Positions 1 to 56,201 of a DNA stretch of 56,201 nt are shown here, piece by piece. The DNA comes from an uncultured Nitrospira sp. (GTDB lineage: Bacteria; Nitrospirota; Nitrospiria; Nitrospirales; Nitrospiraceae): contig CAYHQK010000001.1 of assembly GCA_964358535.1 (NCBI GenBank), positions 1 to 56,201 of the forward strand, given 5' to 3'. The notes beneath the pieces are model-generated. The model was not told the DNA's origin and did no database searches. It was given only the letters and a program-made list of their open reading frames with translations. A program made the position numbers and the translations under genes. Position 1 is the stretch's first letter. The number at the start of each line of letters is the position of its first letter.

Positions 1-1
1 C

Positions 2-325
2 CTCGCCAGTTTGGTGCTGGGGCTCTCGATCAGCGTGACCGCCCTGCGCCACAATCTGCCATTGGCCCTGCTCGGTGTCGCGGTGCGGATGGGGGGAGGA
101 TTGCTGCTCGGCCTCTCGGCCGTAATTCTCCTAGACCTGACGGGCCTGGAACGGGCGATTGTGATTCTGGTCTCCGCGATGCCCTCGGCAGTCAATTCTG
201 TGGTCTTCGCCACAGAAACGAATTTGGACGAAGAGCTAGTCACCTCCATCGTGGCCCTCTCCATTTGCCTCGGCATCGCCCTCCTCCCCTGGCTGCCCCA
301 GCTTTCCTTATTCCTGCTCGGCTGA
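2..325 (+). CDS. AEC (auxin-efflux-carrier-like) family membrane transporter, C-terminal fragment; 5' end outside window
   Basis: Reading frame is open to the window edge (track ORF 11..325 is only the first in-frame start); all-hydrophobic TM segments with ...VSAMPSAVNSVVFATE... typical of AEC-type permease C-termini. Confidence 0.6.
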   Translation, partial: LASLVLGLSISVTALRHNLPLALLGVAVRMGGGLLLGLSAVILLDLTGLERAIVILVSAMPSAVNSVVFATETNLDEELVTSIVALSICLGIALLPWLPQLSLFLLG

Positions 326-368
326 CCACTATCAATGGTCCCTCCAAGCTTGCTTGCTTTCTTTTCAC

Positions 369-514
369 GGGAGGGTGGTCTGCTTGATCTCCCACTGCGC
401 GCAGCTTTCTCACCCGCCCACCCACTGGCACGTCGAAACGTGCCATTAGCCCGGGCGAGGGCCTTCTCAGACCGCGCGTTGCGCGAGCACAGGAGATCAA
501 CAGACCACTCTCCC
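369..514. repeat. Type-B extended-hairpin repeat, divergent copy with an inserted 8-bp hairpin (426..445 TGGCACGT-cgaa-ACGTGCCA); lies between two convergent genes, so possibly also a bidirectional terminator
   Basis: Arms 369..392 GGGAGGGTGGTCTGCTTGATCTCC and 492..514 GGAGATCAACAGACCACTCTCCC are near-perfect reverse complements; core CACTGCGCGC...GAGGGCCTTCTCAGACCGCGCGTTGCGCGAGCACAGG is shared with 12637..12731, 17062..17152, 43485..43568. Confidence 0.7.
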
Positions 515-515
515 C

Positions 516-3500
516 TCACACCCATTCCGGCGCATGCTCCTTCCCCGCTTCTTGTTCTGCGAACCCTCGATAGAGGGCCGGCAACACCACCAACGTAAGC
601 AGGGTCGAGGTGAAGAGCCCGCCGATCACGACGGTCGCAAGCGGCCGCTGCACTTCGGCCCCGATCCCCTGCGCGAGGGCGAGAGGCAGCAGGCCCAGCA
701 GCGTCGTCATCATCGTCATGACGACCGGGCGAAGCCGGAGGACGCAACCATTCACGATGGCTTGGTCCATCTGCGCGCCTTCATTGCGCAACTGATTGAC
801 ATAGGAGACCAGCACGATCCCGTTCCCGACCGCCAGGCCAAAGAGTTCGATAAAGCCGATCGACGCAGGCACGCTCAGGTATTGTCCGCTCAGCCACAGA
901 GACACGACACCTCCGATCATCGCGAAGGGGAGATTCATAATGATCAAGGTTGCGTAACGAAGCGAATGAAAGGCCCAGAAAAGCAGAAAGAAGACGAGGC
1001 CCAGCGTGACCGGCACCACGAACAAGAGCCGTGCGTTGGCCCGCTCCATGTTCTCGAAGGCCCCGCCCCAGGTGACGCTATACCCCTCCGGCAGGCGAAT
1101 CTGCCCCGCCAGCTTCTTGCGCCCTTCATCGACGACACTCCCGATATCGCGGCCCACGACATTGAAACCGATGTACATGCGGCGTTTCACATGCTCGCGG
1201 CTGATGCGGAGCGGTCCTTCGCGCATCTCGATCGTGGCGAGATCGCTCATCGGGATCAGAGCGCCGGACGCGGACTTCACCCGAATCTCGCCGATGGTGC
1301 CGATGCTGTTACGGGAGGCTTCTGGGAACCGGAGCGTCAGCTGAAAGCGCCGCTCGCCTTCGTAGACTTGGGTGGCAGGCCTGCCGCCGATGGCGGTGGT
1401 GATGATCTCCTGCACATCGGCCACGTTGATACCAAAGCGGGCAATCTTCTGACGGTCGATATCGACCGTCAGATAGGGCTGGCCGGCGATCTGCTCGACT
1501 TTAATGTCTTTGACGCCCTCAATCTGCTGCATCAAGGAGGCGATCTCCTCCGCCTTGTCGTGCAGCACGTCGAGATCGTCCCCGAAGATCTTGATCGCAC
1601 ATTCGGTCCTGATGCCGGAGATCAATTCATCCACCCGTTCTTGAATCGGCTGGCTCATGAGGACGGAAATGCCGGGAATCTCCGCCAGCTTTTTCCGGAT
1701 GGCGTCGGTCAATTGAGACTGAGTGGCCGCCGTCTTCCATGTGCTCCGATCGTTCAAGGATACGACCGGATCGCTCTCGTTCGGCTCTTCCGGCCCATAG
1801 GCAATATCCGGCCTCCCGATCCTGCTCACGGCCATCCTCACTTCTGGAAACTCCAGCATCGCCCGATGGGCTTGCTTCTCCATCTCGATGGACTCCGGCA
1901 GCGAGACGCTAGGCAGCCGCACAATCTGAGGCGTCAGAGCCCCTTCTTCCAGAAGAGGGATGAACTCCCTCCCGACCAAGGGCACGAGCGCGAGGCTGCC
2001 CAACACGATCGCCGTCGAACCGGTTAGAACGAGACGGCGATGCCGGAGCGTCCAGTGCAGCACCGGCACATAGCGCTGCTTCATCCACAGTGTGAGGCGC
2101 GTCTCCTCCGGATGGTCTCCACGCAAGAGGAGGGAGGCCAGGACCGGCGAGAGGGTCAGAGTGACCACGACCGAGGCCAGGAGCGCGATCACCAGCGTAT
2201 AGGCCAGCGGCGCGAACATCTTCCCCTCCATGCCATGAAGCGTCATGAGCGGCAGGAAGACGACGCTGATGATGAGAATGCCGAAGAGGATCGGCCGGCC
2301 CACTTCTTTCGTGGCGTGAAGGATCACCTCCGTCTTGCTCTTCCTCGTCGCGCCGTGGTTCTGCGCCAGGTGCCGATAGACATTTTCCACCACGACCAGC
2401 GACCCGTCCGCGATCTCGCCGATGGCGATGGCCAGCCCGCCGAGCGTCATCAAGTTGGCCGAGAGCCCGAACCGTTCCATCACGATGAACGTAATCAGGG
2501 GGGTCACGATGAGCGTGGCCGTCACGACGACGGCACTGCGGACGTGTCCCAGGAAGAAAAAGAAGACGAAGACCACCAGCACGATCCCCTCGATCAAGGC
2601 GTCCCGCACCGTCTCGATGGCCGCCGTGACCAACTCGATGCGATCGTAGAAGGGCAGGATCTTCGTGCCGGACGGAAGGAGGTGATTCTGCTGCAGATCC
2701 TCCACCTTGGCTTTAACCGCTTCGACCACCTGACGCGCATTGCCCCCGCGAATCATGAGCACGGTGCCAGCCACGACCTCCCGCTCCCCGTTGAGCACCA
2801 CCGCCCCATGGCGAACGGCATGGCCGATGCGGACTTCTGCGACATCGCGGACGAAGACCGGCGTGCCGCCGGACTCCTTCACGATGATGGACTCGATATC
2901 GCCCAGGGTCTTGATCAGTCCCAGGCCTCGGACGATCGCGCGTTCCGCATGGCGCTCCAGCACGTTGCCGCCGGCATTGGCATTGTTCTTCGCCACCGCC
3001 TCATAGATATCGTGGAGCGTCAGATCGTATTTGCGGAGCTTGGCCGGATCGACCAAGACTTGATACTGCTTCACGAACCCGCCCATGCCGTTCACATCGA
3101 TCACGCCCGGCACGCTCTTGAGCAGCGGGCGCAAGACCCAATCCTGCAGCGTGCGCTGCTCCGTCAGCTCCGCCTCAATGACCTTCGGATCGGTCACCGC
3201 CGCATGAGGCCCTTCGACATAATATTGATAGACCTCACCAAGCCCGGTACTCACGGGGGCCATCACCGGATCGAGCCCCTCGGGCAAACGCTCTTTCGCG
3301 GACATGATCCGTTCGAGGACCAACTGGCGGGCAAAATAGATATCGACATCGTCGTTGAACACGACCGTGATCTGCGAAAGGGCGAATTTGGAGAGGGATC
3401 GGATCTCCGCTAAACCAGGCAGGCCGGTCATCTGGAGCTCAAGCGGATAGGTGATGAATCGTTCGACTTCGACTGGCGAGAGGCCCGGTGCGTCCGTCAG

Positions 3501-3647
3501 CACCTGCACCTGGATGTTCGTCACGTCCGGGTAGGCATCGATCGGAATCGACTGAAAGGCGAAGACCCCGGCAACGGACAAGAGACAGGCCAGGCCCAGG
3601 ACCAGGATCCGTTGCCGCAGCGAGAATTCCAGAAGAGACGCGATCAT
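516..3647 (-). CDS. Heavy-metal-efflux (CusA/CzcA family) RND inner-membrane pump
   Basis: 1043-aa ORF with RND length and TM layout; N-terminus MIASLLEFSLRQRILVLGLA...IPIDAYPDVTNIQVQV is characteristic of CusA/CzcA-type pumps; start overlaps adaptor stop (ATGA at 3644..3647). Confidence 0.9.
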   Translation of the reverse strand: MIASLLEFSLRQRILVLGLACLLSVAGVFAFQSIPIDAYPDVTNIQVQVLTDAPGLSPVEVERFITYPLELQMTGLPGLAEIRSLSKFALSQITVVFNDDVDIYFARQLVLERIMSAKERLPEGLDPVMAPVSTGLGEVYQYYVEGPHAAVTDPKVIEAELTEQRTLQDWVLRPLLKSVPGVIDVNGMGGFVKQYQVLVDPAKLRKYDLTLHDIYEAVAKNNANAGGNVLERHAERAIVRGLGLIKTLGDIESIIVKESGGTPVFVRDVAEVRIGHAVRHGAVVLNGEREVVAGTVLMIRGGNARQVVEAVKAKVEDLQQNHLLPSGTKILPFYDRIELVTAAIETVRDALIEGIVLVVFVFFFFLGHVRSAVVVTATLIVTPLITFIVMERFGLSANLMTLGGLAIAIGEIADGSLVVVENVYRHLAQNHGATRKSKTEVILHATKEVGRPILFGILIISVVFLPLMTLHGMEGKMFAPLAYTLVIALLASVVVTLTLSPVLASLLLRGDHPEETRLTLWMKQRYVPVLHWTLRHRRLVLTGSTAIVLGSLALVPLVGREFIPLLEEGALTPQIVRLPSVSLPESIEMEKQAHRAMLEFPEVRMAVSRIGRPDIAYGPEEPNESDPVVSLNDRSTWKTAATQSQLTDAIRKKLAEIPGISVLMSQPIQERVDELISGIRTECAIKIFGDDLDVLHDKAEEIASLMQQIEGVKDIKVEQIAGQPYLTVDIDRQKIARFGINVADVQEIITTAIGGRPATQVYEGERRFQLTLRFPEASRNSIGTIGEIRVKSASGALIPMSDLATIEMREGPLRISREHVKRRMYIGFNVVGRDIGSVVDEGRKKLAGQIRLPEGYSVTWGGAFENMERANARLLFVVPVTLGLVFFLLFWAFHSLRYATLIIMNLPFAMIGGVVSLWLSGQYLSVPASIGFIELFGLAVGNGIVLVSYVNQLRNEGAQMDQAIVNGCVLRLRPVVMTMMTTLLGLLPLALAQGIGAEVQRPLATVVIGGLFTSTLLTLVVLPALYRGFAEQEAGKEHAPEWV

Positions 3648-4822
3648 AGCGCCGGCTCGATCTTATGCCGTTCCATTTCAGATCTGAGCACGAAGGCCCC
3701 TTTGGTGACGACCTCCTCGCCCTCGCGCACCCCCTCCAGCACCGTCACCACCTCTCCCTGCTCGTTTCCCAACGTGACCGTTCGCACGTCGAACTCGTTC
3801 GTGCTTCGCCGGACAAAGAGTATTTTGCCCGCCGACCCGTTTTGAACGGCCGCGAGCGGCACGGTCAGGGCATCCGGAGTCGGCGCCGCATAGACACGGA
3901 CTGTGGCGAACATTTCCGGCTTCAGCAATCGATCGAGGTTCGGCACCGTCACCCGCAGGCGCATCGTGCGGGTGGCAGGATCGAGCACATCGCTGATGTA
4001 GGTGATTGTCCCCGGAAAGATGGCATGGGGATAGGCGGACACGACGACATCGACTTTTTGCTCCTTGCGGATGAACTGCACGTCCTTCTCCGGCACATTG
4101 CCAACGACCCACACCTCCGAAAGATCCGCCACGGTAAAGAACTTCTGGTTCGTCTCGACCACCTCACCCCTGGTGATATTACGCATGATGACCCGGCCGT
4201 CGAACGGCGCGCGCAAGGGCACGTCGGCCTTGATCGTATGTTCGCGATCCAGCCGCGCAACTTCCTGCGGAGAGACACCGAGCAGTTCGAGACGATTCTT
4301 TGTTTCGCGCGCCTCGGCCCGCGCCGTTTTCATTTCGGCTTCGCGCCGCTGCACCTCGGCCAGACTCACGGCCCTCTGTTCATGCAGATCCCTGGCTCGC
4401 TCGTACGCCAGTTCCGCTTCGTGCAATCTTGCCGCAGCCTTTAAATAAGCCCCCTCCGCGACGCCGAGGTCCGTACTGTGGAGCATCGCCAGCAAGGTAT
4501 CTTTCTTCACATCTTTCCCGACATCCACATGGACCTTCACCACCCGGCCCCTGATGAGCGTGGTCACCTCAGCCAGTTCATTTTCGTTGGATTGAACGGT
4601 GGCGGGAAACTCCCGAGGCACACGCAACTGCCCACGGGCAACCGGCGCAACCTCAATGGCCGTCCGCGCGAGTTCTTCGGACGTGAGACGGAGCACCCCT
4701 AGCCTGTCAGCCACAACGGCCTTCTTGGCCTCAGGTGCTCGGTCGGGAGTTCTCTCGCAAGCAGCCAATCCAGCGAGGGCTAAAGCAACGAAGAGAACGA
4801 AGCTGACGGATTTTTTTAGCAT
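3644..4822 (-). CDS. Efflux RND periplasmic adaptor (HlyD/CzcB/CusB-like membrane fusion protein), lipoprotein-type signal
   Basis: MLKKSVSFVLFVALALAGLAAC signal/lipobox, coiled-coil hairpin region and beta-barrel C-terminus; Met at 4822 preferred over track start 4888 because of the signal peptide and a -24/-12 element at 4872..4887. Confidence 0.85.
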   Translation of the reverse strand: MLKKSVSFVLFVALALAGLAACERTPDRAPEAKKAVVADRLGVLRLTSEELARTAIEVAPVARGQLRVPREFPATVQSNENELAEVTTLIRGRVVKVHVDVGKDVKKDTLLAMLHSTDLGVAEGAYLKAAARLHEAELAYERARDLHEQRAVSLAEVQRREAEMKTARAEARETKNRLELLGVSPQEVARLDREHTIKADVPLRAPFDGRVIMRNITRGEVVETNQKFFTVADLSEVWVVGNVPEKDVQFIRKEQKVDVVVSAYPHAIFPGTITYISDVLDPATRTMRLRVTVPNLDRLLKPEMFATVRVYAAPTPDALTVPLAAVQNGSAGKILFVRRSTNEFDVRTVTLGNEQGEVVTVLEGVREGEEVVTKGAFVLRSEMERHKIEPAL

Positions 4823-4830
4823 TCTGCTAG
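4802..4830 (-). repeat. Type-A element terminus (half copy) that contains the adaptor gene start codon
   Basis: Reverse complement CTAGCAGAATGCTAAAAAAATCCGTCAGC(TTCGTTCTC) matches the element end CTAGCAGGATGCTGAAAAAGTCCGCCAGC(TTCGTTCTC) seen at 6346, 12605, 19959, 36034. Confidence 0.7.
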
Positions 4831-4871
4831 GTGCTCCTGGCCTCATAGTCATACCACTCCATGAAAGATCC

Positions 4872-4887
4872 AGCAGGAGACGTGCCA
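4872..4887 (-). promoter_or_regulatory. sigma-54-type -24/-12 promoter-like element (TGGCACgtctcCTGCT)
   Basis: GG and GC dinucleotides 12 nt apart as in the TGGCAC-N5-TTGCW consensus; about 50 nt upstream of the adaptor ATG at 4822, same strand. Confidence 0.5.
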
Positions 4888-5039
4888 CGGAAAACTCGCG
4901 AATCTACAAGAAAAGAATAGACGATCTAGGAGCCTTTTGCCACGGTGCAGAGAAAGAACCGTGGTGAAAGGCCACAGAGAAATAGGAGAGGCGAAAAACG
5001 AACAGGAGCCGATTGCCGAGTGGAAAGGATGACCTTCTG

Positions 5040-5687
5040 CTACTGAGGATTACGCTCCCGGCCAGAGCGGAACATCGCGGAGGAGATGCCAATTGTGAGT
5101 AGCGCGCCGGTGAAAGCCGCCGCCATATCCTTCTGCGCATCCCACTCATCCCCTTGCGTCCCGAGGTAGGTGCTCCCTAATTCAGGGCTCACGATCGTCG
5201 CCACCATCGCTTCCACGATTTCAAAGAAGCCGCTCTGGGCCAAGATGGCACTGACGGGCAGGTACGAGGCCCAGAATCCATGCACCCCAGTCAGGCGAAT
5301 GAGCAGTTCACGAAGGGGATAGACCAACAGGGCGCCATAGGAGAAATGGACGATGCGATCGAAGGGGTTGCGACTCAACGCGAAGAAGTCTTTGAGCCAA
5401 AAACCGAACGGCACTTCGGAGTAGGTATAGTGCGAACCGACGGCATGGAGCGTCAGGAACAGACCGATGAGACAGTAGGAGGTCACGGAAAACCGGAAAC
5501 GCCGATACGTGAAAACTAAAATGACGACCAGCGTCAGGGAGAGCAGATTTTCCAGCAGCCAATCGCGGCGATCGACCGGCGCAACAGCCAACCAGCTCCA
5601 GAACAGCCCATAGAGCAGCAGCAGCCCCGAGAGCAGACGCCCGTTTCCCCCTCGCGCACCGCTCCGATCCACGACGTTGGCTCTCAT
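5040..5687 (-). CDS. DUF2238 (YjdF-like) inner membrane protein
   Basis: Polytopic membrane ORF with ...HAVGSHYTYSEVP...NPFDRIVHFSYG...YLGTQGDEWDAQKDMAAAF...; Met at 5687 chosen (2 nt after the upstream stop); track start 5729 is the alternative. Confidence 0.75.
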   Translation of the reverse strand: MRANVVDRSGARGGNGRLLSGLLLLYGLFWSWLAVAPVDRRDWLLENLLSLTLVVILVFTYRRFRFSVTSYCLIGLFLTLHAVGSHYTYSEVPFGFWLKDFFALSRNPFDRIVHFSYGALLVYPLRELLIRLTGVHGFWASYLPVSAILAQSGFFEIVEAMVATIVSPELGSTYLGTQGDEWDAQKDMAAAFTGALLTIGISSAMFRSGRERNPQ

Positions 5688-5688
5688 A

Positions 5689-6330
5689 TCAGGCTGATTC
5701 GGATGCGACAACGTGGGGCTGGAGCGCATCAGGCCGGCGCAGGCTGCGCGCGATTATGAGCAATGTCACGCAGAGCAGCGCGCCATAGAACGCGGCAGCC
5801 ATATCTTTCTGCGCATCCCACACATCCCCCTGAGAACCCAGATAGGTGATGCCCAGCTCAGGATGGACGGCGCTCGCCACCCATGATTCCAGAATTTCCC
5901 AGAGCCCGCTCAACCCCAGGACGGTCATGACCGGCAGATAGTAAAGCAGCCAGCCTCGCGCATGGGCCAGCAACCGGAAGGCCTCCTCCATCGGATAGGC
6001 GAGGAGAAAACCGAAACTAAAGTGCACGACGCGATCGAAGTGATTCCGTCCAAGATGCAGCGACTGATCCATCCAGGCGCCGATCGGCACCTCCGCATAG
6101 GTATAGCGCACGCCGATCGTATGGAGGCTCAAGAACATCATGATCAAGACATAGGAGGCCGTCGAAAGGGGCAGCCACCGGTGCAGCACGATCAGTCCCA
6201 CCACCGCCAACGCCGGGAGGATGCTGGCGATGGCCCAGAATTCCCGATCCACCGGATTGTAGGCGGTCCAGCCGGACAGCACCACATACCAGGCAAACAG
6301 ACCCCATAATAGCGATTTATTTTGAACCAT
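5689..6330 (-). CDS. DUF2238 (YjdF-like) inner membrane protein, tandem paralog
   Basis: Same conserved blocks (HTIGVRYTYAEVP, NHFDRVVHFSFG, YLGSQGDVWDAQKDMAAAF); start moved to ATG 6330 (SD TAGGAGG 7 nt upstream) because track residues 1-33 are encoded by the type-A repeat. Confidence 0.75.
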   Translation of the reverse strand: MVQNKSLLWGLFAWYVVLSGWTAYNPVDREFWAIASILPALAVVGLIVLHRWLPLSTASYVLIMMFLSLHTIGVRYTYAEVPIGAWMDQSLHLGRNHFDRVVHFSFGFLLAYPMEEAFRLLAHARGWLLYYLPVMTVLGLSGLWEILESWVASAVHPELGITYLGSQGDVWDAQKDMAAAFYGALLCVTLLIIARSLRRPDALQPHVVASESA

Positions 6331-6345
6331 CACCGTGCCTCCTAA

Positions 6346-6468
6346 CAGGATGCTGAAAAAGTCCGCCAGCTTCGTTCTCGCATCGTTCAGACCCTCAACG
6401 TACCCTACGGGTACGCCTCGGCCCTTCACTCGCTGCGGCCTTGCTGGACGGCCTTTTTGAGCATCCTG
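6346..6468 (+). repeat. Type-A TIR element, short form (123 bp)
   Basis: Terminal inverted repeats CAGGATGCTGAAAAAGTCCGCCAGC / GCTGGACGGCCTTTTTGAGCATCCTG; central hairpin CGTACCC-tac-GGGTACG at 6399..6415; paralogous copies at 27378..27496 and 36034..36158. Confidence 0.85.
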
Positions 6469-6796
6469 TGGTTATTCTGACCGTGATACCACTCGACGCA
6501 TTTCAGCCGTATGCTTCACATACACCAAGCTGTTCCGCAGCCTGCTAAGATCGCGAGAGACGCAGCCGACGCAAACATGGTGATCACTCTACTAGGGAAA
6601 CGCCCTTCGTTCAAGCGCCGGGAGGCCTCCGGTGAATCTCGAATTGCGCGGGCCGAACGGACAGGCCGCAGTCACGCTTATTGCCAGCACACTCTCGTAC
6701 CGGTGACACCGACAGAAGACATAGACGCACTCTCGACTTATAAACTCCTGCAACAGAAGCCGACATGAAACCGAGCGCTTCAGCCAGAAATGTTCG

Positions 6797-7486
6797 CTAG
6801 CGGCAGATCGTCTTTCGGATCGCTCCGCCGAGACCGCGAACCAGTTGGGGGTTCTCGCGCATCTGTCGTCCGAAATTCGCGGCAAAAACGCCGAGCTGAT
6901 AGTCTCCCGGCTCTTGGCCGTCCCGCCATTCAGCGATCAACTCGGTTAAAAGCGGTCCGGACACCTTAGCGCCCGTCGCAAAGTAGCCGACAAAGTGGCG
7001 CACCTGGTTGCCCGGCTCCCTATCTCGGTATTTACCGTCAAACCCTCCCTCCCCGAACCGGACAACCCCCTCAGGAGCCGGTTCGACCAGCGTCACGTCC
7101 CGATACCCCACACGCCCCGCAAGCACCCTTGCGCTGGTCTGAACAAGTGCGTCGAGATCCCAGGAGACATCACGGCCCAGTTCGTCGAATAGTCGGGCCA
7201 TCGCTTCGCAATCGGTGATCCGGTGGGCGGCGACCTCCTGCTGCGTCTCTTGCGCACGCGCCCGAAACATCGGCTCCGCAGGCTCACAACGGCCCTCGTG
7301 CTTGGCATACCCTTCCTTGCACCGACACCGGACGACTTCCACGTCCCCCTGCCGTTCAACGATGTAGGGTTCCGAATTCGGCGGACAGCCCTCAGCCCAA
7401 ACGGTCTCGACATCCCATAGCAGCGCACACAGGAATATCACTCCCCCGATCCGCATGACGCCGGTCATAGCCTTAGTCCAGTACAT
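6797..7486 (-). CDS. Secreted Cys-rich protein of unknown function
   Basis: 229-aa ORF with N-terminal signal-like segment (IGGVIFLCALLW), Cys-rich CPPNSEPY...CRCKEGYAKHEGRC stretch; start overlaps the upstream gene by 14 nt. Confidence 0.55.
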   Translation of the reverse strand: MYWTKAMTGVMRIGGVIFLCALLWDVETVWAEGCPPNSEPYIVERQGDVEVVRCRCKEGYAKHEGRCEPAEPMFRARAQETQQEVAAHRITDCEAMARLFDELGRDVSWDLDALVQTSARVLAGRVGYRDVTLVEPAPEGVVRFGEGGFDGKYRDREPGNQVRHFVGYFATGAKVSGPLLTELIAEWRDGQEPGDYQLGVFAANFGRQMRENPQLVRGLGGAIRKTICR

Positions 7487-8678
7487 AGATTTTTTTCACC
7501 TCCTCCGCTTTCTTTTTCATCTGCTCTGCCGCCTTCTGCATCCAGTTGGTCAGCCCGTTCGCTGGCAGGGGACCCGACACGACCGGTGGAGGCGGAGGCG
7601 GCTCACGGGTAATCCGCTGCCACGTGTCCTTCACTTGTGTGGTCTTCTGGAGCGCGTGACCGAGAGTCTTCGCCGTCTCCACCGTCAGCGGCCGCTCCAT
7701 GTCCCGCATGAGGGTCCCGCGCTCTTCGGGCTTGGGCATGTAATGTTGCGCGATGTGGCTGACGTCGAGCGTGGCTCTGAGCCCGGTCGCTTCGGTTCGA
7801 CCATACAGATCACGCGTCTCGTTCACCGCAACGGCGACGGTCCCTTTTGCTTCCCGGTCAAACCCGAGCCCGGTGTCCGAGGCCGCGCCTTCGTACTTCT
7901 GATCCGCCAAACTCCCCAATTTAGCCCGGCCGCCTGCAGCTTGCGTGACGATCAGGTCGCGCAAGGCTTGGCTCTGCTCGATCGCGCTCCTGAGAGCGCC
8001 CTTCTGCTCCACACTGATCGAGAGGGCCCCCAGATAATCATTGGCGGCGCGCTGTTCCAACTGCTGCCGCTCCGTTGCCGGCAGAGGCATACCCAGCCGT
8101 GTGACCGCAAGATCGTACTCCTGCTGATGCATCCGGTTCTGCACCTGCAACAGCTGCTGAATACCGCGACGCGCCTCCGGATCCCCCTCAAGCCGGCGAT
8201 TAAGATCGCGGCTGAATCGCGGGTCCGCATTGAGTTTGGCGAGCAGCGCCTGCTGGTACTCGGCCTGTGCATTCTGATCGTTGCGACCGAGCCTGGCCGC
8301 CAGGGAGGGATTGTCGCGCAACACCGTCTCTCCCAACCGGCTCACGACATCCGGATGCGCCTGCGCAGCGGCTTCGAGGTGTTTGTTGTACACGCCGCGG
8401 TACGTGTTTTCGACCTGCTCCGCGCCCTGCCGCAATGTTTCGAAATTGCGCTGGAACTCCTGGATCGCGCCTTCGAACCGCGCGCGCTGCTCCGGTGGGA
8501 GTTCGCTCGCCACTCGGTCGAGACGGTTCTGCTGTTGCGTGATCTGCAGACCGTTGCAACTCGTATCCACCATGACCTGAGGGAACGCGCTCGTCAAGCC
8601 GGTGACACAACTCAGTCCCCACACCAGCGCCGCCGCTTGCCACATCATCGAAACCAGACCTCTCATTCCCGACACCAT
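7473..8678 (-). CDS. Secreted/lipoprotein-like helical Gln-rich protein of unknown function
   Basis: 401-aa ORF, signal-like N-terminus (AAALVWGLSC), long helical Q/R/E-rich region, PPPPPP tract near the C-terminus; overlaps neighbours on both sides (16 and 14 nt). Confidence 0.55.
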   Translation of the reverse strand: MVSGMRGLVSMMWQAAALVWGLSCVTGLTSAFPQVMVDTSCNGLQITQQQNRLDRVASELPPEQRARFEGAIQEFQRNFETLRQGAEQVENTYRGVYNKHLEAAAQAHPDVVSRLGETVLRDNPSLAARLGRNDQNAQAEYQQALLAKLNADPRFSRDLNRRLEGDPEARRGIQQLLQVQNRMHQQEYDLAVTRLGMPLPATERQQLEQRAANDYLGALSISVEQKGALRSAIEQSQALRDLIVTQAAGGRAKLGSLADQKYEGAASDTGLGFDREAKGTVAVAVNETRDLYGRTEATGLRATLDVSHIAQHYMPKPEERGTLMRDMERPLTVETAKTLGHALQKTTQVKDTWQRITREPPPPPPVVSGPLPANGLTNWMQKAAEQMKKKAEEVKKIYVLD

Positions 8679-10615
8679 GCGGCCCGTATGGGCCGCCCCT
8701 GCCGGCTACCAAACCCTTCCAGGTAACGCTCGCAATCACCGACTTGTCCGGCCCGCTTGTACAGGTCGGCAGCGACGAAATATGCCTCGATGTCAATGTT
8801 GTCAGGGTCCAGGCGGAGAGCCTCCTCGATGGCCTGAATGCCCTGAGGCACCTCCTCACGTTCGGCGTGGATGCGCGCCACGTAATAGAGGAGACCGGCC
8901 GACTCCACCCCGCGCTTCGTTAGCTGTCCCGCCTTCTCCAGTAGCTCGTCGTATCGTTTCTCGGCGAACAGCACACTCATCCACGCTGACAGAGCCCATG
9001 CACGCTCCGGATTCTCTTCGTAAGCGCTTCGGTACAGGCGGAGGACTTCGCTCTTGTCCTGCGGAGTATCTCGCTCGTACAACACCCCGCTCAACCGATT
9101 ATAGAAGAAGCTGTCATCAGGCTCCAGCCGAACAGCTTCCCGATAGTCCTGTTCGGCCGCACCCAGCTCTCCCAACATCCAGGCCAGGGTGCCTTTCGCG
9201 AAATACGCCGGCCCGTTCATCGGATCGAGTTCGATGGCCTGATCATAGTCTGCCCGCGCCGGGTCATAGTCCATTTGTGTGAGCCGGACATTGCCTCGAG
9301 CCAGATAATACAGAGCGGATTGCGGGTTCTGCTCAATGGCCTCTGAATAGGCGGCGATTGCAGCAACATAGTCCTCGTCGTGAAAGGCCCGGTTCCCTCT
9401 CGCGTAGGCGGCTTCCGCAGCCTCGGATGAGATCGTCGGTGATTCGGGTTCCTGACCGCTACTCGGAGCCGAGCCGGATTCGGTCGGTGGAAGCGGCGAC
9501 TCCCCCCAAGGAGCCAGATACAGCAGCACTCCGCCTAGCGCGGCAAGGACGATAACAGTAAGACTCGCGTGCAACAGCCACCGAGGCGCTGACGCGAGGC
9601 CTGTCCGAATAAGGCCATACACAAAGGCCAGGGCGAGAATCGCCAGAACAGCGAGGGAGCCGACGGCGGCCAGAAAAGACAGCCCGGTCAGCGGCCCGCC
9701 GGTGCTACTGCCCGAAAAGAGCCACAACCCCACCGCGCTCAGACCGAGCACGAGGAACAGCAGAGGGACTACAGTCTTCACGTCGGTGAGAATGGACGGC
9801 CATCCGGCGGCGCGCATGCGCAATTGCCACCGCTCGAGCGCATCCGCCTGACGATACCGGAGATCGGCCAGGCGCTCTTTGGCCTTGGCCTCTCCTGCCA
9901 CATCGGCCAGCACATAGTAGGCCTTGGCCTTTTCGAGCGAGTCGAGAGCCGGTCCCGCTGCAGCCAGGTCGCCCAGCCTCAAGTATGCCTGACCTTTGTC
10001 GTACTGATCGCCGACTTCGAGCGCCCGCTCATACCACCGCGCGGCTTTCGTCCGATCGGCATGAACAGGCCGGCCGATGTGATAGGCTTCCGCAACAGAC
10101 AGGACGGCGTAGGGACGCGACAGGAGGGCGGGCCGATACGCCTCCCAGGCGCCGGCCTCAATCCATTCGGCGGCGTCCTGCCACTGCGCGGTCTCAGCGG
10201 CGTAAGCGACAGGCACATGCCCCTCTTTCGCCAGTTGTGCCGTGCGGAGGGGAGCTTGGGGATGTCCATGGAGCGCGGCGAATCGAAACAGGGTGAACAC
10301 ATCGCCGGCCTGCTCGGGCGCCAGACCTGTTTCGATCAGACAAGCCAGCCGGTAGGCAGCGCCGGGATGAGACCCTCGCACGGCCCGCTCATAACAGGCC
10401 GCCGCCGCCGCGATGTCTTGGGGGACCCCACGTCCCTCCTCATACAAGCGGCCGAGCAGATACTCCCCCCGCTGGTCACCAAGATCCGCCGCCTTGCGAT
10501 ACAGCTCAGCAGCCTTGGCGTAATTCTTTAGAGCCCCATGGCCAGTGTCGAATTTGCGCCCCAGCCGGACGAGCTCGTCTGCATCAACCGATGACTGTTT
10601 CCCTGCGTCATCCAT
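8663..10615 (-). CDS. Sel1-repeat / TPR-repeat membrane protein
   Basis: N-terminal Sel1-like repeats (YAKAAELYRKAADLGDQRGEYLLGRLYEEGRGVPQD), three to four central TM helices, C-terminal TPR repeats (AAYARGNRAFHDEDYVAAIAAYSEAIEQNPQSALYY...). Confidence 0.75.
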   Translation of the reverse strand: MDDAGKQSSVDADELVRLGRKFDTGHGALKNYAKAAELYRKAADLGDQRGEYLLGRLYEEGRGVPQDIAAAAACYERAVRGSHPGAAYRLACLIETGLAPEQAGDVFTLFRFAALHGHPQAPLRTAQLAKEGHVPVAYAAETAQWQDAAEWIEAGAWEAYRPALLSRPYAVLSVAEAYHIGRPVHADRTKAARWYERALEVGDQYDKGQAYLRLGDLAAAGPALDSLEKAKAYYVLADVAGEAKAKERLADLRYRQADALERWQLRMRAAGWPSILTDVKTVVPLLFLVLGLSAVGLWLFSGSSTGGPLTGLSFLAAVGSLAVLAILALAFVYGLIRTGLASAPRWLLHASLTVIVLAALGGVLLYLAPWGESPLPPTESGSAPSSGQEPESPTISSEAAEAAYARGNRAFHDEDYVAAIAAYSEAIEQNPQSALYYLARGNVRLTQMDYDPARADYDQAIELDPMNGPAYFAKGTLAWMLGELGAAEQDYREAVRLEPDDSFFYNRLSGVLYERDTPQDKSEVLRLYRSAYEENPERAWALSAWMSVLFAEKRYDELLEKAGQLTKRGVESAGLLYYVARIHAEREEVPQGIQAIEEALRLDPDNIDIEAYFVAADLYKRAGQVGDCERYLEGFGSRQGRPIRAAWCRE

Positions 10616-10868
10616 GCGAATTACACATTGTTTTCAACCCTTCGGTGAAAACCCCCATAGGTCGCCACGCTTCTCCCCACCCCGTCTTCCATCGCCATCT
10701 TCGGGCTAATACTCTGACGATCAAATGAAACGGGCCAAAAATATAATTCGTTCGCAGTTGTGTCAACCCACTGTTCGGCTTGTCATCTTCTCCCCCTTCC
10801 CAGTACGCGGGCGCCGGACTGGCTGCTGACGCGCGTTGCGCGAGCACAGAGGCTTGGCTCAGCCGCCC

Positions 10869-11456
10869 TCACCTTCCTAAATCCCCCAACCCCCTCATCT
10901 CATCCAGCCATCCAGCCCGCTGCTTCTGACTCATCCCCTCTATCGAACCGATGAGGCTCGCCTTGATCGGGCCGATGCCGGAGAAACCAAGGATGTTGCG
11001 TTCCAGACTCTTGAGACTATGGGCAAAGAAGAACCAGCGATAGACGAATGCCGGCATACCCATGGTGACGACGATTCTCGCGGACTTGCCAACAAGAAGC
11101 TTTTTCGCCATCCCACCGGATTTCTGATACTCGAACGCAAAACCGGGACGAAAAACCTGTTCGAAAAACGCCTTGAGCAGAGCAGGCATCGAGCCGAGCC
11201 ACAGGGGATAAATGATGACGAGATGGTTCGCCCACCCGATCGCCTCCTGGCCTTGCTTGATTACATCCGGCGGTGCTCCATTCTCGAAGTCTTCCTTCGT
11301 CCGCAGGAAAGAAAAGTCCAACGTGGCCACTTCGATGCGCCGAACTTCGTGACCGCCATCTTCTGCACCCTTCGCATACTCAGCCGCCAGCGCATGACAG
11401 AAATGCCGCGCCTGCGCATCGGGATGGCCTTGAATAATGGTTATGCGTTTCGCCAC
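10869..11456 (-). CDS. Flavodoxin-like-fold NAD(P)H-dependent oxidoreductase (KefF/MdaB-type quinone reductase family)
   Basis: MAKRITIIQGHPD...WANHLVIIYPLWLGSMPALLKAFFEQVFRPGFAF matches the Flavodoxin_2 NAD(P)H dehydrogenase family. Confidence 0.75.
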   Translation of the reverse strand: MAKRITIIQGHPDAQARHFCHALAAEYAKGAEDGGHEVRRIEVATLDFSFLRTKEDFENGAPPDVIKQGQEAIGWANHLVIIYPLWLGSMPALLKAFFEQVFRPGFAFEYQKSGGMAKKLLVGKSARIVVTMGMPAFVYRWFFFAHSLKSLERNILGFSGIGPIKASLIGSIEGMSQKQRAGWLDEMRGLGDLGR

Positions 11457-11502
11457 GAGATGTGCCTTCCTCTCATAACCTAGCAGGCTGCGAAAAAACT
11501 AT

Positions 11503-12588
11503 TTAGATGAACTGTTTCAGCAAGACCGGCCGCCGCTGTGCGCCCCAACGGCCCGGCTTCTCTTCGAAGACTCCGGCACAAGGAGTCCCACAGAAACGAC
11601 AGTTTCCATCTGCCGTCACGTTCCACTCGCTCAGCTCGTACCAGTCCCGTCCGATGAGTATCTGCCTGCATGCATGACAATAGGTACTTCCGCCTTCCCG
11701 GTCGGAGACGTTGCCGGTATAGGCATAGCGGACACCGTTCTTCATCGCGATATGGCGAGCCATGGTCAGGGTGGCAGACGGCGTGTGCGGGTAGCCGCGC
11801 ATCTTCCAGTCAGGATGAAAGGCGGTGAAGTGGATCGGCACGTCCGGCCCGAGCTGCTCCACCACCCACTGCGTCAGGGCTTCGATTTCCTGCTCCGAAT
11901 CGTTCTCTCCTGGGATGAGCAGCGTCGTGATCTCGACCCAGACCTTGGTCTGGTGTTTAAGATAGATGAGTGTCTCCAGCACCGGCTGGAGATGGGACCC
12001 GGTAACCTCGTGATAGAACCGCTCGGTGAAGGATTTAAGATCGACGTTGGCGGCATCCATATATCGGTAGAACTCGACGCGGGGCTCCGCGCAGACATAA
12101 CCTGCCGTCACTGCGACGGACTTGATGCCTCGTTCACGGCAGGCTTGCGCCACATCGATCGCATATTCATGGAAGATCACCGGATCGTTATAGGTGTAGG
12201 CCACGCTCCGACAGCCGAGTTCCGCCGCAGCCCGCGCGATCGTCTCGGGCGAGGCTTCATCGGCCAACGTATCCATTTCGCGGGACTTGCTCATGTCCCA
12301 GTTCTGGCAGAACTTACAGGCCAGGTTGCAGCCAGCCGTACCGAATGACAGGACCGGTGTGCCTGGCAGAAAATGATTCAACGGCTTTTTCTCAATCGGG
12401 TCCACGCAGAAGCCGCTGGATCGCCCATACGAGGTCAGGACGATCTGATCCTGCCGGCGTTCGCGTACGAAACAGAGACCCTGCTGCCCCTCTTGGAGCT
12501 TACAGAACCGCGGACAGAGGTCGCACTGGATACGGCCGTCATCCAGCCTGTGCCAGTACTTGGTGGGAAATCCGGTTGATGAACTCAT
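11503..12588 (-). CDS. AmmeMemoRadiSam-system radical SAM enzyme
   Basis: N-terminal Cys cluster (CDLCPRFCKL...GLCFVR) followed by CNLACKFCQNW (CX3CX2C) and overall 361-aa layout typical of this subfamily. Confidence 0.8.
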   Translation of the reverse strand: MSSSTGFPTKYWHRLDDGRIQCDLCPRFCKLQEGQQGLCFVRERRQDQIVLTSYGRSSGFCVDPIEKKPLNHFLPGTPVLSFGTAGCNLACKFCQNWDMSKSREMDTLADEASPETIARAAAELGCRSVAYTYNDPVIFHEYAIDVAQACRERGIKSVAVTAGYVCAEPRVEFYRYMDAANVDLKSFTERFYHEVTGSHLQPVLETLIYLKHQTKVWVEITTLLIPGENDSEQEIEALTQWVVEQLGPDVPIHFTAFHPDWKMRGYPHTPSATLTMARHIAMKNGVRYAYTGNVSDREGGSTYCHACRQILIGRDWYELSEWNVTADGNCRFCGTPCAGVFEEKPGRWGAQRRPVLLKQFI

Positions 12589-12604
12589 CGTGACCTCTTT
12601 CTAG

Positions 12605-12815
12605 CAGGATGCTGAAAAAGCCCGCCAGCAGGGGGTGGGATGGCCCGGTGAGTCCCCTGTGCTCGCGCAACGCGCGGTCTCAGAAGACCCTCGTTGGACG
12701 CGCGCAGTGGGGGATTCATCCGGGCCATCCCAGAATAACGTATACGAGCACGCTTGGAAGGACCATCTTTGGTCGCTCGCTGCGGCCTTGCTGGACGGTC
12801 TTTTTGAACATCCTG
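12605..12815 (+). repeat. Composite repeat: type-A TIRs enclosing a type-B extended hairpin (12637..12731)
   Basis: Ends CAGGATGCTGAAAAAGCCCGCCAGC / GCTGGACGGTCTTTTTGAACATCCTG; inner arms GGGATGGCCCGG (12637..12648) / CCGGGCCATCCC (12720..12731) are perfect complements; same architecture at 16976..17166. Confidence 0.85.
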
Positions 12816-12939
12816 TAAACTCATCGGCAATCACTGCGAGCGTCCGATTCGCCGAATCCCACCGGAGCGAGAATAATTTCTCCGCAGCCTGCTTGAGGAT
12901 CTTGCACCATCCAACTCACGCCAACTGCTTCTTCCGTTC

Positions 12940-13116
12940 TCAAGGACTGGTCGTCAGTGGGACGGCAGCCATCGCAGGCAACCTATCGCTCGATATCGTA
13001 CCAGCAGATGGAGCCAGCAGGGTCTTCGGGAGAGGAGGCGAACAGGCACCCAGCACGATCGTGACGCTCAGAAGACAGGTGATGATCACAGAACGAATCA
13101 TCCGATTGCTCGCCAT
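12940..13116 (-). CDS. Small lipoprotein (58 aa), below the ORF-track length cut-off
   Basis: My translation: MASNRMIRSVIITCLLSVTIVLGACSPPLPKTLLAPSAGTISSDRLPAMAAVPLTTSP; lipobox VLGAC; SD AAGGAG 7 nt upstream of the ATG at 13116. Confidence 0.5.
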   Translation of the reverse strand: MASNRMIRSVIITCLLSVTIVLGACSPPLPKTLLAPSAGTISSDRLPAMAAVPLTTSP

Positions 13117-13182
13117 GACGATACTCCTTGGCTAGGTTCGAGGTTCGCTGCTATCAACTTCTCACACAGGATACAATGGACG

Positions 13183-13680
13183 ATGTCGTCCCTGAATGCA
13201 CCGATCGCTCCTTCTCCGGCCTTCTTCGCCGATGCCATGCTCGGCAGACTGGCCCGTTGGCTCCGGACGCTCGGCTACGACACAGCCTATGAAAAGATCA
13301 TTGCTGATGGAACGCTGACCGAACGGGTCCTGACAGAACATCGGTGGCTCCTCACCAGGGATCGCAACCTCGTGCAACGCAAAGTCCTGCGAGATCGTCA
13401 CACGCTCATTGTCAGCGATCATCTGCAGCACCAGCTCCGGCAACTCCAGTCGGAGCGACACATTACGTTCGACCTCACTGACAATACTGCCAGCCGCTGC
13501 GCCTCATGCAACGACATCCTCACACCCATCCCCCATGAGGAAGCAGCCCGCAAAGTCCCGGCCTATGTCGCAAGCTCGCAGCCCAGGTTCGTGCAATGTC
13601 CGAGCTGCGAACGGACCTATTGGCCTGGCACTCATTGGACCCACATGCTCGCTCGCCTCCAAGAACTGAGGACCTCATGA
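13183..13680 (+). CDS. Mut7-C RNase domain (DUF82, PIN-like plus zinc ribbon) protein
   Basis: FFADAMLGRLARWLRTLGYDT...LLTRD... then CASCN...CPSCERTYWPGTHW zinc-ribbon, the standard Mut7-C layout. Confidence 0.75.
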   Translation: MSSLNAPIAPSPAFFADAMLGRLARWLRTLGYDTAYEKIIADGTLTERVLTEHRWLLTRDRNLVQRKVLRDRHTLIVSDHLQHQLRQLQSERHITFDLTDNTASRCASCNDILTPIPHEEAARKVPAYVASSQPRFVQCPSCERTYWPGTHWTHMLARLQELRTS

Positions 13681-14351
13681 AAGTGAGCTGCCTCCCGTTA
13701 ATCCTCTTCCTGATTCTCCTCGCCCTCCTCCCGCTCGCATTCGGGCAACTGTTCGCGACAGCGTTGATAAAGCTTCGGCTGGAGCCCTCAACCGCGCTCC
13801 TCCTGGTCATGGGCATCATCCTGGGCAGCGGCATCAATCTTCCCCTCAAACGCATTCCCAGAAACGACGCGCCAGTCCAGGATCCACTGGCAATCCTGGG
13901 TTTGACCGGTCGCTGGCCCTGGGCTCAACAGGTCCAACAAGAAACGGTCATCGCCGTCAACGTGGGCGGCTGCCTAATTCCCGCAGGCCTGGCCCTCTAC
14001 GAAATCATCCACCTCGTGTTCGACAATCCACAGTTCTTTCTCTGGCTGGCCATCGCGGTCTCAGTCAATACGACCATCTGCTATCGGCTCGCGCAACCAG
14101 TTTCAGGGATCGGTATCGCCTTGCCAGGACTGGTGCCTGCCGCGGTCGCAGCCATGAGCGCCTTGTGGCTGATCCCCGAACAGGCGCCGCAGGTCGCTTT
14201 TGTCGCGGGAGTCCTAGGGCCCCTCATCGGCGCCGATCTGCTCCACCTCCGTGACATCGAAACACTTGAGACCGGAGTCGCCAGTATCGGAGGCGCCGGC
14301 ACGTTCGATGGCATTGTCCTCTCCGGCATCGTCGCCGCCTACCTCGCGTGA
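13677..14351 (+). CDS. DUF1614 family integral membrane protein
   Basis: Polytopic ORF; Met at 13677 overlaps the Mut7-C stop (ATGA 13677..13680); ...VNVGGCLIPAGLALYE...GADLLHL...IGGAGTFDGIVLSG... resembles DUF1614. Confidence 0.6.
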   Translation: MKVSCLPLILFLILLALLPLAFGQLFATALIKLRLEPSTALLLVMGIILGSGINLPLKRIPRNDAPVQDPLAILGLTGRWPWAQQVQQETVIAVNVGGCLIPAGLALYEIIHLVFDNPQFFLWLAIAVSVNTTICYRLAQPVSGIGIALPGLVPAAVAAMSALWLIPEQAPQVAFVAGVLGPLIGADLLHLRDIETLETGVASIGGAGTFDGIVLSGIVAAYLA

Positions 14352-14399
14352 ACCACGGTCCGAAACGATCACAACGATCACGCTGCCGCTCACACTCAC

Positions 14400-15389
14400 T
14401 CAGGACAGCTCGATTGTTCCCACGCCATCTCGAAATAGAACCCTGCTGCCAAAGGACGCACACTTGGCTTGCATCGTTCTTTGCAAGAATACAATCTCCT
14501 GGTCCTTCGCCAGCCGGACATAGAAGTCTTCAATGCGCACGGGATGGAGAATGATCCGCGCGAGGCGGCCTCGTTCGAGTTCCAATATAAACAAGAAGGA
14601 CAGATCATTGCGCTCAGATGAATCGACCGCATAGTCGTCGATGAAATCCCCGGTCGAGTAGAGGATGGCCTTGCCCTTGTAGAGTTCGATGCCTTGCGGT
14701 GTGTGGTTGGAGTGGCCCCAATAGAGATCAGCCCCGAGATCGATGATCTGATGGGCCAGCATCCGCATGGCCACTGAGGGGGGTCCCCAGTTGGGGCCGA
14801 CGTGCGCGCTGACCATCACGAGATCAGCCTGACTGCGGACCTGTTTCAAGACCTGTGCAAGTCTCGACCGATAGGGTTCGACTAAGCCCTTCGCATCGTA
14901 GGCAATGTAATGAATGCCCGACTTCTTCTCCCCCGCTTCCCATTCCGGTTCGTTGTCCGTGAGGGAGACGAGTCCCATCCTGCCTTGCGGCAGGTTCACG
15001 AAAGCAGCCGTAAGGGCTTCGGCGAGCGAGGCGCCGGCGCCTGTCCGCTTAATGCCGGCTCGATCGAGCAGAACAAGGCATTCGAGCAACGCATCGGCTC
15101 CGTAATCCAACACGTGATTGTTGGCCAAGGTCACGCAATCAATCTTCGCAGCGCGAAGGAAATCGATCGCGCGGGGATGGGCACGAAAATGAAAGGCTTT
15201 GGATCCTGGCTGCCACTCGCGCCCCCGGCTGCTAATCACACATTCCAGATTGATCAGCCGTCGATCCGCCTTGAGCAGGAGCGGCAGCACATCGCTCCAG
15301 ATCTTGTCCGGTCCGATCGACTGATTCTGAATTACATACTGGTCCACCAGCCGCCCCAGCATGACATCCCCGGTCAGTGCGATCTGCAT
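14400..15389 (-). CDS. CapA family (PGA_cap metallophosphatase-like) protein
   Basis: MQIALTGDVMLGR..., ...ANNHVLDYG..., ...HWGPNW-like blocks of the CapA family; Met at 15389 chosen because the track N-terminal 18 residues are encoded by the type-C repeat. Confidence 0.75.
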   Translation of the reverse strand: MQIALTGDVMLGRLVDQYVIQNQSIGPDKIWSDVLPLLLKADRRLINLECVISSRGREWQPGSKAFHFRAHPRAIDFLRAAKIDCVTLANNHVLDYGADALLECLVLLDRAGIKRTGAGASLAEALTAAFVNLPQGRMGLVSLTDNEPEWEAGEKKSGIHYIAYDAKGLVEPYRSRLAQVLKQVRSQADLVMVSAHVGPNWGPPSVAMRMLAHQIIDLGADLYWGHSNHTPQGIELYKGKAILYSTGDFIDDYAVDSSERNDLSFLFILELERGRLARIILHPVRIEDFYVRLAKDQEIVFLQRTMQAKCASFGSRVLFRDGVGTIELS

Positions 15390-15406
15390 GACAGGCCCGC
15401 CCTCTT

Positions 15407-15486
15407 CGTCCGTCGTTCGTCTCTCGTATCTCGTCGTTCGCAAGCGGAGACCTTCCTCGCCTGCGAGATACGCTTCACGAGGGACG
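15407..15486. repeat. Type-C (CGTCGTTCG ... GAGATACGCTTCACGA) palindromic element
   Basis: CTCGTATCTCG (15422..15432) pairs with CGAGATACG (15465..15473); motif GAGATACGCTTCACGA recurs at 48109..48124 and, with T for C, at 45221..45236. Confidence 0.65.
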
Positions 15487-15501
15487 CTCCACAGTTCTTG
15501 C

Positions 15502-15529
15502 GCTGGCGGATTTTTTCAGCATCCTGCTA
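15502..15529 (-). repeat. Type-A element terminus (half copy)
   Basis: GCTGGCGGATTTTTTCAGCATCCTGCTA matches the reverse complement of the type-A end. Confidence 0.7.
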
Positions 15530-15988
15530 TCTCCCGAACCGCCCCATGAGCTGCGCCTCTGCCAAAACATGTCCCTTGCAGGCGTCCAACACCTGAGCCT
15601 TGGTCGCACGGGACATCAGATTCAACATGACATCCAACGCATAGAGCCTGAAGTAGTACCGATGGGGCTTACCAGGCGGCGGGCAGGGGCCGCCATAGCC
15701 GACCCGCTTGAAGTCGTTCAATCCTTGCAATGCCCCGTCTGGCAAACGGTCTTTGGTCGGCACGCCCTCCGTGAGCCCGCGCAGGTCGAGAGGGAGATTG
15801 TAGATCACCCAGTGCACCCACGTACCGACCGGCGCGTCGGGATCGTCCGCAATGATGACGAAGCTTTTCGTCGCAGCCGGCGGCACACCCCAATGGAGCG
15901 GCGGAGACAGATCCTCACCCTCACAAGTATAGCGTCGTGGGATGGGATCGCCGGACTTAAACGCCGAACTGGTGAGTTCAAAGCCCAT
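15527..15988 (-). CDS. YbhB/YbcL family Raf-kinase-inhibitor-like (PEBP) protein
   Basis: MGFELTSSAFKSGDPIPRRYTCEGEDLSPPLHW...DDPDAP.GTWVHWVIYN...GYGGPCPPPGKPHRYYFRLYALD; ATG at 15988 has SD AGGAG upstream. Confidence 0.85.
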   Translation of the reverse strand: MGFELTSSAFKSGDPIPRRYTCEGEDLSPPLHWGVPPAATKSFVIIADDPDAPVGTWVHWVIYNLPLDLRGLTEGVPTKDRLPDGALQGLNDFKRVGYGGPCPPPGKPHRYYFRLYALDVMLNLMSRATKAQVLDACKGHVLAEAQLMGRFGR

Positions 15989-16071
15989 CGGTTTGTTCAC
16001 TCCTGTACACCAGCACCGAACCGGGAACATGTTTCACGACCATGCCGGCGCAAAAGATCTTCATGCCGGGC

Positions 16072-16749
16072 CTACCCTCCTAGCGTCAGAACCCTGCGGA
16101 CTTCCTCCAGGCACGTGATCACCTCCTCGTCCTCGACCTGAGGAAACTGTTCATAGAACTGGCCAATCCCGAAGAACCACTCAGACGTATGCAGGACCAC
16201 CACGTCGTCGACAAGCATCTTCAGTTCAGCCAATACTCGTGGCGGCGCGACCGGCACCGCGGCGACGATCTTCGCCGTCTCCGCCTTGAGCAGGGCGCCC
16301 AGGGACGCATAGAATGTCGCCCCTGTCGCAATACCATCGTCCACCAGGATGACCGTCTGCCCTTTTAACGAGGGAAGGGCCCGCCCACCCCGGTACCGTT
16401 CAATTCTCCGACGAACTTCTCTCTCCTGACAGAGAATTTCCTTCTCCACGTCGGCCTTGCTCACGTGATACTCCCGGATCACATCCTCGTTCATATGCCG
16501 GTAGCCGGTTTCGGCCAGGGCGCCCATGGCGAGCTCGGGATTCGAGGGGGCTCCCAACTTGCGCGTGATGAACACATCCAAGGGGAGTCGCAACGCCAGA
16601 CTGATGTCGTAGCCCACCGTCACCCCGCCCCGAGGCAAGGCGATGACGATCGTGTTCTTCACATCCTTGTAACGGAGAAGCTTCTGAGCCAATCGTTGGC
16701 CTGCATCATGGCGGTCCCGAAATAGAGCGAACTCACCCTTTGGAATCAT
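16072..16749 (-). CDS. Phosphoribosyltransferase (predicted PRTase, COG1926-like), paralog 1 of 3
   Basis: FRDRHDAGQRLAQKL...ALPRGGVTVGYDISLAL.LPLDVFITRKLGAP.NPE...VILVDDGIATGATF (PRPP-binding loop). Confidence 0.8.
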   Translation of the reverse strand: MIPKGEFALFRDRHDAGQRLAQKLLRYKDVKNTIVIALPRGGVTVGYDISLALRLPLDVFITRKLGAPSNPELAMGALAETGYRHMNEDVIREYHVSKADVEKEILCQEREVRRRIERYRGGRALPSLKGQTVILVDDGIATGATFYASLGALLKAETAKIVAAVPVAPPRVLAELKMLVDDVVVLHTSEWFFGIGQFYEQFPQVEDEEVITCLEEVRRVLTLGG

Positions 16750-16794
16750 CGCCTTCCCTCCGGCAACGGAATCCGCAGTCTCCCCTGATGTCTG

Positions 16795-16810
16795 AGCAAG
16801 ACGGATGCCG
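16795..16810 (-). promoter_or_regulatory. sigma-54-type -24/-12 promoter-like element (CGGCATccgtcTTGCT)
   Basis: GGCAT-N5-TTGCT with canonical spacing, 46 nt upstream of the PRTase ATG (16749), same strand. Confidence 0.6.
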
Positions 16811-16975
16811 AAATCATTTCCAAAGAAAGAACCGTAACCAACTGAACCTTCGAAGAAAGTTGGATCACAGACGCAGAGGAGCGTGCTGCTCAGGAATCAG
16901 CTGAGGGAGATTTCCACAGTGCTCGAATGTCGCTGCGGCAAGGAGAGGCAATCGGATAAATTCAGACGGCTCTCG

Positions 16976-17166
16976 CAGGCTGTTCAAAAAAGCCGTCCAG
17001 CAAGGCCGCAACGAGCAAGCAAAGATGGTTCTTCCAATCTTGCTCGTTAACGTTGCCCTCTGATGGCCCGGATGAGTCCCCCACTGCGCGCGTCCAACGA
17101 GGCCCTTCCGAGGGCGCGCGTTGCGCGAGCACAGGGGACTCACCAGGCCATCCCTCTCCCTGCTAG
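16976..17166 (-). repeat. Composite type-A/type-B repeat, second copy, one TIR truncated
   Basis: CAGGCTGTTCAAAAAAGCCGTCCAGC end, internal type-B hairpin 17062..17152 (GATGGCCCGGATGAGTCCCC / GGGGACTCACCAGGCCATC); aligns along its length with the reverse complement of 12605..12815 but ends at ...CCCTGCTAG. Confidence 0.8.
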
Positions 17167-17252
17167 TCGGACTTCCCCTTCCGCCAGAAGATCCAGAACA
17201 GCAGCGCTGCCACGACAGCCGCGAGTATCAGCTCAAACACTTCAGCAGACAT
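17163..17252 (-). CDS. Possible 29-aa single-TM peptide (speculative)
   Basis: My translation MSAEVFELILAAVVAALLFWIFWRKGKSD; 36 nt downstream of the BON gene on the same strand; weak SD (GGGGG). Confidence 0.25.
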   Translation of the reverse strand: MSAEVFELILAAVVAALLFWIFWRKGKSD

Positions 17253-17288
17253 CGATACCCCCGGTGAGATCGGTCACGCTGTCGCCTC

Positions 17289-18014
17289 TCACGGACGGAC
17301 CTCCAAACGATTGTCCACCTTGTCGACCCCGAAGACATACCAGGCATCGAACTCGGCCATCTCCCTCTGCGGCGCAGAGGGCGCGTCTCCTTCCAGCGTG
17401 ACCACCGCTTGCTTCACCGTCACACGGATGCGCTCGGCATTGACGAAGGGATCCTTTTCCAATGCGAGACGCACCGCTTTCGCAATTTGCTCATCGGAAT
17501 CTTCCTGCAGCGGAAGGACCTCCATGCCATTGACGACGTCTCGACTCCCTGGGACCCACCAGGCCAGCACGCCGGCCAGCCGTTTCTGGATGAGACTCGT
17601 GACATGATCGTCCAGAAGCACGACCCCCTCTGTGACGGACAGTTGAATCACCCCATGTGGCGTCACGGTGGCCTCCCTAACGGTTTCCCAGATACCTTTG
17701 CGTTTCACCTGAATCGTACAGTTCTGCAGGCCAGGCTCCTGAATCAACACATTGCGCACTGCGTCCAGGATCGCTCCGTCGCCCATGTGGGTGGAAGGAA
17801 TCACGTGCAGTCGATCCACGATGCCTGTGACTCCGGGAACAACAATCGCGAGTTCCAGGGACAGTTTCTTCGCTGCCACATGCTCCGCCTCACCCTCCAG
17901 AGTGAGCACGCCGTCGCTAAAGTCCATACGCACGGGATATTTGTGTAAATTGATACGCGGCTCCCGCTCCAATGCCGCATGAACGACTTTAAGAATCACT
18001 GCTTTACCGGACAT
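17289..18014 (-). CDS. BON (bacterial OsmY and nodulation) domain protein, three BON repeats
   Basis: Repeated ...V..G.VTLEG.V......A......VPGV..V.N.L.V pattern (e.g. FSDGVLTLEGEAEHVAAKKLSLELAIVVPGVTGIVDRLHV). Confidence 0.75.
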   Translation of the reverse strand: MSGKAVILKVVHAALEREPRINLHKYPVRMDFSDGVLTLEGEAEHVAAKKLSLELAIVVPGVTGIVDRLHVIPSTHMGDGAILDAVRNVLIQEPGLQNCTIQVKRKGIWETVREATVTPHGVIQLSVTEGVVLLDDHVTSLIQKRLAGVLAWWVPGSRDVVNGMEVLPLQEDSDEQIAKAVRLALEKDPFVNAERIRVTVKQAVVTLEGDAPSAPQREMAEFDAWYVFGVDKVDNRLEVRP

Positions 18015-18083
18015 CGCAGCACCTATCTAGGCAGCACGTAGGAACGTCCACGCCGCCCATAATCTTGAAACTCCGAGACATAT

Positions 18084-18992
18084 CTACAACCACTCCCGCT
18101 CGGCCTTCTTCTGTTGCTCCCCCCACAAGGCACTGAGCGGCAGATCCAGGAGGGAATGGGCGCCCGGCTTCAGCTGAGTCAACGAACGGGCGGCTGCCAG
18201 CATCATCTGCGCCGTCAGCCGCGATTCGTCGAACCTCGCTTCGAGCAGAAACTGTTGAGGCCCCGGATCTCCCGGCGCTCCCCGACGTTCGAGCAAGACC
18301 CCCCGCCCCTCCTGCTCAAGGGCTGCGATATCCTCAACCGGAAACACCAGGGTCTCGTCGCCGAGAAACAAAGGATCGGCGCGGACCGCCGCAATGACCC
18401 GCTCGGCATCGGCGCCTGGCTCCAACTCCACATAGACATAGCGTTGTCGCTTGCCGTTCGTCACACGCTGCTCGGTACAGAGGGCTTCCTTGACGCCGGC
18501 AATCTGCCGGGCCATCGCCGTATGGTGGAGACTTACGCCGACGCGATAAGAGGTCTCGGTGTAGCCCTCCGGAACCAAGAGGGCGAAAAGGGAGCGAACG
18601 AGAGACAAGGCTCCGGGATCCCATCCGGCCCCCACGATCGCCGGAACTTTGTAGCGAAGGGCGAGCCGGTGGATCGCCTCGCGATGGACCAGGAAGGCCT
18701 CTCCATGCAACACGGAGGATTCGATGATGGGAATTCGATGCTGCAGACACTCATGCGCCGCATCCAATACTTGTGGCAGGGGCACGCAGAGGAGCGCAGC
18801 CTCCACCGTCTGCACTTGCGTCGCATGGGACACGACCGGAATCTTAGAAAATGCGTCGGGCAATGGCTGAGCCAGACTATCCAGGCGCCGCACTACTGCT
18901 GCCAGGACAAGGTCCTGACTCGCGAGCAGGGACTCCGCACAGATCTTCCCCACTCTCCCGAAACCCACCACCGCCAGACACAATGATTTCAT
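18084..18992 (-). CDS. NAD(P)-binding oxidoreductase resembling meso-diaminopimelate D-dehydrogenase family
   Basis: N-terminal Rossmann GFGRVGK; GAGWDPGALSLVRSLF and RVGVSLHHTAMARQIAGV resemble Ddh-family blocks; assignment from memory of motifs only. Confidence 0.45.
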   Translation of the reverse strand: MKSLCLAVVGFGRVGKICAESLLASQDLVLAAVVRRLDSLAQPLPDAFSKIPVVSHATQVQTVEAALLCVPLPQVLDAAHECLQHRIPIIESSVLHGEAFLVHREAIHRLALRYKVPAIVGAGWDPGALSLVRSLFALLVPEGYTETSYRVGVSLHHTAMARQIAGVKEALCTEQRVTNGKRQRYVYVELEPGADAERVIAAVRADPLFLGDETLVFPVEDIAALEQEGRGVLLERRGAPGDPGPQQFLLEARFDESRLTAQMMLAAARSLTQLKPGAHSLLDLPLSALWGEQQKKAEREWL

Positions 18993-19065
18993 GCTCGTGG
19001 AAGCCTTCCGCCTTCAGCCGATTCAGCCAAGACTGCGCGAACCAGACCACCGGTCACGCCGGGCC

Positions 19066-19437
19066 TTATCGTGGGTCACTCCGGCGTTCGTGCTGTAAGT
19101 CTGGCATGAAGGCCCAACGGCCGTCCAGCATCGTGTTGTGACCGAACACAGAAGGCTCACGTCCTGGCTCGTCATCGAAGAAGCAGAGCTGCTCTCGCAG
19201 AGGAATCAGCCGCTCAACCTGCCTGAGGATGCTCTGGAGGGCCACCTTGGTTTTCTCGTCCCCTGCCCGTTCCAACAGCGACTCGGCTTGCACCAGGATC
19301 ACATTGAGCGGAGTCCCCATCTCTCGCGCTACTCCGGACATCTTCGCACGCCACCCGGCGAGCAGGCTCATGAGCATCCGGCGCTCAGCCTGGTGCTGCC
19401 GCGCCTGAGACGCCTCCTTTATCTGTTGTGTGCGCAA
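19066..19437 (-). CDS. Small protein with HisKA/DHp-like helix lacking the phospho-acceptor His (uncertain gene)
   Basis: KMSGVAREMGTPLNVILVQAESLLE aligns to the H-box ..SHELRTPLNAILG.AELL with H replaced by R; ORF begins at a TTG and has no convincing SD. Confidence 0.3.
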   Translation of the reverse strand: MRTQQIKEASQARQHQAERRMLMSLLAGWRAKMSGVAREMGTPLNVILVQAESLLERAGDEKTKVALQSILRQVERLIPLREQLCFFDDEPGREPSVFGHNTMLDGRWAFMPDLQHERRSDPR

Positions 19438-19958
19438 TGTCCCAGTCTATCATCGCCCGCTTCTTGTTCATATAGGGACGTATCCGGTGTCCCCCTTCAT
19501 GCGAGACGATAAGGAGCCACTCTGATAAATCAGAAACAGGAGACAACCGGCCCTGGCATCATCGTACTGTCCTCGTCCTTGCAAGTCCTCCACATGAACC
19601 AGCGAGCGAGAACCCTGCTCGCACAGAGCGCCGAAACGGAGTGGAACGGCCACGGCTCGCTCCATCAGCCCTGCCAGGACATCATTCACACATTGCCGAC
19701 ACGCCTGACATCGAAAAATTGAGAACAACTCCAGGACTGCACGATCGGCCACTCACGCGTCACGATCTTCATGAAAAGATTCGACCGGCCAGACATCATA
19801 AGCCAGACCCCGTCCCGGATCGTGCTACTACTCTCTCTGCAGGCCCCGGCAGCGATACCGGAAACCAGCGACAGGGAATCCTCGTCGTTCCTCGCTCGCA
19901 TCACGTCGCCCGTCCGAAGACAGCGCGCCTGGCTGAGGGCCAATCGCCTGCCTTCGGC

Positions 19959-19987
19959 CTAGCAGGATGCTGAAAAAGTCCGCCAGC
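19959..19987 (+). repeat. Type-A element terminus (half copy)
   Basis: CTAGCAGGATGCTGAAAAAGTCCGCCAGC identical to the 6346/36034 ends; no matching second TIR found downstream. Confidence 0.7.
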
Positions 19988-20161
19988 GACGTGCTCGCGT
20001 CGCGCAGCTTGACTGACTGGCGCATGCGGCGGACAGTGCCGGATCGCCGTTGAGGCATTTATCTCCAGCGGGAAGCTGGACGTTCCTCCATCTATTTCCG
20101 TCACGCAAGTAACCCCGTGCTGAATCAACAGAAAGTGCTCGACGTGCCTCACTGGGCCGTC

Positions 20162-20177
20162 CGGCATGTCAATTGCT
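20162..20177 (+). promoter_or_regulatory. sigma-54-type -24/-12 promoter-like element (CGGCATgtcaaTTGCT)
   Basis: Canonical GG-N10-GC spacing; 64 nt upstream of the ATG at 20241. Confidence 0.6.
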
Positions 20178-20240
20178 CATCATCTACATGTACGGTGAAC
20201 ACTCTATACTAATTCCTGCGACGTGAGCAGACGGCATTAC

Positions 20241-20459
20241 ATGGATCTCAAAGAACCCCTGCCACTGCTGCCGGTCTGCTGTGCCTGCGGGCTCATTCGA
20301 GACGAAACGAAATCTCCGGTAGGCCTCGCGCGCTAGGTTACGCAGCGGACATACCGAAAGGCACATGGCGTGAATCCTGCCGATGTCTTGTACACGCATG
20401 CCTACTGTCCGGAATGTTCCCTGAAGGCCCGGGCTATGCTAAAGTGGCACCCTCCGTAA
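20241..20459 (+). pseudogene. Small CxxC...HxxCPxC zinc-module protein interrupted by an in-frame TAG (20334..20336); paralog of 25226..25540
   Basis: My translation MDLKEPLPLLPVCCACGLIRDETKSPVGLAR*VTQRTYRKAHGVNPADVLYTHAYCPECSLKARAMLKWHPP; aligns with ...LLPVCCVCGLVRDETDPLSHRTLWVTPGSYRKTHHLHSINIPFTHTYCPACFRKA; the TAG sits opposite a TGG (Trp) codon. Confidence 0.6.
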
Positions 20460-20577
20460 GCGCGACATGCCGCCATGGCCGGTGTTTCTCATGACCTACT
20501 TTGATCGTCCATGCATTCGACGATGGCCGCGAGGAACGTGGCGCCCCTGATTGCGTAACCAGAAGAAGGAGACAAAC

Positions 20578-20826
20578 ATGAAGTCGGTCAAAACTCGTTC
20601 AACAAAACCGGTCCGGAAGGCGCCGGCCCCCAAACAGCAGAAGCCCGAAAAACCGCGGGCGCAGCACCCTCATCCGCTGCCTCCATCCTGCTGCGATAAC
20701 CTGCAAGCCCTGATCGCGAAACGGGCCTATGAGCTCTACAGCGAACGAGGGGATCGGGATGGATCTCCGCTCGATGATTGGCTCATTGCGGAGCGGGAGA
20801 TTCTCGGTCAGATCCCGCCGACCTGA
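20578..20826 (+). CDS. DUF2934 domain protein
   Basis: C-terminal IAKRAYELYSERGDRDGSPLDDWLIAEREI matches the DUF2934 signature; ATG 20578 preceded by SD GAAGGAG. Confidence 0.7.
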   Translation: MKSVKTRSTKPVRKAPAPKQQKPEKPRAQHPHPLPPSCCDNLQALIAKRAYELYSERGDRDGSPLDDWLIAEREILGQIPPT

Positions 20827-21074
20827 CAGAGCCACCACCGCTCCGGGAATCTTGCGACCTTTCGCCACAACACAGCTGCTGCGCCTGTAGCGGATTTCTA
20901 CAGGTATCCGCGCGGTCCCTTCCTACCTCCAGTCCAACCTAATGAATTTCATATCAGTGGGCGGCGAATCGATTCCCAGGTGGCATGGCCCCATTCTTGC
21001 CATGAGAATCACCGTATCTATCCCGACATTCATAGGCTTAGCTCAGCGTACAGACAGAAGGAAGGACTCATGCG

Positions 21075-21410
21075 ATGAGAACAACACTATGTTCGCTCTA
21101 TCTTGTGTTCGCCCTGGGACTGGCCCTGACGCCCCCCTTCGCGGCCGCGGAGACAGAAACCATCCAACGGACAGTGCGAGGGACAGTCATGGCCACAAAC
21201 ATGGCCGCCGATCCTCCCACGATCGTGCTGCAAGTCCTCCTGCCCAGCAAAGAAGAACTGATTGTGGGGGCTCGTGTCCCCACTGACACCAAGATCACGC
21301 GAGGCAAGAAAGCCGCCGGGCTGGCCGACATCAAGACGGGCGAAGCAGCCGACATGACATACCTGAAATCACCGGATGGCTTAACGGCACGGTCTATTCA
21401 CGTTCGATAA
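21075..21410 (+). CDS. Small secreted protein of unknown function
   Basis: 111-aa ORF with cleavable-looking signal (LYLVFALGLALTPPFAAAE). Confidence 0.5.
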   Translation: MRTTLCSLYLVFALGLALTPPFAAAETETIQRTVRGTVMATNMAADPPTIVLQVLLPSKEELIVGARVPTDTKITRGKKAAGLADIKTGEAADMTYLKSPDGLTARSIHVR

Positions 21411-21423
21411 CCAAGGAGCGCCC

Positions 21424-22056
21424 ATGTCGACCCGGTGCCACCTCTCCTCTTTCCGAATCTGCCTCTGCCTGCTTGCTGTGGCGACCCTGTCCGGCTGCGC
21501 AAGCCGCAAGGTCGTCACAGCAATAGAAGATCAGCGATACGTCCCAGGACCGATAGCCCAAGTCCAAGCGCCCGTGGCGGACGCACAGGTCTCCCTGCCG
21601 ATTCCTTCAGAACCACGCGCAACGGTCCAGATTGAAAAGCCGATAGGCCCGCCGATGGCGGAAGAGGCCGGAGTCACCGCAAGACCGATTGCCCCTGCCG
21701 CTCCGTCGCAGCCTCCGGCCAGGTCGATGCCGGAACTCGCCGATGTCTTTTTCGATTTCGACCGGTCTGTGATTCGTGATGAGGCTCGGTCTCGGCTCGA
21801 ATCCAATGCGGGTCTTCTGAAGTCGCAATCCGGCGAGAAGGTCCTGATTGAAGGCCACTGCGATGAGCGCGGCACGAGCGCCTACAACCTGGTCCTGGGT
21901 GAACGCCGTGCGCGGGCTGCCGCACAATATCTCCGGGACCTCGGCCTTCCCTCCTCACAGATACAGATCACGAGCTACGGGAAAGAACGCCCCTTTTGCG
22001 AGGAACACAGTGAAGCCTGCTGGCAGTCGAATCGACGAGCTCACTTCACCAGATAG
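21424..22056 (+). CDS. pal: Peptidoglycan-associated lipoprotein (Pal/OmpA C-terminal domain)
   Basis: Lipobox LSGCAS; C-terminus EGHCDERGTSAYNLVLGERRARAAAQYLRDLG...SYGKERPFCEEHSEACWQSNRRAHF is the Pal/OmpA_C signature; SD AAGGAG upstream. Confidence 0.8.
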   Translation: MSTRCHLSSFRICLCLLAVATLSGCASRKVVTAIEDQRYVPGPIAQVQAPVADAQVSLPIPSEPRATVQIEKPIGPPMAEEAGVTARPIAPAAPSQPPARSMPELADVFFDFDRSVIRDEARSRLESNAGLLKSQSGEKVLIEGHCDERGTSAYNLVLGERRARAAAQYLRDLGLPSSQIQITSYGKERPFCEEHSEACWQSNRRAHFTR

Positions 22057-22119
22057 TCGGCAAAGAGAGAGCCGGACTGAGAAACGGTCCTCAGAGTCTT
22101 TGAATGTAAGGAGGGTCCC

Positions 22120-22746
22120 GTGAAGAGATATCGAACGTTGCTCCTGTGCTGGATCAGTCTCATAGTCTTGCCTGGATGCGCCGGCACAGGTGAGGTCATT
22201 CCACTTCAGATTCACCCCATCGCGACAAAGTCCGAGTCGGTTTCAAAGCCAACCGCTCCCCTTCGCGTGGCAATTAGATCGATTGAGGACAGCCGGATCC
22301 ATCACACCAATCTTGGAGTCCGGACACACCTCTGGGGCGGCGTCAGCTATTTCGATGTCCCGGGAGGCAAGCCCTCCGATGTGATCGCCCAGGCCCTGGC
22401 AGACTATCTGGCCGCGAAGGGCTGGCAGGTGACCAAGCGAGGAGCCGGCGATGGCGGGGCCGATGTCGTCCTCACGGGGAAAATCCTCGACTTGTCAGTC
22501 CATGCCAAGAGCCGGGTCGGCTTCACCGAAGTCACGACGAACACGAAACTCGCGCTGCAGGCACAGAATGTCGCGGACGGAAGCACGATCCACATGACCC
22601 TGAACGGGAGCGGAAGCGACGACGTCTTTTGGTTCGAGCCTGAGGATGTTCAAGCGCTGCTGAATGATGTCCTGGCCGACAGTTTTGGCAAACTAGTCCA
22701 GGATACGACCGTTGAGAACAGGCAGTTACGGCTGAAAACCCCCTAA
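22120..22746 (+). CDS. Lipoprotein of unknown function (YajG-like?)
   Basis: GTG start with SD AAGGAGGG; lipobox VLPGCAG; 208 aa. Confidence 0.55.
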   Translation: MKRYRTLLLCWISLIVLPGCAGTGEVIPLQIHPIATKSESVSKPTAPLRVAIRSIEDSRIHHTNLGVRTHLWGGVSYFDVPGGKPSDVIAQALADYLAAKGWQVTKRGAGDGGADVVLTGKILDLSVHAKSRVGFTEVTTNTKLALQAQNVADGSTIHMTLNGSGSDDVFWFEPEDVQALLNDVLADSFGKLVQDTTVENRQLRLKTP

Positions 22747-22779
22747 CGCGACCAGCTGCGTCTACCCAAGGAGGACTCC

Positions 22780-23247
22780 ATGAAAGTCCAAGATATCATG
22801 ACCAGTGACGTGCAATGTTGCGGTCCGGACACCAATCTGGCAGCCGCAGCCAAAATGATGTGGGATAGCGATTGCGGAGCCCTGCCAGTCCTGAATGTTG
22901 GGGGTCAGGTGATGGGCATGATCACGGATCGCGACATCTGCATGGCCGCAGCCACCAAGAATAAACCGGCGTCGGGGATCACTGTCTGGGAAACGGTGTC
23001 CGGAAAGGCTCATACCTGCCACCTGTCCGATGATGTCCATACGGCCTTGGACATCATGAAACGGGAAAAAATCCGGCGGATCCCGGTGGTGGATGAAGAT
23101 GGAATGCTCCAGGGCATCGTCGCCATGAACGATTTCGTCCTTCTCGCCGGAGAGGCCAAGGAGGGAAAGGCGCCGGCTGTCTCCTATGAGGATGTCGTGC
23201 GGACAATGAAGGCCATTAGCTCGCACCGGATGCTGGTGGGAATCTAA
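22780..23247 (+). CDS. CBS-domain pair protein
   Basis: MKVQDIMTSDV... and ...DIMKREKIRRIPVVDEDGMLQGIVAMNDF, two CBS repeats; SD AAGGAGG. Confidence 0.8.
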   Translation: MKVQDIMTSDVQCCGPDTNLAAAAKMMWDSDCGALPVLNVGGQVMGMITDRDICMAAATKNKPASGITVWETVSGKAHTCHLSDDVHTALDIMKREKIRRIPVVDEDGMLQGIVAMNDFVLLAGEAKEGKAPAVSYEDVVRTMKAISSHRMLVGI

Positions 23248-23305
23248 TAAGACTCTGCTGCGTGATCTCTACCTCGGCACTCAAGGCTGAGCCCTCTGAG
23301 GCGTT

Positions 23306-25033
23306 ATGTACCGTCGTGTCATGGCTTTCGACTTCGATGGGACGCTCGCCGTCAACGGAAAGGTGCCTGCCGAGGTCGAAACCGCGCTAAAACAATGTCG
23401 CGACAGCGGCCATGTATTGTTCCTGGTCACGGGACGTCGCTACGAGACCGTAACCCTAGGCAGCCTCGGAGAACTCTTCTCCGGCATCGTCTGGGAAAAC
23501 GGCGCAGTCCTGACCCATACGGCGAGTGGCGAAACCTATCTCCCGTTCGGCCAACTGGATGTGCGATTGCTCAAGGCCATCGAAGAGGCGGGCATTCCAT
23601 TCGAGCGGGGGCTCGCCATCGCCGCCACCTGGACGCCCCATGATCAGGCCCTCTGGCACATCCTCAGCTCCCACGGCGGCAGTACCTCGATCGAGTACAA
23701 CAAAAGCGCGGTCATGGTGCTGCCGCCGGGCGCGACGAAAGGAACCGGCCTGGAACGGCTTCTGGCCCTGTGCGGCCTCTCGCCCAGAAACCTCGCGGCG
23801 TTCGGCGATGCCGAAAACGATCTCTCGATGCTGACCCTGGCCGAGGTCTCGGTCGCGGTGGCTGACGCGGTCCCGTCCGTCATCGAAACATCCGATGTCC
23901 TCGCCACAGCCCCCGGCCCTCAAGGGGTTCTGGAAATTCTCAAACAGTATCCGCTCGGCGGAAAATTCCTCGATATCCCACTCAAGCGCGAGCGACCGAT
24001 CCTGCTTGGGCAGACTGAATCAGGCGCAACCATCAACATCCCCGCTGCACAGCTAGCCGGACGCAACCTGGGAGTCTTCGGCAACTCCGCCACCGGCAAG
24101 TCATGGATGGTCGGCCTGATCGCGGAAGGGCTCCATCACGAAGAGTATCAGGTCCTCCTCATCGATCCCGAGGGAGACTTCCGCGGGCTGCGCGTCTTGC
24201 CGCGGTTCGTCTCAGTCAGCGGTGACAAGACCACCCTCCCTCCTCCGTCCGCCGTGGTCTCACTCCTCGAGGAGGGAGGCGTGTCGCTAGTCCTGGATCT
24301 GAGTCACTATCCCATCAGCTTGCGGAGCCACTATCTCGCCGAACTGATTCGTGCCTTACGGCCCGTGCGCGAACGCAAGTTCCGCCCCCATTGGATCGTG
24401 CTGGATGAAGCGCAGGAGTTCCTATTTGAGGGAAGCGAGGTCACAGCGCTGCTCCGCCCCATGTTGGAGACCGGCGGCTGGGCCTTCGTTTCCTATCGGC
24501 CGGATCGCCTCAGCGAGTCGGTGCTCACCTCACTCCACCACCTGCTCTTGACCAAAATCACGGACAGTCAGATCGGGGACTGTCTCAGGACCCACTGTGC
24601 CGTCTGCGGCATCCAGAATACGACCCTTGATCAAATCCCCATGGGGAGCGCCCTGCTCTGCAGCGGCGAAATCGTTCGCATGCGTCCGGCCATCAGGCGC
24701 GTGCCCCACGTCCGCCATCTCTATAAATATCTCGACGTGCCTCTCCCGCCGGGAAAACGGTTCTCCTTCCGAACCGAGAAGAGCCACCTGGGGATCGAAG
24801 CGGCCAGTTTGTACGAACTGTCCATCCTGATTCCAACGCTCCCGCTGGAGAGCCTCGAATACCACGATCGCCGGGAGGATTTTGTGAAATGGGCCGACTG
24901 GACGCTCGGTGATGGAGGGCTTGCCGTGCGCCTCAGAAAAGTGGCGAATCGCCACTACCAGGGAGAGGAACTCAGAGAAGTGCTCACTCAGGTTGTCTCA
25001 AACCACTATGAAGAACTCCGACAGTTAAAATAG
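23306..25033 (+). CDS. Fusion protein: HAD-IIB (Cof-type) phosphatase domain + HerA/DUF87-like P-loop ATPase domain + C-terminal unknown domain
   Basis: HAD motifs FDFDGTL (I), LVTGR (II), GDAENDLSM (IV); Walker A GNSATGKS, LLIDPEGDF, Walker B HWIVLDEAQEF. Confidence 0.7.
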   Translation: MYRRVMAFDFDGTLAVNGKVPAEVETALKQCRDSGHVLFLVTGRRYETVTLGSLGELFSGIVWENGAVLTHTASGETYLPFGQLDVRLLKAIEEAGIPFERGLAIAATWTPHDQALWHILSSHGGSTSIEYNKSAVMVLPPGATKGTGLERLLALCGLSPRNLAAFGDAENDLSMLTLAEVSVAVADAVPSVIETSDVLATAPGPQGVLEILKQYPLGGKFLDIPLKRERPILLGQTESGATINIPAAQLAGRNLGVFGNSATGKSWMVGLIAEGLHHEEYQVLLIDPEGDFRGLRVLPRFVSVSGDKTTLPPPSAVVSLLEEGGVSLVLDLSHYPISLRSHYLAELIRALRPVRERKFRPHWIVLDEAQEFLFEGSEVTALLRPMLETGGWAFVSYRPDRLSESVLTSLHHLLLTKITDSQIGDCLRTHCAVCGIQNTTLDQIPMGSALLCSGEIVRMRPAIRRVPHVRHLYKYLDVPLPPGKRFSFRTEKSHLGIEAASLYELSILIPTLPLESLEYHDRREDFVKWADWTLGDGGLAVRLRKVANRHYQGEELREVLTQVVSNHYEELRQLK

Positions 25034-25164
25034 CGCCGGGTGAACCAAGCAGCAGGCTGTCGCCTATTGCAACAGTCGAATTTCCCAAGTTGGGGCACCT
25101 TGGCCAATCAGCCACAACCCCCTATGCAATCAAAGGTCTTTTGAATCAGCTTGGCCAGGGGATC

Positions 25165-25180
25165 CGGCATGGCGCTTGCT
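25165..25180 (+). promoter_or_regulatory. sigma-54-type -24/-12 promoter-like element (CGGCATggcgcTTGCT)
   Basis: Canonical spacing; 46 nt upstream of the ATG at 25226. Confidence 0.6.
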
Positions 25181-25225
25181 ATTTTACAGATAAGCCATTC
25201 GAGTGACGAGGCAACGAGGCGTCCG

Positions 25226-25540
25226 ATGCCTTCGAAAGAAACCGCCGCACAGCCAGTCCGCCAAACAGGTCCTTCTTCGTGCCCCGAGATCCAGGTGGCG
25301 CGGGTCCTTCTTCCTGTGTGTTGTGTGTGCGGGCTCGTTCGTGACGAAACCGATCCGCTGTCTCATCGAACACTCTGGGTCACGCCTGGCTCCTATCGAA
25401 AAACGCACCACCTACATTCGATCAATATTCCTTTCACCCATACCTATTGTCCCGCCTGTTTCCGCAAGGCCAAAGCCAGCATGAAGCAATTCTTCAGAGA
25501 ACAAAAGGAACGTGCCCATGACTCAGGCTCATCCAACTAA
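25226..25540 (+). CDS. Small stand-alone CxxC...HxxCPxC zinc-module protein
   Basis: LLPVCCVCGLVRDET...W...FTHTYCPACFRKA; resembles the C-terminal (I/V)CxxCxxIRDD...W...HGICPxC module seen at the end of many signalling proteins (from memory); Met 25226 chosen downstream of the promoter-like element. Confidence 0.6.
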   Translation: MPSKETAAQPVRQTGPSSCPEIQVARVLLPVCCVCGLVRDETDPLSHRTLWVTPGSYRKTHHLHSINIPFTHTYCPACFRKAKASMKQFFREQKERAHDSGSSN

Positions 25541-25991
25541 ACGCCGTTCTGCTCCCGGCTCCATCCGGTGGAGCCTTGCTGGGTTGGCCGTTCTTCTGGC
25601 CTCCGGCTGTGCCAGCACAAAAGATCTCGACACGCTCCAGGCTCAAATGACCGATCAGGTGGCAGCGGTACGGAGCGAGGCGGCGCAATCCCGCCAAGCT
25701 GTCGAGGCCTTGAAAGCAGACATCCTGTTACTCAAGTCCCTCGGCATCGCCGTGGACAACCTGAAAAGCCGTTTGGATGCGGCCCAGGGGACGTTGCAAG
25801 GAGTCGCTAAGGAAACCGACCGGCTTCGCATGAGCGTCGGCTCGCTGGAGCAAGGCACCGTGCACCAGCTGCAAATGGAAATGACGCTCGCACGGGAACG
25901 GGTGAAGCAGCTGGAGCAGCTCATTGACAGCGTAAAAAAAAGCGGCCTCGTTGAAAAAGATAAATTAGAAACCTCGACGCCGAAGCCATGA
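25518..25991 (+). CDS. Lipoprotein with coiled-coil region
   Basis: Lipobox LLASGCAS; heptad-like Q/L/A-rich helix; alternative GTG start at 25512; overlaps the preceding small gene. Confidence 0.6.
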   Translation: MTQAHPTKRRSAPGSIRWSLAGLAVLLASGCASTKDLDTLQAQMTDQVAAVRSEAAQSRQAVEALKADILLLKSLGIAVDNLKSRLDAAQGTLQGVAKETDRLRMSVGSLEQGTVHQLQMEMTLARERVKQLEQLIDSVKKSGLVEKDKLETSTPKP

Positions 25992-26093
25992 GGTTTCGCC
26001 GCGGGAGCTGTCGGAAGGTCCTCAATGCCGGCACAGAATCCAGTGGTCTCTCTGTCAGTCACACATCCACGTGCACAACAAAGGAGGAATCCC

Positions 26094-26294
26094 ATGTCCG
26101 TCGCGAAAATCATCGAAATTAGCTCTGAATCGCCAAAGAGTTTCGAAGATGCCATTCAGGATGGGATCACCAGGGCATCCAAAACCATACACAGCATCAA
26201 ATCGGCTTGGGTGAAGGAGCACCATGTGGTGGTCGACAACGGCAAGGTCTCCCTGTATCGTGTAGACTTAAAAGTCACCTTTGTCCTGGATTGA
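26094..26294 (+). CDS. Dodecin family flavin-binding protein
   Basis: MSVAKIIEISSESPKSFEDAIQDGITRASKTIHSIKSAWVKEHHVVVDNGKV..YRVDLKVTF is the dodecin signature; SD AAAGGAGG upstream of ATG 26094. Confidence 0.8.
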   Translation: MSVAKIIEISSESPKSFEDAIQDGITRASKTIHSIKSAWVKEHHVVVDNGKVSLYRVDLKVTFVLD

Positions 26295-26300
26295 TGAGTC

Positions 26301-27062
26301 ATGAGAATGGCCGAGCGAGACTGGCGGGACGAGCGGGAAAGGCGAGACTGGGGAGGGTTCTGGGTTCGAAGTTCGAGGTTGTCGAAACATCGAACCGCTC
26401 AGAGCGGAGCGTTCGCCATCGCTCTATTGCTTATTGCCCTGACCTGCACCCTTTCGTTCAGCTCATCGGCCCAGGCCTCGGAGGTCCCCACTGAAGTGGT
26501 CCGCGCGACGATCAACGACGTCTTTCGCATCCTCGAAGACGAGAAGCTCAAAGATCCGGCCAAGCGCATCCCGCGCCGGCATATGTTGGAAGAGGTCATC
26601 GCAGCCCGCTTCGACTACACAGAGATGTCGAAGCGGGCGCTCGCGGCCCACTGGACGCCCCTCACAGCCGGCGAACGGACCGAATTCGTCGAACTCTTCA
26701 AGAGCTTTCTGTCCGACCGCTATGCCGAAAAAATCGAAGGCTATTCAGGCGAACAGGTGTTCTACCTCTCTGAGCGGATCGAGGGGGACTATGCGGAGGT
26801 GCGGACCGAATTACGATCGAGCAAGGTCGAAATCCCGATGGACTACCGTTTGCACCTGAAAGACGGAACCTGGCACGCCTACGACATCGTCGCGGACGGG
26901 GTCAGCCTGGTGAAGAATTACCGCAGTCAGTTCGAGAAGATCATCCACTCGTCGTCCCACCAGGAGCTCGTCCGCCGGCTGCGCGAGCGCACCATCGGCG
27001 AGGAGAAGAAAAAAAAGCTTCACTCACAACGACCCCCCACGACCTCGCAGCCTGACGGTTGA
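26301..27062 (+). CDS. MlaC/Ttg2D-like (toluene-tolerance, phospholipid-binding) periplasmic protein; start uncertain
   Basis: Signal AFAIALLLIALTCTLSFSSSAQA then ...FDYTEMSKRALAAHW..LT..ERTEFVELFKSFL...Y...I; the first ~30 codons of the track ORF are encoded by a type-D repeat, so a TTG at 26379 is an alternative start. Confidence 0.7.
   Translation: MRMAERDWRDERERRDWGGFWVRSSRLSKHRTAQSGAFAIALLLIALTCTLSFSSSAQASEVPTEVVRATINDVFRILEDEKLKDPAKRIPRRHMLEEVIAARFDYTEMSKRALAAHWTPLTAGERTEFVELFKSFLSDRYAEKIEGYSGEQVFYLSERIEGDYAEVRTELRSSKVEIPMDYRLHLKDGTWHAYDIVADGVSLVKNYRSQFEKIIHSSSHQELVRRLRERTIGEEKKKKLHSQRPPTTSQPDG
26355..26396. repeat. Type-D (GGTTCGAAGTTCGAGGTT ... CGAACATCGAACC) palindromic element
   Basis: GGTTCGAAGTTCG pairs imperfectly with CGAAACATCGAACC; related copies 36189..36236 and a fragment at 13131..13150. 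Confidence 0.5.
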
Positions 27063-27377
27063 CCTCTCGCGAAATACGGTTATCTTATAAGTGAGCGGAG
27101 GCCTCGGTGAGAGGAACATTCAAGGGAATCGAGGTCAAGCGCAGGAGTGGTGAGCAGGCCCGCCGACGGGTGGGAAGCCTAAAGCTCCTCTAAGACCTCC
27201 ACAATACAACAGAGCTCTCTGACCCGCCCCCGCTCCGATTTTGTATCCCCTGCCTCGAAAACTCCCCAGCAGATGAACTTCTTCAGTTCGTGGTGTGTTG
27301 TTTTTATAAGACCTAGGCATTGGGGTTCGCTCTGTGAGAAGGCTGGACTGAGAAGGAAGATCGAATGGAACGGCTCG

Positions 27378-27496
27378 CAGAATGCTCAAAAAGCCAGCCA
27401 GCAAGGCCGCAGCGAGTGAAGGAGGCGTACCCTTTAGGGTACGTTGAAGCCCTGAACGATGCGAGAACGAAGCTGGCTGGCTTTTTGAGCATTCTG
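27378..27496 (-). repeat. Type-A TIR element, short form (119 bp), inverted orientation
   Basis: CAGAATGCTCAAAAAGCCAGCCAGC / GCTGGCTGGCTTTTTGAGCATTCTG perfect TIRs; central hairpin CGTACCC-ttta-GGGTACG at 27426..27443. Confidence 0.85.
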
Positions 27497-27852
27497 CCAA
27501 TAAAAAAACGGCCCACCCTTGTGTGGAACACCACGCCTGCCATCCAAACAGAGTGACGTTCAGCAATCCTTCAGTCGCTCAAGGCTGATTGCTCCGCGCC
27601 TCAATCTTCGCTCGGGCTCGCATTTACGGCCGTGCCTAGTGGCACCGACAATCGATAGCGCGTCCCTCGAACCATCACCCCGCTGCTGAAGCAGGAGCGG
27701 CACCCTTTGCACGCTGGCTGCACAAGAGCGGGTCAAACTCGCACCAGGCTGCCGACCTACCTAAGCTCTTTTCACCTCCCTCAATTTTCAAATAATCATT
27801 CTCTCCTCAAAATCAACGAGCCTGTGGTTGCCGGATACTGTGGACGCCAGCT

Positions 27853-29193
27853 TCACGGCCCTGACGGAGGTGGCGGAGGAATGACCCCTCCGCTGGTAAG
27901 AACGTCGAGCGCCTTTCGCGCTTCTTTGATTTTCTCTTCTGCAGACCGGCGCAGCTCGTTGGAAGTTTTCCGCAACTGCGCAACTCCCTGCTCTTGCGCT
28001 TTCAAGGCTGTCGCCACAGCCACACGCGGGACCACTTCCCACTCGTCCATGGTCGGCAGAATGTAGCTCTCGGTGAGTCCCCTGGCTGCAGCGCAGCTCG
28101 CCAACTCGTGCGCCGCAGCCATGGCCATCTCGTCCGTGATGGTGCGGGCCCGCACATCCAAAGCCCCGCGAAAGATGCCGGGGAAAACCAGCGAGTTATT
28201 GACTTGATTCGGAAAGTCGCTCCGCCCTGTCGCCACGATCCGCGCCCCCGCTTCCTGCGCCTCCCAAGGCCAAATCTCAGGAACTGGGTTCGCACAGGCA
28301 AAGACGATGGCATTCTTGGCCATCGTCTGAATCCATTCCGGCTTGATGATGCCCCCGGCTGAAAAGGCGACACAGACATCCGCGCCACGCAAAGTCTCAG
28401 CAATCCCTCCCTGCAGGCCTGTGGGATTGGTCTCCAGACAGATTTTCCACTGTTCTGCGTAAGCTGGGTCCGCTTCATAGTCCCGCCTGTGGCGTCCCAA
28501 CATGCCCCCAAGGTCGCAAGCCAGGATTGAGGCAGGCAGGGCTCCGCTGGCTGTAAGAAACCGGTAGGTCGGCACGTTGGCCGCCCCCATGCCGATCATT
28601 GCGATACGGATCCTGCCCATCTCCTTCCCCACGACCTTCAAGGAATTGAGCAGGGCCGCCAGAAGCACAGTCCCCGTTCCCTGCTGATCGTCGTGCCACA
28701 CAGGGATGGTACTGGCTCTTCGACATTCCTCAAGGATATGGAAACACTTGGGCATGGAGATGTCTTCGAGGTTGATCCCACCGAAAGAGGGCTCCAGGAG
28801 TTTGACCGTCCGAATGATCTCCGCCGGATCTTTGGTTCCAAGGCAGATCGGCACCGCATCCACGCCGCCCAGATACTTGAAGAGCAGCGCCTTGCCTTCC
28901 ATCACCGGCAATCCTGCTTCCGGACCGATATCACCCAAACCAAGGACTCTGGTGCCGTCCGAGATAACTGCGATGGAGTTCGCTTTGTTAGTGTACTCAT
29001 ACACCAGTTCAGGCTGCCGCTGAATCGCGCGGCAGGGGGCTGCGACTCCCGGTGTGTACCAGATCGAAAAATCCTCGATTCCTCGAATCGGACATTTGAG
29101 CGATGTTTGGATCTTGCCTTTGTAACAGGCATGGAGCCGAAGCGCCTCTTCGGCCGGCTTCTGGGCCTTCGCCAGCAATTCTTCCCGTGTCAT
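27853..29193 (-). CDS. NAD(P)-dependent malic enzyme (oxaloacetate-decarboxylating malate dehydrogenase), short form without PTA domain
   Basis: ...LSIWYTPGVAAPC..I......VYEYTNKANSIAVISDGTRVLGLGDIGPEAGLPVMEGKALLFK..GGVDAVPICL... typical of bacterial malic enzymes; ~40-aa C-terminal extension ending PPPPPSGP. Confidence 0.85.
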   Translation of the reverse strand: MTREELLAKAQKPAEEALRLHACYKGKIQTSLKCPIRGIEDFSIWYTPGVAAPCRAIQRQPELVYEYTNKANSIAVISDGTRVLGLGDIGPEAGLPVMEGKALLFKYLGGVDAVPICLGTKDPAEIIRTVKLLEPSFGGINLEDISMPKCFHILEECRRASTIPVWHDDQQGTGTVLLAALLNSLKVVGKEMGRIRIAMIGMGAANVPTYRFLTASGALPASILACDLGGMLGRHRRDYEADPAYAEQWKICLETNPTGLQGGIAETLRGADVCVAFSAGGIIKPEWIQTMAKNAIVFACANPVPEIWPWEAQEAGARIVATGRSDFPNQVNNSLVFPGIFRGALDVRARTITDEMAMAAAHELASCAAARGLTESYILPTMDEWEVVPRVAVATALKAQEQGVAQLRKTSNELRRSAEEKIKEARKALDVLTSGGVIPPPPPSGP

Positions 29194-29307
29194 AGGCTCC
29201 CTCTCTTTCCGCTAGCGGCTTACAAAACATCCTGCGCGCGGCGCCGCAAGAAGGGGAGGCTACGCGAGCCCGCGATGACCGGAGAGACGATTCATGAACA
29301 TTGCCGG

Positions 29308-29547
29308 CTAATTCAAACGGGATCTGCTTGAACTGGCAAGCACCTGTTCGGCTCCTTGGCGTACTTCCTGATGTTGACGGTGGGCCAGAATCACCTGATC
29401 GGCCCGATCACCACAGGTCACACAATGCCATTCCACCGTCCCTGTGTCAGTCGAGAGCTCTGCCACCCTAAGCCCGCCGCAACGATGGCAGCAATCGAGC
29501 GCCCGCTTCCTGGTTTGATTCGTTCTTGTCGTCGCAGTTCCTTTCAT
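29308..29547 (-). CDS. Small zinc-ribbon protein (79 aa)
   Basis: CCHRCGG...(18)...HCVTCG; strong SD (GAAGGAGGAG) upstream of ATG 29547. Confidence 0.55.
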   Translation of the reverse strand: MKGTATTRTNQTRKRALDCCHRCGGLRVAELSTDTGTVEWHCVTCGDRADQVILAHRQHQEVRQGAEQVLASSSRSRLN

Positions 29548-29596
29548 CTGCTCCTCCTTCTTTAACTACATGAGAGATAGCCGGCGCGAAAAGGAT

Positions 29597-30928
29597 TCAT
29601 CCTTTTCGCGCCTTGAGCATGATCCCCTGTAACACATCCCTGAAGCCGGGCCTCCCTTGCTCTTCAAGGCGATAGGTGACACGGCAGGTGGGCTGTTTAA
29701 TAGAGATGATTCTGGCCAAGTCAATCGGGGTTGCGATCAACACGACATCGCAAGGGACGCGATTGATGGTTTCCTCCAACTCCCGAACCTGTGCCGATCC
29801 ATAGCCCATGGCTGGAAGCACCCTGCCGATATGGGGATACTCGACAAAGGTCTGTTGAATCGTCCCGACGGCATAGGATCTGGGATCGACGAGTTCACTG
29901 GCCCCCTGCTGCTTCGCGGCAAGCACCCCGGCGCCGAAGCTCATGCCTCCGTGGGTGAGCGTCGGGCCATCCTCGATGACGAGCACACGTTTCCCCTTGA
30001 GCAAACCCGGATGATCGACGGTGACCGGCATCGTCGTTTCGAGAACCGTCGCCTTCGGATTGAGCTGCCGGATGTTCGCCCGCACCGCCTGAATCTGTTC
30101 CGCACTCGCCGAATCCATCTTGGTGAGGACGAGGACCTCGGCACGGAGAAGATTAACCTCGCCTGGGAAGTACGTCTGCTCGTGGCCGACCCGGTGCGGA
30201 TCGAGCAGGACGATCTCCAAGTCAGGAACGACGAACGGCGTGTCGTTGTTGCCTCCGTCCCAGAGCAACACGTCCGCCTCACGGGCCGCCTCACGGAGAA
30301 TCCGTTCGTAGTCCACACCGGCGTACACCACGTCCCCCTGCACGATGTGCGGCTCATATTCCTCCATCTCCTCGATCGTGCAATCCGCTACGCGGAGATC
30401 GTCCAGACAGGCGAAACGCTGTACCGCCTGTTTGACTAAATCCCCATAAGGCATGGGATGCCGGATAACCGCCACGCGAAGCCCTTCCCCTCGCAGCAGT
30501 GATGCAATCCTCCTGGTCGCAGGACTCTTGCCCGCTCCAGTCCTGACGGCGCAAATCGATACCACGGGCTTCGCGGCCTGCAGCATCGTCCGCCTCGCGC
30601 TCAAGAGACGAAAATCCGCCCCCGCCGCGATCACGCGCGACGCCCGATGCATGACCTCCTCATGCGAAAGGTCGCTGTAGGAAAACACCACTTGGTCGAT
30701 CTCCCGTGTCCGGATCAGCGACTCCAATTCGCCTTCCGGATAAATCCCGATACCATCCGGATAGAGAGACCCGGCAAGCGCCGGAGGATAGACGCGCTCG
30801 GCAATATTGGGAATCTGCGCTGCGGTGAAGGCGACGACCCGATAGTCAGGACGATCGCGAAACACCACATTGAAATTGTGGAAATCGCGGCCGGCCGCGC
30901 CCATGATCAAAACAGTCGTAACAGGCAT
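29597..30928 (-). CDS. Cyclic 2,3-diphosphoglycerate synthetase-like protein (COG2403 predicted GTPase family)
   Basis: VLIMGAAGRDFHNFNVVFRD...YRVVAFTA.QIP..., P-loop-like AVRTGAGKS; Met at 30928 (SD GGTGGAG) preferred over track start 30985, which abuts the promoter-like element. Confidence 0.65.
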   Translation of the reverse strand: MPVTTVLIMGAAGRDFHNFNVVFRDRPDYRVVAFTAAQIPNIAERVYPPALAGSLYPDGIGIYPEGELESLIRTREIDQVVFSYSDLSHEEVMHRASRVIAAGADFRLLSARRTMLQAAKPVVSICAVRTGAGKSPATRRIASLLRGEGLRVAVIRHPMPYGDLVKQAVQRFACLDDLRVADCTIEEMEEYEPHIVQGDVVYAGVDYERILREAAREADVLLWDGGNNDTPFVVPDLEIVLLDPHRVGHEQTYFPGEVNLLRAEVLVLTKMDSASAEQIQAVRANIRQLNPKATVLETTMPVTVDHPGLLKGKRVLVIEDGPTLTHGGMSFGAGVLAAKQQGASELVDPRSYAVGTIQQTFVEYPHIGRVLPAMGYGSAQVRELEETINRVPCDVVLIATPIDLARIISIKQPTCRVTYRLEEQGRPGFRDVLQGIMLKARKG

Positions 30929-30985
30929 AATGATATTCTCCACCAACCAAGGCCCTCGCCGAACCGGACTCCCCGCCGATAGCAA

Positions 30986-31001
30986 AGCAACAGTGATGCC
31001 T
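30986..31001 (-). promoter_or_regulatory. sigma-54-type -24/-12 promoter-like element (AGGCATcactgTTGCT)
   Basis: Canonical spacing; 58 nt upstream of ATG 30928, same strand. Confidence 0.55.
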
Positions 31002-31066
31002 CCATGAAAAGGCCTGTAGTCTAGGGCACCGAAGAACCTACCGACTTCACTGGGAGCTGATTGGGC

Positions 31067-31079
31067 CGCGACTGTCGCG
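31067..31079. promoter_or_regulatory. Perfect palindrome CGCGAC-T-GTCGCG between two divergent -24/-12 elements (candidate enhancer/UAS)
   Basis: 6+1+6 perfect inverted repeat; contains GCGACAGT (reverse strand), also present at 36308..36315. Confidence 0.35.
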
Positions 31080-31222
31080 AATCACCACAGTTCATGTTTG
31101 TGCATTGAGGCGCCTTACCCCTTCAGAATTTTCTTCGTACGCACCGCCCATGCTGGCATCTGTATCCTCTTGATTCTCTTAGCCATAGTAAGAGAAACTC
31201 CTCCGCTTCAACGCCGCTATTC

Positions 31223-31238
31223 TGGCTCGCCCTATGCA
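31223..31238 (+). promoter_or_regulatory. sigma-54-type -24/-12 promoter-like element (TGGCTCgccctATGCA)
   Basis: GG/GC spacing canonical, -12 block ATGCA identical to 32760 and 36431 sites; 72 nt upstream of ATG 31310. Confidence 0.45.
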
Positions 31239-31309
31239 GATACTTGTTCACAGCCAGCCGAGATCGCTCGGGATGGTTTTGTTCACGAAGAAAAGGAACC
31301 GCTGTGACT

Positions 31310-32149
31310 ATGCGATCAGGAGGCACGATCGGAGAGTTTATGCATCGCTACCTGGAAGTGGTCCCACCGGAGACCACGATCCTGGAAGCCGCCAAACGGA
31401 TGAAAGAAAAAAATCTCGGCTCCCTGCTGGTGGAGTCCACCGATGCAGAGGGTCGCATGTCCAACAGCTCCGGGATCGTGACTGAGACAGACCTGGTCAG
31501 GAAAGTGCTCGCCAAAGAAATCGATCCTTCGCGTACCATGGTGGACCAGGTCATGACCAGTCCGCTGCTGACGATCGCGTCGGATGCCTCCATGCTGGAT
31601 GCGAGCCATCTGATGAACACAAACTATGTTCGCTATCTCTGCGTCTCGGAACAGGATGAAATCGTCGGCATCATTTCGATGCGGGACCTTGCGCGCTATT
31701 TTGTCGATTCAGCAGGAGGCCCCGTCCACGACCTCGACAATATCTACCAGCCCCTCAGCGTGCTCATGCACAGGACCATGGGAACCATGGCGAGTGAACG
31801 GACCATACTGGAGGCGGCGCAAATGATGGCAGAGAAACGGATCGGCTCGCTCCTCGTGATTGAGGCTGAAGAAATGGTCGGGATCGTGACCGAAGCCAAC
31901 ATGGTCAGGAAAGGGATGGCCCCCCATCTCCCGGCGAACAGCACCAGCGTCGGGACCATCATGAATTATCCTCTGATTCAGATTGACATCAATCGCACGG
32001 TTCGCGACGCCAGCAGACTCATGGCCGAGGAACAGATTCGCCACCTCCCGGTGACGGAAGACAATAAGGTCGTGGGCATTTTATCTCTGAGGGACCTGGT
32101 GAAGATGGTGTCCGTGAGAGACAAGCCTCGGTTCCTTCGTCAGACATAA
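31310..32149 (+). CDS. Protein with four CBS domains (two CBS pairs)
   Basis: Four repeats of the ...M....V.......A...M......LLV.......GI.T..D... pattern; start at 31310 or 31340 (track start 31244 lies 6 nt after the promoter-like element). Confidence 0.75.
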   Translation: MRSGGTIGEFMHRYLEVVPPETTILEAAKRMKEKNLGSLLVESTDAEGRMSNSSGIVTETDLVRKVLAKEIDPSRTMVDQVMTSPLLTIASDASMLDASHLMNTNYVRYLCVSEQDEIVGIISMRDLARYFVDSAGGPVHDLDNIYQPLSVLMHRTMGTMASERTILEAAQMMAEKRIGSLLVIEAEEMVGIVTEANMVRKGMAPHLPANSTSVGTIMNYPLIQIDINRTVRDASRLMAEEQIRHLPVTEDNKVVGILSLRDLVKMVSVRDKPRFLRQT

Positions 32150-32400
32150 CGCGCGTCCTCCTTCCCGCCGCATGATGCAGTGAAATCCTCTCATTTCTAC
32201 CGTCCTATACCCGCGGCCACGACATTAATTTAATTTCCTTGCCATATACTCATGTAATGATTTCCATTAGGCCCCCTACTTGATATCGACATGAGAGTCA
32301 TCTGCATCTCTATATCTTGTGTCTAGAAATATGGACAGAAGAAGGATTAAGATGCGTACATTCCGCTAGTAGCTTAATCTTCCTATCCAGGAGGTGCACC

Positions 32401-32583
32401 GTGAACCTCGAAGGACCAAGACAGACCCCATCGTCCCAACCAATGAGTCCACCCTGCGCCTGCACACATAGCCGTCTCATCTCCGACAGTGTCACGGAGG
32501 AGGAACATCGAGCGGGGAAGGTACGCTGCGTCGAATGTGGGGGCGTCGTTCCAGATCCCTATCTCCAGGCCAAGAAAACCTAG
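32401..32583 (+). CDS. Possible small zinc-ribbon protein (60 aa)
   Basis: GTG start 6 nt after SD CAGGAGG; VNLEGPRQTPSSQPMSPPCACTHSRL...GKVRCVECGGVVPDPYLQAKKT (CxC ... CxxC). Confidence 0.4.
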   Translation: MNLEGPRQTPSSQPMSPPCACTHSRLISDSVTEEEHRAGKVRCVECGGVVPDPYLQAKKT

Positions 32584-32759
32584 GCCAGTCGCTGCGTTCC
32601 TTCATCCTTTCTGAGGTATTTGGCAACAGTCTCCTTCCTCGTCACTGGCCCTAAACTCCTCAACCTGCCGGATCGCGCACCCCCTCTTCTTTCCACTATA
32701 CGTCTGTAACTCCCTGTGCTACCGAGCTTCTCCCTCTCTCTTCACACAAACCCAGCCTG

Positions 32760-32775
32760 TGGCACCGACGATGCA
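32760..32775 (+). promoter_or_regulatory. sigma-54-type -24/-12 promoter-like element (TGGCACcgacgATGCA)
   Basis: Perfect -24 block TGGCAC, GC at -12 with canonical spacing; 45 nt upstream of ATG 32820. Confidence 0.6.
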
Positions 32776-32819
32776 CTACTGTTCTCGCAGCAACTCATTT
32801 CGTTTCCCAAAGGTGGCGC

Positions 32820-33062
32820 ATGACACAGCATGCGGTCGGCGAGGATCAAGTGATCGGAATCCTACAGAAAGTGCAGGTCTGCGCCCTTGAAGACGTCGAG
32901 CGTCAATGCACGAATCTGACATGGAACCAAGTGTTTCTCGCTGTCGACCGCTTGAGCCGAAGCGGCGAAATCGTGCTGATGCCCATAGGCCTTGGCACCT
33001 ATACCGTGACCTTTCCGCAGCGACAGGAAGGCCGGTCCGACCGACGTTCACTCCCATCTTAA
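32820..33062 (+). CDS. Small winged-helix-like protein (80 aa) of unknown function
   Basis: ...LEDVERQCTNLTWNQVFLAVDRLSRSGEIVLMPIGLGTYTV... looks like helix-turn-helix plus beta-hairpin wing; 18 nt upstream of hsp20. Confidence 0.5.
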   Translation: MTQHAVGEDQVIGILQKVQVCALEDVERQCTNLTWNQVFLAVDRLSRSGEIVLMPIGLGTYTVTFPQRQEGRSDRRSLPS

Positions 33063-33080
33063 TTCACAAGGAGGTTGTTC

Positions 33081-33554
33081 ATGGCTGACTTAACCCGCTG
33101 GGAACCGATGATGACGCGCTGGAATCCATTCAAGGAATTGGAAGATATGGAGAAGCGCCTCTCGAGCTATTTTGGTCACTCCGCTCTCCGGACCGAGACC
33201 GGGAAGGAAGCCATGACCGTCGCCGAATGGTCTCCACGCGTCGACATTACAGAAGACGACAAGGAGTACGTCATCAAGGCCGATCTGCCGGAAGTGAAGA
33301 AAGAAGACGTCAAACTGACGGTCCAGGACGATGTGATGAGCATCTCCGGCGAGCGGAAGTATGAGAAAGAGGAAAAGGGCAAAAAGTATCACCGTGTCGA
33401 GCGGTCCTATGGAAGCTTTATGCGAAGCTTCACCTTGCCGGAAGATGCCGACGGCACGAAGATCAGCGCGGAGTACAAAGACGGGGTGCTGAACGTCCGT
33501 CTGCCTAAGTCGGAAAAGGCGAAGCCGAAATCGATCGAGGTAAAAGTTTCGTAA
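33081..33554 (+). CDS. Hsp20/alpha-crystallin family small heat-shock protein
   Basis: ...WSPRVDITEDDKEYVIKADLPEVKKEDVKLTVQDDVMSISGERK........Y.RVERSYGSF.RSF.LPEDAD...I.AEYKDGVL.V.LPK; ATG 33081 with SD AAGGAGG. Confidence 0.9.
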   Translation: MADLTRWEPMMTRWNPFKELEDMEKRLSSYFGHSALRTETGKEAMTVAEWSPRVDITEDDKEYVIKADLPEVKKEDVKLTVQDDVMSISGERKYEKEEKGKKYHRVERSYGSFMRSFTLPEDADGTKISAEYKDGVLNVRLPKSEKAKPKSIEVKVS

Positions 33555-33570
33555 GAACGACCGACAAGGC

Positions 33571-33655
33571 CGCGTGAGACGTGAATCGTAAAACGTGAAA
33601 GGGCTTCAGAGGCAGAACACTCGGAAGGTCTACGTTTCACCTTTCACGTTTCACG
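33571..33655. repeat. Type-C-like (TTCACG-rich) palindromic element downstream of hsp20
   Basis: CGTGAATCGTAAAACGTGAAAGG pairs with CCTTTCACGTTTCACG; possible terminator/attenuator. Confidence 0.6.
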
Positions 33656-33672
33656 AATAACGGCCTTGGTAA

Positions 33673-33697
33673 GCTGGCGGACATTTTCAGCATCCAG
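33673..33697 (-). repeat. Type-A element terminus (half copy) immediately upstream of an SD/ATG
   Basis: GCTGGCGGACATTTTCAGCATCCAG followed by TTAAAGGAGGTGTGCGATG; same arrangement as upstream of the DUF2238 gene (6331..6371, minus strand). Confidence 0.7.
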
Positions 33698-33713
33698 TTA
33701 AAGGAGGTGTGCG

Positions 33714-33869
33714 ATGTTCCGACATCCTCACTACCTGGAGATTCCGTGGGACGGGCATTGGGAGCGAGTCACCACGGGACCTCACCGCCATCTCTGGTGG
33801 CTGATCGCATTACTGGTCCTGCTCGCGATATTTTTGATCGGCGTCGGCATCACAAGCGGGCTCATCTAG
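33714..33869 (+). CDS. Small membrane protein (51 aa), below the ORF-track cut-off
   Basis: My translation MFRHPHYLEIPWDGHWERVTTGPHRHLWWLIALLVLLAIFLIGVGITSGLI; SD AAAGGAGG 6 nt upstream. Confidence 0.55.
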   Translation: MFRHPHYLEIPWDGHWERVTTGPHRHLWWLIALLVLLAIFLIGVGITSGLI

Positions 33870-33898
33870 CAGCATCGACAAGGAAAAGGGGGAAAGAC

Positions 33899-34579
33899 GT
33901 GTCAGTGACTTTCAAAAACCGTGAAGAAGCAGGCCGTCAGCTCGTCCCCAAGTTGTTGCAATATCGTGACGACCCTCACGGTCTCATTCTGGCCCTTCCC
34001 CGCGGCGGAGTGGCGGTGGGTTATCAGCTCAGTCTCGCGCTCCACCTTCCGCTGGACGTGTTCATTACCAGAAAAATCGGCGCGCCGGGCAATCCCGAAT
34101 ATGCCATTGGCGCGGTAGCCGAGACCGGATCGCACTACCTGAATCAAGAGGCCATCGGCTCGTTTGGCTTGTCCCGGCATGAGCTGGAGCGGTCGATTGC
34201 AGTCCAAGAGAAAGAGATCGCCAGACGCAGGGACTTATACCGGCAAGGGCGCCCGCTCCCGCCACTCACGGGCCGCACCGTGCTCCTGGTCGACGACGGC
34301 ATCGCGACCGGCTCGACCTTCATGGCCTCGGCGCTCGCGATTCGAAACTTGCAGCCCCGCCGCCTGGTGGGAGTGATTCCGGTCGGGCCCCCCTCGACGA
34401 TTCGTGACGTTCGATCCCATGTCGACGAGCTGGTGGTGCTCCTGACACCGGAGCCGTTCTACGCGGTGGGAAATTTCTTCGTGGACTTCACGCAAGTCGA
34501 AGATCGCGACGTGGTGGAGTACCTCAACCTAGCCGAGGAAGCGATGCTCGCACGCATGCCCTCCTCGTCGGCCTCATGA
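33899..34579 (+). CDS. Phosphoribosyltransferase (COG1926-like), paralog 2 of 3
   Basis: FKNREEAGRQLVPKLL...ALPRGGVAVGYQLSLALHLPLDVFITRKIGAPGNPE...VLLVDDGIATGSTF; GTG 33899 (SD AAGGGGGA) gives 226 aa like the paralogs, whereas the track N-terminal extension overlaps the small membrane ORF. Confidence 0.8.
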   Translation: MSVTFKNREEAGRQLVPKLLQYRDDPHGLILALPRGGVAVGYQLSLALHLPLDVFITRKIGAPGNPEYAIGAVAETGSHYLNQEAIGSFGLSRHELERSIAVQEKEIARRRDLYRQGRPLPPLTGRTVLLVDDGIATGSTFMASALAIRNLQPRRLVGVIPVGPPSTIRDVRSHVDELVVLLTPEPFYAVGNFFVDFTQVEDRDVVEYLNLAEEAMLARMPSSSAS

Positions 34580-34616
34580 CATCTTGTTCACCAAGAAAAG
34601 AAAGGTAACAGCCGAC

Positions 34617-35117
34617 ATGTCCACACATTCCAAGATTCCATCAGGCTTAGGCGCTCGCAGAGACCAAACCTATCAAGAGAAAGAACACGATACCTATAAA
34701 CTGAAAGGCAAGCTCAAGGAGCCGACGGTCTGCACCGAGTGCGAGGCTCTGTTCCATAACGGCCGCTGGACCTGGAACCCGAAACCGGCGGACGCCGACG
34801 AGATCATCTGCCCGGCCTGCCTCAGAATTCGGGACAAATATGCCAAAGGCTTCCTCACGCTGAGCGGGTCTTTTCTCACTGAGCACAAAGAAGAGATTAT
34901 GGGCGTGGTCCACAATACGGAGACCAAGGAAAAAACCGAGCACCCCCTGTCCCGCATCATGGGATACGAACAACAGGCCGCAGCCCTGATGATCTCCACG
35001 ACGGATACGCACCTCCCCCGGCGCATCGGAGAAGCCCTTCATCACGCTTATCAGGGAGAGCTCAACGTCCATTACGACGAAGGGGAGGAATTTATCCGGG
35101 TGGCGTGGACACGGTAA
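34617..35117 (+). CDS. BCAM0308-like (NMD3-related zinc-ribbon) family protein
   Basis: ...KEPTVCTECEALFHNGRWTW......ICPACLRIRDKYAKGFLTLSG.F...... layout as I remember it for this family. Confidence 0.6.
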   Translation: MSTHSKIPSGLGARRDQTYQEKEHDTYKLKGKLKEPTVCTECEALFHNGRWTWNPKPADADEIICPACLRIRDKYAKGFLTLSGSFLTEHKEEIMGVVHNTETKEKTEHPLSRIMGYEQQAAALMISTTDTHLPRRIGEALHHAYQGELNVHYDEGEEFIRVAWTR

Positions 35118-35166
35118 ACCCCGCACCCCATCCGTTGTTCTGAGAACAGAGAGGAAGGACAACCCT

Positions 35167-36024
35167 ATGCGCATCGCCATCGGAATCGACTGGTCAGACC
35201 AGTCATTCTCGGCCGTTCAGCAGACGCTCCTCTTGTTTTGTCCCAAAGAGATCACCCTTGTGCATGGCGTGGACTTGGGCATCTTCGAATATCCGGTCGT
35301 CGCCGGCGCCGCCGCACTGCAGGGATACGAGGAATTCCGGCAGGCCATGCTGGATGCCGGACATGAGTTGCTCCAACGGACCGCCGCCCTCATCCCTCCT
35401 GACGGGATCGCCGTCCAGCAGGTGCGCGAAGTCGGATCGCCCGCCACCATCGTACTCGACCAGGCAGAAAAAGCCGACGCCGACCTCGTAGTCATGGGGG
35501 CGCGCGGACGAGGACGAGTGGCTGAGTTGCTGCTCGGCAGCATGTCCCACCGGGTCCTGGCCCACGGCACGAAAACGACGCTGATCGTGAAGGGCTCCCC
35601 GAAGAGAATCCGCCGGGCCTTGATCGCCATCGAAGGCCGCCAGGACGCGCAGATGATTCGAGATTGGTTGATCGCACAGCCGTTCCGCGATCCGGTGGAG
35701 CTCTCGATCCTCACCGTCATTCCGTCGCTGCAGCTCGCCGACCCCTACAACATGGCCAGCTTCGCAGGCTGGGCCGATATCGCCATGAACTCGGCAGAAG
35801 ATCTGGTCAAGACGACGGCCGCCTCCCTGATGGGTGCCTCCTCCAGCGTTGCCGTACAAGTATTGAGCGGCGACCCGGCTCAGACGGTCGCAACACGGGC
35901 TGCCGACTTCGACCTCCTCATCGTGGGGTCGCACAGCCGTCGAGGCGTGAACCGTTTCCTACTCGGTAGCGTGTCGCATAGCATCGTCCATCAAGCGGCC
36001 TGCCCTGTGCTGGTCGTCCGCTAA
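35167..36024 (+). CDS. Universal stress protein, tandem Usp domains
   Basis: Two UspA-like halves; ATP-binding type motif MGARGRGRVAELLLGSMSHRVL and second-half GSHSRRGVNRFLLGSVSHSIV. Confidence 0.85.
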   Translation: MRIAIGIDWSDQSFSAVQQTLLLFCPKEITLVHGVDLGIFEYPVVAGAAALQGYEEFRQAMLDAGHELLQRTAALIPPDGIAVQQVREVGSPATIVLDQAEKADADLVVMGARGRGRVAELLLGSMSHRVLAHGTKTTLIVKGSPKRIRRALIAIEGRQDAQMIRDWLIAQPFRDPVELSILTVIPSLQLADPYNMASFAGWADIAMNSAEDLVKTTAASLMGASSSVAVQVLSGDPAQTVATRAADFDLLIVGSHSRRGVNRFLLGSVSHSIVHQAACPVLVVR

Positions 36025-36033
36025 TCACACAAA

Positions 36034-36158
36034 CAGGATGCTGAAAAAGTCCGCCAGCTTCGTTCTCGCCTTGAAAGCATCCTCAACGTAGCCAGAGGCT
36101 ACGCCTCCGGTGCTTTCATCGGCTGCGGCCTTACTGGACGAACTTTTTGAGCATCCGG
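36034..36158 (+). repeat. Type-A TIR element, short form (125 bp)
   Basis: CAGGATGCTGAAAAAGTCCGCCAGC / ACTGGACGAACTTTTTGAGCATCCGG; central hairpin CGTAGCC-aga-GGCTACG at 36087..36103 (compensatory C-G to G-C change relative to 6399..6415). Confidence 0.85.
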
Positions 36159-36188
36159 TAAAAGGATTATCGTTCGCGAGAAAGGCGC

Positions 36189-36236
36189 GATTCGAAGTTC
36201 TAGGTTCGCCGTTCCTCAAGCCTCGAACATCGAACC
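36189..36236. repeat. Type-D palindromic element
   Basis: GATTCGAAGTTCTAGGTTCG...CTCGAACATCGAACC shares both arms with 26355..26396. Confidence 0.5.
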
Positions 36237-36430
36237 CCAAACCCTCGCCCGTCCCGCCTTTCCAGCCAGTCCCGCTCTGCCACCCTGCCTCCCAATGCGG
36301 AAAGAGGCGACAGTGCCTGCTTACCGTTCTGCCCCGTAATGCCCCAACGACATCCAGGTACAAGCCAGCTCCCTTGACGAGACTGCCCTGCTAATGCGGT
36401 GTTGCCTCCTTCTCTTCGTCAGCCGCCGTC

Positions 36431-36446
36431 TGGCATTGCCGATGCA
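36431..36446 (+). promoter_or_regulatory. sigma-54-type -24/-12 promoter-like element (TGGCATtgccgATGCA)
   Basis: Canonical spacing; 70 nt upstream of ATG 36516. Confidence 0.6.
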
Positions 36447-36515
36447 TCCGAGACCAGTACAGCATAGGCCCAAAAGAACACAGGGCTCGCGCTAATTAGC
36501 GAACGAAGAGGCGTT

Positions 36516-37187
36516 ATGATTTTTCACGACCGTGCTCATGCCGGTGTGTTGTTGGCCAAGGAACTGGCTGCCTACCGTGGCGATCCGAACGCTCTGATTC
36601 TGGCCCTTCCTCGCGGCGGGGTGGTCGTCGGCTACGAACTGAGCACGGCGCTGCACCTGCCGATGAATATCTTCCTCACACGCAAACTTCGCACCGCAAA
36701 TAATCAGGGCTGTGCGATCGGGGCCGTCAGTGAAACGGGCGCGTTGTATGTGAATCAAGACGTGCTCGACGCCTGCCATCTATCCGGCGAAGACGTCGAC
36801 GAGTTGGTCTTGGGGGAAGAAGGAGAACTCAAGCGCCAGAAAACGCTCTATCGTCAAGGACGACCACTCCCCCCTCTGGCCAACCGCACGGTCATCCTGG
36901 TCGACGACGGCATCGCCACGGGCGCGACCCTCTTCGCGGCAATCAAATCCATGGCCGCTCTTGCTCCGCGCCGTGTGATTGTCGCCATTCCTGTCGCACC
37001 GCCAGACATAGGGGCGCACATCCGTCCGCTCGTCGACCAATGTGTGATCCTCGCAACACCGGAGCCCTTCTCGACCGTCGGAGCCCTCTACACAGAGTTT
37101 GAACCGGTGACGGACTCCCAAGTGCTGACGCTGCTGGAAACGGCGCATCGCGAATGCGCCAAACCGACATCCTTATCCTGGATCTAA
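36516..37187 (+). CDS. Phosphoribosyltransferase (COG1926-like), paralog 3 of 3
   Basis: FHDRAHAGVLLAKEL...ALPRGGVVVGYELSTALHLPMNIFLTRKL...VILVDDGIATGATL. Confidence 0.8.
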   Translation: MIFHDRAHAGVLLAKELAAYRGDPNALILALPRGGVVVGYELSTALHLPMNIFLTRKLRTANNQGCAIGAVSETGALYVNQDVLDACHLSGEDVDELVLGEEGELKRQKTLYRQGRPLPPLANRTVILVDDGIATGATLFAAIKSMAALAPRRVIVAIPVAPPDIGAHIRPLVDQCVILATPEPFSTVGALYTEFEPVTDSQVLTLLETAHRECAKPTSLSWI

Positions 37188-37212
37188 CGCAAAAGAACAG
37201 GGAGCAACCCGG

Positions 37213-38073
37213 ATGATGAAAATCGTAGCTGGCATCGATTGGTCGGACGAAGCCTTTGCCGCAGTGGAACAAATCGGTTTGCTCTACCGCCCGGCCGAAG
37301 TCGTCCTCGTCCATGGCGTGGACCTGGGCATGTTCCACTATCCGATCGTGGCCGAAGCCGCCAACATCCAGGGGTACGACGAATTCCGCCATGCCCTGCT
37401 GGAGGCCGGTCGTCAGGCTGTTGAACGTTGCCGCACCCTGCTGCCGGCTGACGTGCCCTCCGTCAAAACGCTCGTCGACGTTCACCAGCCGGCCTCCTTC
37501 ATTCTTGACAGCGCCGCATCGGCCAAGGCCGATCTGATCGCCGTGGGCACGCACAATCACAGCCGGGTCACGGAAGTCTTTGCCGGCAGTATTTCGCACC
37601 GCGTGCTTCTCCATGCCACGCTGCCGACCCTGGTCGTGAAGGGCAAAGCTCGACCCATCGCGCGCGTCCTCATGGCGGTGGAAGGCCGCGAGGATGCGAT
37701 TCGTTTGCAACAATGGCTGACCGCGCATCCCTTTAAGAATCCCGTCGCCGTCACCGTCCTCTCGGTCGTCCCCTCGCTCCACGTGGTCGAGCCCCATATG
37801 CTGATCGGACTCGCCGGCTGGTCCGAACAGCAGAAGCAGCATGCCGAACAGGTGGCAAAGGACACGGCCAAGGTGCTGGCCAGCTCGCACTTCACCGCCA
37901 CAGGAGAGGTCCGCCTGGGCGATCCCGTGACGACGGTGTGCGAGGCAGGCACCGCCTATGACCTGATCGTGGTCGGCTCCCATGGACGCAAGGGACTCGA
38001 TCGATTCCTGATGGGCAGTGTATCGCACGGAATCGTGCATCGGGCCGGCTGCTCGGTGCTCGTCGTGCGCTGA
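37213..38073 (+). CDS. Universal stress protein, tandem Usp domains (paralog of 35167..36024)
   Basis: MMKIVAGIDWSDEAFAAVEQ... collinear with MRIAIGIDWSDQSFSAVQQ...; ends GSHGRKGLDRFLMGSVSHGIVHRAGCSVLVVR. Confidence 0.85.
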   Translation: MMKIVAGIDWSDEAFAAVEQIGLLYRPAEVVLVHGVDLGMFHYPIVAEAANIQGYDEFRHALLEAGRQAVERCRTLLPADVPSVKTLVDVHQPASFILDSAASAKADLIAVGTHNHSRVTEVFAGSISHRVLLHATLPTLVVKGKARPIARVLMAVEGREDAIRLQQWLTAHPFKNPVAVTVLSVVPSLHVVEPHMLIGLAGWSEQQKQHAEQVAKDTAKVLASSHFTATGEVRLGDPVTTVCEAGTAYDLIVVGSHGRKGLDRFLMGSVSHGIVHRAGCSVLVVR

Positions 38074-38133
38074 CCGCCCGATGCTGGTGCAACCGCCCGT
38101 CCGCAACGATTTATCCATGAAGGGATTGAGGAC

Positions 38134-38496
38134 ATGAACTTTCGAGTGATACTGAGCGCGCTGGTACTGGTGATAGGATGCAGCTCATGGGTCGCCGCGC
38201 AGGCGGGTCGCGGAAATCCTCAAGCAGGCCAGATGGTCTATGAGAATAATTGCCTGCGTTGTCACGGCGAGAAGTTAGACGGGGCCGGGCCGGAGGGTCA
38301 GTATCTGATCGTACGCCCTGCCAACCTCCAGTCCTCCGCCTCGCGCGCGAAAACCGATTGGGAACTCTTGATCACCATCTCGCACGGCGCAGCCTTCACT
38401 CCCATGCATGGATTCCGGGGGAAATTGACGGACCAGCAAATGCTGGATGTGCTGGCCTATGTGCGGATGATGGCGCCGTTCGACCAACTCAGTTGA
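38134..38496 (+). CDS. Class I c-type cytochrome (monohaem)
   Basis: Signal peptide, CLRCHG haem-binding motif, distal Met region (FTPMHGF). Confidence 0.8.
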   Translation: MNFRVILSALVLVIGCSSWVAAQAGRGNPQAGQMVYENNCLRCHGEKLDGAGPEGQYLIVRPANLQSSASRAKTDWELLITISHGAAFTPMHGFRGKLTDQQMLDVLAYVRMMAPFDQLS

Positions 38497-38518
38497 CGTC
38501 CGACATGGCGATGGAGTC

Positions 38519-39724
38519 ATGATCGCCCACCGGCTCTTCGTCCTGGCGCTCCTCCTGACCACTCTGGCCTGTCCGCGTGGGAGCGCCGCAGTCGAGCCGA
38601 CAGGTGAGCAGCCTGACATTGAGGCCTTTGTTCGACAAGGCTGCCCTCATTGCACAGAGGCCAAACGGTTTCTCGAAGACCTTCAGCGAAACCGGACGAG
38701 CCTTCGGGTCGCGTTGCGTGATGTCGGAGAGGACCCTACCGCCTTGCGCCACCTGCAAGAGCTGGCTGTCCGGTATGGCGTCCGGGCAGTGGGTGTGCCG
38801 GCTTTTCATCTACGCGGCAACTTGATCGTTGGATATGCAAACGCTGAATCGACCGGCTCGAAAATCACGGCACTCCTCGATCAGCCATTCCCGGAATCCG
38901 CTAGCGGTTTGCAGGAAGGGGCTTGCCGGCCTGAAACCGATTCTTCCTGCATTGATACAGCGCGTCCTCCTCCCCGTCCCTCTGATACTGTTGAGACTCG
39001 CTGGTTTGGCCGTCTCAGTGCCGACGAACTGGGGCTCCCGCTCTTCACCATCGTCATCGGACTCCTGGACGGATTCAATCCCTGCGCGATGTGGGTCCTG
39101 CTCTTTCTATTGTCGTTGCTCGTCAATCTTCATGATCGACTAAAAATGGCCTTCATCGCCGGGACCTTCGTCGCCGTCAGCGGTCTAGTCTACTTCGCCT
39201 TCATGGCAGCCTGGCTCAATATGTTTCTCCTGATCGGGCTCTCACGCCCCCTCCAAATCGGGCTTGCCGGCATCGCCCTCTTGCTGGGAGCGGTCAATGT
39301 GCAGGACTTCTTCGTCTTGCATCGCGGCATCTCCCTGAGCATTCCAGAATCCGCCAAGCCGGGACTGTACGTTCGCATCCGCCGAATACTCCAAGCCGAC
39401 AACCTCACTGGCGCCCTGGCTGGCATCGTGGTTCTGGCAGGATTCGTGAACCTGGTCGAACTGCTCTGTACCGCCGGGCTCCCAGCCCTCTACACACAGA
39501 TTCTGACCCTGCAACAGATGCCTTCTTGGAAATATTATGGCTACCTCGGCCTCTATAACCTGGCTTACATTTTCGATGACAGCCTCATGGTGACCATTGC
39601 GGTGGTCACGCTCAGTCGCGAAAAACTGCAAAAGCGGGCAGGCCGTTGGCTGAAACTGATCAGCGGCCTGGTGATGGTGAGCTTAGGTGCCGTCTTGCTT
39701 CTTCACCCCAAGTGGCTTATCTGA
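38519..39724 (+). CDS. Thioredoxin/glutaredoxin-fold (CPHC) domain fused to a polytopic membrane domain
   Basis: Signal, GCPHCTEAKRFLEDL...GVPAFHLRGNLIVGY glutaredoxin-like fold, then six or so TM helices with GFNPCAMWVLLFLL and ELLCTAGLP. Confidence 0.6.
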   Translation: MIAHRLFVLALLLTTLACPRGSAAVEPTGEQPDIEAFVRQGCPHCTEAKRFLEDLQRNRTSLRVALRDVGEDPTALRHLQELAVRYGVRAVGVPAFHLRGNLIVGYANAESTGSKITALLDQPFPESASGLQEGACRPETDSSCIDTARPPPRPSDTVETRWFGRLSADELGLPLFTIVIGLLDGFNPCAMWVLLFLLSLLVNLHDRLKMAFIAGTFVAVSGLVYFAFMAAWLNMFLLIGLSRPLQIGLAGIALLLGAVNVQDFFVLHRGISLSIPESAKPGLYVRIRRILQADNLTGALAGIVVLAGFVNLVELLCTAGLPALYTQILTLQQMPSWKYYGYLGLYNLAYIFDDSLMVTIAVVTLSREKLQKRAGRWLKLISGLVMVSLGAVLLLHPKWLI

Positions 39725-39756
39725 TTTATGCGCAGAGAGGAGCAATCCATTTAGCC

Positions 39757-41931
39757 ATGCCGCAATCATCACCTCGCTCCACAGTTGATTCACTCAAACC
39801 GTTTTTCCATCCTCGTTCCGTCGCGGTCATCGGCGCATCACGCAATAACACACACATCGGCTACCGGCTGCTCGAATCGCTCCAAGAAGGCCGCTTCGCC
39901 GGCACGATCCTCCCGGTCAATCCACAGGCCACCGAGATTGCAGGACTTCCAGCGTTTCCCTCGCTGAGATCGATTCCCGACCCTGTCGATCTTGCAATCA
40001 TTGCAGTGCCTCCCAACGCAGTCCTCGATGTCATTGACGACTGTGCCGCCAAGAACGTTACAGCAGTCATCCTCATCACGGCGGGATTTGCCGAAACAGG
40101 CGGATCGGGAACTTCGCTCGAACAGCAACTCCGAGAGAAAGTCCGGCAGCATGGGATACGCCTGATCGGGCCGAATTGCTTCGGACTCATGAACCTCGAT
40201 CCAACCGTTCGTCTCAACGCGACCTATACGCCGATATTCCCTCCCGCCGGTCGAGTCGCCATCGCCTCGGAAAGCGGCGGCCTCGGGCTCGCCGTGGTCA
40301 TGGCAGCACAGCGCCTGAATCTCGGCCTCTCCAACTTCGTCAGCGTCGGCAATCATGCGGATGTCACAGCCATCGATCTTCTGGAGTATTGGGAGCAGGA
40401 CCGAGCCACCGATGTCATCCTCCTCTATCTCGAAACCATCGTCGATCCTCAACGCTTCAGACAGATCGCCGAGCGGGTGGGACGAAAAAAACCGATCGTC
40501 GTCTTGAAAGCAGGCCGGACATCGGCAGGCCAATCTGCTGCCGGATCACACACGGCGGCTCTGGCCACGAACGATAAGGCGGTGGACGCATTGTTCACAC
40601 AATGCGGAGTGATCCGGGCAAAAACCCTGGAAGAGTTTCTGGCATTGGCCACCGGCCTGTCTGCCCAGCCGATCCCTGGCGGGTACAACGTCGGCATCCT
40701 GACCAATTCCGGCGGCCCCGGAGTGCTCTGCGCCGATAGTTGCGCAACAGAAGGGCTCGCCGTATCGGAATTGTCCAGGCAGACACAAGCGACCCTCGCA
40801 TCCTTTCTGCCTCCCACAGCGGCGCTCAGAAATCCTGTCGATATGATCGGCTTTGCCACAGAAGATCAACATGCGAAGGCCGTCGAAACGATGCTCAAGG
40901 CGGACGAGACCGACGCCCTCATCATCCTGCACGTATCGGTCAGAGCGACAGATAATGACCAAGTGGCAGCAGGAATCGTGCGAGGCATCAGCGCAGCCAG
41001 ACAAACAATCGGACGAAACAAACCGGTCTATCTCTGCTGGATGGCAGAAGGAGACTTGGAGCGGACATTTACCGTCGAGGGGGAAACCATTCCCACCTAC
41101 CAGCACCCTGAGACTCCGGCCCGCATCCTCCATCATGCACTCACATATGACGCCTGGCGACGACAACCAATCGGGCAGGTGCCGAGCTTCAGGGATATTG
41201 ATCTATCGAAGGCACAAACGATATGCGCCAAGGCGCTGTCGGAGCGTGGATCTGGCTGGCTCACCACAGAAGAGACCCATGCCATTCTCGCAGCGATGAA
41301 ATTACCGCTTGCGCCAGGAGCAGTGGCAACCAGCGCAGAGGAGGCGGTGAAGTTGGCGCGCGCGATCGGATTTCCTGTTGCGCTGAAACTCGCGTCCTGT
41401 CAGATCGTTCACAAGACCGAGATCGGCGCGGTGCGGTTGAATCTGGCAGATGAACAAGCCGTGCACAACGCCTTTGAAGCGATCAGGTCCAGACTCGCGC
41501 AGGATCACAAGCTGGATGCGATGGAAGGAGTGCTCGTGCAGCCGATGCTGTCAGGCGACATAGAAGTGATGGCAGGCATGACCCGCGATCCACTCTTCGG
41601 GCCGCTGATCGCCTTCGGCTTAGGAGGCATTCACGTGGAGATTCTCGGCGACGTGCAGTTCCGCGTTGCTCCGCTGACCGACCGCGATGCAGCCCAGATG
41701 GTGCGCGAGATTAAGGGCTATCGGTTGCTGCAAGGCTACCGAGGCCAATCGCCAGCCGACGTAAGAGCGATCGAAGAGGTCCTGCTTCGCCTGTCGCAGC
41801 TGGTGGAAGAAATCCCTGAAATCAGCGAACTCGATCTGAATCCGATCTTTGCTCTACCGGAAGGACAAGGCTGCAAAATCGTTGATGCGAGAGTCCGTGT
41901 TTCGATGAATACGACTCTACCTGCAGATTAG
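39757..41931 (+). CDS. ADP-forming acetyl-CoA synthetase / acetate--CoA ligase family protein (fused CoA-binding + ATP-grasp)
   Basis: FFHPRSVAVIGASRN...GY, ...LIGPNCFGL..., ...NSGGPGVL..D, C-terminal ATP-grasp (...VALKLAS..I.HKTE.GAV.LN...); Met 39757 preferred to track start inside the upstream gene end. Confidence 0.8.
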   Translation: MPQSSPRSTVDSLKPFFHPRSVAVIGASRNNTHIGYRLLESLQEGRFAGTILPVNPQATEIAGLPAFPSLRSIPDPVDLAIIAVPPNAVLDVIDDCAAKNVTAVILITAGFAETGGSGTSLEQQLREKVRQHGIRLIGPNCFGLMNLDPTVRLNATYTPIFPPAGRVAIASESGGLGLAVVMAAQRLNLGLSNFVSVGNHADVTAIDLLEYWEQDRATDVILLYLETIVDPQRFRQIAERVGRKKPIVVLKAGRTSAGQSAAGSHTAALATNDKAVDALFTQCGVIRAKTLEEFLALATGLSAQPIPGGYNVGILTNSGGPGVLCADSCATEGLAVSELSRQTQATLASFLPPTAALRNPVDMIGFATEDQHAKAVETMLKADETDALIILHVSVRATDNDQVAAGIVRGISAARQTIGRNKPVYLCWMAEGDLERTFTVEGETIPTYQHPETPARILHHALTYDAWRRQPIGQVPSFRDIDLSKAQTICAKALSERGSGWLTTEETHAILAAMKLPLAPGAVATSAEEAVKLARAIGFPVALKLASCQIVHKTEIGAVRLNLADEQAVHNAFEAIRSRLAQDHKLDAMEGVLVQPMLSGDIEVMAGMTRDPLFGPLIAFGLGGIHVEILGDVQFRVAPLTDRDAAQMVREIKGYRLLQGYRGQSPADVRAIEEVLLRLSQLVEEIPEISELDLNPIFALPEGQGCKIVDARVRVSMNTTLPAD

Positions 41932-41952
41932 CAGACCTCAGTTAATTCAGCC

Positions 41953-42762
41953 TTATTGGGCAATCTCGAGCAAATCAAAGAGCACTGTGTCCACATAGCG
42001 TTTTATCTTCTGCACTTCACCTTTGCTTTGGTGGATGTGCGTAGCAAGAGATGCTCGGTTATATACTGCTCGCATTACCTCACCAGAAAGTTCGTCGATC
42101 AGTTTCAGCATCTTCTCTGCGGAGTCCCTTTGAGTCTTGTTTCGTTCTCGGGACGTCAGGATGTATCGGGTCTTCTGTTTCATAGTGGGCTTATTCTGAC
42201 CGTCCTCAGGCTTGTACCACGCCTGGGCTTCCACATCCGCATCAGGCGCCAGTTGATCAAGCGTTTCTCTCAACGACTCTCGGAACTCCGCAGCGGTACC
42301 TCGATAGGACAGCCGCTCCGAGCCAGTTAAGTCTGACAACCCTTGTCGATAGGAGGCTGCTGCGCTCGGCACGAGAGACTCAAGTGTTTTGAGAATCAAG
42401 GTCTCCTCACGGGAAAGAGACATGCTCGTCCCCAGTTGTGTCGCCGGGACTACAGGCGTGGATAGAGCAGAGATATTGAATTCTGACAACTCCTTCCTGA
42501 GCGCACCAACAGTCTTTAGATAGGTTCGGCGAACATTGCTCCCATGAGCCAGGCGCACTAACTGTTGCCATAGGCCATCGTGACGTAGGAGAGAATCGGT
42601 CTCACCGACAGTGGTAACCAAATGTGGTCGTACATCGTTGAAATAACGCGTGGCGAGTCCGACAGCCCGATCTTTAGAACTTTGGTCGTTAACGTTGACC
42701 GCTTGCGTTCGGCGCAAGGATGCGCCGAACGCTTCAACGTCGGCAATGAGTTGGCCAATCAT
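41953..42762 (-). CDS. Helical protein with C-terminal Rx5H (HEPN-like) motif; unknown family
   Basis: 269-aa ORF; R236-ASLAT-H242 (nt 42037..42057, verified by hand translation) fits HEPN Rx4-6H; start overlaps the upstream stop (TAATG); lower GC than flanks. Confidence 0.6.
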   Translation of the reverse strand: MIGQLIADVEAFGASLRRTQAVNVNDQSSKDRAVGLATRYFNDVRPHLVTTVGETDSLLRHDGLWQQLVRLAHGSNVRRTYLKTVGALRKELSEFNISALSTPVVPATQLGTSMSLSREETLILKTLESLVPSAAASYRQGLSDLTGSERLSYRGTAAEFRESLRETLDQLAPDADVEAQAWYKPEDGQNKPTMKQKTRYILTSRERNKTQRDSAEKMLKLIDELSGEVMRAVYNRASLATHIHQSKGEVQKIKRYVDTVLFDLLEIAQ

Positions 42763-43340
42763 TACCGTTTCTTCGCGCGCCGCGCCTTCTTCGCCGGCTT
42801 TCTTCGTGAAGCTGTCTTGCCATCTTCGCCGCGTGGCATACTGTGAACCACTAGGTTGTGGCCAACCGCATTTAGCTTGTACTCACCGCTTCCAACCGCA
42901 TCTAGATACCCTGCGGCCTTAGCGTTTTGTAGGGTGAACTGAGTCTTCGTAAGTGGGAACTCAGCGATCTTGAAGTACGTTTCAATATCCTTGGCCGTAA
43001 TACGGTCTTTGCGGTCCGCCTTCGGTGCCGCATTCGCCAGGTAATACGCCACAAGCGTCGCCATCTCGTTCGCGGACCGTGGTTTCTTCTGCTCCTTGAG
43101 GGCTTTAATATGAACCAACGATGTTGGCTGCTCAACCCCTGCTTCGGCTGCGCCCCGCGTCGCATCCACTTTAGTAGTCGATACACCAGAGGTCGAAGTC
43201 TGTGTGGGGGGGATCAAGACGATCTGGAGACGATGCAGCACATACCCTAGAACGCTTGCGCGAACGTCGCCCGATAACGGCTCAAGGGCATGGAGGACAG
43301 CCTTAATAGCCTCGATCTCTTTATCAATCTGTTCTGCCAC
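42762..43340 (-). CDS. Winged-helix-like protein with Lys/Arg-rich C-terminal tail; unknown family
   Basis: 192-aa ORF; ...ITAKDIETYFKIAEFPLTKTQFTLQNAKAAGYLDAVGSGEYKLNAVGHNLV... then RRKPAKKARRAKKR; translationally coupled to 41953..42762. Confidence 0.6.
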   Translation of the reverse strand: MAEQIDKEIEAIKAVLHALEPLSGDVRASVLGYVLHRLQIVLIPPTQTSTSGVSTTKVDATRGAAEAGVEQPTSLVHIKALKEQKKPRSANEMATLVAYYLANAAPKADRKDRITAKDIETYFKIAEFPLTKTQFTLQNAKAAGYLDAVGSGEYKLNAVGHNLVVHSMPRGEDGKTASRRKPAKKARRAKKR

Positions 43341-43484
43341 GTGCTACCCTCCCTGAGATTAGAGCAATCGCCGCATAAGCCGTCTAGCCAGTAAGCCACT
43401 GCGCTAACATGGTTGTCTGAGCTATCGTATGGAGGGGAAGTCTACGCGGAATCCGACACTTGTTCAAATCCTCTATTTGAGGGT

Positions 43485-43568
43485 GGCCTGGAGAGTCCCC
43501 AACTGCGCGCGTCCAACGAGGGCCTTCTCAGGCCGCGCGTTGCGCGAGCACGGGGGACTCACCGGGCC
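43485..43568. repeat. Type-B extended-hairpin repeat, solo copy
   Basis: GGCCTGGAGAGTCCCC / GGGGGACTCACCGGGCC arms; core AACTGCGCGCGTCCAACGAGGGCCTTCTCAGGCCGCGCGTTGCGCGAGCAC; apical stem GGCCT-tctc-AGGCC. Confidence 0.8.
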
Positions 43569-43679
43569 AGCTCATCTCCGATGGCGAGGTTGATTGCTGC
43601 AGAATCTCGATGACTACGACTTCGTCGCATCCTGAAACATTGCGGCACCTTAGCGCCTTGTCTGTCAGAGCCTTGCGAA

Positions 43680-44108
43680 TCACGGCAGCGTCTTCAGCCA
43701 AGCCTGAATGTCGGCAATCTGTTGCTCGGTCAAGGCGTCTTTTAAATGCGGCATCATGTGCCGCCCTTCGGACAGAATTCTCCAGAATGCCTGCTCGTTC
43801 GACGACACGGGATTGCCAGCCAACCGAGGGCCGATGCCTCCTGTCGCTCGCGAGCCATGACAGACGACGCAACTGGCGTTGTAGAGTCCCTCGCCTCGCT
43901 GGCTGTCCCCCATGGGATGCCTCAATGCCATCCCCCTCGAACTATGTTTATCGGCGCCCTCTGGGCCACCGTCGCTCGCCCAAACAAGATAACCATCCTC
44001 GTTGAGGGAGGCTCCCAGGAATAACACAAAGAGCGCAAAGCAAATCACCAACTGTTGCATGGACATCAATCCATTTCTCCTCCCCCTATCACGGAAACAC
44101 TCCATCAT
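43680..44108 (-). CDS. c-type cytochrome (monohaem)
   Basis: Signal-like N-terminus, CVVCHG motif, ...GRHMMP... distal Met; start ATG overlaps the upstream stop (ATGA at 44105..44108). Confidence 0.75.
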   Translation of the reverse strand: MMECFRDRGRRNGLMSMQQLVICFALFVLFLGASLNEDGYLVWASDGGPEGADKHSSRGMALRHPMGDSQRGEGLYNASCVVCHGSRATGGIGPRLAGNPVSSNEQAFWRILSEGRHMMPHLKDALTEQQIADIQAWLKTLP

Positions 44109-44575
44109 TTGCGTTTCGCCGGGCCTTCATTTCTGAGGAGAGCCAGATACGCCAAGGTGTCCGTGAGTTCCTGAGTCGTCATGGTGGTGTCAGGAAACAT
44201 GCCTGTGCCGGGATGGCCTTCGCGTATGGCGTTGAAGCGGGCTTTGTCGCTGGTCAATTGAAGGCTCTTGGGATTCCGCAAATCGGCAGGCTGCGGATTC
44301 AGTTGTGCAATGAGCGCAGCGGTGTCGGCAGCGAGTTGCGGTTGCCGATCTCGATACCCATCGATACCATGACAATAGCAGCAGACGCCCTTCCCGTTGA
44401 AGACCTCTCTGCCACGTCCGGCATCGCTTTGATCTGTCGCGCTCTTCTTCGACGACCGGGGACCGGCCCAGACAGGCATGTCGAATATCTCCGTGAACTG
44501 GATCGCCGACAATCCCACGAGGAGGAAGCAGACAAGAGAGAGCCCCCTGAGAATCTTGCTCGTCCGGTCAGTCAT
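44105..44575 (-). CDS. c-type cytochrome (monohaem)
   Basis: TM/signal anchor, CCYCHG motif, ...HPGTGMFP...; Met 44575 with SD AAGGA preferred to track start 44617. Confidence 0.75.
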   Translation of the reverse strand: MTDRTSKILRGLSLVCFLLVGLSAIQFTEIFDMPVWAGPRSSKKSATDQSDAGRGREVFNGKGVCCYCHGIDGYRDRQPQLAADTAALIAQLNPQPADLRNPKSLQLTSDKARFNAIREGHPGTGMFPDTTMTTQELTDTLAYLALLRNEGPAKRK

Positions 44576-44601
44576 CACATCATCCTTCCATTCAATTTTT
44601 A

Positions 44602-45081
44602 TCAGTGCTGTCCGCAACAGACCTTATAACGGTCCTCCGGAATGTTCTTCATATTCAGAAAAACTGTTTCGCGTTCTTCCGCACTGGTTACCTGATCGAT
44701 GGAGGGATAGAGCACCCGCTCTTCTTTCATGTTGTGAGAACCGAGCAGAGTCAACAGCGATTGCTCTTCTTGATCGCTGTCGGGGTTTTGCTCCGCGACC
44801 TTCTGGTAAATGACTTCGAGTTGTTCTCCGATCTGGCGATGTTCGTTTCGCATGACGAAAGTCGGTCCGCCTTCAGCCATGCCGGTTTTCTCTTCCCAGA
44901 GAGGAAACAACAGATCCTCTTCCCAGACGATATGACGCTGCAAGCCGACCTTGAAGTCTTCGAACGCGTCCTTGGCCTTGGCGAAATCGGACCGCTTCAT
45001 CTTCTGAAAGGTCTTGAACAACTCATCCAACCGGTCGTGATCCTCTTCAAAGAACGCGCTGATCGTCTTGCGCTCACTCAT
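44602..45081 (-). CDS. Hemerythrin (HHE cation-binding) domain protein
   Basis: ...FFEEDHDRLDELF..., ...LQRHIVWEEDLLFP..., ...NEHRQI..., ...HNMKEERVLYP... His/Glu ligand pattern of hemerythrin-like domains. Confidence 0.8.
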   Translation of the reverse strand: MSERKTISAFFEEDHDRLDELFKTFQKMKRSDFAKAKDAFEDFKVGLQRHIVWEEDLLFPLWEEKTGMAEGGPTFVMRNEHRQIGEQLEVIYQKVAEQNPDSDQEEQSLLTLLGSHNMKEERVLYPSIDQVTSAEERETVFLNMKNIPEDRYKVCCGQH

Positions 45082-45130
45082 AGGGTCCCTCCGTAGACAC
45101 TAGCTGCCAGGTGTTCAAACAGGCCGTCCT

Positions 45131-45240
45131 CTTCGTACGTCACTCGCAAATCGTAAACGAGACAGGCGCGACTCGCACAGATGAAACCTCCGACCCTTCT
45201 CGCTCTTCTCGCAAGACCCGCGAGATACGTTTCACGAACC
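45131..45240. repeat. Type-C palindromic element (degenerate copy)
   Basis: ...TCGTAAACGAGAC ... CGCGAGATACGTTTCACGAACC; shares GAGATACG(C/T)TTCACGA with 15466 and 48109. Confidence 0.5.
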
Positions 45241-45807
45241 GCTTTTGACTTTATACTCCAAATGACAGGCCACGCAGGCCTTCAATACGTTGTTGAATTG
45301 CGGCAGGATCAGTTTTAAATCTTTCGTAGGAATGATACGCGCCAATTCCTCCACCGCCGCTTGGTGCGCTTGAGCCAATTCAGCATAGTCAGGAGGACGC
45401 GGCCCCGGCTGCTGCGCCTCGGGGCGAGGCGCGTCTTGGCGCGCCAGGGATTGGGTTGGTGAGAGAAGATGCCGATGCAGGAAAAATCCGAGGTGCGACT
45501 CGGTCAGGCCTTTCGCCAACTCATAGTCCTCTTCGACCAGCGCGTTCACGATCACTTGAATCGTTTCCAGATGCTGCAACATGACCGCGCGATGCTCTTT
45601 TCCAGCCGATGGAGACAAGGGAATAGGCTGCCTGGTATCGGAGGTGAGATAGGGATTCGAGCGCGCTTCCTCCCGATAGGGCTCTCTCTCGACACAACCG
45701 GCTGATAACACAGCCAAAATGGCCACCAGCGCCACTTCCCAGAGAATGACCTGTGTCCCTCTATATAATGGTAGCGATAAAATCCGAGACATTTGCACAT
45801 CTCCCAA
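45232..45807 (-). CDS. Cytochrome c'-like (class II) haem protein, lipoprotein-type signal
   Basis: LSAGC lipobox, helical body, single CVACH motif 11 residues from the C-terminus as in class II cytochromes c. Confidence 0.55.
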   Translation of the reverse strand: MGDVQMSRILSLPLYRGTQVILWEVALVAILAVLSAGCVEREPYREEARSNPYLTSDTRQPIPLSPSAGKEHRAVMLQHLETIQVIVNALVEEDYELAKGLTESHLGFFLHRHLLSPTQSLARQDAPRPEAQQPGPRPPDYAELAQAHQAAVEELARIIPTKDLKLILPQFNNVLKACVACHLEYKVKSGS

Positions 45808-45829
45808 TAAAATCAGATTGTTAGAGCCA

Positions 45830-46789
45830 TCAGGCCGTCTTTTCAGCCTTTTCCACCTGTTCCCAGTAGGCGTTCACCCTGCCCTGAATATGAGCGATCA
45901 CGTCTGTCTGTACCGTCGGCTCGAACAGGTGGCGGAACCGGCCTTGAAGCTTGAGGTAATCTTCAACCGGCTGGAGCTTGGGCCTGTAGGTATGCACCAC
46001 TGCTCCATTGAGCGCTTCCTTGAGCGGCCAGAGCCCGCACTCGACCGCGAGCCTCGCCACGTCCGGCGTATGGGCTGGATCGAAGAGCCACCCGGTCGGG
46101 CAGGCGGCAAATGCAAGAAACAGTTTCGGGCCTGGATAGGCTGCTGCTCGTGCAAACTTTTCTTCGAGATCGAGCGGAAAGCGCGGCGACACGGTCGCCA
46201 TGTAGGGAGGCTTGTGGGCGCGCCAGATTTCGAAGATGTCTTTCTTCTCCTGCGTCGTCCCGGACGGATGTTGCGCCGCGCATGGCGACGTTGAGGTGCA
46301 GGCTCCATAGGGTGTGGCAGGACTGAGCTGCACGCCGGTATTGCCGTAGGCTTCGTTGTCGTAGCAGAAATAGTAGAAGTCCAACTTTCTGGTGATGGCT
46401 CCGGATGTCGAGGAGAGGGCCATGTCGTAGGTCGAACCGTCGCCGCCTAACACCACGACTTTCAGATCCTCTTCTTTCGGCAGCCGGCCTTTCGCGATCA
46501 ACACATCGAGCGCATCCCGCACCCCCTGCGCGCCGGCCGGCGCAGAGCCCATCGTCGTGTAGAGCCAGGAGGCATCGAGCGGCGTAAAGGGAAAAGCCGC
46601 CAAGTTCGTAAAGCAGCCGGCCGCATTGACGTAGACGACGTGACTGCCGAGCACTTTGGACGCGAGCCGCAAAGATTCCAGCCCACCGCAGCCGGCGCAC
46701 AACGACGTCCCGGGAAACACGTGCTCCTCACGGGGGATCTGATGCAGCTCTTTGAAGATGTGGGGCTCCCAGGCCATATCGTCTTTCAC
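45830..46789 (-). CDS. porB: Pyruvate/2-oxoacid:ferredoxin oxidoreductase beta (TPP-binding) subunit
   Basis: ...CAGCGG..., ...VVVLGGDGSTYDMALSSTSGA...YFCYDNEAYGNTGVQ... TPP motif; GTG start overlaps porA stop. Confidence 0.85.
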   Translation of the reverse strand: MKDDMAWEPHIFKELHQIPREEHVFPGTSLCAGCGGLESLRLASKVLGSHVVYVNAAGCFTNLAAFPFTPLDASWLYTTMGSAPAGAQGVRDALDVLIAKGRLPKEEDLKVVVLGGDGSTYDMALSSTSGAITRKLDFYYFCYDNEAYGNTGVQLSPATPYGACTSTSPCAAQHPSGTTQEKKDIFEIWRAHKPPYMATVSPRFPLDLEEKFARAAAYPGPKLFLAFAACPTGWLFDPAHTPDVARLAVECGLWPLKEALNGAVVHTYRPKLQPVEDYLKLQGRFRHLFEPTVQTDVIAHIQGRVNAYWEQVEKAEKTA

Positions 46790-48027
46790 TTGCCCGTTTT
46801 GAGATCGTGCGCGAGATATTGCAACTGCTCCATCTCCCGATGCTCGCTTTCCGTATAGAGCAGGACCGGCCCGATCCCTTGGCCGCGGATTCCCGCCTCT
46901 GCCGTCTGTTCAAAGATCGCCCGGAACTCGCCTTCCGAGATATTTTTGCCTCCCAAGCCTCCGATGAACGAACAGAGCGCCCGCGGCCGCAACGCTTCAT
47001 GGTACAGACAGGCTGCGACCTCCTGAAAGAGAATGCCTCCCTGCCCCGGAGAGAGATTCTGATCCAACACTGCCACGGCCCGCCTGCCCTGCAAGGCCTG
47101 GCGGATCGCATCGGCCGGCCAGGGGCGGATCATGCGCAGCCGTAACAGGCCCACTCGCTTGCCCTCTGCCCTGGCCACATCGACCGCTCCCTTGCCTTTG
47201 CTCGCAAAGGCGTTGGTCATGATCAACACATCCTCCGCGTCATCGAGCCGATACCCCTCAACCACGTCGTAGCGGCGGCCACAGAGTCGCTCGAACTCGA
47301 CCGCAGCCTCCTCGTGAACACGCAAGGCATTCATCGAGGCGAGATGCATCTGGTGCCGGAAGTAACTGTACGTGGCGCCGCCGAATACCGCTGTCCCCAA
47401 CGCATGGGGCGCCGAGGCTTTGAAGCCCAAATGAGTCGGCCGAAAGGGCGGCAGAAAAGCCTGCACCATCGCGGGGTCCGGCAGGACCACCGGCTCGCGA
47501 GTGAAGGACAAATAGAATCCGTCGAGGTTAACCATAACCGGCAGGCAGACGCGCGGATCTTCTGCGATGCGATAGGCCATGAGAATCGAGTCCACGACCT
47601 CCTGACAGGTCTCCGCATGGATCTGGAGAAAACCGGAATCGCGCGCCGCCAGCACATCGTTGTGATCCGGCTCCAGCGTGATGGGAGAAGCCAGGGCCCG
47701 CGAAACATTCACCAGCACCAAGGGCACCCGCCAGCCGGCGATGGTGTATAGCACTTCAAACGCATGGAGCAGCCCCTGGCTCGACGTGGCCGTGAACACG
47801 CGGGCCCCAGTCGCAGCAGCAGCCCCCGCCGCAGTCATCATCGAATGCTCCGAGTCCAAGGTGACGAAGCGAGCGTTCAAGGTTCCATTGCCACACCAGG
47901 CTGACAGGGCCTCGACGATTTCCGTTTGCGGAGTGATCGGAAAGGCCGGCACATAATCGACGTCAGCCAGGCGAGCCCCCCAGGCCGCAGCAAAATTGCC
48001 GGTCATCATGTCTGCGGTCATCGCCAT
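46786..48027 (-). CDS. porA: Pyruvate/2-oxoacid:ferredoxin oxidoreductase alpha subunit
   Basis: MTGNFAAAWGARLADVDYVPAFPITPQTEIVE......FV.LDSEHSMMTAAGAAAATGARVFTATSSQGL. Confidence 0.85.
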   Translation of the reverse strand: MAMTADMMTGNFAAAWGARLADVDYVPAFPITPQTEIVEALSAWCGNGTLNARFVTLDSEHSMMTAAGAAAATGARVFTATSSQGLLHAFEVLYTIAGWRVPLVLVNVSRALASPITLEPDHNDVLAARDSGFLQIHAETCQEVVDSILMAYRIAEDPRVCLPVMVNLDGFYLSFTREPVVLPDPAMVQAFLPPFRPTHLGFKASAPHALGTAVFGGATYSYFRHQMHLASMNALRVHEEAAVEFERLCGRRYDVVEGYRLDDAEDVLIMTNAFASKGKGAVDVARAEGKRVGLLRLRMIRPWPADAIRQALQGRRAVAVLDQNLSPGQGGILFQEVAACLYHEALRPRALCSFIGGLGGKNISEGEFRAIFEQTAEAGIRGQGIGPVLLYTESEHREMEQLQYLAHDLKTGK

Positions 48028-48029
48028 CT

Positions 48030-48129
48030 CCGTCGTTCGTGAAGCGTCGCTCGTCGTTCGCGGAACAATCTCGGAACCTTCCGCAATGCTTGCTGCTTGC
48101 GCTTCACGAGATACGCTTCACGATTCACG
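48030..48129. repeat. Type-C palindromic element between porGD and porA
   Basis: CGTCGTTCGTGAAGCGTCGCTCG (48031..) pairs with CGAGATACGCTTCACGATTCACG (..48129); overlaps the last codons of porGD. Confidence 0.65.
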
Positions 48130-49026
48130 TCCGACCTCCGTCTCCCGCTCGACCGTCAAGGCATCGGTCGGACAGACTTCGACGCAATCCAAGCAGCCTT
48201 TGCAATGAGGATAGTAAATCGCCGGTTTGCCATCCGGCTTGATCGTGATCGCCCCCTCCGGACAGTTGGCAAAACAGAGCCAGCAGCCATTGCACAGGTC
48301 CGGACGCAAGACTGGCCGAAACGTGCGCCAGCCTGCCACCGAGCGGATCGCTGAATTAGGGCCTGCGGTAATTCTTGCGGTCCCTCTGGTCGGCGGGTCG
48401 TAGGTTGGTGTGCGAAGCGGCACCGGCGCCGACGGCCTGCGTAAGCCGACATCGATGTCCACCATCGGCACCCTCTCATAACAGTGCGCAGCCACAGTTT
48501 GATTACGTTCGATCATGGAAGCCGCAAGTCCGAGCTCCGCCAACTCCCGTGCAATGGCTTCGCGGATCGACTCCTGACCAAGCCCAACGAGTCTGCCCGC
48601 CACGGCACCGAGCAGGGCGCTGATCGCGGTTCGTTTGCCAAACTGCTGCAGGGCGATACCAGTCAAATCCAGCGTAGTGAAACGGCCAGGCAGAGAGGTC
48701 TGGGACTGGAGTTGCTCGGCTGTGAACGACGAATTGACGAAGACGACCGTCCGTTCATCGATCCCGTCCAGCACATGGGCCGCAGGATCGTGCATGAGCG
48801 AGGCATCGGCGATGACGACAAGATCGGGATGGACGATGACGCCCCGCTCGCGAATCGGCTCCTTGGCCATTCTCGTGAAGGCCGCCACCGGCGCGCCGCG
48901 CCGTTCCGGCCCATAAATCGGCGAATCCTGCGCTACGAACCCTTCGAGGAACGCCGCCGTTCCCACGATGCGGCTCGCAGTCCTGGCTCCCTGCCCCCCT
49001 CGGCCATGAAAACGAACGGCTCGCAT
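48118..49026 (-). CDS. Fused gamma + delta (2x[4Fe-4S] ferredoxin) subunit of pyruvate/2-oxoacid:ferredoxin oxidoreductase
   Basis: N-terminal RFHGRGGQGARTASRIVG (gamma), C-terminal CNGCWLCFANCP ... CKGCLDCVEVCP (delta). Confidence 0.8.
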   Translation of the reverse strand: MRAVRFHGRGGQGARTASRIVGTAAFLEGFVAQDSPIYGPERRGAPVAAFTRMAKEPIRERGVIVHPDLVVIADASLMHDPAAHVLDGIDERTVVFVNSSFTAEQLQSQTSLPGRFTTLDLTGIALQQFGKRTAISALLGAVAGRLVGLGQESIREAIARELAELGLAASMIERNQTVAAHCYERVPMVDIDVGLRRPSAPVPLRTPTYDPPTRGTARITAGPNSAIRSVAGWRTFRPVLRPDLCNGCWLCFANCPEGAITIKPDGKPAIYYPHCKGCLDCVEVCPTDALTVERETEVGRES

Positions 49027-49030
49027 CGGG

Positions 49031-49387
49031 TTATGTCCTCAGTGCTGCCTGAGTCTCCCCCGCTTGTGCGCAGGCCACACAGGCAGGGGCAGCAGGGAGC
49101 GCCTCCAGCCTGGACTGGGGGATGTCCTGTCCACATTGCTCGCATCGGCCATACCGCCCGGCCTCCAGCTTGACGAGCGCCCGGTCGATCGCCTCAATCT
49201 CGGCCTTCATCCGCTCATCCAGACGATCAAGCAGCTGAACCATCGTCTCCCCCTGCCCTCGCTCCTGCGCTTCGCTTTCGACATCGGTTTCCAGCCAGAG
49301 CAGCTCGTCTTCCGTCTGGGCAACCTGACGAAACAGCTCACGCCGTTGAGCGAGTAACTTCTTTCGAATATCGGCGACCGTGAGCAT
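49031..49387 (-). CDS. TraR/DksA family C4 zinc-finger protein
   Basis: Coiled-coil then GRYGRCEQCGQDIPQSRLEALPAAPACVACA; Met 49387 has SD GGAGGG 8 nt upstream. Confidence 0.75.
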   Translation of the reverse strand: MLTVADIRKKLLAQRRELFRQVAQTEDELLWLETDVESEAQERGQGETMVQLLDRLDERMKAEIEAIDRALVKLEAGRYGRCEQCGQDIPQSRLEALPAAPACVACAQAGETQAALRT

Positions 49388-49415
49388 CACAACGCCCTCC
49401 CTCATAACGGCAACG

Positions 49416-49727
49416 TCAGCTACAACATTTATCCATTTTTTCCTTCACAGCCTCTCGTCCCGCCTTGACCGCCGCCTCGACATCCGCGGCTTTCTCTGCA
49501 ATGAAATGCTTCCCCCGCTCAATGGTCTCATCAAGGGCGGCTCGCGCCTCCTTCGCCTTCTCCAGGACTTCCTCCTCGGCCCTCCTGGCATATCTCTTCA
49601 AATCCTGGCGCGTTTCCTCTCCCGACTTCGGGGCGAGAAGCAGACCCGCCACCACTCCGGCCACGGCTCCCCCTAAGAATGCCAGTGCAACAGCCTGTCC
49701 TGAACATTTGCTCTCGTGATTGTCCAT
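49416..49727 (-). CDS. YtxH domain protein
   Basis: ...FLGGAVAGVVAGLLLAPKSGEETRQDLK... is the YtxH signature; ATG 49727 sits 7 nt after SD AGGAGG. Confidence 0.75.
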   Translation of the reverse strand: MDNHESKCSGQAVALAFLGGAVAGVVAGLLLAPKSGEETRQDLKRYARRAEEEVLEKAKEARAALDETIERGKHFIAEKAADVEAAVKAGREAVKEKMDKCCS

Positions 49728-49769
49728 GATCATTCCTCCTTGGATAAACAGGGTCCTGTTCGATTGAAA

Positions 49770-49785
49770 AGCGAAGGCCGTGCCA
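49770..49785 (-). promoter_or_regulatory. sigma-54-type -24/-12 promoter-like element (TGGCACggcctTCGCT)
   Basis: Perfect -24 block, GC at -12 with canonical spacing; about 43 nt upstream of the ytxH ATG. Confidence 0.5.
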
Positions 49786-49972
49786 GAAAAACAGAAACAG
49801 CACATGGTCGATTGCTGTGATTTGACAAGGCCTTAAGGAATTGCGTGAAGAGAGAAGCCCTGTCTCCTGGGGCATTCCAGGTCTCACGAAAAATGAGACC
49901 TGGCGCGAAAGGCAACAATCCCGCTTGAATAAAAGGGAGTGGCTGCGCAGACTGTTTTATACACCATATATT

Positions 49973-49987
49973 GTGGAACGGTTCCAC
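49973..49987. promoter_or_regulatory. Perfect palindrome GTGGAAC-G-GTTCCAC in divergent intergenic region
   Basis: 7+1+7 inverted repeat read directly from the sequence. Confidence 0.4.
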
Positions 49988-50031
49988 CCTTGCTACACTT
50001 CACTTCCGTAAGTGAAAACAATGGCAACTCT

Positions 50032-50049
50032 ATAGTGTGCGCACACTAT
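50032..50049. promoter_or_regulatory. Perfect 18-bp palindrome ATAGTGTGC|GCACACTAT (candidate operator)
   Basis: Read directly; about 120 nt upstream of the sensor kinase start at 50170. Confidence 0.45.
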
Positions 50050-50169
50050 GTGGAAGCCCATCTGTTCCAGGTGCGCAACCAGTTACAGCCCTTCAAGGGG
50101 GTAAGTCTACCGAGTTTCCTGCCTGAAACCGGATAACGCGGCACAGCCTATGGGTGCAGAATCGAACCA

Positions 50170-52644
50170 ATGAACAAATCTGCCTTCGCACAAAAGATGC
50201 GTTTCGGGCTGATTGCCCTCTTCTGCCTGCTCGCACTCGTGGCAGAAGTCGTCGAGTATCAATTCTTCACGCATCTCAAAACAGAGGAGAAAACATTCGT
50301 CACGAACGAGTTGGCCAGCATCGGTCAGCTCAAGGCAGGCCAGCTTGCGGCCTTTCTCAAAGAACGCCGGGGAGACAGCCTGGTCATCACGGACCTGTTG
50401 TCTCTCGGGCTGACTCAACGCTGGTGGACCACCAAGAAGAACGACCTGCCCGCATCGCTCCAACAGCCACTGAAATCCGCGGTGGCCTACTACGACTATA
50501 CCGGTGCGATGATTCTCGACACCAAGGGGAACGTCCGCTTCCGCATCGGCAACTCCATGCGCTTGTCCGAGAAGGGGCAGTCCCTCGCACAACGGATATT
50601 GCAGACGGCGCCCCCGCCGTTTTCAGAACTCTATGCCGCCGACCAAGCTGCGCCGGAACAGCTGATGCTGGACACGTTCGCCCCGATCAAGGGACCAGAC
50701 AAAACCACGACCGTCGGCGTGCTGGTGCTGCGGGGGAACTGGCCGGACCTCTTCACGATGATTCAATCCTGGCCGGTGGAGAGCCGTACCGCCGAAACCC
50801 TGCTGGTCAAGCATGACCGCAACCAGGTGATCGTGCTCAATGAACTCCGCCACAAAACACAGACCGAGTTGAAGCCCCGTATGCCCCTCAGAATAGGCGC
50901 AGATGCGCCTCCCTGGCCGACCATCAAAGCCGCGCAAGGGCAGTACGGCCCCCTGGAGTCTTTCGACCATCGCGGCCAGGCCGTACTGGCCCACATCCTT
51001 CCAGTCCAAGGCACCTCCTGGAGCATGGTGGTCAAGGTGGATACCGAGGAGGTTCTGGAACATCTTCGATTCCTACAGTCGATCTCGGCCACCGGCACCC
51101 TGATCGCAGCCGCATGCTTAGGACTGTGGGCGCACGGCTGGCAACGTAGACGGGAACAGGCCAGGGTCCGGCACGAAGCTCAGCAAATCGAGCATCGTCT
51201 TGCGGCAGTCATCGACTCCGCCATGGATGCCATCATCTCCGTGGACGAGGACCAGCGTATCGTGCTGTTCAACCCGACAGCAGAACGGTTATTCGGGTGC
51301 ACCGCACAGGAGGCGTTTGGCCAACCGCTCGACCGCTTCATCCCGGAGCGGTTCCGCGACGCGCATCGTGAACACATCCGCGCGTTCGGCCTGAGCGGCA
51401 AGACCACCAGCGTCAGAGGCGCGTTGGAGACCGTCAGCGGAATTCGGGCCAACGGGCAGGAATTCCCCGCGGAAGCGTCCATCTCGCAGACGCAGACCGA
51501 CGGGCACACACTCTACACCGTGATCCTGCGCGACGTCAGCCAGCGCATGCTGACAGAAGCGGCGCTGACCCAAAGCGAAGAGCGGTTGCGCCTGGCCCTC
51601 GTCGCTACCAACCAGGGCCTGTACGATCTCAACCTCCAGACCGGAGAATGCATCGTCAGCCCGGAGTATGCGCTCATGCTCGGCTACGATCCGGCAGAGT
51701 TCCGCGAGACCAACGCCGCGTGGCGCGAACGGCTGCATCCGGACGATCGCGAGGAGGCGTACCGGACCTATGAGGACTTCGTGGCCGGCCGCCGCGATGA
51801 GTATTGCGTAGAGTTCCGCCAGCGCGCGAAGACGGGGGAGTGGAAGTGGATTTTATCGATCGGCAGTCTGGTCACGCGCTCGGCCGATGGGCAGCCGCTC
51901 CGCATGCTCGGCATCCACAAGGACATCAGCGAACGCAAGCGAAGTGAGCTGCGGATCGAGGCTTCGTTGCGCGAGAAGGAGACCCTACTGCGCGAGGTGC
52001 ATCACCGGGTGAAAAACAATCTCCAGATCATCTCCAGCCTGCTTCATTTCCAGGCAAAGAAGGCTCAGAAAGGGCACGAACAATCCATCTTCTCCGAGGG
52101 ACAGGACCGGCTGCGCGCCATGATCCTCCTGCATGAGCTCCTGTATCGTTCGACCGACCTCCACCGCATCCCCCTCGGCGAGTACCTCAAGACGCTCACG
52201 GATCAACTCCGGCGCTCCTTCCGCGAGGCCGCCAACCACATTCACCTCCGGGTGGAGGCGGACGACCTGTCGGTACCGGCGGCCATGGCCCTGCCTTGCG
52301 GCATGATTGTCACGGAACTGGTGACGAACGCGCTCAAATACGCTTACCCCATCGGCAAGAGCGGTCCGGTGTTGGTGCGCATCGCCGCCCGCGAGGGCTC
52401 CTTTCTTCTCTCGGTCTCGGACGAGGGCACCGGTCTTCCGACAGATTTCGATCTGGCGCAGACCGGTTCCTTTGGGCTGCAATTGGTCGCGAATCTTGCG
52501 GATCAACTGGAGGCCACGCTCACCAGGCCGCCAGGCACCGGCACCGAGATTGTCCTTGAGGTACCCATGCCCTCCAGAGCCGTGGCACCGGAGCGCCCAG
52601 TGGACACTCGCGCGCAACCATTCCACCAATCTGAAAGCCTATAA
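50170..52644 (+). CDS. Sensor histidine kinase: extracytoplasmic sensor domain between two TM helices, two PAS domains, HisKA_2-type DHp, HATPase_c
   Basis: TM1 GLIALFCLLALV, TM2 LIAAACLGLWAHGW, PAS (..AMDAIISVDEDQRIVLFNPTAERLFG..), H-box LLREVHHRVKNNLQIISSLL, ATPase G-boxes (DEGTGLP, GSFGLQLV). Confidence 0.85.
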   Translation: MNKSAFAQKMRFGLIALFCLLALVAEVVEYQFFTHLKTEEKTFVTNELASIGQLKAGQLAAFLKERRGDSLVITDLLSLGLTQRWWTTKKNDLPASLQQPLKSAVAYYDYTGAMILDTKGNVRFRIGNSMRLSEKGQSLAQRILQTAPPPFSELYAADQAAPEQLMLDTFAPIKGPDKTTTVGVLVLRGNWPDLFTMIQSWPVESRTAETLLVKHDRNQVIVLNELRHKTQTELKPRMPLRIGADAPPWPTIKAAQGQYGPLESFDHRGQAVLAHILPVQGTSWSMVVKVDTEEVLEHLRFLQSISATGTLIAAACLGLWAHGWQRRREQARVRHEAQQIEHRLAAVIDSAMDAIISVDEDQRIVLFNPTAERLFGCTAQEAFGQPLDRFIPERFRDAHREHIRAFGLSGKTTSVRGALETVSGIRANGQEFPAEASISQTQTDGHTLYTVILRDVSQRMLTEAALTQSEERLRLALVATNQGLYDLNLQTGECIVSPEYALMLGYDPAEFRETNAAWRERLHPDDREEAYRTYEDFVAGRRDEYCVEFRQRAKTGEWKWILSIGSLVTRSADGQPLRMLGIHKDISERKRSELRIEASLREKETLLREVHHRVKNNLQIISSLLHFQAKKAQKGHEQSIFSEGQDRLRAMILLHELLYRSTDLHRIPLGEYLKTLTDQLRRSFREAANHIHLRVEADDLSVPAAMALPCGMIVTELVTNALKYAYPIGKSGPVLVRIAAREGSFLLSVSDEGTGLPTDFDLAQTGSFGLQLVANLADQLEATLTRPPGTGTEIVLEVPMPSRAVAPERPVDTRAQPFHQSESL

Positions 52645-54179
52645 TGGCACGCATCTACATCGTGGAAAACGAGGCGCTGATTGCCATGGAGATCAGCGAT
52701 CGCTTGACGCAACTGGGCTACAACATCTGCGGCCGAGCGGCACGCGGCGAACAGGCGTTGAAAGAGATCCCCCAGGCCCGCCCCGACATCGTGCTGATGG
52801 ACATCCGCCTGGCCGGTACATTGACCGGCATCGAAACCGCCGCCAAGCTGCGCCAGCTCCTGGACGTGCCGGTCGTCTTTCTCAGCGCCTTCTCCGATGC
52901 CCAGTTGGTCGAGGGAGCTATCGGCACTGGGGCGTTCGGGTATCTGGTCAAGCCCTTCGACGAACGCGAGCTCCATGCCACGCTCCAGGCAGGACTCTAT
53001 AAACACCGCATGGAGCACCAGCACCTGCACGCTCGAACGTTGGAAAACCAGCTGCAGATAGCCGGCAGCATCGCCCATGATTTCAATAATCTGCTCCAGG
53101 TCATCACGGGCCATCTGGCCCTGGCCCGGACGGCCTTGCTGCCGGGCAACAGCGGCATAGCAACAAACCTCGATGAGGCTATGCGTGCCGCGCAAACCGC
53201 GGCAGACATCATCGGCACATTGCTGGTCTATACGGGAAAATCACACGCCGAACTCAGGATGATCGACCTCAATAAGATCGCGCTAAAGTACTCGGCGTCC
53301 TCGCCGCTCCCTCGCGGGTCAACCAGTCGGCTGCAGCTGCGCCTGGGCGACGGGATTCCGTCCATCATGGCCAACGAGGAACAGGTGACACACCTTCTCA
53401 ATCAGTTAGTCACCAACAGTGCCGAGGCCATCGGTGCCGGACCCGGGACCATTGAACTCAGCACGGGGGTAATGGAATGCGACGAGGACACGCTGTCCCA
53501 CAGCCACGTGGAGGGAACCGCGCGCCCAGGGACCTTCACCTATCTGGAGGTGGCCGATGACGGATGCGGCATGGATGACGCCACCCTCCAACGGGCCTTC
53601 GACCTGTTTTTTACCACCAAGTTCCTGGGCCGGGGGCTTGGCTTGCCGTCCGTCCGCGGAATCGTGCAATCGCATGGAGGCGGGCTCCTGGTCACCAGCG
53701 ACCCAGGACAAGGCACCAAGGTTCGCATCCTCTTCCCCTTCCAGAACAGACCGCCTGCCGCCACAGAACCGGCGTCCCTTCAGCAGGCCAGGGAAGACCG
53801 GGTCGATTCGGCGAAGACAATTTTGGTGGTGGATGATGCCGCCATGATACGGTTCTTGAGCCAAGAGGCGCTGGAACTCGCAGGCTATCAGGTGCTCACC
53901 GCCGACAGCGGCGCAGCAGCCCTGGCTCTATTCCAGGAGCACCATCACGAGATCGGCTGCGTCCTGCTCGACCTGAGCATGCCGGGGATGGACGGCATCC
54001 AGACCTTCGAGGCGCTGCAACAGATCAGGCCTGGCACGAAGGTGCTGCTCGTCAGCGGCTATCATCCTGACGCGCTCCGCCTACAATATGGAGAAAAAGG
54101 ATTCAGGGGTTTCCTCAAAAAACCGTTCCCGCTGCAGGCACTGTGCGATGAAGTGGAACGGCTGCTGAACAGCGCATAG
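52644..54179 (+). CDS. Hybrid histidine kinase with receiver domains at both ends (REC-HisKA-HATPase-REC)
   Basis: REC1 ..DIVLMDIRLAG..VVFLSAF..YLVKPF; H-box IAGSIAHDFNNLLQVI; DDGCGMD, GRGLGL; REC2 ILVVDD...VLLDLSMPGMDG...SGY; start overlaps upstream stop (TAATG). Confidence 0.85.
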   Translation: MARIYIVENEALIAMEISDRLTQLGYNICGRAARGEQALKEIPQARPDIVLMDIRLAGTLTGIETAAKLRQLLDVPVVFLSAFSDAQLVEGAIGTGAFGYLVKPFDERELHATLQAGLYKHRMEHQHLHARTLENQLQIAGSIAHDFNNLLQVITGHLALARTALLPGNSGIATNLDEAMRAAQTAADIIGTLLVYTGKSHAELRMIDLNKIALKYSASSPLPRGSTSRLQLRLGDGIPSIMANEEQVTHLLNQLVTNSAEAIGAGPGTIELSTGVMECDEDTLSHSHVEGTARPGTFTYLEVADDGCGMDDATLQRAFDLFFTTKFLGRGLGLPSVRGIVQSHGGGLLVTSDPGQGTKVRILFPFQNRPPAATEPASLQQAREDRVDSAKTILVVDDAAMIRFLSQEALELAGYQVLTADSGAAALALFQEHHHEIGCVLLDLSMPGMDGIQTFEALQQIRPGTKVLLVSGYHPDALRLQYGEKGFRGFLKKPFPLQALCDEVERLLNSA

Positions 54180-54203
54180 GCGCCGGACCTGACGGAACAG
54201 TTC

Positions 54204-56201
54204 ATGGATACCACACGCATCTACATCGTGGAGGACGAGGCGCTGATCGCGATGGAGATCAGCGATCGCTTGACGAAACTGGGCTATGCAGTCTGTGGCA
54301 CGGCGGCGCGCGGCGAACAGGCGCTAGAAGACATTCCTCGAGCCAACCCCGACATCGTACTGATGGATATCTGCCTGGCTGGTGAATTGACCGGCATCGA
54401 AACAGCCGCCCGGCTGCGCCAGCTCCTGAACGTGCCGATCGTCTTTCTCAGCGCCTTCTCCGATACTGCCTTACTCAGGGAGGCTCTCGGGACCGAGCCG
54501 TTCGGGTACCTGGTCAAGCCCTTCGAAGAACGCGAGCTGCATGCCACCCTCCAGGCCGCCCTCTCCAAGCACCGGCTGGAACGCTCGCTGCAGGAAGCCA
54601 ATGCCAACCTGGACGAAACAGTCCGGCAACGCACGTCCGCGCTCATGCAGAGCGAGGCGCAACTCCGTGATCTCTTCAACGGCACGAGCGACCTCATCCA
54701 TAGTGTCGCGCCGGATGGACGCTTTCTCTTCGTGAACCGGGCCTGGCGCGAGACGCTGGGATACTCCGCAGACGAAGTCGCAACACTAAACGTCTTTGAC
54801 GTGATCCAGGCCGAGTGCCACGATCATTGTCGCAGCTTCATGCAACGGATTATCGCCGGCGAGAATTTAGGACTGGTGGAAATCTCTTTCCAGGCGAAGA
54901 ACGGCCGCATCGTCGTCGCGGAAGGCCAAGTGAGTCTGCACGTTGAAGACGGCAGGCCTATGGCCACACGCGGCATTTTCCGAGACATCACCGAACAGAA
55001 AACCTCCGAGAACACAGTCTACGCACTCAACAAGAACCTCGAACACCTCGTCGCCGAGCGCACCGGCGAGCTGCGCGAGAGCGAAGAACGCTTACGGACC
55101 CTCTTCGAACAGGCGGCGGTGGGCGTCGCGGAGATCGACACGGCAACGGGACGTTTCATCCGGGTCAACCGCAAGTACACCGAGATCATCGGCTACTCCG
55201 TGGAGGAGATGCTCGCGCTCGACTTCATGACCATCACCCACCCCGACGACCTCGCATCGGACCTCGCCCAGATGGAGCGACTCAGGTGTGGCGAGCTGCA
55301 CGAGTTCACGATGGAGAAGCGGTTAGTACGCAAGGACAGCTCGATCATCTGGGTGGAGTTGACCTGCTCGCCCCTGTGGGCACCGGGCAAGGCACTGGCC
55401 AGACACATGGCCGTCGTGAAAGACATCAGCGGGCGCAAACAGATGGAGAGTCAGTTGCGTCTCACGCAATTCGCCGTGGACCGCGCGGTTGACGCCGTGC
55501 TGTGGGCCGATGCCGCGAAGCGGTTTGTCTACGCGAATGATGCCGCCTGCCGGTCGTTGGGCTATACGCGGGAAGAACTGCTGACGCTGCACATCCCGGA
55601 CATTGCCCCACAACATGATCCTGAACGATTTCAGAGCCGGCTCGCGGCCATCAAGCACAGCCAGTCAGCTACGTACGAATCCCTTCACCGCCGCAAGGAT
55701 GGGACTGAGTTTCCCGTCGAGGCCTCTATCGCCTATCTCGAGCACGAGGGACGGGGCTATACGTGTGGCATTGTTCGGGATATCACAGAGCGCACGCGAG
55801 CGGAGCAGGCGCTCGCCGAGAAGACGAGTGAGCTATCGGACTTCATCGAGCACGCCACCGTCAGCATGCACTGGGTGGGGCTGGACGGGATCATCCTGTG
55901 GGCGAACCAGACAGAGATGGATCTCCTCGGCTACCGCCGCGAGGAATACATCGGACACCACATCGAAGAATTCCATGTGGACCAGCCAGTCATCCTGGAC
56001 ATTCTCGATCGCCTTCGCGGCGGCGAGGTGGTGCAGGAATATGCCGCCCGTCTGCGGAGCAAAGACGGCTCGATCAAGGACGTGCTGATCGATTCAAGCG
56101 TCTTGCGGAAGAATGGCACATTCGTTCACACCCGTTGCTTTACCCGCGACATCACCGAGCGCAAACAGGCAGAAACAGCCCTGCAGTCGTCCCAGGACCA
56201 G
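54204..56201 (+). CDS. Response-regulator receiver domain followed by at least four PAS domains; 3' end outside window (not in the ORF track because it has no stop)
   Basis: I translated 666 codons from ATG 54204 to the window edge without a stop: MDTTRIYIVEDEALIAMEISDRLTKLGY...DIVLMDICLAG...; repeated PAS-like blocks each ending ..RDIT(E/G)RK.. Confidence 0.8.
   Translation, partial: MDTTRIYIVEDEALIAMEISDRLTKLGYAVCGTAARGEQALEDIPRANPDIVLMDICLAGELTGIETAARLRQLLNVPIVFLSAFSDTALLREALGTEPFGYLVKPFEERELHATLQAALSKHRLERSLQEANANLDETVRQRTSALMQSEAQLRDLFNGTSDLIHSVAPDGRFLFVNRAWRETLGYSADEVATLNVFDVIQAECHDHCRSFMQRIIAGENLGLVEISFQAKNGRIVVAEGQVSLHVEDGRPMATRGIFRDITEQKTSENTVYALNKNLEHLVAERTGELRESEERLRTLFEQAAVGVAEIDTATGRFIRVNRKYTEIIGYSVEEMLALDFMTITHPDDLASDLAQMERLRCGELHEFTMEKRLVRKDSSIIWVELTCSPLWAPGKALARHMAVVKDISGRKQMESQLRLTQFAVDRAVDAVLWADAAKRFVYANDAACRSLGYTREELLTLHIPDIAPQHDPERFQSRLAAIKHSQSATYESLHRRKDGTEFPVEASIAYLEHEGRGYTCGIVRDITERTRAEQALAEKTSELSDFIEHATVSMHWVGLDGIILWANQTEMDLLGYRREEYIGHHIEEFHVDQPVILDILDRLRGGEVVQEYAARLRSKDGSIKDVLIDSSVLRKNGTFVHTRCFTRDITERKQAETALQSSQDQ

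Follow-up and report, generated by a model that had tools for sequence, protein, structure and literature searches.

Genes and -24/-12 elements in the window

The window, a stretch of 56,201 nt from a groundwater Nitrospirota genome, contains nine boxes of the promoter form yGGCAy-N5-wTGCw, each located ahead of the first gene of an operon (Table 1). All nine were listed in a preliminary description as GG-N10-GC elements, and each 16-mer was found exactly once, at the coordinates and on the strand shown in the table. Its counts of four sites with the GGCAT-N5-TTGCT form and three with an ATGCA ending at -12 hold as well. The cargo of these operons includes tandem Usp, Hsp20 and CBS proteins, phosphoribosyltransferases, a BCAM0308-family protein (NCBIfam NF040826, 2.2e-65), an O2-sensitive-type POR, an ADP-forming acyl-CoA synthetase, cytochrome c' and hemerythrin.

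Gene assignments were made mainly with Pfam, which gave HlyD_D23 (1.2e-55) and ACR_tran (4.6e-295) for the RND operon, Dodecin and MlaC for the operon at 25226..27062, and malic enzyme for the operon at 27853..30928. The cDPG-synthetase-like label comes from a weak PDB match to cyclic 2,3-DPG synthetase (E = 0.0018). The genes at 36516..41931 have Pfam matches, an NCBIfam match of the acetate--CoA ligase type and intergene gaps of 22-60 nt. No further box was found between the genes at 32820..36024, and we infer that they are co-transcribed across the 344-nt gap at 33555-33898. The start of the RND adaptor was taken to be the lipoprotein start MLKKS at 4822, and the start M of the Cys-rich gene at 25226 was set from a homologue alignment (A4). 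Gene order or neighbourhood is shared with relatives at 14400..16749 (L144 and L146), 25226..27062 (L135 and L136), 27853..30928 (L005, L087 and L095) and 43680..49727 (L138, L140 and L142), and both genes at 31310..32583 are conserved in relatives.

Table 1. Putative sigma-54 boxes, enhancer-like palindromes and predicted operons in the window. Relaxed pattern, CTGWNG-N7-CNWCAG.
Feature	Coordinates	Strand	Sequence	Score (bits)	Remarks
Box	4872..4887	-	TGGCACGTCTCCTGCT	16.0	Ahead of RND adaptor/pump operon; -12 C 51 nt before lipoprotein start at 4822
Palindrome	4959..4977	.	CTGTGGCCTTTCACCACGG (minus-strand reading)		Starts 90 nt upstream of 4872 box
RND operon	516..4822	-			HlyD-type adaptor (3644-4822), AcrB-type pump (516-3647)
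Box	16795..16810	-	CGGCATCCGTCTTGCT	12.0	Ahead of phosphoribosyltransferase 1; -12 C 47 nt before ATG at 16749
Palindrome	16901..16919	.	CTGAGGGAGATTTCCACAG		109 nt upstream of 16795 box; exact to relaxed pattern
Operon	14400..16749	-			Phosphoribosyltransferase 1, PEBP-family, PGA_cap-family proteins (Pfam)
Sigma-54-like box	20162..20177	+	CGGCATGTCAATTGCT	14.5	Ahead of TAG-interrupted Cys-rich gene; 65 nt before ATG at 20241
Half-site	20032..20040	+	GACAGTGCC		130 nt upstream of 20162 box
Possible tenth unit	20885..21001	+	CTGTAGCGGATTTCTACAG; TGGCCCCATTCTTGCC	9.3 (box)	Palindrome 20885-20903; weak box 20986-21001, 75 nt before gene at 21075
Box	25165..25180	+	CGGCATGGCGCTTGCT	14.5	Ahead of Cys-rich gene, dodecin, MlaC operon
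Palindrome	25057..25075	.	CTGTCGCCTATTGCAACAG		Perfect; 108 nt upstream of 25165 box
Operon	25226..27062	+			Cys-rich 104-aa protein, coiled-coil protein, dodecin, MlaC
Box	30986..31001	-	AGGCATCACTGTTGCT	12.3	Ahead of cDPG-synthetase-like gene and malic enzyme
Operon	27853..30928	-			cDPG-synthetase-like protein, 79-aa protein, malic enzyme
Common palindrome	31072..31090	.	CTGTCGCGAATCACCACAG		89 nt from 30986 box, 151 nt from 31223 box
Box	31223..31238	+	TGGCTCGCCCTATGCA	12.7	Ahead of four-CBS protein
Operon	31310..32583	+			Four-CBS protein (Pfam CBS x4), conserved 88-aa protein
Box	32760..32775	+	TGGCACCGACGATGCA	14.0	Ahead of small 80-aa gene and hsp20
Palindrome	32611..32629	.	CTGAGGTATTTGGCAACAG		149 nt upstream of 32760 box; exact to relaxed pattern
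Genes after 32760 box	32820..36024	+			80-aa protein, Hsp20, phosphoribosyltransferase 2, BCAM0308-family protein, tandem Usp (Pfam)
Box	36431..36446	+	TGGCATTGCCGATGCA	14.2	Ahead of phosphoribosyltransferase 3 and following genes; 71 nt before ATG at 36516
Degenerate palindrome	36295..36317	+	ATGCGGAAAGAGGCGACAG; strong right half GCGACAGTGCC		Starts 136 nt upstream of 36431 box
Operon	36516..41931	+			Phosphoribosyltransferase 3, tandem Usp, cytochrome c, 401-aa protein, ADP-forming acyl-CoA synthetase
Box	49770..49785	-	TGGCACGGCCTTCGCT	15.2	Ahead of YtxH-DksA-POR operon
Palindrome	49900..49918	.	TTGTTGCCTTTCGCGCCAG (minus-strand reading)		133 nt upstream of 49770 box
Operon	43680..49727	-			YtxH, DksA-type zinc finger, POR gamma/delta, alpha, beta, cytochrome c', hemerythrin, two cytochromes c (Pfam)

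Placement and conservation of the boxes

The whole window was scanned on both strands with an approximate sigma-54 matrix modelled on the compilation of Barrios et al. 1999. All nine sites lie within the top 11 hits, the top six hits are all listed sites, and the intergenic 4872 box has the best score in the window. In the whole window 11 hits reached 12 bits or more, whereas dinucleotide shuffles gave 3.8 +/- 1.8, and six reached 14 bits or more versus 1.0 +/- 1.0 in the shuffles; GGCAY-N5-WTGCW occurs six times versus 1.09 expected. Every one of the nine falls in intergenic DNA, which totals 6.5 kb and for which intergenic-only shuffles gave 0.53 +/- 0.72 (maximum 4 in 300), and only 1-3 hits are found in the approximately 48 kb of coding DNA. 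These comparisons bear out the earlier argument against chance. Separating the two half-matrices, TGGCACG and TTGCW, by 0 to 8 nt gave nine intergenic hits at the canonical gap of 4 and 0-2 at every other gap. The intergenic enrichment is confined to the canonical GG-N10-GC spacing.

Each box points toward the next gene, and the strand is correct in all six intergenic regions between same-strand genes. The distance from the -12 C to the likeliest start codon is 44-73 nt for all nine, within the 40-75 nt proposed previously. Correct orientation and start-codon distance mark genuine sites in sigma-54 genomes (Francke et al. 2011; PMC3162934). A sigma-70-like consensus was not found at the box positions. 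Spacing, intergenic location, orientation and short leader thus support the reading that the nine boxes behave as sigma-54 -24/-12 promoters.

Related Nitrospirota contigs were compared at all boxes except 4872, and seven of the nine are conserved; 20162 differs in its sole relative. Within their intergenic regions the conserved boxes often stand out as the best-conserved island, with diverging flanks (alignments A2, A3, A5 and A6). Those of the four-CBS, 80-aa/hsp20, cDPG-like, second Cys-rich, YtxH and phosphoribosyltransferase 1 genes are kept in 3-9 relatives each, and the 36431 box is identical in the one relative covering it (L087). The 30986 box is identical in L005, L086 and L087 and reads AGGCATTACTGTTGCT in L095, with indels in its flanks (A1, A2); it is absent from the more distant L006 and L007. 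In a 10-sequence intergenic alignment (A2), invariant columns are packed most densely in the 31223 box, and in L092 the GC is lost there (-12, TATACC) with the rest of the box kept. At 32760, CCTGTGGCACCGACRATGCA is invariant in seven sequences, DNA farther upstream being unalignable (A3), and hsp20 of L006 and L007 also has boxes. In five contigs (A5) that differ in their upstream neighbours, the 49770 box keeps CTGGCAC and CTTCGCTT around a spacer that varies (GGC, GCC, AAT). Substitutions shift toward the TGGCAC consensus in the relatives of 16795 (GGGCACTCGTTTTGCT in L144; CGGCACCCRTCTTGCT in L145 and L146) and of 25165 (CGGCACGGCGCTTGCT in L134; CGGCATGGCGCTTGCC in L135; TGGCATGGCGCTTGCT in L136 and L137).

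Since the 20162 and 25165 boxes contain an ATG, it was asked separately whether this could be a start codon. At 25165 it is not, because L134 lacks the ATG and in L137 an in-frame stop comes after it. The 20162 box was not cleared in this way. L092 has GGCGCATGTCAATTGAAG, without GG-N10-GC, and starts its gene at this ATG, which is preceded by a GAGGTGG ribosome-binding site. The gene after the 20162 box carries an in-frame TAG, and among the nine this box has the weakest support. The unit at 20885..21001, absent from the preliminary description, is tentatively proposed as a tenth promoter.

A palindrome upstream of the boxes

A 19-bp palindrome, CTGTyGC-N5-GCrACAG, accompanies nearly all of the promoters and is located 89-151 nt upstream of the box (approximately 90-150 nt from the -24 element). 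It has the form TGT-N11-ACA with an A/T-rich centre. Exact copies of the relaxed form occur five times in the window, where 0.36 would be expected, and each precedes a box by 101-151 nt; these window statistics are optimistic, since the palindrome was found in the same regions that were later counted. Among the 18 exact copies in 292 kb of Nitrospirota loci, 15 are followed by a box at a distance of 100-151 nt, many of the 15 being orthologues of one promoter. Independent of the derivation are conservation and the cases in L138 and L139, where the pairing also occurs at a cytochrome c' promoter and at a second, unrelated one, neither of which was used to derive the palindrome.

The palindrome at 25057 has zero mismatches to CTGTYGC-N5-GCRACAG and is identical in L134 (CTGTTGCCTATTGCACCAG in L137). 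The one shared by the divergent 30986 and 31223 boxes is exact to the relaxed pattern, with two mismatches to the strict one, and its core ACTGTmGC is kept in 8 of 10 relatives (A2). At 32611 no sequence has more than two substitutions, GGCAACAGT is invariant (A3) and the distance is 146-149 nt in all relatives. L145 and L146 carry the same palindrome as at 16901, 110-111 nt upstream of the box. The 20885 palindrome is an exact relaxed match, with left arm and spacer partly conserved in L092.

The copies at 4959, 36295 and 49900 deviate from the relaxed pattern by 1-2 mismatches. That at 4959 has one mismatch and the same spacer, CTTTC, as the YtxH palindrome at 49900. The latter has two mismatches in the window, is perfect in L142 (CTGTTGCCTTTTGCGACAG) and has one mismatch in L138 and L139 (CTGTTGCCTTTYGCGACAA), at 132 nt in all of these relatives. 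An exact GCRACAGTS match is found at 36295, identical in L087 at 135 nt. The 20162 region has only a half-site; its sequence has two copies in the window, the other preceding the 36431 box by 122 nt. This half-site adjoins the end of a MITE-like repeat (MITE end at 19963-20036).

The palindrome looks like a putative enhancer for one activator (bEBP). As most of the boxes share it, it supports the idea of a single sigma-54 regulon, which had been a guess in the preliminary description.

Proposed regulation and comparison with known systems

We propose that the sigma-54 (RpoN)-dependent promoters of the window number at least eight, probably nine and possibly ten, and the whole explanation, boxes plus palindrome plus one activator, seems to us likely. 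Sigma-54 RNA polymerase would sit on the -24/-12 box as a closed complex, and one bEBP (an AAA+ activator), or close paralogues, would bind the palindrome, reach the polymerase by DNA looping and open the promoter by using ATP. Both binding steps are predicted from the motifs. The operons would then be switched on together, so that, if the single-regulon reading is true, one activator encoded elsewhere in the genome would switch on the whole island. This mechanism would be an ordinary one; the regulon appears to be undescribed.

As previously reported, no bEBP gene was found in the window, either by Pfam on all sizeable ORFs or by searching six-frame translations for GAFTGA/ESELFG. Neither rpoN nor a bEBP gene was found in the window, the 4.7 kb past its right end (L147) or the relatives' loci compared. 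The presence of sigma-54 machinery in this organism rests on literature for the phylum, in which Nitrospira genomes encode the sigma-54-dependent activators FleQ and FleR (PMC5767232).

Nearly all of the boxes had been assigned to stress, dormancy or fermentation genes. A stress or low-oxygen survival theme is plausible from the BCAM0308-family protein, Usp and POR, but the RND pump operon is no stress or dormancy gene set and does not fit the low-oxygen theme, and roles in dormancy or fermentation are only suggested by the gene families. In Nitrospira marina at low O2, Usp proteins and the same POR type were the most strongly induced proteins (PMC8115632). More speculatively, the cargo genes suggest that oxygen or energy limitation could be the signal. 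The BCAM0308 family belongs to the Burkholderia low-oxygen-activated (lxa) locus (PMC3721108). The gene content of the window parallels that of the lxa locus and of the mycobacterial DosR regulon, whereas its putative sigma-54 wiring sets it apart from both.

Placement and conservation of the sigma-54-type boxes

Nine sigma-54-type -24/-12 boxes had been placed 40-75 nt upstream of start codons in the preliminary description. Each of these 16-mers was found once in the window, at the coordinate and on the strand assigned to it, and the -12 C lies 44-73 nt ahead of the most probable start in all nine, which agrees with that claim. The gene map was built from ORFs, Pfam, NCBIfam and synteny with relatives. 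On this map, 9/9 boxes are intergenic and aimed at the adjacent gene, and the strand is correct in all six boxes of intergenic regions between same-strand genes. Genuine sites are expected upstream of a gene, co-oriented with it and within ~0-200 nt of the translation start (PMC3162934). The boxes were judged against an invariant GG and GC exactly 10 nt apart in a YTGGCACGr-N3-TTGCW context; the consensus comes from Barrios et al. 1999, in the form applied by Francke et al. 2011 (PMC3162934).

The window is 59% G+C and ~87% coding, with 6.5 kb in intergenic stretches of at least 40 nt. Both strands were scanned with a sigma-54 position matrix modelled on the Barrios et al. 1999 compilation, whose scores are approximate. 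The nine boxes scored 12.0-16.0 bits and were all in the window's top 11, with ranks 1-6 all occupied by listed boxes. At a threshold of at least 12 bits, the whole window held 11 matches compared to 3.8 ± 1.8 expected from dinucleotide shuffles, and at 14 bits or more it held 6 compared to 1.0 ± 1.0. The matrix-independent pattern GGCAY-N5-WTGCW was seen 6 times with 1.09 expected. When only intergenic DNA was considered, there were 9 matches of at least 12 bits versus 0.53 ± 0.72 from shuffles (maximum 4 in 300), and the ~48 kb of coding DNA gave 1-3 matches. The remaining matches at this threshold (23654, 48701 and 54577) are all within genes. As a spacing control, the gap between the TGGCACG and TTGCW half-matrices was varied from 0 to 8 nt. 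Intergenic matches numbered 9 at the canonical 4 nt (GG-N10-GC) and 0-2 at each other gap; non-intergenic matches ranged from 0 to 7 across gaps, with no rise at the canonical one. The earlier claim that the elements are not due to chance thus stood up to comparison with shuffled and coding sequence in the window.

Orthologous regions were drawn from genome and metagenome collections. The -24/-12 blocks are kept at orthologous positions for seven boxes, but not for 20162 in its single relative, the locus L092. The box of the RND pump (4872) was outside this comparison, as no relative sequence was obtained. The details for individual boxes are collected in the table. L092 has also lost the GC at the box of the four-CBS protein (CBSx4, 31223), with the rest of the block kept, and two more distant Nitrospirota loci (L006 and L007) have high-scoring boxes ahead of hsp20 too. 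Fixed blocks with a variable spacer, as seen at the YtxH box, are the pattern expected of a -24/-12 promoter. The cyclic-2,3-DPG-synthetase-like (cDPG-like) protein has its best genome matches in Nitrospirae/Nitrospira MAGs, at 83, 71 and 68% identity, and the YtxH and phosphoribosyltransferase proteins match Nitrospirota/Nitrospira MAGs at 80-92%. Metagenome contigs from well H43 of the Hainich aquifer also carry the window's proteins. Judged by sequence, the sigma-54 promoter reading is well supported for the seven boxes conserved in relatives and likely for 4872. Nine or ten predicted sigma-54 promoters in 45 kb is an unusually high density.

Coordinates of boxes, palindromes, repeats and other features, with conservation of the boxes in relatives (L, locus; A, alignment)
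Feature	Position (strand)	Gene or context	Observation
Box	4872	RND adaptor (MFP)	
Box	16795	PRT1 (phosphoribosyltransferase)	GGGCACTCGTTTTGCT in L144; CGGCACCCrTCTTGCT in L145 and L146
Box	20162	Cys-rich gene 1	
Box	25165	Cys-rich gene 2	
Box	30986	cDPG-like gene	Unchanged in three relatives and with a single substitution in a fourth, among indels; not present in L006 or L007
Box	31223	CBSx4	TGGCyCGCCmTATGCA in densest run of invariant columns (A2, 10 sequences, ~400-nt intergenic region)
Box	32760	80-aa gene, hsp20	CCTGTGGCACCGACrATGCA invariant in seven sequences (A3); DNA further upstream unalignable
Box	36431	PRT3 (phosphoribosyltransferase)	Identical in L087, its one relative
Box	49770	YtxH	CTGGCAC and CTTCGCTT kept in five contigs with unrelated upstream neighbours; spacer GGC, GCC or AAT (A5)
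Relaxed palindrome, exact copies	16901, 25057, 31072, 32611, 20885		Each 101-151 nt upstream of a sigma-54-type box
Box + palindrome units in relatives	L138 18240 and L139 15317 (+); L139 2387 (+)		
Second palindrome, CCTGGAATGCCCCAGG	~49860-49880 (-)	Between enhancer-like palindrome and YtxH box	A5 columns 213-231
MITE-like copies	6346-6468, 12605-12816, 16976-17164, 19963-20036, 27378-27496, 36034-36159	Intergenic	
MITE-like solo ends	4802-4829, 15502-15529, 33673-33700		
GCGCGCGTTGCGCGAGCAC repeat	456-496, 10813-10853, 12653-12693, 17098-17138, 43517-43557		
PRT1	16072-16749 (-)		
Cys-rich gene 1	20241-20459 (+)		In-frame TAG at 20334-20336
Leader	25181-25225 (+)	Box 25165 to start codon	
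Cys-rich gene 2	25226-25540		Paralogue of Cys-rich gene 1
pPIWI-associated nuclease gene and partner	41953-43340 (-)	Between acyl-CoA synthetase and cytochrome c genes	
Three sensor/hybrid kinases	50170-56201 (+)	Divergent from YtxH promoter	Extended in L147 4559-11745

The upstream palindrome and alternative readings

GCrACAGT emerged when k-mers were searched in the 200 nt ahead of each of the nine boxes, and the relatives then showed the full 19-bp palindrome CTGTyGC-N5-GCrACAG. The copy ahead of the 25165 box is perfect; among YtxH orthologues, that of L142 is perfect and those of L138 and L139 have one mismatch. The relaxed form CTGWNG-N7-CNWCAG has 5 exact copies in the window versus 0.36 expected, a count that is optimistic because the motif was derived from the same regions. 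Eight boxes have the palindrome 89-151 nt upstream: the copy is exact for five of them, with copy 31072 common to the divergent boxes 30986 and 31223 and counted for both, and has one or two mismatches for three (90, 133 and 136 nt upstream of 4872, 49770 and 36431). Only a half-site was seen at 20162. The 9-mer GACAGTGCC has just two copies in the window, one 130 nt ahead of the 20162 box and the other 122 nt ahead of the 36431 box. Copy 20885 precedes a weak box at 20986 (9.3 bits), which was missing from the preliminary description and is partly conserved in L092.

Independently of the window counts, the palindrome is kept at the same distance in relatives, and of the 18 exact copies counted across 292 kb of Nitrospirota loci, 15 are followed by a box at a distance of 100-151 nt. 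In L138 and L139, it recurs ahead of a cytochrome c'-hemerythrin operon, with the box CGGCATGCCCATTGCT and the palindrome 133 nt upstream of it, and again with another box, ahead of a SoxA/TsdA-like cytochrome gene. These extra promoters were not used in deriving the motif, and since they exist, the regulon probably extends past the genes seen in the window. Arsenic-resistance genes are inserted after POR in L138; in L139, they directly follow the DksA-type gene and POR is absent.

Other motif searches were weaker. The first enhancer guess, an 11-bp GCGACAGTCGC palindrome, was rejected for lack of enrichment (32 matches versus 32 expected, with 2 mismatches). The 9-mer GCRACAGTS (5 versus 2.1 expected) and the strict 19-mer with up to 2 mismatches (3 versus 1.09) are suggestive by position only; the convincing signal is the relaxed exact pattern together with the relatives. 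By eye, AATCA-rich stretches were seen between palindrome and box, but no clean IHF site (WATCAA-N4-TTR). The palindrome-to-box distances showed no clean 10.5-nt periodicity. Position, dyad symmetry and strict coupling to the boxes make the palindrome enhancer-like, as expected of an upstream activator sequence for an AAA+ sigma-54 activator (bEBP), and its shared, conserved occurrence backs the earlier idea of a single regulon. Such activator sites are expected ~80-200 nt ahead of the promoter. A second palindrome, CCTGGAATGCCCCAGG, is invariant in five Nitrospirota contigs and could be the site of a second regulator.

The promoters could be genuine and yet answer to several activators, with the palindrome variants (CTGTCGC, CTGAGGT and CTGTGGC arms; half-sites) serving paralogous bEBPs and several small regulons. 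The arms do differ between promoters, with each variant conserved in its own orthologue set, the palindrome-to-box distances fall into several classes between 89 and 151 nt, and an RND pump and low-oxygen-type genes need no common signal. However, all variants have the 19-bp geometry, the outer CTG...CAG and an A/T-rich center, and one recognition code is suggested both by the CTTTC spacer common to the MFP and YtxH sites and by the 9-mer common to the regions upstream of 20162 and 36431. We therefore regard several activators as rather unlikely.

An ATG is embedded in boxes 20162 and 25165 (CGGC-ATG-...). In the latter, this ATG (25169) shares the frame of the Cys-rich ORF, with an AGGGGA ribosome-binding site 6 nt upstream, and the L092 orthologue of Cys-rich gene 1 starts at the homologous ATGTCAATTG after a GAGGTGG site, where GG-N10-GC is lost. 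Therefore, both boxes were tested as conserved translation-start regions of the Cys-rich genes rather than promoters. Some gene callers extended homologues through the box region, which also favors that reading. Against it, L134 has ACG for this ATG (CGGCACGGCGCTTGCT) and L137 has an in-frame TAG 11 codons on (TGGCATGGCGCTTGCT), each with the box kept. The 25169 ATG was rejected as a start codon since the changes in relatives abolish it yet bring the box closer to TGGCAC. Across the family, the Met that hardly varies is the one at 25226 (A4), and a perfect palindrome lies 108 nt upstream of the box. For 20162, the window's own frame hits a stop after 10 codons and the half-site lies 130 nt upstream. 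This box scores 14.5 bits. Against it as a promoter, its one relative lacks it, a MITE-like repeat abuts its upstream region and its gene has TAG for an invariant Trp. The translation-start reading is improbable for the two boxes taken together, with 20162 no more than a possible promoter.

The Cys-rich family comprises proteins of ~100 aa with the motif LLPVCCvCGLiRDE...W...YRK.H...THtYCP.C; it has no Pfam model and gave 63 hits in a homologue search. The Trp replaced in Cys-rich gene 1 (TGG to TAG) is invariant in every homologue, including the paralogue Cys-rich gene 2; a pseudogene, a population variant or an assembly error are the likely causes. Between box 25165 and its start codon, the leader (CATTCGAGTGACGAsGCAACGAG...) shows nucleotide-level conservation in L134 and L135; gene callers translated it as protein. 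No Rfam family matched in a scan of the window, leaders included.

Boxes and palindromes might instead be operators of an ordinary factor acting on sigma-70 promoters, e.g. the 80-aa protein at 32820, with the sigma-54 resemblance incidental. The CBSx4 and 80-aa/hsp20 boxes are conserved including the spacer, beyond what sigma-54 needs, and L092 keeps the CBSx4 block without its GC. No sigma-70 consensus was found at the boxes, although the E. coli consensus was scanned and Nitrospirota promoters may deviate from it. On the other hand, nine unrelated spacers have only the -24 and -12 blocks in common, the YtxH set combines a variable spacer with fixed blocks, and strict spacing dependence fits sigma-54 but not a dimeric factor. 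The 80-aa protein, labeled 'wHTH', has no detectable DNA-binding family, and a PDB search with it gave no match, which leaves the winged-helix label putative. This explanation is very improbable in our judgment. Selective picking of gene-proximal chance copies is a negligible explanation: loose GG-N10-GC matches are abundant at 59% G+C and three coding matches reach 12 bits, but the intergenic excess over shuffles, its restriction to canonical spacing, the correct strand in all testable cases and the conservation across relatives all speak against it. The predicted mechanism is canonical, textbook sigma-54/bEBP control with no new principle.

Mobile repeats were considered as a source of the boxes and rejected, as no copy of the MITE-like family, which is present in the same intergenic regions, overlaps a box or a full palindrome. 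This family has terminal inverted repeats CAGGATGCTGAAAAAGTCCGCCAGC, and the copy at 27378 has perfect 26-nt arms, 69 nt apart. The repeat end, which codes for 'MLKKSAS...', overlaps the RND adaptor gene at its predicted start, and the copy ending at 20036 overlaps the half-site 20032-20040 by 5 nt. A second short repeat, with the GC-rich palindromic core GCGCGCGTTGCGCGAGCAC, has five copies, partly nested in MITE-like elements.

Activator, cargo and candidate signal

That no activator gene is visible in the window, as the preliminary description had it, was confirmed with Pfam and a GAFTGA regex. Pfam together with GAFTGA and RpoN-box regexes detected neither a bEBP (PF00158) nor sigma-54 itself (RpoN) in the window, in any Nitrospirota locus among the 148 fetched loci, or in the 4.7 kb past the window's right end (L147, an extension of its contig). 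The gene running off the window's end was rejected as an activator, being a 1050-aa REC-4xPAS-HisKA-HATPase-REC hybrid kinase. The case for sigma-54 machinery in the phylum rests on literature: Nitrospira genomes have the sigma-54-dependent FleQ and FleR (PMC5767232), and in the table seen from a further source, whose headers are unlabeled, one Nitrospirae genome is RpoN-positive if we interpret the column correctly (PMC3372290). The hybrid kinase is the last of three consecutive sensor/hybrid kinases, after a PAS-HisKA_2 kinase and a hybrid kinase that has two receiver domains. Over their first 300 nt, the second and third genes share 82% identity. We speculate that the three kinases feed a response-regulator-type activator encoded elsewhere, as a phosphorelay input to the regulon.

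The cargo includes an RND pump; three phosphoribosyltransferase-domain paralogues; proteins of the PEBP and PGA_cap types; two small Cys-rich proteins along with dodecin and MlaC; a remote homologue of cyclic-2,3-DPG synthetase (PDB E = 0.0018) with malic enzyme; the four-CBS protein and Hsp20; a BCAM0308-family protein (NF040826, 2.2e-65); two tandem Usp proteins and an ADP-forming acyl-CoA synthetase; YtxH, a DksA-type protein and a Pyrococcus-type POR; and cytochrome c', hemerythrin and c-type cytochromes. The family name BCAM0308 is that of a gene in the low-oxygen-activated (lxa) locus of Burkholderia cenocepacia, an island of Usp, alpha-crystallin and metabolic genes with an Anr-like motif at 17 intergenic points, which its authors liken to the mycobacterial DosR regulon (PMC3721108). 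In Nitrospira marina, the strongest protein inductions at low O2 include those of Usp proteins and a Pyrococcus/Thermotoga-type POR; the induced clusters are flanked by Usp genes, and no regulator was proposed (PMC8115632). Because of these two links, a signal of oxygen or energy limitation is reasonable but unproven, and the RND pump is not an obvious fit for it.

Two further observations concern genes of the island. PRT1 shares 76-78% identity with proteins whose annotated sources are a cyanobacterium (Petrachloros) and Syntrophaceae; it is unusually conserved across phyla, and no specific NCBIfam enzyme family scored above cut-off. A pPIWI-associated nuclease domain (PF18165, 5e-15) is predicted in one gene, which is paired with a 192-aa partner of no assigned family. 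The two have a third-position G+C of 0.54-0.59, below that of their neighbors, and may be an inserted fragment of a defence system.

A bolder reading, somewhat less likely than not, is a DosR/lxa-like regulon for surviving oxygen limitation in Nitrospirota, wired through sigma-54. One unrecognised bEBP would read the TGT-N11-ACA palindrome and co-activate the Usp, Hsp20, CBS, phosphoribosyltransferase, POR and ADP-forming acyl-CoA synthetase operons, and the adjacent three-kinase phosphorelay may feed it. If this is true, such a bEBP would be the missing regulator of the low-O2 proteome response of N. marina. The main nitrite oxidisers in soils, aquifers and wastewater plants are found among Nitrospirota. 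To our knowledge, their survival of oxygen loss is poorly understood, and we know of no regulator of the response. A sigma-54 box with a 19-bp palindrome upstream at a fixed distance would be a concrete, testable regulatory code that can be searched genome-wide, so as to define the regulon and find its activator.

Comparison with known regulatory systems

The boxes resemble canonical sigma-54 promoters (NtrC-glnAp2; NifA-nifH) in the GG-N10-GC core within a TGGCAC-N5-TTGCW context, the position within 100 nt of the start codon, the dyad-symmetric site ~100-150 nt upstream and the use of one enhancer type by several operons. They differ in that -26 is often C or A, not T. The NifA upstream activator sequence is TGT-N10-ACA, whereas the window's palindrome is TGT-N11-ACA in every copy, one base longer; because of this geometry, it was neither filed as a NifA site nor given a known activator. 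The NtrC site is TGCACC-N5-GGTGCA, typically in tandem; the palindrome differs from it in sequence, with one copy per promoter and no tandem.

Sigma-54 stress promoters of enterobacteria include pspA, with its activator PspF, and that of the small heat-shock gene ibpB. These likewise combine a small heat-shock or envelope-stress gene with a sigma-54 promoter and a dedicated activator, but each of them is one operon rather than a 45-kb island that has nine promoters, and they depend on other activators and enhancer sequences. The DosR (DevR) regulon of Mycobacterium tuberculosis shares with the island tandem-domain Usp, Hsp20 (Acr), CBS-pair, phosphoribosyltransferase-domain and PGA_cap/CapA-like proteins, all behind one repeated regulatory site. 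In contrast, DosR is a NarL-type response regulator at sigma-70-type promoters, and we know of no sigma-54 in mycobacteria.

The N. marina low-O2 response comes from the same phylum, and its POR type and Usp genes recur behind boxes in the window. This likeness is by protein type only; that study reports no promoter or regulator, and the word sigma is absent from it (PMC8115632). Like the window, the lxa locus is an island of stress/persistence genes (multiple Usp, alpha-crystallin/Hsp20, BCAM0308-family, transport and metabolic enzymes) with one regulatory motif repeated at many intergenic points, in an aerobe that has to survive anoxia. The lxa motif, however, is an Anr/FNR-type TGA-N6-TCA on sigma-70 promoters (PMC3721108), where the window has sigma-54 boxes and a distant palindrome; it belongs to another phylum, and it is low-oxygen-activated, whereas the window is likened to it by gene families only. 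We found no prior description of such a Nitrospirota regulon or enhancer motif in the literature searched. What would be new is the enhancer motif, the promoter density and a DosR/lxa-like gene set under sigma-54 in Nitrospirota; the gain would be a regulon and a motif, with the principle itself not new. Persistence gene families that are under DosR in mycobacteria and Anr-like factors in Burkholderia would here follow a third, enhancer-dependent control logic.
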